Source of the DNA: Catajapyx aquilonaris
Lineage: Eukaryota
DNA length: 39,352 bases
Direction of reading: 5' to 3'
Assembly: GCA_000934665.2 (NCBI GenBank)
Contig: KZ538952.1
Span: forward strand, 1 to 39,352
Shown here: positions 1 to 39,352 of the stretch, one piece after another
How the letters are laid out: each line of letters starts with the position of its first letter
How positions within the stretch are numbered: position 1 is the stretch's first letter
Notes under the pieces: generated by a model
Database searches by the model: none
The model's input: the letters and a program-made list of their open reading frames with translations, nothing else
What the model was told of the DNA's origin: nothing
Translations under genes and position numbers: made by a program

Positions 1-262
1 AGGGCATTTCCATGGGAATATGAATTGATATATTGTTATTTGATGTTTATGTAAGTTAATTGTTGAGACCCGTGAAGTGAGAAGATTCGGGAATATGCGT
101 GTTGTGGGAGTTAGGTTCATTTTCGGAAGCTGAAACACGCGGCGTTAGATTCCTTGGAAAATGTAACCCCCGATATGCTAATTTAAGGCAGTGTAAGGGC
201 CTTCCCCTGGATTTCTATAAGGGACAAACAAACTGACAAACTTCCTTATTTATAGATATAGA
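1..262 (-). mobile_element. Probable 5' end of a non-autonomous Helitron-like (Lep1/HINE-type) element, running off the window start
   Basis: Minus strand begins TCTATATCTATAAATAAGGAAG followed by a (GTTT)-like tract GTTTGTCAGTTTGTTTGTCCC. A 5'-TC start with TATA-rich sequence and a microsatellite is typical of arthropod non-autonomous Helitrons. The 3' hairpin/CTRR end is not in the window. Confidence 0.4.
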
Positions 263-584
263 GATTCCTGTAATGAAAATGTCAAGTTTGAGAGTGACCG
301 ACGACGTGCTTCTTGAAAATGGAACCAGGGTGTTGATCAATGCGGTGCTGTGAATTTCTCAATTATATAAATTATTTTCAATTAACCCTGTAATGCCCAA
401 GTGGTCAAATTCTGTGAAAAAAATTTGAAAATTGGCAGTGGATCTGGAAAAAAATCCTAGATAAAGGGAAAAATATTTGCAATTTTTTTTGCAACCCTGG
501 CAAAAAAATTCGCATGTGCCACATATGGCACACGGGGCATCAACCGTAGTCCTGAAAAAATGTTTCGTTTAAGGCAAAAAACCT

Positions 585-847
585 CGATGGTATCTCCACC
601 TTATCGTGGTGGTGGGGTTTGCGTTTCTCCCGTGATCCCAAGAGCTATGCCGGCGGTAGCTTCGTCTACTAGTAGGGCCACCCAAGCCGGACAGGTCTTT
701 GGGATAGGAGACAGACTAAGAGGGATGCCAGTCTTTCCTCTCTTCTGTTTCCTCTTCGTTTCTCTCTCCATCTGTCCCACCTTTGCTTCTTCTTGCTTAC
801 AGCCAGATAGCCACAGTTGCTTTGGCTTCTTCCAAATAGACCAAACC
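585..847 (-). repeat. Dispersed repeat: 3' internal segment of a Gypsy-family element (inverted copy at 24330-24588, partial copy at ~3238-3333)
   Basis: Near-identical reverse complement at 24330-24588, with a few substitutions and a 4-nt indel. Its ~95-nt end also matches 3238-3333, directly downstream of the Gypsy integrase stop codon. Confidence 0.85.
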
Positions 848-935
848 GAATCAAACCAAAAATAAAACATGGNNNNNNNNNNNNNNNNNNNNNNNNNNNN
901 NNNNNNCGGTCAGATTTGCATCAAACTTGCACAGT

Positions 936-1354
936 AGGTGTATCACAGGCTGGTTTGTTCCTGATTTGCGTCGGAAGTTGTGGTTATTGCGTCATGTCAA
1001 TCAGAAGCGCGCAACGTGGGTCCCATAAATGAAGGGAACCGTGCATTGGCAATATGGGTACAGGGTAAAGGTAATGCGGGACGAAAAAAAAAGCAAACAT
1101 AAAATAAACCAATAATTGGTCCTGAAGATGATTCGAACACTCTCTGGAGCATTGCGCTGTTGGGTACCTTGTTGTTCACTAGTCAGGTGCCCCTGGAAAC
1201 TGACAGCCCGCTTTCCTAGCTCTTTCCGTTCACTTACCTTACTCTCCTGAACGCACCCATGCGCATCTATTGTCCCTCATAGATAGAAAACGGCAGGCCG
1301 TAGCAGAAAATGGCCCATATTTTACCAGTGAAATTGTAGGCCTGTGATACACCT
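936..1354. mobile_element. MITE-like element with 15-bp terminal inverted repeats
   Basis: AGGTGTATCACAGGC (936-950) and GCCTGTGATACACCT (1340-1354) are a perfect inverted pair. No TSD is visible because the right end abuts the LTR. Superfamily unresolved. Confidence 0.5.
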
Positions 1355-2355
1355 GTGACGCCAGGTTTGGGCACATGCACAGGTAAAGTTAAGGTGACCA
1401 ATGAGTGTCGTATTGTTGGTACAGCTTGCCCCGATTCGGGCTTCCGCTAACCTACTGGCTGGTTAGTGAGAGGGAAGCTCTTACTAGATTGTTGCCAGGT
1501 ACAGGGTTCAGTTCAAGACTGACAGGTTCAGATATCCGAGCGACGCAGTTGCCTGCTGGCCCTGATATTTTTTTTTTTCTTTTTTCTTTTCTTTTCCTTT
1601 TTTTTTTTTTTTTTTTTTTTTTTNTGGAAATACCACCATTTGGGTGGAACCGGTATACTAAGATAGTATTTAGTGTGTTCCAAGGGTAGGTAGGAGGGGA
1701 TGTGCAAAGTGCGTGTGCAATGTCGTTGATGTGCCGTTTTGTGAACTCCCCCGGGTGGCATATGTGAAAGGATCGCCACCCGAAACGAAGCCAGAGACGG
1801 TCTCACTCTGCACGAAAGAAGGTGGGAACCCCGGGTGGGGATTGAACCCGGGACCTTAACTTCCGTGGGCGCACGCGTTACCGCGGCGCCACTCCGTCTC
1901 CCCGCTGGCCCTGATATACTTTACCTAGTCAGTGTATGTACAGGCGACGCAGATGCCTGCTGGCCCTGATATGACGAATGCCTAGTCGGTGGTTGACTTG
2001 TCCCTAACTGAATGTTCTGAAAGGTAAATGAAACAACAATAGTCTTTGGTATGATCGGGTCCTGAACTCGGCTAAGCCGGTCAGCGCCTTTTCTGGAGGT
2101 ATTACCTCACCAGAGGCTGGCGACTGACTGAGCCCCGCAGGCTCAGGATACCTCCTTTTATAGTACTCAAGTTGTTGACAAGTATGCCAATAGAAATATA
2201 CAAACAATTGAACAACATCAACAAACTAATAGAACAAATGAACAATACATAAACAAGAGCAATCAACATGAACGAAACAATTGAATAACATTTAACAAGA
2301 ACAATCAAACATGAACGAAACAATTGAATAACACATAGAAATCCTGGGCATTACA
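1354..2355 (-). mobile_element. 3' LTR of the minus-strand Gypsy element (about 650 bp once the SINE is removed)
   Basis: On the minus strand it starts TGTAATGCCCAGG and ends CCTGGCGTCACA (TG...CA with imperfect inverted termini). It is preceded by a T-run and purine-rich PPT-like sequence (TTTTTTTAAAAAGGAGCAA). It has a TATAAAA box near 2156-2163 and ~40-nt tandem repeats at 2200-2335, and lies ~1 kb downstream of the integrase. Confidence 0.7.
1569..1903 (-). mobile_element. tRNA-derived SINE, full length, with poly(A) tail and 14-bp TSD
   Basis: Minus-strand head GGGGAGACGGAG-TGGCGCCGCGG (A box)...GGTTCAATCCC (B box). A-rich tail appears as the T-run at 1569-1623. Direct repeat GCTGGCCCTGATAT at 1555-1568 and 1904-1917. 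Confidence 0.9.
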
Positions 2356-2610
2356 TTGCTCCTTTTTAAAAAAATTGAAGAGTGGGGGTCTAAATGATAG
2401 ACCGCCACTCCTTCTTACAATAAGAACAATAATGGAACAATAATTACATACAACAACAACAACAACAACATAATAATAATAACAATCTTCCCACAATCCT
2501 GTAGGGAATTATTTACAAAATCTTAACAAAAAAAAACAATTTCTCACAAATTTTTACACAAATCCGGATTTGCACACACAAAACAATACACACACACACA
2601 CACACACAGC

Positions 2611-2935
2611 CTTGTCTTCACTAAGGCGTGGGGACATGAAAATTCAACTTTTCGAAGCGAGTGTAAACTAACCTAAACTAACCTAACCTAACCTAACCTA
2701 CCCTACCATAACTAACCTAGGCTGAGAAAAATTGACTTTTGTGAAACCCTACAACTGAAAATAGTGGGGACATGTCCCCACTAATTTAGGGAAGTCCCCA
2801 CTCTAATAGTACACAGTGTGTCACACACACGTCACACACACTGTGGGGACCGAGAAATGTCCCCACAATGCGGACTAGTCCCCACAGCTTCAGTAGAAAC
2901 ACAGACCTACGTCCCCAGACCTTATTGAAGACATG
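2611..2935. mobile_element. Non-autonomous DNA element embedded in a (CA)n microsatellite
   Basis: Imperfect 25-bp TIRs CTTGTCTTCACTAAGGCGTGGGGAC / GTCCCCAGACCTTATTGAAGACATG (4 mismatches). (CA)n flanks both sides. About 8 GTGGGGAC/GTCCCCAC octamers and an internal (CCTAA)n tract at ~2668-2720. Confidence 0.7.
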
Positions 2936-3346
2936 AACACACACCCACACACACACACAAAATTTAATGTCACTTCTGCATTCTCACCACGACGAAGGGC
3001 TCCCCAACTCGTCATCCAGGTGCAGGTCGACAATGTCTACGTCCTGAGACTCGTCCTCCTGGACGACTTCCAGTTGAGTGTCCTCCTCTACTACGTTGAT
3101 GTCTGAGTCCTGGAACTCCTCCTCCTGGACGACTCCGTCCTTGGCTCCCTCTGGAGTGCCGCTGGCCGGCTGGATGACGACCTGGATTACTCTCCTTGTC
3201 CTTATTCTTTTCTAAGGGAAAAGCTTCCCTTAGCTCTGTCTTCGTTTCTCTCTCCATCTGTCCCACCTTTGCTTCTTCTTACAGCCAGATAGCCATAGTT
3301 GCTTTGGCTTCTTCCGAATAAACCAAACCAAACCCTTAGCTCTGAA

Positions 3347-4310
3347 TTAAGAGTCAAATCCTGTTTGTAGGACATTGGTGTCGGTGTGAGTTGCAGATAG
3401 TATGGAGATGATCCTTCTGCAATTGAACATGGTGACACCATTGTACCGATGAGTAGGGATGACAGTGTTTGGAGTTGGAGAGTGTGGTTGAGATGGGTTT
3501 GGAGATGGGTTGGGAGATGGGTTGGTATCAGGAAAAGGAGATGATGGAAAGTACTTCCTGACTCGGTCTCGGTGTGTCAAGAACGTGTGAGGTTGACCTG
3601 GTTTTTGCAGAACAAAAATAACAGGACCCAGTCTCTTGACCACACGGTATGGACCATCCCAATACTTAAATAGTTTTCGGCTCAACCCTTTTGGACATTG
3701 AGGTTTGTGTAGGAGAACTAAATCTCCCACTTTTACATTCTTGGGACGGAACCCACGGTCATGGTATTTTTTAAAGTTTGATGAACACCTGGTGTAATCG
3801 TTCCTTGACTAAGTCATAAATGGACTGTAGTTTTGATGTCAAATTTTCTTTGAATGAGTGTATGGAAGTGCTGGACTGGTTGCGTTTGAAGATGTCATCG
3901 AAAGGAAATATAATATCCCTTCCGTGGACTAGATAGAAAGGTGTTTCTCCCGTAGACTCTTGAATGGCACCTCTATATGCCATTAGAACGACAGGAATAT
4001 CAGTATCCCAGTTCAACCGATTTTTATCAACATAGTGGCTTAACATATCCACTACAGTTTTATTGAAGCGTTCTACAAGACCGTTGGCTGAAGGGTGGTA
4101 AGGTGTGCATTGAAGTGCTTGTACGCCTAATAGGTTGTAGATTTCAGCCATCATTTTATACGTAAAATTTTTTCCTCTGTCGGTAAGAATTTCCGTAGGT
4201 ACACCATGTGTGGCGATTACCCGATAGACAAGTACTTGCGCAACTGTCTCTGCCTTTTGGTCTGGCAGTGGAAAAGCCTCCGGATATTTTGAGAAGTAGT
4301 CAGTAACACC
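3347..4310 (-). pseudogene. Gypsy/Ty3 integrase (rve DDE core + GPY/F C-terminal module), frameshifted, 5'-truncated
   Basis: Translation shows VTDYFSKYPEAFPL, ILTDRGKNF, TPYHPSANGLVERFNKT and TGETPFYLVHGR. After a frameshift near 3790 it reads KKYHDRGFRPKNVKVGDLVLL...KLFKYWDGPYRV. Confidence 0.95.
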
Positions 4311-4322
4311 CCCGACTAAGTT

Positions 4323-4646
4323 CTCACATTTGTCCAGGACAACGCTGGGATCCACCGGGCGAGGTACACGTACACCAGTGCCTTCCTGGAGGAGCAGAGT
4401 AAGATTTCTCGGCTGCAGTAGCCTGCCTACTCCCCTGACCTCAACCCCATCGAAAATGTATGGGGTATGATGGTCAGGGAGTGGGACAACAGGAGTGAAC
4501 GACGGGACGATCTTCTCCGGGCTCACTGCACCCAGGTGTTGGAGTCAGTGGCCAACCGCCCGTGGATCCCGGGCAGCATCGTGTCAAGCATGCATCAAAG
4601 GCTGGCCGATGTCATTAAGAGCAGAGGAGGCCACACTAAATACTGA
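4323..4646 (+). pseudogene. Tc1-family (IS630-Tc1-mariner) transposase C-terminal fragment
   Basis: Reads LTFVQDNAGIHRAR...LQ*PAYSPDLNPIENVWGMM...SSMHQRLADVIKSRGGHTKY*. The QDNAxxH, WPxxSPDLNPIE (W->stop) and GGxTKY motifs are all present. Confidence 0.93.
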
Positions 4647-5502
4647 CTGAAAGTTCCTTGTTTTCGTTCTTTGATGTTCTGTGTTTTCGTTCGTTGATGT
4701 TCCGTGCTTTTTAAATTTTTCGTTGGTGTTCCCAGTCAAGTTCCCAGTGTTGTTTCCTTTTTCATTGATTACCAATATGGATGATTTGTTTCAAAATACC
4801 GTAACAAGCAGACCGCTGAGCCGCATCGAGCCGTGGTGCCTTGCGATGGTTACGCACGGATTTTTGGGCAGCGTGCCGTCCAAGTGCGTTTACCAGAAAC
4901 TGCAACATAGTCATCCCCGACAGCCGTCGATATCCATTCGAATGTACAGAACCGTACGCGAATATAGGGATTGACTTCGCCGAATCCATTCTTGTATGTT
5001 AACTGTTGTGTAAATGTGTGTGTAAACACCCCAGTGGAGAACGCTGCGTCCAAACGTATGTGTTCGTGAACTGCTCTAACCGTGTTTGAGGTGGCATGCT
5101 CAAACGGCCCCCCTTTTTTTCAGAGCGTATAAAATGTTTGGGGTGGATATGCTTTTAATCAGTTGTTTGGCGTGAGTGTGTGCCCTCACAGACTCTCTCC
5201 CGTGAACTGCATCCAAGTGGCGATATGGCTGCATTCCACGCTGCCGCATCGAATTGTGGATGGAAGACCGGAGAAACAGTACCTTTTCCATTTTTGGGAG
5301 ACCAATACAAGGCAGCAGTGGCTGGCTTGGCATGTATCTCCACCGTTATAGCGACGGTGGTGGACGAACTTCCGTTGGCCCTCCGACCCATCATTCAACC
5401 GGTAGGAACGACCCTGATAGCCACTACTGAAGGACGCATCCTGCAACCCCCTCGGACGGATCACGCTGCCCGTGGGTATATGGCTGGGTATGTGTTTCAA
5501 AA

Positions 5503-5814
5503 AGCCTTCTACATCGTGCCAGCGTACAGTGTCGCCTTGATGTCTACAAGGTCCTTTTTGGAACAAGAGGTGCAGCGCTATCAGGGGGTTGGCGTGTGCT
5601 AACTGAGGAGGACTTTGCAGGACTTGGACTACCCAAGAACTGGGCCGTAGCCTACAACAGTCTAGGAGGTGGCATTAGGTTATCATTTCCAGTGAGAATG
5701 AAGTGTGGACTTCGATTGGGAAAAAAGGTGTTCAAGAAGGACGGGAACGGAGTGATTATCGACAGTTATTATTCATATCCTCATGAATACATGTACGCAT
5801 TTTTGGTGATTTGA
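5503..5814 (+). pseudogene. Coding-like remnant of an unidentified protein, possibly a transposon C-terminus
   Basis: Stop-free frame SLLHRASVQCRLDVYKVLFGTRG...GWRVLTEEDFAGLGLPKNWAVAYNSLGGGIRLSFPVRMK... has globular-protein character and runs into the long palindrome. Family not identified. Confidence 0.35.
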
Positions 5815-6117
5815 CTTTTTTCAACATTTAAAACCAAATATTCCTCGGCTTTAAAATATATGAATTCTTCTTAGTCTAACAAACTGTCAGGGACCCCCAT
5901 AGTATGGAAAAAGACTACGATTTCCATAAGCAACCCATGTACGCGTACGCGTACAAAAAAAAATACACGCGTACATGGGTTGCTTATGGAAATCGTAGTC
6001 TTTTTCCATACTATGGGGGTCCCTGACCGCTTGTTAGACTAAGAAGAATTCATGTATTTTAAAGCCGAGGAATATTTGGTTTTAAATGTTGAAAAAAGTC
6101 AAATCACCAAAAATGCG
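5796..6117. repeat. Long palindrome: 151-bp arms (3 mismatches), 20-bp spacer
   Basis: 5796-5946 is the reverse complement of 5967-6117. More diverged copies of the same unit appear to continue to ~6400, like DNA-transposon subterminal repeats. Confidence 0.95.
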
Positions 6118-7560
6118 AAAAAACGCGATTTTACCCAAGATTAGGCTTTTGCACACGCGTTCTAGGGTTGCATAGGAAAGTTCTACTATTATTCCTTGAT
6201 TGTAGGGTCTCTAAAGAGCCCATTACGCTACACATTTTTTTTTTTAAAGTCCATACACTGTTCCCCAAAAATTGACGAAAATGTACCAAAAAACGGAATT
6301 TTTTCCATAAAAAGGACCCTGGAAAACCTACAGTTTCTATAAAAGATTGACTTTAAACACCATAGTGGCTTCAGACTAGACCCAGGTAACACCTAATGCC
6401 AGCAAAAACTTAGGTTCCATGTCTCTTGCCCCACGTTGTTGTGCATTGGACATGTGTCGTAGTCGTGTCGCACTACGTGGTTGCCTTATGGACTGTGTGT
6501 ACTATTGTCACACTAAGTCATTTGACCCAGTGTTCGCCTCGCATTGGGGAAATCGGTGGTTCACCGTGCAATCCTAACACATGAAAGAACCCCACGGCTG
6601 TATTATCCTGATATGCAACATTAGTGAGTCTTATCGTCTCACTTTCCTAACCCATGTGTGTCCTAAACCCCGTTCACACATACCCTTCCCTTCGTCAAGT
6701 GGAGTATGTGCATACCCAGCACTTCCCACACCTTTTAAGCTTTCCCCCTTTAATCTTATTCCCAATTGGATTTTGCCGAACAAGCGAATCCTCTTCTGGT
6801 CCTGCACTATTGTTGTTTTGACCTAAGTCGAGCTTTACGGCTCTAACCTATCCTATCCTGTCCGTCTCCTGGTGGTGCAATCTTACATAAACCGAAGAAA
6901 GAGGACATCGATGACCCCGTACAACTGGGAGGACAAATAGTCTCCCACCGGAACCGAGAGGATCCTGTACGAGGGCCATACTGATGGCTGTGCTCAACCC
7001 CGCTACAACCATCAACCCTACGATGGAGAAAATATGGAGGAAAGGTGTACCAATACCACTGGAACGACTGACTCCATTGGACCAACAGCCCGCTGTGACG
7101 ACGGGCCGTGCTGGTACCTGGAGGTACTAAACAAGAAAAAAAGGGGATGGAGGCATTAAGAAAAATGGCGTTAGATGGGAAAATGTTCGTACGTGAGTGT
7201 ACCGGTGTATCCAAGTGAAAAAAAAATCGGATTAGTTACCGGAGTTGATTTTTTTGGACCTCCCCTGAACTGTACTCTGAACTGTACTCTCCCGTGAAGT
7301 GGGACTTGCTAAGTGTGCAGTTCAACGCCCGCGTTGAGGTAGGGCCTCAAGACGTGGAAAAGTGAATGGACTCCCCATATGATGGAACCATTCGACAAGG
7401 GAGATGCTTTCCCATCGGGGAATAGGGTCCCAAATTACCCACCCTATAAAAATGTGTTGTGTGTGTGCTGTATAATCACTCGCTCGTTTGACTCCTGACT
7501 AGAAAGAGATCCAACTGCTTTTGGGGCAGCATCCAAGAACGTTCCGTTACAACCCGGAAT

Positions 7561-8022
7561 ATGGCCAGCGGCATCCTGAATACAACCACGATGCTGATGA
7601 TGACTGCAGGCACGCTGCCGATAGCCGTCTACGAGAAGGTGTGGATAGGACAAATCAGTCCCGGGGCGATCCTATCAACAGTGTCAAACAGCGTCATCCA
7701 GGCCATCCCAGAGTGGCTCCAACCAACTATACTGCCGTTTGGTGACGCCGTGTTGGTGTCGTCAGAGAACCACGCGATTCACCCCATTGGGAGGACTGAA
7801 TTGCCCATTCGTCTGGCTGGTGCCGTTTTCCAGACGCCTTTTGCAGTACTACAAGAAGCCGCGCTGCCAATTGTACTGGGGCTGGATTTCATGTGTAGCT
7901 GGGATCTACATATCGACCCCACTCGTCAATTGCTGACGGGGGTGATGCCTGTCGCTGACGGATCCACCGGCGAGTTACGACATTTTGCCACATCGTTCCG
8001 CATGTTCGACAAAACCCGGTAG
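7561..8022 (+). CDS. Retropepsin (retroviral aspartyl protease)-like ORF, 153 aa, catalytic Asp replaced (ISPGA), inside an LTR element
   Basis: Intact ATG...TAG frame with the LPIVLGLDF C-terminal retropepsin motif and PIGRTEL. Aligns without gaps (31/97 identities, counted by hand) to the DSG-bearing protease at 17421-17958. No RT follows. Confidence 0.75.
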   Translation: MASGILNTTTMLMMTAGTLPIAVYEKVWIGQISPGAILSTVSNSVIQAIPEWLQPTILPFGDAVLVSSENHAIHPIGRTELPIRLAGAVFQTPFAVLQEAALPIVLGLDFMCSWDLHIDPTRQLLTGVMPVADGSTGELRHFATSFRMFDKTR

Positions 8023-8457
8023 AACCCCTGCAGCCCGTTGCTTCTAGTCGCTGACGGACCACCATCTAGCCCCGGAGAGGACGTGTCACCGAGGCCATCC
8101 CCAGTCTACAGTCCTGCCGCCGATGAGATGCAGCCGCCTTTAGCATCGGAGAACAGCCCCGACATTGACCTCACGCTGCCCGAAGACACCTACTCATCGG
8201 CCTTTCTGGAAGAAGATGAACGGCCCTAAGTGAACCTGGACAACATGTTATCTTCAGGGGAAGTGATTGACGACCTGGTGAAAGTGACTTTGTGTTCGTA
8301 TAAACCACTGGCCCCATTTTCTTACGGTTTGACAAGATAAGAGAGAACTGCTTTTTGAGTTGAGCCAGTAGTTTCTTTGGATATTGTTTAAAATGCGAGC
8401 CCAAGTGAACCGGCCGTCGGAGAACTATACCGGGTCGGGTCCATTGGGATGGTTGGG

Positions 8458-8890
8458 TGTTAAATGTATATATTTATGCCTTCCTTATCCTTGTCGCTGT
8501 TAGCGATATCTGAGCATAGGGGTGCGTGACCTTGCAAAATTTGGTCAGATAACTGTGCAGGTCTTATCCCCTATCCATCTAACCTGACTTTTTCTGTTTG
8601 ACTCGGAAGAGCAAGTACATGCTGCGACGTCATATTACCTCCTGTTGTACATACCCACAATGCATCAAACTTTCCTATATAAGCCGTCTCCTTGGATCCA
8701 ATCGAGGCCTTTGGTGGTGCTCACCTGCCGCCACTGGCCATGCCTCTTTTCCCGTCTACATTTCCTCCTCCATCTGAACAACCCTTATTACCTCCCAATC
8801 AACCGCTCACCCTGTTTGTAAAATGGCAGTGACATTAAATGGAAATCCTGAGTTGAACCCTAGTCTACTTGCTTGGTACAATCCTCAACA
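8458..8890 (+). mobile_element. 3' LTR of protease-bearing element A
   Basis: G-rich PPT-like GGGATGGTTGGG lies immediately before TGTTAA. The element ends CCTCAACA. It has an internal CCTATATAAGCCG (TATA) and an ATTAAA polyA-like signal, and shares the CCTATATAAnCCG...GAGGCCTTT core with the LTR at 15734-16115. Confidence 0.7.
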
Positions 8891-8931
8891 GTAGTTGTGA
8901 CCTAACTACGAAGGTCTCAATAGCATTACCC

Positions 8932-9070
8932 ATCGGACGACAGGTGGGCGAAAGCGTTCGTCAACGGTATTTTGTGTATGATGAGGCGGCACACATCGAC
9001 CTGCACAGTCGAAGTACAGAAACTGGGGAAGAAGGAAAAATGTGGCGTGGTTATGAAGGTGAGGCATGTA
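8932..9070 (+). pseudogene. BED zinc-finger-like N-terminal fragment of a hAT transposase
   Basis: Reads IGRQVGESVRQRYFVYDEAA..(frameshift)..TCTVEVQKLGKKEKCGVVMKVRH. Similar to GRPPLEFIRKYFVYHPHTNKSTGCIANCG at ~14740. Confidence 0.5.
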
Positions 9071-9718
9071 CTATCGGAAGAAAAGATCCGGACGAAATGT
9101 AATGGATCCGCACTTCACAGCCATCCGGATATTTTTACGATATAGTACAGTAACAGACGTTTCATATGCCTGGGCATTGCTTATAGTTCAAGCACATTAA
9201 TTTGAGTACATTGAAAAGTATTTCCCAATCCTTGTAATGAAAGAGCCGACATTTCAGTCACCTTCTCTAGCTATGACCATATCTATAACATGCTACTGGA
9301 ACAGGACGACAGCGATAGCGACAGCTGTTTCTTAAGTAATATTGAGAAGGTTCTTTTGCCATCTCCAGTGACGACGACGGGGGCCGTCAGTAACATTCAT
9401 AAGCATTAATATTGCGCGACTGATTCATGCCACACGAGCCACATTTCAGTTATCAACCCAAGAGTACTCCTAAGGCCCAAAGCATTTATCTTCTTTTACT
9501 ACACGTTTCCTGAACGACAGTAACTTATGCAATATTGGTACGTGTACAGGGCTTTTGTTACCAGTCTAAGTTGGTTATTTGTCATATGTCCATAACAACA
9601 TATAAATTCTACTATTATTCTATAGTGCTATGGGTACCATAGTAGTCACTATGACTACTAAGTGTTTGTTGCGCTAGGATCATAAACAAACCAGTCAGTC
9701 CCAAATTAGAATTCTAGA

Positions 9719-10501
9719 ATGGGGAAGAAAAGTAAGTCGAGGCAGAGAGGGGGGCAGCGGAAAAGGCTAGCTCAACTGCCCGATGCTTCTCCGGTGCTTT
9801 CATCTCCACCATCACCTCCCAACCTATCACCAGGTCAACCTCTAGCCATAAATAAGTTGTGGAAGAAGAAGGTGGGAGTTCACCTATTCAACGACTGGAC
9901 CGACGAGGGTGAAGCACACCAGGGTCCTTACTCGCCACCGATGAGGAAGAAATTTAGGTCACTCTTTGGGCCATCCTCCAGTGATGAAGATGAAGAGAGG
10001 CCCAAGGATGTTCTATTCGAACTGTTTGGCGAATGGTCGGAGAGTGAAGAAGAACTAAATGGAGGTGAAGAAGAAGAGGATAGAGAAGAACAAAATAGAG
10101 CTGAAGAAGAAGAGGACAAAGAATAACAAAATAGAGCTGAAGAAGAAGAGGACGAAGAAGAACAAAATGACGAAGAAGAAAAGCAAGAAGAAGAAGACAC
10201 CAGTGCTCAACCAGATGATAATGTGAGTATGGATTCATCCTACTACGAACCATGGACACCACCGCCAATGACAGGAGCCCAGAAACGGAAGTTCTATGGT
10301 GACCTTGGATACGACAGCCAGGTAGCACAAATTGAGTACTACAAGCCTACACCTCACAACATCGAGCCTGTAGATGTCTCAAGCAACCGGTACGTCGACT
10401 TTGTACGAGGACAGTTACCTTGGCCGTGTAAGGATGACCATACGGGAGCAGAGAATGATGAGCGGACAGCAGAAGGGAGACCAGAGAAGATAGACCGTTA
10501 G
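9719..10501 (+). other. Low-complexity ORF region (basic N-terminus, acidic E/D-rich repeats), interrupted by stops; probably a TE accessory region
   Basis: MGKKSKSRQRGGQRKR...LFGEWSESEEELNGGEEEEDREEQNRAEEEEDKE*. Contains a duplicated ACAAAATAGAGCTGAAGAAGAAGAGGAC unit. No recognisable domain. Confidence 0.3.
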
Positions 10502-10664
10502 CAGAGAGATGCAGAAGAAGAGGTTCGAGAAAAGAAAAAAAGAAGCTGTTCACCCGTGTAGGGTCAACACTTTTTTTTAGAAGAAGGAAGTAATTGTAAT
10601 GCACATATTCATGTTGATAATGTAAAAGTCTTGCGTCATTGTTGATGTATTGATTATTCTAGGT

Positions 10665-10766
10665 GTTTACAGTAACGTGGGGCAACACAGGGGTCTTTCG
10701 TTGTTTGTTTAACTTTCCTTACTTATCGTTGCTCAGACCCCTGTGTTGCCCCACGTTACTGTAAAC
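10665..10766. repeat. Perfect 32-bp inverted repeat, 38-nt loop
   Basis: GTTTACAGTAACGTGGGGCAACACAGGGGTCT (10665-10696) and its exact reverse complement at 10735-10766. Confidence 0.95.
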
Positions 10767-10802
10767 GAACCGAGGTTTCAATAAAAGAGACCGTGCAGCG
10801 AC

Positions 10803-11326
10803 GCGTATTCCTTAACCCTACCTGGGCTCAATCGGGGGGTAGGGGGTACAACAGGGGGTAGGGGTACGATGTACTAACCCAACCTAACCATACCTAACCT
10901 TCACTCGTTGCGGATACAGCCCTATCTTCACGAATGCGAATATTAATATTCACTGCTTGATGTGATGTGGGCAGGGGGTAGGGGTACGATGTACTAACCC
11001 AACCTAACCATACCTAACCTTCACTCGTTGCGGATACAGGCCTATCTTCACGTAAGAAAAGACGACGAAAAAAATAGGGGGTAAAAAAAAAGAAGCCTAA
11101 CGGGGACTCGAACCTGCAGCCTTCTGATCTATAGGCCAGGGCGCTACCAATACACTACAGCAGCCATCGCTGGGATTGCTTCTTCCGATGGGGATTCTTA
11201 TGCTGCGCAGGCACGATGGCCCGTGTCCTAGAGCGCGTCCAACACCCGCATGTGACGTCACGGCGGGAGAGCGGTGATGCGCATTCGGACGCGCCAGTTG
11301 AGCCCAGGTAGGGTTAAGGAATACGC
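10803..11326. mobile_element. MITE with 29-bp perfect TIRs and 9-bp TSD (Mutator/MULE-like)
   Basis: TIR GCGTATTCCTTAACCCTACCTGGGCTCAA at 10803-10831 and 11298-11326. TSD TGCAGCGAC at 10794-10802 and 11327-11335. Internal ~81-bp direct duplication (10852-10932 / 10972-11052). Confidence 0.9.
11101..11165 (-). pseudogene. tRNA-derived sequence (pseudo-tRNA / SINE head) inside the MITE
   Basis: GGCTGCTG-TAGTGTATTGGTAG (A box)...GGTTCGAGTCCCCG (B box), followed within ~10 nt by a T-run. The acceptor stem does not pair, so it is not a functional tRNA. Confidence 0.65.
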
Positions 11327-11929
11327 TGCAGCGACCAGGCAGTCAGTGGCCCGCAGTCGGACTGGAAGGTCCCCTGAAAAGGGAGCTCTCCCCTTCGATT
11401 AGTCGGCTCACTGATCCACTTGAAACGTTGATAAGACGGGGTCAGAGGTCATCTGGTGATGACCCGACTTCCGCTTACTTGCAAACTATCGCGACGAGGG
11501 GGAGTGCAGGTAAGTTTGGTGGTTAGACCAACATTACTTGCTTCATGTGTTCAATTGAGACGCCCAAAACACTTTCCATAAGCAATCACATAATTTATTT
11601 ACTTAGTAAGCAATCATCTTAACTTAATGAACTCAACAAAACACCAATAAGTTACGTGAGAAAATGTCCACCACAGTCTAGCCCCACAACCAACAACAGC
11701 CCACTCCGGCAGCCCTAACCCCTTGAGAAGTCAGGCTGGATCTCACCCCTTCCGTTTACGGTTTTGGTAGAGACTTGGATTTAGACGACTCCTGTCGTCC
11801 CCAGCCTCTTCCAGTTTTGGGTGGTCCTTCCTCCAGTCCTGTATCGTAGATTCAGGGTTGCATTCTTCCATGGTTTTCTCGCTCGTCCACGGCTTCCGAT
11901 GGCTTCTGACATCTCGGGCTTGGTCGTCG

Positions 11930-12260
11930 GGTCTTGTTCTTCTTGTTCTTCTTCTTCTTCTTCTTCTTCTTCTCCTTCTTCTTCTTCATCTTACAGAGAC
12001 TTGCTGACTGGTTCGCTGGTGTGCTCTCAAAAACTCAACTCTCCATCTCTCTTGGACTTCTCTCTTCTGCTCTCTGGTCTCTTCTCCTTTGGCTGGTTTC
12101 CGGCTCAACGCGTAGCTTTTCGACGGCCTCCCTCCAACTCTAACTCCAACTCCATCTCTCTCTCCAACTCTCCATCTCCCACCTTCTCTTCGGACTACTT
12201 CTCCCTTCTCTCTACTCCAACTCCTTCTGTCTCCTTCTGGTGCTCTCTCTCTCTTACCCT
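11930..12260. repeat. Pyrimidine-rich low-complexity tract including (TTC)n
   Basis: TTCTTCTTG/TTC repeats at 11933-11990 and CT-rich runs to ~12260. The ORFs called here are composition artefacts. Confidence 0.8.
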
Positions 12261-12635
12261 CGCTATTTGGTCGCCGCTTATATGTTGAATTTTCGAAGGT
12301 TTACACCTCCTCACCACAATAGTATCGGTTTTAATTATTCTAATGTCCTTCCATTCTTCTGAGCAATGCTCCCGTGGTTGGGACATTTGAGTTGCAATCC
12401 CGTCGAGAGGGCCTTTTGTGAACAATGCCTTATTTCAAAGAAAGGCCTTAAATTCTGTATCCTTTTCTTTGACTTTCTGCACTTGCCACCTTACACACTT
12501 GCCACTCGGTAGTGAAAAATAACATTTCCCGTGTTTTTATTTCATACAGAGTACGGCATAAATAGTAAACTGACCAGGAGTCATAGTTGGGTAGGCGCCA
12601 CCCAAGTATACTCCCGGGAGGAGGAAAGGATACCT

Positions 12636-12830
12636 GGGCCAGCAGGCTCGCGCCGCCTGGGTCATCCAATCCAACTATTTATTCCGCTTAGGCAATCCCA
12701 TATAACCTCCGAAAATAATACTTACAAGCGTCATACTTGGGCCAGCAGGCCGCGCCGCCTGAGTATACGTAAGTAAGGTGAAGGGAATGATGTCTGGGCC
12801 AGCAGGCTAGCGCCGCCCGGGTTATCGGAC
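12636..12830 (+). repeat. Three dispersed direct copies of GGGCCAGCAGGC(TN)(G)CGCCGCC
   Basis: Copies begin at ~12636, ~12739 and ~12796. Confidence 0.75.
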
Positions 12831-12980
12831 CCAATTATTTCGGCAGTGCTTCCCCCTACCGATTCTAAAAATCGCCGGAAGCCCGGACCAGGTCGGAGTA
12901 GGTACTTGCAGTCAACATCTTGTGTATCTACTCCTGTTTCCTTTGTGACTGTCGGAATGTAGAAGCTGGCATCACGGCAG

Positions 12981-13885
12981 CACGGGTCCAATCTGGCCCG
13001 TCACATTAAGCGACGGCATCAAGAACATGCCGCCTGTCTTGGTCTAGACTCATCTAGGACGGTGCTACCAGAAAGGACTGCCTCCAGCAATAGCTCCAGC
13101 AGGGTACAGTCCAGAAAACGAAAGGCCCCAGGGATTTGCGGCGTCACCATCGACAAAAACACAGTAGTGAAGGCTTGCACTGACCTTGTGACCGTGAACG
13201 GCCGTCCACTGAGCGTGCTGCACGATTCGGGATGCAGAGCCATTCTTGACCCTATCCTGGATGGTATAAATCGCGGGGTGGCTGAAGGAGAGCACTTGGT
13301 CATCAATCGCTTCAAGGTACAGTACAGGTGTCAAACCTACGTACCTACCCCAATATAATTATAATAATTTGCGTAAATGAAAACATTGTTGAGTGCGTGT
13401 GGTTTAAGTCGTGCCATGCAAGTAACACTTGTCTCATTCATTGCAGATCAAGGATGAAATATCGCTAAAGGCGCAGGCCTTGCGCCTTCAGATTAAAGAA
13501 GAGGTGAAAGGAAGACTTGTATGCGTGAAAGTGGACACGGCGAGTCGTCTGGATCGGAAGGTGATTGATTGGCGTAAACATCCAGTACATGAGCAAGGGA
13601 AAGATCATGCTGCGCAACCTCTGTGCGAGAAATTACGAAGCGACACACGGCATCGAACCTGAGGAAGGAGATGGATGAGGTCCTCCGACAGTTTGGCATT
13701 ACACCCACGGGTACCGCCAGCGTGTACAGCGTAACGACAGACAACGCGGCGAACATGGTGAAGGCGGTGGCATTACTGAGTGCCGAGGCTAGTGCAGCTC
13801 AGGAGGCCCCGCAGGAATGGGACGCAGACTCCGACTCGGACGACGCAGAGGACTCCGATGTCAGCGTCGAAGAACTTTCGTCGCT
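12981..13885 (+). pseudogene. hAT-superfamily transposase, N-terminal half, with one intron and two frameshifts
   Basis: HGSNLARHIKRRH (end of BED) and LVTVNGRPLSVLHDSG, then a phase-0 GT-AG intron at 13317-13446. Continues with KVDTASRLDR (first catalytic D), IGVNIQY, HTASNL and YSVTTDNAANMVKA (second D). CxxH and the catalytic E are missing (truncated). Confidence 0.88.
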
Positions 13886-13957
13886 CGTAAATGGTCCTTA
13901 TTACATCCCTGTAATTACACGACTTCCATTACCGCATAGTATGTCTGCTCACCGCGT

Positions 13958-14019
13958 GGCACGAGTTAACAACTCTTTCGTGATGATTGATCATCACGAA
14001 AGAGTTGTTAACTCGTGCC
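13958..14019. repeat. Perfect 30-bp palindrome with 2-nt centre
   Basis: GGCACGAGTTAACAACTCTTTCGTGATGAT-TG-ATCATCACGAAAGAGTTGTTAACTCGTGCC. Confidence 0.95.
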
Positions 14020-14164
14020 GAAGCATGTCACTGAAGTTCCACTATTGCAGTTGACTAGCTGTGATTCCCAAACTTTTTCCTTCGCGACCCCATGTACAAG
14101 CTTTCGATAATATAACGATAATATGAACTTTATGAAATCGTCCCTAATCCGTATCTGTTCCAGA

Positions 14165-15733
14165 CAGGGCTGCAATACTAAACTAAACGAAAGAAAAGTT
14201 TCGTTCCGACGGAAACGAAACCAAACATGTTAGCTATACCATTTCGGTTCGGAAACGAAACTAAATGATCCGGACCACGTTCTGTTTTGTTACGGAAACT
14301 AAACGATACTTGGGAACTGAACGGGCAGTTCGTAACGAATCTCCTTCTCATTCTGTTTTAGTTTCGTTCCGGCGGATAAGGGTAATCGTTTCGGGAACCA
14401 AGCATATCGGAACCTGGGTAAGCGGTTTCATTTCGGGTACGGAAACCGGTGCTCTGCCGCCTACGTGGAGGCAGTGCACTGGTATGGTGTGTTGCCAGTT
14501 TGCCACATTTTGAGAAATCCTGGCCTATAGAGTACAGGCCATACTGGACGGTTGGCAGTACGGAATATTATCATTAGCATTGTCATGCGTGCGATGGGCA
14601 CCTCGGTCGCATTTGACTACCTACTACATCCTGCTGGGGACGAGACTAGGCTGCATCAAAATCTTATTTTAAAATGAGTTACGGCCAAGGTGAAGGTGCG
14701 TGGACCGCTGGAGCTTCTGAAAGTGCACAGAAGAGGTATGGACGACCGCCATTAGAATTCATCCGGAAGTATTTTGTGTACCACCCCCACACCAACAAGT
14801 CCACTGGCTGCATTGCCAACTGCGGCACTTTTATCTTCGTGGAACATCCGGTTAACCGAAAAATCGTGCCAGGGGGCGTGGCTTAATCTGGAACGGCGGC
14901 CATCTTACCATGGACCAGAAAGTAGGGGGGAACCAACTTAGGTGTCAAGTTCGTGAAGTCACACCACCTCCGTAGTTTCCTACCTCCATGCAGTGGCGGA
15001 TTTAGGGGGGTGGCACGGGCAAATATGAGAAAATTAGAGGCCTTTGGCCTATTCACTGTTCCTTGGGCACAGGGGCACGTGCCCCCCCCCCTCCCCCCCA
15101 GAACTCCCCCAGAGGAAGAAAAAGAAAAAAAACGGGGGGGGGNNNNNNNNNNNNNNNNNNNNNNNNNNNNNNNNNNNNNNNNNNNNNNNNNNNNNNNNNN
15201 NNNNNNNNNNNNNNNNNNNNNNNNNNNNNNNNNNNNNNNNNNNNNNNNNNNNNNNNNNNNNCCTGTCTGCACAGGTCTCTATAAGCGCCCCCCCCTCCCC
15301 CCCCGAAAAATTTCTCGATCCGCCACTGCCTCCATGGCACAAACCCGTCCGAACTCCGAACAGTGAAGCCCGTGACACGTTAGGAGAACGGAAATAAATA
15401 ACATGGCGAGAACACGAGCATGAGTCGCAAGTCGGCCTCCTTCACCACGGGCAGCCAACACCGCAGGTACCGGTACTTCCCAACGCGGCCGCAATGGAAC
15501 GACGCGCTGGTTACAGCTACGTCACAGGAAACGAAACCAATGTCAATGGTTACCTAAATCACTTTCGATTCCCGAATATTGTTTCGTTCCTAGAACCCGA
15601 AGTTTTGTTTCCTTGACTTTCGTTTCCAGCATTTCGTTCCTGCATTTAGTTTCAGTTCCAGAATCGTTTCTGTGAACAGAAACGCAGGACTTACGGTTCT
15701 TTCAGTTTAGTTTCGTTTATTTTTGCAGCCCTG
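14165..15733 (+). mobile_element. Internally deleted hAT-like element retaining a BED-finger remnant
   Basis: 11-bp TIR CAGGGCTGCAA / TTGCAGCCCTG. Many GAAACGAAA/TTTCGTTTC subterminal repeats at both ends. BED-like peptide GRPPLEFIRKYFVY...STGCIANCG at ~14740-14860. No 8-bp TSD detectable. Confidence 0.75.
14991..15328. mobile_element. hAT-type MITE nested in the element above (spans an N-gap)
   Basis: TIR CAGTGGCGGAT / ATCCGCCACTG. Perfect 8-bp TSD CCTCCATG at 14983-14990 and 15329-15336. Confidence 0.92.
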
Positions 15734-16115
15734 ATGGATACGAATTCCTGCTTTCCAAGACGAGAAAATCTCTCCCAAACAGATGTCACCGTTTGGTTTT
15801 TCATATATCTATTCATATGTCATCTATTGCATCATCATGCTGATTCTTTTTACCGTTTGATGAATCCTCACTTTTGTATTCTTATCTGTATTCCCAGCAG
15901 GCTTTGCGCCTCCTGACTACCTATATAAACCGGCGCAACCCGCTCCTTGAGGCCTTTTTCTCTCAGGAGAATATCCTGGAGGAACTGGTCATCCTTCCCT
16001 CTCTCTCTCTCACACCATACTGTTCCACCATTCCTTCAGCATGTATCATTTTACATTGACTATTAAAAGAGGTGTTGAAAGTATCCTACCATCTTTACTT
16101 TACCGCTCGGTCACA
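15734..16115 (+). mobile_element. 5' LTR (3' part) of protease-bearing element B
   Basis: Contains CCTATATAAACCG...GAGGCCTTT and ATTAAA, ends CGGTCACA, and is followed 6 nt later by a PBS. The 5' part is interrupted by the hAT element. Confidence 0.75.
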
Positions 16116-16121
16116 TAAACG

Positions 16122-16139
16122 TGGCGTCAGACGTGGGAT
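16122..16139 (+). promoter_or_regulatory. Primer-binding site, tRNA-Leu type
   Basis: TGGCGTCAGACGTGGGAT is 2 mismatches from TGGTGTCAGAAGTGGGAT, the complement of the tRNA-Leu(CAA) 3' end, which many Gypsy elements use. Confidence 0.8.
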
Positions 16140-17420
16140 ATGATTGTTTTCAACGCCTCTAGGTTTTATTGGATCTGATCATGCGGTGTATCCTTCGGAG
16201 TTTTATTCTCCATCCTACCCTGTTTGATCCTTTGGGATGCTTGGTTTTCAAGCGCGTCCACGGTCATATTATCACCTCTCCGATTTTCCCTGCCCCGTGG
16301 GACTTTTCTTCCTTTTGGATCACTTTGGTGCTTTTGGCACAACGCTACCCCCTGATCCTCTGTCACGTGACTCTGTGTATGAATTCGGCACTGGTCACGG
16401 TTGACATTCTGCAAGAAACTGTATGCACTTTTGGCATTATGTTTATTGCGGTTGTGAATTCCCCTCTTTCGGGCTATTTGTCGCATGACGCGCCATTTAA
16501 GCAGCTATTGATGAAGGGAGGCCTTCTCAAGCGAGTTTATGGTCCTGGTTTTTTTTTTTTCCTTTTTATATCCTACCTTACCTACTTTACCCCCCTTTGT
16601 GGACAGTTATATCTACAAACATCGCTACAGACACATGAGAGAGTGGAGTTACGGGCCACCCGGTTCCGTTGGTGTGTGCGGAATACGTCACCCAGGGGCC
16701 GGGGTGGTGAGGCAGTGTGGAGGCCCATGTGACTAAATTCTACTACGGCATGTGCCCCTTTTGCCTCTATATCTTTGTGGAAGTTTCCATCGCGGGAGGT
16801 CGGACAAGCGATTTTCTATTATCCGACTAATTGAAGTTAGAAGACCCCACCCGTGAGAATAAAGGCAACCTTCCACGCCGTGATTTATTACACCACCTAC
16901 ATTGGCTGCGTGTGTGTGTGCATATGCGTGTGTGGCATATTGGTTGTCGTGATATTTTGATAACCACCATATTCCTGGTTGTATGGACCAGGTGCCGTGG
17001 ATGTTATTCATTTAAATTGGAGATCCATCTTATCAGGAGCCATTTCCTTGCCCCCTTGTAAGGTGGGAGGGGGTGGAGGATATTGGACTACCCCGTAGTA
17101 GTGAGCTGTGGATATCCCATTGGTCAAGTGCTCCACACTACTGGACTGACCTCCCAGTGTGTGACGCAACATTGAAGGACATTCCAACCACCATGCATTG
17201 CACTCTTCCCGAATATAAGCAAGACTCGCCAGCCATGTGTTATTCATTTGCGAATCTTCTTGTGCCACTCTAACTTACGCACTTTCTTTCGAGCAGCAGC
17301 AGTACGAGCAGCGGTGTGAGCAGCTTCCTTACGAGAAACTTCCTACGTCTACGAGCTGAATTACGTGCAACTCGTAAGGATGGCCTCCTTCCGAATCGAA
17401 GAACCAGATACTTCGATGAT

Positions 17421-17958
17421 TTTACTGCTGCCACCATTCCCGTACTCGTTCATGGAATTCCACATACCGCTCTACTGGACAGCGGAGCCGTATCTTCCAT
17501 GGTCTCCATAGCTATGTGTGACTCCATTCCTCGTTGTTCAAGACCTCCGTTGGAACCGGCCCCTCCGACGAAGCTGCGCATGGCCGACGTACACCTTGTT
17601 CGACCTTGTGGGAGGACAACACTCACCCTCACCATGGGGAGCATAACATTCCAGAAGACGTTCCTCGTGGTGCGTAATGGGAGTGCTTCCCGTGATTTTG
17701 GCCGCAGACTTCATGGCCGCCCTGGGGTGTCACCTTGACTTCCAATGCCTGTTTCTTTCCGGAAACATCTACTCCGAGGTGGACGTCCCGACGCTGCACA
17801 CTTTCATCATGCCTTTTCAACTGTTCGAGGAAATGGAGGTCCCGCCATCGGACCGGGACTACAGACGTCGTCGTCGCTCCTACAAGAAGAGGAAGCGGAG
17901 GGACACTTTCCTGGACCGCACGTACATTTGGAGCTCCTTCTTTGGTTTCGTAAATTGA
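17421..17958 (+). pseudogene. Retropepsin aspartyl protease (DSG active site), 1-nt frameshift near 17679
   Basis: TIPVLVHGIPHTALLDSGAVSSMVS...VRPCGRTTL...FLVVRN / GVLPVILAADFM. Ends in a basic tail RRRRRSYKKRKRR. No RT domain follows. Confidence 0.88.
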
Positions 17959-18203
17959 CCGCTGTCATCTGAGTGACATTTGAAGTACGTACATCATCAT
18001 CGTCATCCCTCATTACCAGTTATTGGTGTCCTACTTTTGTTGACGAAGATTTCTTTTTGGTTTGTGGCCGTCTGAGAACTTCACCCGGGTCTCTTTTTTT
18101 TCTTTGTGGATTTTGTTTCCGTGTTTGACACATGTTTTCTCCCCTTGCAGTTTTGATGGAAAGCATGGAAGTTGCTGGAAAAAGATGCGCGTGCCTTACC
18201 AAT

Positions 18204-19083
18204 ATTCGCCGACTACGAAGAAATGGATGGACAGTGTTTTACACCGACGAGACCTGGTGTGGCGCTAATCACACCAGGAAGTTTGGGTGGCAGGAGTTTG
18301 CACGAAGTTCAGACAAGTGCACATGCAACACTTACCGTGATGTGCAGGAAGTGCATGGGTGGAGGGGTGGAATGAAGGCGCAAGCAGGAAAAAGAATGAT
18401 CATACTTCACATTGAAGGAGAAGAAGGATTTTTGGACGGTGGGGAGTTAGTTTTTACCGGGAAGAAGGGGAGCCAGGATTATCATGATGAAATGAATTGA
18501 AAACATTGCAAGGAATGGTTTCAGAGAGTTCTAGAAAGTTTGCCAGAAAAATCAGCTGTGGTGATAGACCAGGCACCATACCACACGATGATGAACCGAA
18601 GAATGTAAAAATCCCAAGTCATACTGGAGAAAGGATGACATCATCAACTGGTTAAAAAGGAACAATGTTGCTCCCCCACAAGATGAACATTATAAAGACA
18701 TGCGAAAAGCGCGACGTGTGCAGTGAGCAACTCCTCATTATCGGGCGAAAGAGTACGTGCTCGATAAAATGGTGAAGGAATCCGGAAAAGAAGTGAAACT
18801 GTTATGGCTCCTGTGGCTCATTGTGAGCCAAATCCAATCGAGCTCATATGGGCTTACGTAAAAAAATTCCGTGGCAGCCACCAATAAAACCTTCAAGATC
18901 AAAGACGTTTTTGAGCTCTGCAGAGACACACTGCGGAATGTGCCGACGAGCGTGTGGAAAAAAAGCTGTGGACTATTATTTTGAGAAAGACGGCCTGATT
19001 GAAAGCATTGTGGAAGCCATGATTATCAATACTGAGGGCGACTCGGACAGTGATTTACGGGAAGACTTAAGAGACGACTTTTA
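18204..19083 (+). pseudogene. IS630-Tc1-mariner transposase of the Sailor (DD82E-like / m44-like) type, degraded
   Basis: Motifs FYTDETW, AGKRMIILH, DYHDEMN, VVIDQAPYHT, W-RKDDIINWL and HCEPNPIELIWAYVK. The second D (18567) and the E (18840) are 273 nt (~90 codons) apart. Several stops and frameshifts. Confidence 0.82.
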
Positions 19084-19213
19084 ACCATCCAAAGGTGAGT
19101 CATTCATACTATTTCTTCCCTCCGTTTGTTCGTTTTGCGGCAAAACCGAGCATGACGAAGATAGTTGTTGGAAAAAGCATGGCTACCCGGGGAAAAGAGG
19201 GTCTAGTCAGAAG

Positions 19214-19781
19214 ATGGCCGATTTAGTGAGTACCGATGATCGAGCTGAGCAGCTCATAGAGTTAATTAAAGGATTCCGCCACATATACGACGCCAAGGCG
19301 AAGGACCACAGAAACGCTTTGGTGGTTTTCAATTCGTGGAAGGCCATCGCCATCACCATGAAGCTATCTGGTGAGTGTTCAGTCCATATTCTGACCATAG
19401 CCTGGCAATGTACACATGTGGAATAGTTGTTGTGCTGGCTCTTGGGGACAATAGCAGTCAAATCACGTATTGCTTGGGTTTAAGATGTTGTACGTACCTA
19501 GTATGCACATGTAAGATAATTAATTTCATATGAGAGCTAACGTGAACAGTTAAGTGCAGCATGGTTCAGTCATAAGCAAAACATAGCTGCAATGTGTTCA
19601 CTGTCACATCAGGATTATTTACCCCATTTTGTTTACTTCCACAGTGGAGGAAGTCAAGCGACTACGGCAAAGTCTAAGAGACCGTTTCACGCGGTACCGG
19701 TGGACTGTGGCCAAGAGCAGGCGGAGTGGGGCTGCTGCAAAATCCATCAGGGCACCAGCACATGCAGCAGCCAGTGACTAG
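19214..19781 (+). pseudogene. MADF (Myb/SANT-like) DNA-binding protein fragment, spliced; typical Harbinger accessory gene
   Basis: Exon 1 MADLVSTDDRAEQLIELIKGFRHIYDAKAKDHRNALVVFNSWKAIAITMKLS. Phase-1 intron GTGAGT...TTCCACAG (19371-19644). Exon 2 VEEVKRL(W>R)QSLRDRFTRYR...SGAAA. Confidence 0.85.
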
Positions 19782-19985
19782 CAAATTTGATTTGGCCATC
19801 CTCCCACCGACCTCGGCTGCAGCTCAACAACACTCCTTACGCGTGTACCATCAGGTTCAGCAGTGGAAAGGTGTAGACTTGGAGCCTACAAACTGTGGAT
19901 GAAGAGTCAAGAACGGAAGATTGAGGCCAATTCCCACACTTCTTGAACCAGGTCCGGAGAACTTTGTGTACAGCTTCAGGGACAT
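19768..19985 (+). pseudogene. Academ-like transposon protein, C-terminal fragment preceding the Cys-rich finger
   Basis: QPVTSKFDLAILPPTSAAAQQHSLRVYHQVQQWKGVDLEPTNCG*RVKNGRLRPIPTLLEPGPE matches the LPPTxxAxxxHxxRxxxQxxxW...WGW...PxP signature. The family assignment rests on recalled motifs. Confidence 0.7.
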
Positions 19986-20052
19986 GTCCTCAACATATCC
20001 CCAAAAGCGCGCTTTGTTATTAATTTGTTCCATGTAAAAACCTAATTGCACT

Positions 20053-20446
20053 CGACTATTAGTAGTTCCTGCTAGTAGTGAGATAAGGGATTCTCTTCTC
20101 AAAGAGGCCCATGAGAGTTTAGTGGCAGGACATAGAGGCGTTGAAAAGACCATCGACCAGATTAAACGTTGGTATGAATGGAGGAATGTGCACGCGGATG
20201 TACTGTAGTAGCTCGTTGGATTGCGGCTTATGACGTGTGCCAGAGGGTGAAAGCGCCTAGGATGTTTCCGGCTGGACCTCTACAGCCCTCCCTATACCAC
20301 AGCGGAATTGGCAGAGTGTGTCGCTAGATTTCGTAACGGGTTTGCCTAAAACTATTCGGGGTCATGACTGTCCTGGTTTTTGTGGATAGATTGTCCAAGA
20401 TGGCTCATTTTGTTCTCACCCAGGGCGCTACATCGGCCGAAACGAC
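20053..20446 (+). pseudogene. Gypsy integrase fragment (HHCC zinc-binding domain + start of rve)
   Basis: RLLVVP...LLKEAHESLVAGHRGVEKT...YEWRNVHADV / ARWIAAYDVCQRVK...GPLQP / LPIPQRNWQSVSLDFVTGLPKT / VLVFVDRLSKMAHF. Confidence 0.92.
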
Positions 20447-20780
20447 GCGTCGTGGGACACCCTGTCGTTTATTGTTCCTGTTCGCTCATTACGATATCGC
20501 CACTGCGCAAAGCTAATTTGTGTTTTATATGTTGCAGTTTCTGCCATGTGTTGCAATAAAGCGTCCATTTTACTGTGTATTGTCCATTATTGTGGCAGTA
20601 TTTTATATGTTCCAGATTAATTCAATCTGCTATATATACTGCTAGATGCATAACTCGCTATCCCTTTCCATACACACAAAGTCATGCCAAATCACGCCCG
20701 AAGTATAGATGACGACAGGCAGGAAGGCCTTGTGCAGCTAGCGCGAAGGAGGAGGCAGCTAAACATACTCGCCTACTTAA

Positions 20781-21392
20781 GGCCGAGCGCAAATCATGCG
20801 AAGTTGCAGCGACTAGTTGCATGCGCAGGGTGCGCGCGCCGCTTTCCTCCGAGGTCGCAGGGGTGTTGCAGGTTTCCAGCACTGCTTGAAAACTCCCCCC
20901 CATCGGAGNCCCCCCCCCCATCGGAGGCAATTTCCAAGATGGCGGCGCCCAGATCGGAGTGAATCTCCGTAAATATTCGATACAGAGTGTTGGAAGGAGG
21001 GCCGTCTTAACCCATGAGCACGCTGCCCAGTTTCCCGGGGGGCTCACGAGTGTAGAGGGCCCCATGCTAATGTTGTGACTTGCTGGAAATGAGTAAATAC
21101 TAGGCTATACTGTACCGGTTACGTCGTACCAGTACCGGTGGCCCATGGAGCGTGGATAGTACACAAACAGTGGTCAAGAATGACCTCATTCATGAACTGT
21201 GAACGGTATTACTTCCCCTAAAATTATGGAGTACTGTACTGCAATTCCGCGCCTAAGATCGCATCGAAATTGCATGATTTGCGTCGGGTGTGCAATGTGA
21301 CTTATCGTCGTCCGAAAGCTGCGCGCGCATCCTGTCTCGATGCAACAAATAGGGGCGACGTCGCACCTTCATTGCATGATTTGCGCTCGGCC
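20781..21392. mobile_element. PIF/Harbinger-type MITE
   Basis: Perfect 19-bp TIR GGCCGAGCGCAAATCATGC / GCATGATTTGCGCTCGGCC with 3-bp TAA TSD (20778-20780, 21393-21395). Further imperfect inverted similarity inside. Confidence 0.9.
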
Positions 21393-21889
21393 TAAGCCTA
21401 TAGTGCAAGGTAAGATACACAATAGGGCATTTTTCCATATTTTTCAGGCAGTGACAGGGGCTTGCTTGCTCGTTCAAAACTACTCACACATGCATATGCT
21501 TGCATTTTGAGTGCACATGCTCACCAGACAACTTGTACAAACAGTGTACAAACTGGAAAAATGTAATTGAAAGTTAACCTGTAATTTATTTGCATATGTG
21601 GGAACAGGATTATGGTAACCCTGAGACAACCTCATTTCATATTGAATTACATATTAAGTAAGGAAAAGGCATGTTTACTCAACATTTTTTACCTGCGGAA
21701 AGTTCAAACATGAGCAATAATGGTAAACGAGCATTAACTCTCACTTGCCTTAAGTTAAGGCATATGTTGCTCCATTCAATTTTGTCACTGCTAGTTACTG
21801 CCAACTTAGCAGTACGATTGCCAACATATGATGTCCAGCAATGGATCGTGAACGGGATCCATTTAAGTGATCCTCACGCGCAACAAGCT

Positions 21890-22880
21890 AACATCAGGTG
21901 GGCAAGAGAAAGAAACTTCTCCATTGACACCATGATAAAATGTGGATTCGTATCCCGACTCGTAGATTTCTTCGAAAATGACGATGAGACAGAGCTGCAA
22001 TTTGAGGCAGCGTTCGCGCTGACCGAAATAGCATCTGGGGCGCACGATCAGACTACGGAGCTCCTGGTGGCAGTGGAAATCATGCTACGGGGCCTGTGAT
22101 GCTGGTGAATGCCATCCAGGCGGCTGCATTTCTCTAAACCAAGAGAACCCACGAGTTGCCGTCGATGTTGATGCTGGCACTTCCCCGCAGTTAATCACTC
22201 TCCTGTCCGGAAGTGACAAGTAAGTATAATGTGTGATGTTTTTGTCCAAGTGCGTAGCTTACATTTGTAATACTGTGTACAGGCCTGAGCTACAATTGAC
22301 AGCAGCTGGGGCATTGGCCACCATAGTGCCAGGGACAGCTCATCATATCAAGTCAGTGGTGGACGAAGGAGCCGTCCCCCACCTGGCTACCGTCTTGAGC
22401 TAGGGTACTGAAGAAATGGGGAAGCATGCTGTCAGGGTCCTAAGATGCATTGCAGGAAGTGGAGCCTATCAGAGGGACATTGTCATCAGCAGTGCTGGGG
22501 TCATCACGCCTCTGCTGGAACAAATCAATAAGCCCACCACTACTGAAAGTCCAGCATAATCTTGAACATCACGATTAACTATTTCTTATGTCCATTGTTA
22601 CCGCCTGAATTCTTGCGCCACATCACCCTGGACTATGGCCACTTTGTGCAGCAATCCGAACCCGTGGCGTCCCTTGAAAACCGTCTCCCAGCTGATTCCC
22701 GGACTTTGCCAACTACTTGACCATTGTACTGACAAGAACGTACTGGGTATGTACCGCTTGTCTTATCCGCTTCATTTAAGTACTTCCTAATGGCATTCTT
22801 TTCTCTTCAGAAAATGCGTGTTTGGCTCTCTCATACATCACTTACGATGCGACCAATGCGAATATCCAGAAGGTGGTCAA
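21890..22880 (+). pseudogene. Importin-alpha (karyopherin alpha)-like armadillo-repeat pseudogene, intron-containing
   Basis: ERNFSIDTMIKCGFVSRLVDFF...LQFEAAFALTEIASGAHDQT; PELQLTAAGALATIVPGTAHHIKSVVDEGAVPHL; FLRHIT/WTMATLCSNPNP; KNVL|ENACLALSYIT...NIQKVV. Introns at 22220-22282 and 22747-22810 (GT-AG), plus a decayed one at ~22545-22602. In-frame stops and frameshifts. Confidence 0.85.
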
Positions 22881-23625
22881 GCCAATCAGCCGATTCGAAC
22901 TACCCACTGACGTCACTGTCGCACCTTCTGGGTTGAGACTAGGCCAAGGAGGCACTGAACCCTGCTCATGTACCAACTTGATAAATTGCAAGTCTGAAAT
23001 TACATACATATGCTACTAACAAAGGTATCATTCAAGACATTCTTGAAGTAATTTTAAAATGCTCCTACTATATAGGGCTACAAATTGTAACTTCTCGGTT
23101 CTTTACTTTATTACTACCTGTTAATACGAGCAGCCATGATGACAATTGGCACAATTTTGGCATAATTTTTTAACAGTGAAAATGACATCCTCTCGGATAT
23201 ACAAGGACTTTGATATGTACAGAGTGTAGTGCAATGCACTGCAGGCCTGCGTTGCAACAGACATGTATGACATGCGGAGGGTCGTGCCGGCAAGTGAATG
23301 GAACATCCCCGATTAACTACCCCCAATTAAGAGCCCATGAATAATTTGCTTGAACTTTATACGAAAATTACATGAGTAATATTACGCAATAAATATTTGT
23401 GTAAAAATCATATTATTATTACAGGTAGGTGTTTCTATCCATCCTCTCTGGATCGTCTCTCTGATTAATTATGAATAGCCAAGGAGTTTGAGTCATTATT
23501 GAGGCCGAACCCGGACAAAAATAATGTCAAGCTGAAAATTTGCAGAGGCTCTGTTTGGCATGCTGAACAACATATCAAAAATCCCCGACAATTCCCTGTC
23601 GGCGTCATGTTTTTTTTTTTCTTGT

Positions 23626-24318
23626 TCAAGAAGTACGTAAGTGACAAGGGTTTCTTCACAATCAGACGTACCGATGATGTGTGGGGCGGGGTATGGTCTT
23701 ATTGAGCAACGCTTGATGCGACATTTGACGTCACGAGGTGTCCTTACTCGTGGTCGTGGCATCACAGACAATACCTTGGCACACTTTGTTCTCAGTTTTC
23801 CTGGAGTCCTTTCACTTTGCAATGCACTGGAACAGTTGACAGGTGTGAGCAGAAACTCACCACAGCAGCACGTAGAGATGAGACTCCCGCCGAAAATCAG
23901 ACAGCCATGATGTGGAAATATTCCGCAAATGGTTTGAGGATCATTCACCTTGAGAAAAAGTTTGAATGTCTTCGATCCATTTCTTCAGGTGTTGTTGGTA
24001 ATGCACGTACTAACTGTGATCAAGCCAGGGATTTAGTCCCCGTTGCTATGAAGGAGATGGTAGGATCAAATTTTGGCAATGTCAACTGCAGTAGGCCGGA
24101 CCTTCCAAGATCTTGCGAAGGTCTTCAATGATCAAAAGTCGACACATTCGCAAGTGCTGGAGAGACTTTTGTAAAAATAATGTACCGCCGTGAAGCGTCT
24201 GCTGGCAGGATCAATGATGACCTGCGCGTCCATAAGTACGAGCGTCACATTGTAACACAACCAGTGGCTGCTGAGTTCGATATGGTAATTTTGCCTCCCA
24301 CGAGCTCAGCTTCGGAAG
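23626..24318 (+). pseudogene. Academ-like transposon protein, internally deleted fragment
   Basis: KGFFTIRRTDDVWGGVWS / IEQRLMRHLTSRGVLTRGRGITD / QQHVEMR-SRRKSD...WFEDHSP / LRSISSGVVG...NC, then a jump to ...KYERHIVTQPVAAEFDMVILPPTS. The last part is paralogous to the 19768 fragment. Confidence 0.7.
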
Positions 24319-24329
24319 CCAGTTTGGTT

Positions 24330-24588
24330 GGTTTGGTTTATTTGGAAGAAGCCAAAGCAACTGTGGCTATCTGGCTGTAAGAAGAAGCAAAGGTGGGACA
24401 GATGGAGAGAGAAACGAAGAGGAAAAAGAAGAGAGGAAAGACTGGCATCTCTCTTAGTCTGTCTCCTATCCCAAAGACCTGTCCGGCTTGGGTGGCCCTA
24501 CCAGTAGACGAAGCTACCGCCGGTATAGCTCTTGGGGTCATGGGAGAAACGCAAACCCCACCACCACGATAAGGTGGAGATACCATCG
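24330..24588 (+). repeat. Inverted copy of 585-847 (Gypsy 3' internal segment, here in element-sense orientation)
   Basis: Direct reverse-complement match over ~260 bp. Confidence 0.85.
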
Positions 24589-25172
24589 GGGGGTCGGAAG
24601 CCAGTCACCGGTCCAAGAAGTGTGCAACAAACACTCCCGAGATGACGCCAACGTCATCATCCATCAATTAACCCCACAGAAGAGGAAACAGTGACACCAC
24701 CACATGTAACCAAGACCCAATCTTCAACCTCCAGCACCTACTACGAGCTGGGATGTCAATAGCCCAACGAAGAAGTTTAATGGAAGACCTGTTTGGTGCT
24801 TGGTCATAGGTCATAGATGATGACAACAAATCGTCGTCCAAGAGAAGAGTTCCAGCTGTTCATGATCACCCTACACCAGATGACTATAAGAAGATCATAC
24901 AACTGCTAACTACGCCAGAGTTCCTGCCGTTCCTGCAGAACCATGACGTAGGACAGCTGTGGGAAAGGAGTAGAAGCCTGTGAAGACCCCTACTCTTTTG
25001 TTTGAAGACAAGAGATGTGTAACGAGAGAAAATCATAGATCCTCATCCGCGGCGGGATTGGCAGAGGATTAGCAACGTATGAGGGTGTCTCCAATGAAGC
25101 GGGAGACATGGGCACGAAGACTTCAAAGAAACATGCCCAGTACATGATCATATTATGTATAGGTATGTACAG

Positions 25173-25250
25173 TACTATATCGCTCAAAAAGATGAGACGA
25201 TTTCGCATTAGGTTTCAATGCAAAATAGTCTATCGTTTTGAGCGATATTA
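25173..25250. mobile_element. ~80-bp hairpin MITE (TA-flanked), copy 1
   Basis: TATATCGCTCAAAAAGATGAGACG...GCATT-loop-AATGCAAAATAGTC...TTTTGAGCGATAT. A second diverged copy lies at 38538-38620. Confidence 0.7.
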
Positions 25251-25984
25251 CATCCCAATTTTTTTAAAGACAAAATGTGCATGTTCTGATAGGCGCCTAA
25301 CCTTTTCGAGCAGTGATGCACATTATTCACATTATCAGTTACTTTTTACATATGCGTGCAAGCGCCATACTCATTCTGTCAGGTGTCCCACATTATGGTG
25401 GCAGCGACTATTATTCGAAGCAGCTGCGAAGGTTCATCTCATTACTGTCACACATGAAAATCAGTGAAATAATGGCCTTATCGCAACAAATCGCGAATTC
25501 TCTTCGTGATTGTCAACCTTGAACATTTATCAGTGTAACGGAATATGCCTAATTTCGCTAGTTTACGCCTGCTGCCAGCAGGGTGCATAGTTGTCCAGAA
25601 AACGCGCTGGCACAATCTCTCCCCGCATGTCACAATCTCCCACCGTTTGACGGTATACTACCTGCTGAGTGCGGGTACATAAACGTGTCACGGGAGACAA
25701 TCCACCAATCTCATGCGGCAGACAACCTCATACAGACCCAACAGCCTTGATTTCATGTTCGGGAAAATGCATGGGGGCAGACAGTTCTCGCCAAGTGTCC
25801 TCTTCCATATTAGATATTCCTAATCGATGTAACGTGAATGGATAGCAATCCCTAGATGGAGGATTTGAGATCTTTTTCGGACAAAAGCTCATGACGCAGT
25901 AACATAGGAAATGTACTTGTAGAAACATGGAAATGTAACTGCGTCCGTAAAATACACTACTAATATTATGAATTAAAATGTTTT

Positions 25985-26610
25985 AGGCTGGAAGCCCGAC
26001 TATTACTGGCTCAGTCCTCAGAGGTGAAGTGGAAAGGACAGGGAAAGGACGAAAGCAGAACACTCATCAAGCCGAGGACCTGTCCAGACCCTTCCGGGGA
26101 GGGCTGCCCAGAGTGCTAGCTGGAGTCTTAGCCCCTTGCTACTTTTTGTATATTGTGGGTATAAGAGGTGCCGAGGCGCCGGGGTGTCAACTCCAGTGAA
26201 AGCTTTGGGGCTTAACCTCTGTGAGGGAGGGAGCCTGACTTGAGATCTAGGTCTTGCTCTTGCAAAACAGCCCTACTCGATACGGCATCAGATAAGTCCG
26301 GGCCTCCTGGTGGGCACCGTGGACTCCACCCTTGGGGCACGGTGAACGCCTGTGTGGGGTCACAGGGCCTAGTGCGCGTGGATTGGTTGCCGGGGCGCTT
26401 GGGTCCCGGTCACCGGCCTCCCACTTGGTCCGGGTGGGGAGTGAGTTCGTGGGGGTCCCGAACACTATTGGGACAGCCCTCACGGACCGACTCAAGCGAC
26501 TGAGGATAGGCAGCCGCGCCCCTTCAGGGCAGAGGGTGGGCTTTAGTTCCATTATATGTCCGTACCTTTTTGATTTGAGTTTATTTGCTTTAAGCCGGGA
26601 ATCCCGTTAA
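25985..26610 (+). mobile_element. GC-rich structured segment upstream of R1 ORF1; probably the 3' end/UTR of a preceding tandem copy (or a long 5' UTR)
   Basis: Starts with GWKPDYY-LAQ-like codons resembling the R1 ORF2 PxYYLTQxLTGHG motif. Has several stems (CACCGTG/CACGGTG, CGCTTGGGTC/GACTCAAGCG, GTTCGTGGGG/CCTCACGGAC) and ends GGGAATCCCGTTAA. Confidence 0.4.
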
Positions 26611-26782
26611 TTGAGTGAGTGGTGTGTGGCGTGAGGCGCACCAAGTGCGCAGATTGTTTGAGGAGTGGAGGAGAAGTCGTGGACGTGTAGTGCGTCCACG
26701 CAAGAGAACTACTGAAACTCGTGGCAGCTGCGCGGGCTGGAGCGTGCAGCGTTGCGGTGCACACAACTCTGTCCGCAGAACC

Positions 26783-28506
26783 ATGGATAAGGATGCTGGG
26801 GGAATCTTCAGGCCACGGAACAGCCTCACCAGGTCGCCTCCAACACCTGGGCAAGGGACACCACCAGCCGTGACCCAGCAGCAAGGAACACAGCGGCAGC
26901 CGCAGGAGAAGCGGAATCCAACAATTGAGGACTTCTTCAGGACCAAGCCGGCGGATGACGGATCCTCCTCTGGACGCATCCTGTCTCTAGAGAGGAAACG
27001 TAAGCACCGCGGCGGCCAGGCCTCTCCCGGCACTACTAAGGAGTCGGAGCCTAAGAGGGGGAAGGACGCAGGGAGCCCCCCTGCCACTCCCCGAGACGCG
27101 GACGCCGCAGCCGCCATCACGCTGCGCTGGAATCCTCTGGCTCGGAGGTGGGCATGGATGAGGAGGAGGGCGGCACTCGGGACGATCTCGTGGATCCGCC
27201 TGGTCTGGTGACGGAGGCGACGGAGGCTTCAATTCAGATCTCGAGGCTGGATCTGAGCTACGCCGGGGGACTTTCGGACTGGGGCACGAGGGAGGCAGCC
27301 ATACGCAGTCGGTTTGACATGTCGGACGAGGGATGGCTGAAGGAGATGGCGGTCCTCGTTGAGCTCGTGAATATGGCTTTATCCAGAGAGGTGAATGGTA
27401 AGGTGTCGGTTACCAGGCAGGACCAGGTTGCTGCCAAAAATGCTCTTCTTAGAATGAAGGATGCCTTTTCTGTGGTGGTTGCTAGGAATCAGTCCCTCAA
27501 GGGAGAGTTGTCTACCATGACGATGGAGAGGGAGATATCGCAGGCCGTCGAATCTGGGAGTAAAGTCCTGACGAGGGAAGTGTCGGAGCTTCGGAGGGAT
27601 CTTGTCACACGAGACCGTGAGGCGGCGTTGGAGGTTCGTCGGCAACAGGCGGCGGGTCACTCGGGCTCCTCTTCATCCTCGACAGCGGTCCCTACATTTG
27701 CCCAGATCGCCAGCAGCAGCTCCGGACGGCAGGCCTTTCCTCCAAGGGCTCCGGTGAGTCCGCAATTCCCGTTAATTGTGGAGGTCGAGGAATTTCGGGC
27801 CCCGAATCCGTATGTGTTTAAATCCATTCTGAGGGACTCGGTTCCGGCCGCGGTAGTCTCCGACGGGTTTAAGGCCATATCGCAGACCAGAGGGGGGTAC
27901 AGGGTCAACTGCAGGACGGCGGCCCAGAAGGATGCTGTGTTACAGGCCTTAGCAGACAAAGGGTTTCAGGTTCGGTCCTCCAACCAGTGGAAGCCCACCA
28001 TTCGTCTTGTCGGCGTGGCTAATGGATTTACAGGTGATACCCTCCTCACGGAACTGGCCGATAGTAACGCTGATGATCTCCGAAGCTTTCGCCCTCTGCA
28101 GCAGCACGTCCGGGTTCTTGGAGCCAGGGAATGGCAGAACGCCCCCCGTCAGAACTGGTTTCTGGAGGTAACACCAGAGCTGCACTGTCATCTGAGGGAG
28201 CTTGGGAGTCTCCGAGCGGCCATGGAGATGTGTGGCCTGGAGGATATGGTAAGGACGCACAGATGCTTCCGATGCTCCGCCTATGGCCACATGGCCAAGT
28301 ACTGCAAAGCCCAGGACCCATGCTGCGGCAGGTGCTCTGGGAAACATGAGGCCAGGGACTGTCGGGAGTCTGTCATTTGCTGCCCTAACTGTAAGATCGA
28401 ACGAGCGGGTGATACTAACCATGGCGCATGGGCCGAGACGTGCCCGGCGTAGCAGCGCAGGAAGGTCCAACTCGCGCGACGCACCGATTATGGTATTCGG
28501 GCTTAA
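26783..28506 (+). pseudogene. R1-clade non-LTR retrotransposon ORF1 (gag-like, three CCHC zinc knuckles)
   Basis: MDKDAGGIFRPRNSLTRSPP N-terminus, frameshift at ~27120-27150, then CFRCSAYGHMAKYC, CGRCSGKHEARDC and CPNC...H...CP. Premature TAG at 28450 precedes the ...RRTDYG end, which overlaps the ORF2 ATG. Confidence 0.9.
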
Positions 28507-30007
28507 GGTAACCCAGTTTAACGCCAGGAGGGGAGTTAACTCCACCTGCCTGGCTATTGAGTGGGGTGCGTCGCGCGGGTTGGACATCCTGTGTATTCAG
28601 GAACCGCACATCCCGAGCGTCAGGCACAAGTTAAATCGGTGGACGCATGTGACCAAGGGGGGCTCGGTAGCATTGATCATTTACATTGGACGCACCACGG
28701 CGGTTAGGTTGACGTCAGTATCCAGTTCCATCATCGGGGCGTTTACGGTCCTCTGCGGGGATCTGGAATTCACATTGGCGAATGTATATCTGCCGTTTTG
28801 GGACGCCCTAGAGGGGGTGGGGGGGGGGGTCTTTCTCAGCTCGCAGGAGTCATGCGCGCCTCTACCTCGATGACTCTGCTGGTTGGAGACTTCAATTCCC
28901 GCCTATCGGCATGGGGGGATTTTCGGGACACCAATAGAGGGAGAGATCTGCTGCAATGGGCGACCGCAGCCGGGCTGCAGTTGGTCAATACGGTTCCTTC
29001 TCCACCGACGTATGACAACAACGGGCGGATTAGCTGGATCGACCTGACGATGCACCGGCGGCTGGAGGTTCGTAATTGGGAGGTCACCAAGGAGGACTTC
29101 GGCAGTGATCACAAGTTTATCCAGTTCGAGGTGATGGGAGGTTGTCCAACCCCGGTCGCCCTGCGCTGGGCATGGTCCCGGGCCCATTGGGAGGAGTTTG
29201 AGTCCCAAGTGGGTGAGTGGGCTGCAGCGCAGGACGATCCGGGGACGTTGGGTCAGGAAGACCTCGATCTACAAGCTTCAGCCTTTCAGGAAGCCTGCAT
29301 GGCCGCCACCGTGGATTGCGTCCCCAGACGGAGCTGCCAGGTAAAGGCCTACTCTTTCTGGTCACCGGAGCTGGCACGATTACGTCGGGAGATGCGTTTC
29401 TGTCGACGTCGGCTCCAGGCCTCCCGGGGGGGCGACCCCGGCATGGAGTCGCTTGAGAGGACCCGCTGGCGGGAGTCGAGGCGCAGTTACAATAAGGCCC
29501 TCCATGACCACAAGGCGGAGAGCTGGAGGAAATATTGCCAGGCTGCTTCAGAGGAGAACCCGTTCACGGTGCCGTATCGGATCCTCCGAGAGACGTTCGG
29601 CAGGACTCTTGAGTCTTCCCGGGGCGACGAGAGTGCGGTCGGGGCGGATCTCGAGGCTCTGGATCGGGAACTCGTCAACCGGTACTTTCCTAAGGACGAC
29701 GGCTCGTGGGACCCCGACGAGTACGAATATGATGGTCCGGAACAGTGGGAGCCACCGATTGCTGCGGTGGAGCTCCAAACAGCTATACGCGAGATGAGCG
29801 GGAATAAGGCGCAAGGGCCCGACGGGCTTCCCTTGATTTGTTTGGGGCACGTTCACAAGGCGGCAGGCCAGTACTGGGCGTCGCTTATTGGTTCGCTTTT
29901 TCGGATCCACCATTTTCCACCGGCCTGGAAGGAGAGCAGGGTCGCTTGGGTTCCAAAGGACAGCGAGGGGGCGGTTAGGCCCATTTGTCTGGCGCCCGCA
30001 CTCGGAA
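28490..30007 (+). pseudogene. R1-clade ORF2: APE endonuclease and start of reverse transcriptase, 3'-truncated
   Basis: LKVTQFN, DILCIQEP, NVYLP (frameshift in the G-run at 28813-28829), LLVGDFNS, PTY, SWIDLTM, SDHKFIQF, FWSPELARLRR, KAQGPDGLP, FPPAWKESRV and VRPICLAPALG. Breaks off before the QG/YADD motifs. Confidence 0.93.
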
Positions 30008-30527
30008 GGGGCAGACCCTCCCATGACAGTGTGTCGAGGATGGCATCTGTCACACAATAATGCAAATATGAATATGCAACTCAAAGTACTTGTCTAATTT
30101 ATTCATCACCAATGTATTCATCACAGGTTCACACCATATGTAAAGCTTATGAGAGCGAAACAGCAGCACCTCTGCTCGTATATGTTCACGTTTAATCAGC
30201 ATGAAATAACTAACCAATACAGATGTTTACTGCCTTCCTAAATTACTTACCATTTGATTTTATATTCCAGTTCGGAAGCGAGCCATGATAATCATAGATT
30301 TGATGCAAATCGAATGTCTATAATGCAAAGTGTCAGCATATTATACGAGGATGAATAATTTTTCCAGTGTCCCGTATTGGGAAGAAACACTACGGTAATT
30401 ATGGCAATATGCCTCCTAGTGCACCAAGAAAAGTATATTATACAAATTCTGTCAGAATTACAATGCAATGCAATTGCAATGATCTTTAGTAAAGAAATGC
30501 CCCCTAAGTTAAGTGATAATGGACACG

Positions 30528-30672
30528 TGACTCGACTAGGATGAGACCACCGTTTGTGAGTGCACATTTCCTAAGTATGTACTGTACACATATTATTATT
30601 GTATATTGGTGTGTACAGTACATACTTAGGAAATGTGCACTCACAAACGGTGGTCTCATCCTAGTCGAGTCA
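30528..30672. repeat. Perfect 63-bp inverted repeat, 19-nt spacer
   Basis: 30528-30590 is the exact reverse complement of 30610-30672. Confidence 0.95.
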
Positions 30673-31719
30673 AATCTTTAGGAAAAATGGCATATTTCAA
30701 CAAATAGTATTGTAGTAGGCCTACTACTCCGATGAACTGACATCAAAGACAGGGAACGACACCATGACACATACATCCCCTTCGCTGCGACACTGGGCAT
30801 AGGAACTACACTACGACCATGTTCCGATTCCAAGAAGGAGGAAGGAAGCCTCAACATTGCGAGCACCAACTTTCAACCCGAGGGACAGGCTCCTCCTTCG
30901 GATGTAATTATCGACTTCAGTGATATTTAAACGCTACATTATCTGTAGGCTGCTTCCAAGAAGAAGAAAAATACAATTCAATTACGCGATGAGCTATTGT
31001 GACGACCTCAAAAGAGGTCTTCTTGTACCGGCAAGATACGTGTAACCGATTATTATCTCTCACAGCCACATGATTCACTTAGAAAAGGAAAGCAAATGAC
31101 CATCCCATACGTGACCAGCAAAATAATTCTTCTTGCAATTGGCTAAGTGACACTTACTGAACTCTCCATGAGCAATTTAATTTGCAGCAAGCCTGCGAAT
31201 CCAGAATGGAACCATACGTACGATGCCTTACAGACTGGTTTTCGACAAAAAGGCACACTTCTACAAGTAGACGACTCGACCACTAATATGGAATCCCTGG
31301 AACACACTTCAGCAGGGACAGGCTGCCTCTTGGGATGCAAGAATAGGATCGTGAGTGAATGATACATATGGGTATGACTGCTTCCAAGCTGAAGAAAAAT
31401 ATATCATTCATAATATAACCACCATCAGTGAAAGCTCCCAAGACGTTCATTATAATATGTTCCATTCACCCATTCTATAGTACAGATATCAAAATGACAA
31501 GAATGTAGTAGCTTCCTTTAATCGTAATGAAAAACTCCCATTGACTATCCACTGGAAAACAATTTTTGTAGTGACCTGGCAACCGGGATGTTATCTGTTG
31601 CCCATGTTGCCAGACCAGGGGTTCAGTATTGAAAAACTCCCATCGACTATTTAACAAAAAGCCATTTTTCGCAGCATCTGATGATGTGAACATGGAAGAA
31701 ACCACAACGCCCATTTTAG

Positions 31720-31880
31720 TCAGACGCAGACGCAGGAAAAACTGGTGTCTGTCCACCGAGGCCCTCATACCAACCCAAACCAGAAAAATACCACTCATTG
31801 CGGCATACAGGGTCCTAAGGGACGAACTCAGAGCAGGACGCAAAGGCCGCTGGAACTCATTCCTGCAGAGACGTCCCATT
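31720..31880 (+). pseudogene. Possible short fragment of a non-LTR ORF2 linker (between APE and RT)
   Basis: RRRRRKNW...IAAYRVLRDELRAGRKGRWNSFLQ resembles the linker pattern Y..L...I...K...W..F. It is a GC-richer island within an AT-rich region. Confidence 0.3.
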
Positions 31881-34800
31881 TATTTATTTTTTAACGCGAA
31901 AGAGAAGCAACAATCGGCTTATCTCATTACTGTTGTTTGATTTCCAGCTTTACAAACTGGTTTTAGACAAAAAAGGCCTAGCACCTTTACAAGAAGTAGA
32001 CTCGACTACTTCGGTTCATACCAATACAGAACAAAGAGGAAACAAACTTGAGAGATAAACAGGCTGCCTCTCGGGATGCAATAATTGCGCGGATGATACT
32101 TTTATTTGTTTGACTGCTTCCAAGCTGAAGGAAAGTATATTTCATGATAATTATCACCACGATTATTGAATGCTGCCAGCACGTTCACTGCAATATGTTG
32201 CAATTATTAACAGAGAGATCCGAGCAGAGATCTCCCAATTACATACACGAATGTCCACCATGTTCACCATTTTGAAGAACTGCCATTATATTGACTCTCT
32301 TATGGAAGACCATTTTTCGCAGCATCCAACACACCCAGGGTATAAAAGCGGATTTGGAAAACCTACATCACCTCTTAAGCCTCACACTATCATGTTGGAA
32401 GTCTTAACAACGATGCGACGAATCATCCAGATGTGGCTTGCTGTAAATTTATTGTAAAAAGTAGTTTAGTGGATTCCATTCAAAATGTCTGATCTTATTT
32501 TTTTAAATGGAAGAGCAGGTCTTGATACTGTGGAAATCTGCTGAAATCACTTGCTGAAATGTAGCCAACCCGCCATTACGGGCCTCCTGGGCGAAAACTG
32601 GCGTGGCGCCATATCTGAATTTGAAGAGTATGGTCTCAGGGAACTTTGTACCAAATTTCATACTCTTCTCACCAAATGCACAGTTGACACATTATTCGTC
32701 CCGTAACGTACTGACTATTCCAAGAAAAATTTGCAAACCCCAGCTTGGAAACCTGGATTGAGATAAAACCCGCCATTCCAAGCACCGACATGATTTGACC
32801 TTCCCCAGCCCTTGTGACAATTCGAAGAGTCTCGCATTGTTCCCAATTTGGGCTTTCTTTGCAAAGGTATATTCATTTTTGTATACACCTGCAGTGCAAA
32901 TGCTGTAATAAGCCTGCCACCTTGACCAACACTTCCCAGGAAAGACTACGACAAAACACATAAGAAAAGTAATGCATTGCGTTAAAATAAAAATTATCCT
33001 GCAAAGAGGTCCCGCAGACCTACTACGATGTCCGATTGATCAGGCAGGGAAGAAGATCTTCCCCTTAAAACACCCTACTACAGACTAAGTTTCTGCAGTA
33101 GTTCTGACCCACAGCCTTCAACTCGCTTGTGGGGAAATGCATAGGCAACTGGCCACATTTCCTCTTCCACCCTACCCTGTGAAAGAGAGACGAGTAGAGA
33201 TGGTCTTCGGGCAAAAGTTCATGACGCAGCACCATCAACAATGTACAGTACTTGCAGGAAGAGAGAAAAGTGCCTACGTCGATAATATTTTACAAATATT
33301 TTTGATACATTACGATAATGCAGTTTTTTAGGCACACGCCTGCCTCGTACTGTCTGAAAACCTGCACACGAGTAGGATCAGATGCATACCACTCCTTGCG
33401 GAAGTCCAGTGCCCAATTAAGAAACCACAAAGTCCGCTGGATATTATTTGGTGTGGAGAACAACATGCCACATCCTATCTAATTAAAAAAACGAAAGAAA
33501 TTATCCAAGCATCTATAAAAATTTTAGCACACTTGTTGGCACAAAGATTGGTGACACATCTGATCTTTTCAGACTTGGAAGTTTTCTTGGAGAAACAGAT
33601 ATGACGAAAGGGATAATACGTGGTATGTGACCTCTGACAATGGTATTGTTCAAGGTTTTACAATAGTTGCTGCACCTAATTTTCACAGGGACATAGTGAC
33701 ATAATATTGTGGACCTTGCATTTTACAAGACACGATCAACGTACAATACGACAAAACGACAGCCAGGCTTCACTATGCACATTGCAAAACTATGAAGCAA
33801 AAATCACTGACAATGTACAAAAATCACCATCACCTGGGACAAATCGTCATCCATCCCTGGGTTCACCCAGAAGAGACTAGAATTCCGCGAATGGCATATT
33901 GAATTTTACAACATTCAAGGAGATTCCCCGAATGATAACACTCACTTCGACGACACAATGTTTGGTAGAAACTGTACATACTACCCGTGAGTGTAAGTGA
34001 TGTATGTGGGTACACACTACTTACTGTGACCAAAGTCTATTACAGACTTGTCTCACTCTATATAGTGTGATTTAGTTGTAATAATTTATTATTATAATAA
34101 TTAATAATCCTGCTTCAGGACACCAGTTGGGAAAAAAAGAATAAATTGAAATCACCAGAGTTGCTTTTGTCAGGAACATTGGTCCACATTTTGCTGCTAC
34201 CCTGTACCACTCACTCTGCCGACAAAATTCTCGACGAGTACATGCTGTCCATGAGGATATGGAAACGGGGGGTTTACAAGGACGTACAGTAACTTACGTT
34301 ACCATCAGAATAATGACAAACTTTGCAAAGTCAAACAGCTACCATTTATACAACCTGATACATCTGATAATTATGCTAATTTTAAATTCCGGAAATCCCC
34401 ATCAAATATTACACATTCAAAGATGATTCCATTACATGGAAATTAGATGAGGATTGATTACAAACCCTTGCGACTTTTGCATCACGAACCTCTAATAATG
34501 CCAAAAAACTGTTCGACAAGTTTTTACTAAATTCATAAATGGATATACTCAATTAAGTTCCGGAAATCTCCATAACGCATTATGCACTTATGGAATAAAA
34601 TGACTTCTTTGCATGTGCACTTGGAGACGAATTGTATCGTAACCTTAGTAACAGAGATAGACCCTTGGGGCTTGAATAGTCATTTGTGAAATCCAAGGTC
34701 CCCCTATATCAGGTAAGAACCTCTAGTGAAGTCCAATAAAATTTTAAACATAGCTAGGCCTATAATTATATTAAAATATTAAAGAGGAATCATTTTTCTG

Positions 34801-37800
34801 ACACAAAATGTTTCACAAAAAATGATCTGGAGGAGGAGCAGTATAATCGAAAGAAGACGAGGGCGAACAGCACCGAATTCCAGCAACAACCAGACCCGCA
34901 ACGCATACTAACTGAAATTGTACTTTATTGTACACATTATTTGGCGAGTACTGTACATATAACTACAGAAGTGTAAGTGACTGCAGGTATGGACGGGCCA
35001 TACACTACCTACAAAGTGTAATTAGATGCATAATGCAGGAATGGGAAACAGCTGATGCGGTTCAGACCTAGGCCACCCAGTGGCGAAGTTTAGAATATGG
35101 AGTCGGAAATAAAACTTACATGTAGGTGTATGAGATAGTCGCATTTCAATGGCTAACGATGATAATTATTTTCTGCTCCATAAATTGAAGAGAGACCGGA
35201 TAATGCAGTGGCATATTATATTACTTCAACTACACACATAAGCCTACGGGTGTGCAAGAAGTAATTCAACCCAATGCTTACCAGCTGTGATCAAGGTCCA
35301 TGGATCGTTCAAAAAATTATCGCTAATATGTAATGCTTTCATTCACATTAAATACTATATGGACTATATGAAATATTAGTTTACTATAATATTTACTCTT
35401 GTCTAATCATAAGCAAGAGTGCTGTACAAGTCACAAACTGCGAAATCTCGATCCTTATGCATCATTAACCTAGCATGAAAGATTTTAAAGGGCCAAGGGC
35501 AAGAAAATCTCTGACTCCAACGGTAAGTACCCCGGTTACGAATCTCAGAAATGGTACAAAGAAAGTTACTGACACAGTTGAGCACCTTGCATTTAGATGT
35601 TAATGTCCGGAGATAATGATCCTAGCTTATTACCTCTCACTGCGACAGTGTGTTGGATATCTCCTTGTATATTCTTATAGGAATAACCCAACATGGAGGA
35701 TCTCATCTGATCAAACATAATTATTATAAGACCTTTACAAATTAGTGCATGAGAAGTACAGTATTGATGTGCACCTTGCTGTGAGTAAAGGTGACAAATA
35801 CGATCCCAAACAACACTATCGGCTTATCTCATAACTATTGTATGATTTCCAGCCTTATACAAATTGGTATAATTAATGACATGCGCAATTATTAAATTGT
35901 AGCACTGTCGTTGTCATCTGTTGCATTCACTCATTATTAACACAGAGATCATAGCATAGATCCCATAGTCACATGAATCCATTCTAGTCCTTTCACCATT
36001 TTGAAGACCCTTAACTGTCTTATATGGAAGACCATTTTCCGACGCATTCAACAACACAGCGATCGAAATTGCAAAACCTAGATCGCACCTCAGAGTTTGT
36101 TAAATAATTATGGGACCAATTGAAGTATCAACAAATTGAAACATCAACCTCCACCAAGGATGAAAAGGTACTGTCGCCTAAAACATTCGTTGCTATTGTG
36201 GCTAGCAAACGATTACTACTGGAGGAAAAAAGAGAAAAGGAATGGTTAGGCGGCCGATGAGATTCAGGGGAAGCCTGAGATATGATGGCGGTCAGCCTGC
36301 CGCCTCACAGGGGAATATTGGAAATGTCCAAAGAAAGACGAAGGAGACGATGCAAAGGGGGGAAGACTGGAGATGCCTTTCGCCGCAATGCCGATTATTA
36401 TTTATCGGAGGTGAGCCCGAGAGATATGCAACACAATATTAGGCGAAGTTACATATTATAATATGTACCTTCTAGAAATGGAAGCGGCCCAGCCTCAACA
36501 ATGGAAAGTTAAACTACCAGCTTCTCATAGCCTGTGCCATCAGGGCAACTAATTGCAGGAGAGACATAACAAGAGGTCAGATTGTGCTGGATATGATGGC
36601 CAGATGTGAACCACGAACCCTGGCTGCCAACCAGATGAAAAGGTAACTCTCAGCCTCCCTGAGCCGAAATGTTGGAATAGGACATCTAAAAAAAACAGAT
36701 ACCGGTAGCTATAATTTCCAGAGCACTACCGTATAATATTGACCAACACATTTTTGACAAACAAATTATGGAGGAATTGTATTGTTGCAGTGTCACAACA
36801 CCCCTTGCAACACATGCTTAGGAATACACCAGCAACATTAGAAGATGGGTGTCCATAGGCCGGAGCCGAGAGGCGCTATTCGCATGGGTTAAAAATACTT
36901 CATTCTGTGCCGAAAGAAATAAAATCAGTTTATGCAGTTCTATATTGCAAGTTTCTATATATTTTCTGAATCTACTCGACGAGCTGAGTTGAATGACACT
37001 ATTCATAAAGTGAGGAAACGTTCAGGTTGTCGACTGTTACTGAAGACTGTTGGCTACAATGTTGTTGTGCGGTTGGAACAGATGCAAAAATTTCGCCATG
37101 AATGATTTCGGATGCGGATATATCATATCGGATGTCTCGTTGTCACCCCCATAATTTCAAGTGCATAGAGCAACGAAGTAGCCAACTGCATGTGAAAGGG
37201 GTCGCTTATAATAATTATACAGATTTAGATAATTATACAGTTGTTGAAGGAGTGTGGTTGAAAGTTGATTGTGCGATGTCAATCAAAATGTATTTTGTCG
37301 CCCTGATATGGAATGCTATGATTGATTCCTGCATGTTTAGCAACTCTGTATGTGGAGATGGGCAGAAATGTGTAGAATAAAGTCATACTAATATAATGGC
37401 ATATTTAATGACACATAATGGCTTTTACATTAATACACAACCCTTAAAACAACACTGTAGCACTTTAAATAATTTAAATTTAAAAAAATATGACGCAAGG
37501 AAACGAAGGGCAATGGTCAATGACGCTAGGTACAACGTATCCCATATTACCGGCACCATAATGAATAAGTAGCTGGTGTTAAAATATTTTACATGACAAA
37601 TCTGAGAATGTTAATGCAGAAAGTACCCAGAGAACGAAGCATGTACTAAACTCATATGGACTTGAAACTACGACTTGTGCGCAAAAATTGTACTTTTGCG
37701 TGCGTTGGAACGCCGCGCCGTTTCTGCGTGCGTGTTGACATTGGTTGCCCGTGGTTGCCATTCACCGCGCGCATCTGTTGGCGCCTTGTGCGTGCGTCGT

Positions 37801-38537
37801 CGATCTATTCCAGGTAGATCCTACGCGCAAGCACATGCCACAAGCACGACCGGTATCCAATCACACTCCTCGACGTGAGTGGCGCTGCATCTCTTTGATC
37901 TGCAGCCATGCACTATTTCCCATTAACTTCACGTGTTTTGTACTTTCTTGTACTTGTGGCGGCTGGGTTGGACCATGGTCGGCACTTTGCTGCTGCCGGC
38001 ATTGTTGCCACAGAACTAATGACACATTATTTGGCGAGTAATACTACACATGTGTGTGAATTATGCCCCCAGGTATGCACGGGCATAGAGTACAAACTAA
38101 GTGTAATTAAATGCATATTGCAGGAATTAGGGACAGCGGGCAGCCATAGGCATCATCCGTCTACAGGCTACGTACGCCACCAAGTGGCGAAGTTTAAAAT
38201 AGGGGTCGGAAATGAAAGTTATATGATAAAGTTGTTGCATTTCAAAGGCCATGTTCTTTTCTGATCCAGGGAGACCAAATAAGCGCAGTGACATCATTTA
38301 CACATAAGCCTACGGATGTGCAAGAAATAAGTAGGCTTTAATTTATCCCAATGGTACTCTGTAGTCTTCTTACCAGCTGTGAGTAAGGACCATGTATCCT
38401 ACATTGTTAAAATTTCCAATATGCACTGTAATGTTATGCAGCTACATGTACGACGTAGACTTTCATTCACAATAAAAAAAACTCCATATATGACATATGA
38501 ATCTGATATTTAATCTTCTCCAACTTTATGCTGGGAC

Positions 38538-38620
38538 TACTACATCGCTCAAAAAGATGGGAGACGATGTTGCATTTGGTTTCAATGCAAAATCGTCTCT
38601 ATGTTTTTGAAAATATAGTA
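38538..38620. mobile_element. ~80-bp hairpin MITE (TA-flanked), copy 2
   Basis: TACTACATCGCTCAAAAAGATGGGAGACGATG...AATCGTCTCTATGTTTTTGAAAATATAGTA, homologous to 25173-25250. Confidence 0.65.
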
Positions 38621-39244
38621 CATACTACTCACGAGTGTGAATAACACCTGTGAGTACACAAACTAAGATAATAATCTTGATTCTGTAGGCTACACCAGTT
38701 GGGAAAAATGGTATGGAAATCATCAGAATTATTGCTTTTTCAAGACGAACCCTATACCATATTTTCATGAGTCGGTCCATGAATTACAGTGTACACATTG
38801 ATTCATAAGGATTCATAGCGTAATGTGTTTCCTGGAAAAACCCTTTGTTTTTCACCCTCTTACATGAGCATCATACCACATCAAAACAATACTGCATTTT
38901 GGGTCTCTCACAAATGTGCGATGCTGCATCGTGGAAACGATTACTCTCTCCATGATATGACACGTATGCATCAACGCATTTTATTGACAAACGTGACTAT
39001 TAAATGTGACCATATATCCGTAAATGATGACAAAAACCTAAATGACACAACGACGTATCACATATTTTTGTACCCAAAAATCTGGGCTTTCCTGAGCAGA
39101 CGTCGCTTAATTTTTACTCATGTCCTGAATTGGAATATTTAGAAATAAGCCTGCAACGCGTACCGATATTTCTCAGAAAATACCTTCCGAGAAACTTAAT
39201 GCGTAGAGTAGCAATAAAATTACCCTCCCAAGAGGTATAAAACG

Positions 39245-39329
39245 ATGAATTGTCTATGACGTCCGGATGATCAGGTGGGAGAACTCTCCTTCTCACCATT
39301 AGGCCCTGACAATGGGCAGCTCCCGACAA
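39245..39329 (-). pseudogene. Possible TPR (kinesin-light-chain/TPR_12-type) repeat fragment
   Basis: GLMVRRRVLPPDHPDV matches the ALxIRRxxLPPDHPD pattern. Short and at the window edge. Confidence 0.4.
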
Positions 39330-39352
39330 AATAATGAAACGTTACAACACAA

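Follow-up and report, generated by a model that had tools for sequence, protein, structure and literature searches.

Co-oriented transposon remnants on a Catajapyx aquilonaris scaffold: a possible one-strand piRNA source locus among many same-strand scaffolds

The window analysed here is the entire scaffold C1938 of Catajapyx aquilonaris (39 kb; 39,352 nucleotides). It is a unique, nested pile of transposon and gene remnants in which no intact gene was found (Table 1). ARAGORN detected no tRNA in the window, and Rfam yielded no tRNA or ribozyme, only hairpin-type miRNA matches below the gathering score, at palindromic elements.

Table 1. Features of the window in order of position
Position	Feature	Strand	Evidence
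582..856	Retroposon of SINE type, ~275 bp, with 3' (AAACC)n	+	1036 candidates, 40 scored at 93-100%
1569..1903	tRNA-headed SINE, poly(A), 14-bp TSD	-	6 loci match; B-box on minus
2030..4307	Young Gypsy element, 3' part	-	rve E=2e-8
3239..3332	(AAACC)n SINE copy, 5'-truncated, 12-bp TSD	+	nested in Gypsy 3' region
4324..4797	Tc1/mariner transposase, C-terminal piece	+	DDE_3 E=2e-10; 88% aa to own-genome copies
6420..8920	LTR element A: protease A in the internal part, then PPT and LTR (8526-8920)	+	
8945..9552	hAT-linked piece	+, indirect	86% to C5139
9555..12620	LTR element X, 3' part, acidic ORF	+, indirect	98% to C8463
10803..11326	TIR element, 9-bp TSD	not assigned, uncounted	tRNA-like head ~11095-11165 on minus
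11421..12495	Solo LTR, TG...CA, 4-bp TSD, 1,075 bp	-	70 matches
12963..13769	hAT transposase, N-terminal exons	+	tblastn E=1e-14 to own-genome hAT ORF
14991..15328	MITE across N gap	not assigned	TIRs and 8-bp TSD match either side
15784..17958	LTR/PBS-like start (presumed) and protease B	+	Asp_protease_2 E=0.0014
18195..18884	Long-spacer Tc1-group transposase	+	DDE_3 E=0.0075; tblastn E=1e-12
19247..19777	MADF-domain remnant, introns kept	+	Pfam E=0.004; tblastn E=3e-4
19780..20013	Academ-type (presumed) transposase piece 1	+	E=6e-15 to 348-aa ORF of L265
20056..20430	Old Gypsy integrase piece	+	Integrase_H2C2 E=8e-9; 33% aa to own-genome copies
21923..22860	Importin-alpha pseudogene piece, introns kept	+	Arm E=6e-6; PDB importin-alpha E=1e-19
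23553..24314	Academ-type (presumed) transposase piece 2	+	E=4e-12 to 364-aa ORF of L265
24322..24591	Young full SINE copy, 11-bp TSD	-	up to 99.6% to other copies
26615..30057	R1-like LINE: ORF1 with zinc knuckles, endonuclease	+	Exo_endo_phos_2 E=5e-18; zf-CCHC E=0.02
30900..38610	Degenerate duplicated units, 66-85% alike	not assigned, uncounted	self-matches
39255..39308	Kinesin-light-chain-type TPR motif, 18 residues, weak	-, uncounted	PDB E=0.01; no Pfam match

Left of position 4310, the original prediction had placed minus-strand items only. The supposed Gypsy 3' segment is the (AAACC)n SINE, and its true sense is opposite to the one assigned: common ends and variable TSDs across 30 loci mark it as a SINE-like retroposon, and the Gypsy identity was discarded. 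Its 5' end is presumably RTE-type, and its 3' end could be assigned because the truncated copy at 3239..3332 fixes which end is which. Both SINE copies lie on the plus strand, whereas the tRNA-headed SINE, whose 5' start is common to five of its six matching loci, and the Gypsy 3' part are minus. The strand switch proposed at about 4310 is therefore unsupported, the left side comprising two plus and two minus elements. Within the Gypsy 3' part, the integrase spans 3441-4307 and the 3' region reaches 3192, with 93-94% DNA identity to long-ORF copies; a putative PPT and LTR at ~2030-2375 were read by eye and are only presumed to belong to the same element. At 4310 itself, a 16-bp spacer without an N gap separates the truncated integrase from the truncated Tc1 piece.

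LTR element A is 93% identical to C487 along 2.5 kb, and its LTR also lies upstream of the internal part in C12181 and C17171. Protease A (Asp_protease, E=0.06) can be aligned to protease B, and both have the predicted plus orientation; a search for homologues of protease A at E<=0.001 found none. What had been read as a plus-strand BED fragment at 8932 is a hAT-linked piece without a BED match; its plus sense stands, indirectly, as that of the hAT dimer match of C5139, 2-3 kb away. LTR element X is likewise oriented through another contig, C8463, where the match sits downstream of a plus-strand rve. It carries two nested insertions, a purine tract precedes a TG start at ~10594, and its acidic ORF gave two weak matches that are probably compositional. 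The purine-rich tract that had been flagged as a possible exception to the plus bias is indeed one, being a minus-strand solo LTR. Its polarity follows C5564, which reads LTR-PBS-internal-PPT-LTR in the window-minus sense, and AATAAA occurs in it on the minus strand only. On the minus strand neither tRNA-like head folded well (z=1.36 and -1.80), and the result for the TIR-element head was not significant.

The predicted Tc1, hAT, MADF, Gypsy integrase, importin-alpha and R1 fragments and two Academ pieces were all matched, on the plus strand. The fragment labelled Sailor is a plus-strand Tc1-group transposase, but its name is only the label of that prediction. We take the family of both transposase pieces matching L265 to be Academ-type; a search of the Atlas with an Academ piece gave no match, and none was found for the first importin piece among homologues at E<=0.001. 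The young SINE sits inside the second Academ-type piece. The LINE, which we assign to the R1 clade by assumption, breaks off early in the RT. Searches of the window confirmed neither the Helitron end, nor the BED fragment at 14740, nor the FN3 remnants: for the duplicated units beyond 30900, family searches gave no accepted match, FN3 included, and the matches to PPR were rejected as summed 3-bit stretches. The TPR fragment at 39.2 kb, named as another possible exception, is minus as suspected, but its match is weak.

As a blind test of strand, a six-frame Pfam scan was applied by the same method to both strands (66 frames per strand). Right of 4310 it returned five independent loci on the plus strand and none on the minus strand (p=0.06), where 4.3-39.3 kb gave no matches besides two junk ones; left of 4310 it returned a single integrase locus, on the minus strand. 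With own-genome copies and targeted searches included, 13 of the 15 orientable elements in 4311-30060 are plus (p=0.0074; p~0.019 with the cut point left free), two of these 13 calls, for LTR element X and the hAT-linked piece starting at 8945, being indirect, via copies on other contigs. The plus strand holds 92% of the oriented bases in this interval. Over the entire window, 15/19 oriented elements are plus and 4/19 minus (p=0.019). By class, DNA-transposon pieces are plus in 7/7 cases and LTR/LINE pieces in 5/7. The strong plus bias claimed right of ~4310 is thus real but weaker than stated: not all fragments in 4323-30007 agree, as the solo LTR and the SINE at 24322-24591 are firmly minus, and the chance of agreement is far from the ~1e-4 calculated for 14 of 14. 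Both minus elements are young (up to 93% full-length identity to other copies for the solo LTR, 99.6% for the SINE) and nested within plus elements.

For comparison we used 25 other contigs with at least two transposase superfamilies, from lists independent of the window. All transposase pieces lie on one strand in 21 of them (11.0 expected, P=3e-5), while four are mixed. The nearest transposase pair is same-strand in 23/25, and beyond 15 kb still in 5/6. RT/integrase pieces share the transposase strand in only 10/20 cases. Transposase hits also fall on one contig 2.4 times more often than retro-transposase pairs do (31/66,542 versus 22/112,625, p=0.002). At the level of sequence, then, remnants of DNA transposases from unrelated superfamilies occur together and on the same strand on many contigs. 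Against this background the window is unexceptional, one among many same-strand scaffolds, transposase co-orientation being common on other contigs. A background sample of only five contigs, picked by number, included C1900, whose TE pieces all share a strand (5/5); in the remaining four, hits numbered 0, 0, 1 and 0. C1900 also carries a 655-aa Lig_chan ORF on the strand of its TE pieces, so the sequence does not fix which strand is transcribed. In 1.5-kb locus flanks, where hits are short and noisy, DNA-DNA pairs were co-oriented in 2/5 and retro-DNA pairs in 6/12. MADF domains at most 4 kb from a Harbinger transposase are on the opposite strand in 5/6 cases, whereas distant MADF and transposase share a strand in 8/8 pairs on 6 contigs, a hint that coding sense rather than element polarity may be sorted.

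The reading we favour, at somewhat less than an even chance, is that the window belongs to a numerous set of one-strand piRNA source loci in which remnants of DNA transposons abound. A long precursor transcribed from the minus strand would be processed into piRNAs that bind PIWI and run antisense to the mRNAs of transposases; plus-strand coding pieces would be retained by selection, while recent insertions could still lie in either orientation. This piRNA-locus reading is suggested by the plus excess in elements and bases and its uniformity among DNA transposons, by the youth and nesting of both minus exceptions, by the co-orientation and contig sharing of transposases elsewhere, by the MADF pattern and by the uniform TE pieces of C1900, with the uni-strand loci of Trichoplusia ni as a precedent. 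It is weakened by the four minus elements of the window, the four mixed contigs and the unsupportive flanks, and because RT/integrase ignore the transposase strand, although antisense trapping would be expected there too. It is further weakened because AATAAA is not depleted on the strand of the proposed precursor (13 on minus versus 6 on plus; about 7 expected on each). More doubtful is an extension in which one-strand piRNA loci scattered through the genome would together form a library, with selection acting on the coding sense not of Gypsy elements but of transposases of the cut-and-paste type (Tc1, hAT, Harbinger, piggyBac and Academ-type). To a like degree of doubt, such a library, distributed across many scaffolds and recognisable in the sequence by itself, would be the equivalent of flamenco for DNA transposons.

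A long minus-transcribed intron or lncRNA could instead span the scaffold, sense insertions having been purged for their splice and poly(A) signals, with no piRNA role. Mammalian repeats in transcribed regions are indeed antisense-biased, and the weak minus-strand TPR match near 39.2 kb may represent an exon; yet in that study LTR elements are the most and DNA transposons the least biased (PMC1391917), the reverse of the transposase-biased genome here. The minus strand of 4.3-39.3 kb is moreover blank in Pfam apart from the junk matches, and the AATAAA count argues against purging as well. We regard this explanation as unlikely. Insertion polarity of DNA transposons set by replication or chromatin could also create same-strand domains without RNA function. 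Only cut-and-paste superfamilies show the bias, and it persists beyond 15 kb, which would fit such a process, but fork direction would have to be tied to the coding strand in one and the same way in four superfamilies. Some long-ORF same-family pairs are discordant (C3747, C2533), and distant MADF follows the transposase sense although MADF is opposite within elements. We consider this account rather improbable.

Local chance, helped by the choice of window and cut point in ordinary heterochromatic debris, is a shade less probable again. The blind Pfam result by itself reaches only p=0.06 and the corrected tally about 0.02, but the genome-wide lists were drawn up independently of the window and C1900 was picked by number. 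Least credible of all, and very improbable, is the capture of the whole mosaic, as cargo with a single orientation, by a large carrier such as a Helitron. The captured cargo of such carriers is orientation-biased, and introns kept in the importin-alpha, MADF and hAT pieces and sharp abutments at 8920/8945 and 9552/9555 would fit. No other locus spans the junctions, however; each piece matches a different contig (44 matches), and no carrier ends were confirmed.

If piRNAs do come from such loci, a trap model would extend to the shaping of DNA transposons, and a non-model animal would provide coordinates for testing it; if they do not, the polarity calls for another explanation. The key point is the class split, transposase remnants being co-oriented genome-wide and RT/integrase not.

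Among known systems, the scaffold is reminiscent of Drosophila flamenco and flam-like unistrand clusters in being packed with TE fragments, most of which lie on a single strand, with no intact gene found. The one-strand layout of the proposed flamenco-like cluster therefore fits, but the likeness fails on composition, because Gypsy elements are described as driving the flam bias (PMC10643416), whereas in the window the bias is strict for DNA transposons (7/7) and looser for LTR/LINE pieces (5/7). Flam-syntenic loci cover 227-1,085 kb in the same account, as opposed to a 39-kb scaffold whose pattern recurs on many others. Trichoplusia ni is closer in having many loci per genome with incomplete antisense bias: in its 286 uni-strand loci antisense orientation accounts for 57% of insertions and 80% of TE bases, and in a 77-kb cluster for 68% and 80%, respectively (PMC5844692). 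Those clusters are defined by piRNA reads, unlike the window, which is known from its sequence alone, and the figures cited are given without a split by TE class. Mollusc piRNA clusters resemble the window in being enriched for DNA transposons, e.g. hAT and Kolobok (PMC6128900); there the enriched elements are young and the section cited reports no orientation, whereas the pieces here are mostly decayed. Mammalian antisense repeats in transcribed regions (ROAST) share with the window the co-orientation of unrelated repeats along long stretches, with the class order of bias reversed (PMC1391917). The class split seen here is thus opposite both to flamenco and to mammalian introns.

The coding strands of the elements in the window are biased, and the same bias recurs genome-wide for transposases. 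Right of 4310, 13 oriented elements lie on the plus strand and two on the minus (p=0.0074; p=0.021 when counted as 13 versus 3), and 92% of oriented bases are plus, with 63% of the stretch covered. The original observation of a plus-strand bias here stands, but its all-plus form does not; both minus exceptions are young and nested within plus elements. The left side, described as all minus, is split 2 versus 2 owing to plus SINE copies at 582 and 3239, and the supposed strand switch at ~4310 is absent, being merely a Gypsy 3' part adjoining a Tc1 piece. Over the whole window 15/19 elements are plus (p=0.019; letting the cut point vary gives p~0.019 in 4000 shuffles), comprising all seven DNA transposons, 5/7 LTR/LINE pieces, 2/4 SINEs and importin.

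We scanned six frames with Pfam, treating both strands alike (66 frames per strand, E<=0.05). The minus strand yielded rve and an integrase C-terminus, and no Pfam family in 42 frames from 14401 onward at this threshold; minus-strand matches to Med19, DUF6168 and ACC_epsilon and two further plus-strand matches were rejected as junk. Right of 4310, these blind loci number five plus versus none minus (p=0.06). When the window was searched with natural ORFs taken from own-genome family matches, two plus-strand elements, hAT and MADF, joined the list, and no new element appeared on minus. Two plus-strand pieces match long ORFs of one own-genome locus (L265) and are presumably Academ-type. Importin-alpha was confirmed on the plus strand; its pseudogene retains introns and was therefore copied as DNA. 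Protease B matches Pfam at E=0.0014, and protease A (E=0.06) aligns to it. A copy of LTR element X on scaffold C8463 carries the acidic ORF downstream of the integrase; no relative of the window's ORF was identified.

Features of the window and the evidence for them
Feature	Position	Strand	Evidence or remark
(AAACC)n SINE	582-856	+	end structure
(AAACC)n SINE, 5'-truncated	3239-3332	+	end structure, 12-bp TSD
rve and integrase C-terminus	3.5-4.3 kb	-	Pfam scan
DDE_3	~4323	+	Pfam scan
Single LTR element (A)	6420-8920	+	DNA copies elsewhere in genome
hAT-linked piece	8945-9552	+, indirectly oriented	DNA copies
3' part of second LTR element (X)	9555-12620	+, indirectly oriented	DNA copies
Acidic ORF with 36-bp repeats, within X	9710-10549
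TIR element carrying tRNA-like head	10803-11326		9-bp TSD
tRNA-like head	~11095-11165	-	outside tally
Solo LTR	11421-12495	-	4-bp TSD
DDE_3	~18480	+	Pfam scan
CCHC knuckle-like stretch, isolated	19112-19198	+	E=0.017; outside tally
Integrase_H2C2	~20080	+	Pfam scan
Arm	21.9-22.4 kb	+	Pfam scan
Importin-alpha pseudogene	21923-22860	+
(AAACC)n SINE	24322-24591	-	end structure
Endonuclease	~28840	+	Pfam scan
Degenerate duplicated units	30900-38610, 25173-25241		66-85% alike
Palindromic or TIR-bounded non-coding elements	5796-6409, 10665-10766, 30528-30672, 20780-21393, 14165-15733

What had been read as a Gypsy 3' segment is instead, across 30 loci, a ~275-bp SINE-like element with a shared C-run start, an (AAACC)n tail end and mostly variable-length TSDs; the truncated copy with its TSD fixes the 3' end. 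It is young and high-copy (1036 candidates in the genome). No tRNA head was found in it, and Rfam returned no HDV-like ribozyme match; we take its 5' part to resemble the 5' ends of RTE-clade LINEs with such a ribozyme. The purine-rich tract, already suspected as an exception, proved to be a minus-sense solo LTR. A short element of its family (G000:C5564:1-3632, L276-L278; LTR, PBS, ~2 kb, PPT, LTR), probably non-autonomous, gives the family window-minus sense from PBS and PPT placement (20 flanks read), assuming that we recognise the PBS motif correctly. Neither BED 14740 nor the Helitron end could be confirmed, nor could the FN3 remnants; FN3-like motifs were seen by eye only, in the degenerate units, one of which had no copy elsewhere in a genome-wide search. 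miRNA-family scores at the palindromic elements are spurious, arising from long hairpins.

The window is a full scaffold of an assembly that totals 285.6 Mb over 20,583 pieces, and a unique nested mosaic: a DNA copy search of the own genome gave no second locus that crosses either the 8920 or the 9552 junction. The repeat types would suit an arthropod host. N gaps lie at 873-906 and 15143-15261; the latter interrupts a MITE, and since the TIRs and the 8-bp TSD of that element agree on either side, this join is sound.

Genome-wide, we compared matches to RVT_1 (929 candidates, 150 of them scored), rve (193, with 150 scored), DDE_Tnp_4 (150 of 153 listed), DDE_3 (102), hAT dimer (134), piggyBac (107) and MADF (76). 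Same-family matches <=3 kb apart were merged, and C1938 (the window), C1632 (two opposite overlapping matches), two DDE_3 matches sitting on integrases and contigs whose shared matches are one element were left out. Contigs with at least two transposase superfamilies were single-stranded in 21/25 cases versus 11.0 expected (P=3e-5), a count that may include duplications among contigs; with same-family pairs the figure is 23/30 (P=2e-4), and nearest transposase pairs share a strand in 23/25. RT/rve agree with transposases in 10/20 and RT with RT in 4/7. This contrast between retro and transposase co-orientation (Fisher p=0.002) confounds class and age, because RT matches are the best-scoring, mostly long-ORF ones. 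Contig sharing is 2.4-fold commoner for transposase matches than for retro-transposase pairs. Among five contigs picked by number as background, C1900 has 5/5 TE pieces minus, three being decayed retro pieces, and the others at most one match each. C1900 also holds a 655-aa single-ORF Lig_chan gene, ionotropic-receptor-like (L033:5126-7090), on the strand of all five pieces. Locus flanks agree in 2/5 and 6/12 cases (short, noisy matches). Four Harbinger-group (DDE_Tnp_4) loci (L174, L175, L179, L193) adjoin a YqaJ exonuclease ORF.

We tentatively favour a scheme, possible though short of an even chance, in which the locus would be transcribed from the minus strand, the transcript processed into piRNAs, and pieces antisense to transposases selected. 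Counting against this piRNA scheme, AATAAA occurs 13 times on minus and six on plus (~7 expected each), retro domains fail to follow the transposase strand, and a long receptor-type ORF lies on the TE strand in C1900. Placement in an intron or lncRNA, with purging of insertions, is unlikely as the source of the bias; insertion polarity is rather more doubtful, and chance slightly less credible again. Captured cargo is the least plausible, and very improbable.

From the original interpretation we retain the layout of a one-strand piRNA source locus, a predicted function, but not the flamenco-like label. According to PMC10643416, Gypsy alone drives strand bias at flam-like loci; the window lacks a Gypsy-driven bias and is thus not classed with them. 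Genome-wide co-orientation of transposase remnants was not reported in the literature searched, whose coverage was incomplete. In snails, clusters show an enrichment of hAT and Kolobok (PMC6128900), and a preprint describes most clusters as unistrand in the other model organisms that it names (10.64898/2026.01.28.702291). The closest layout match to the window is the set of 286 uni-strand loci of T. ni (PMC5844692), where antisense bias is likewise partial.
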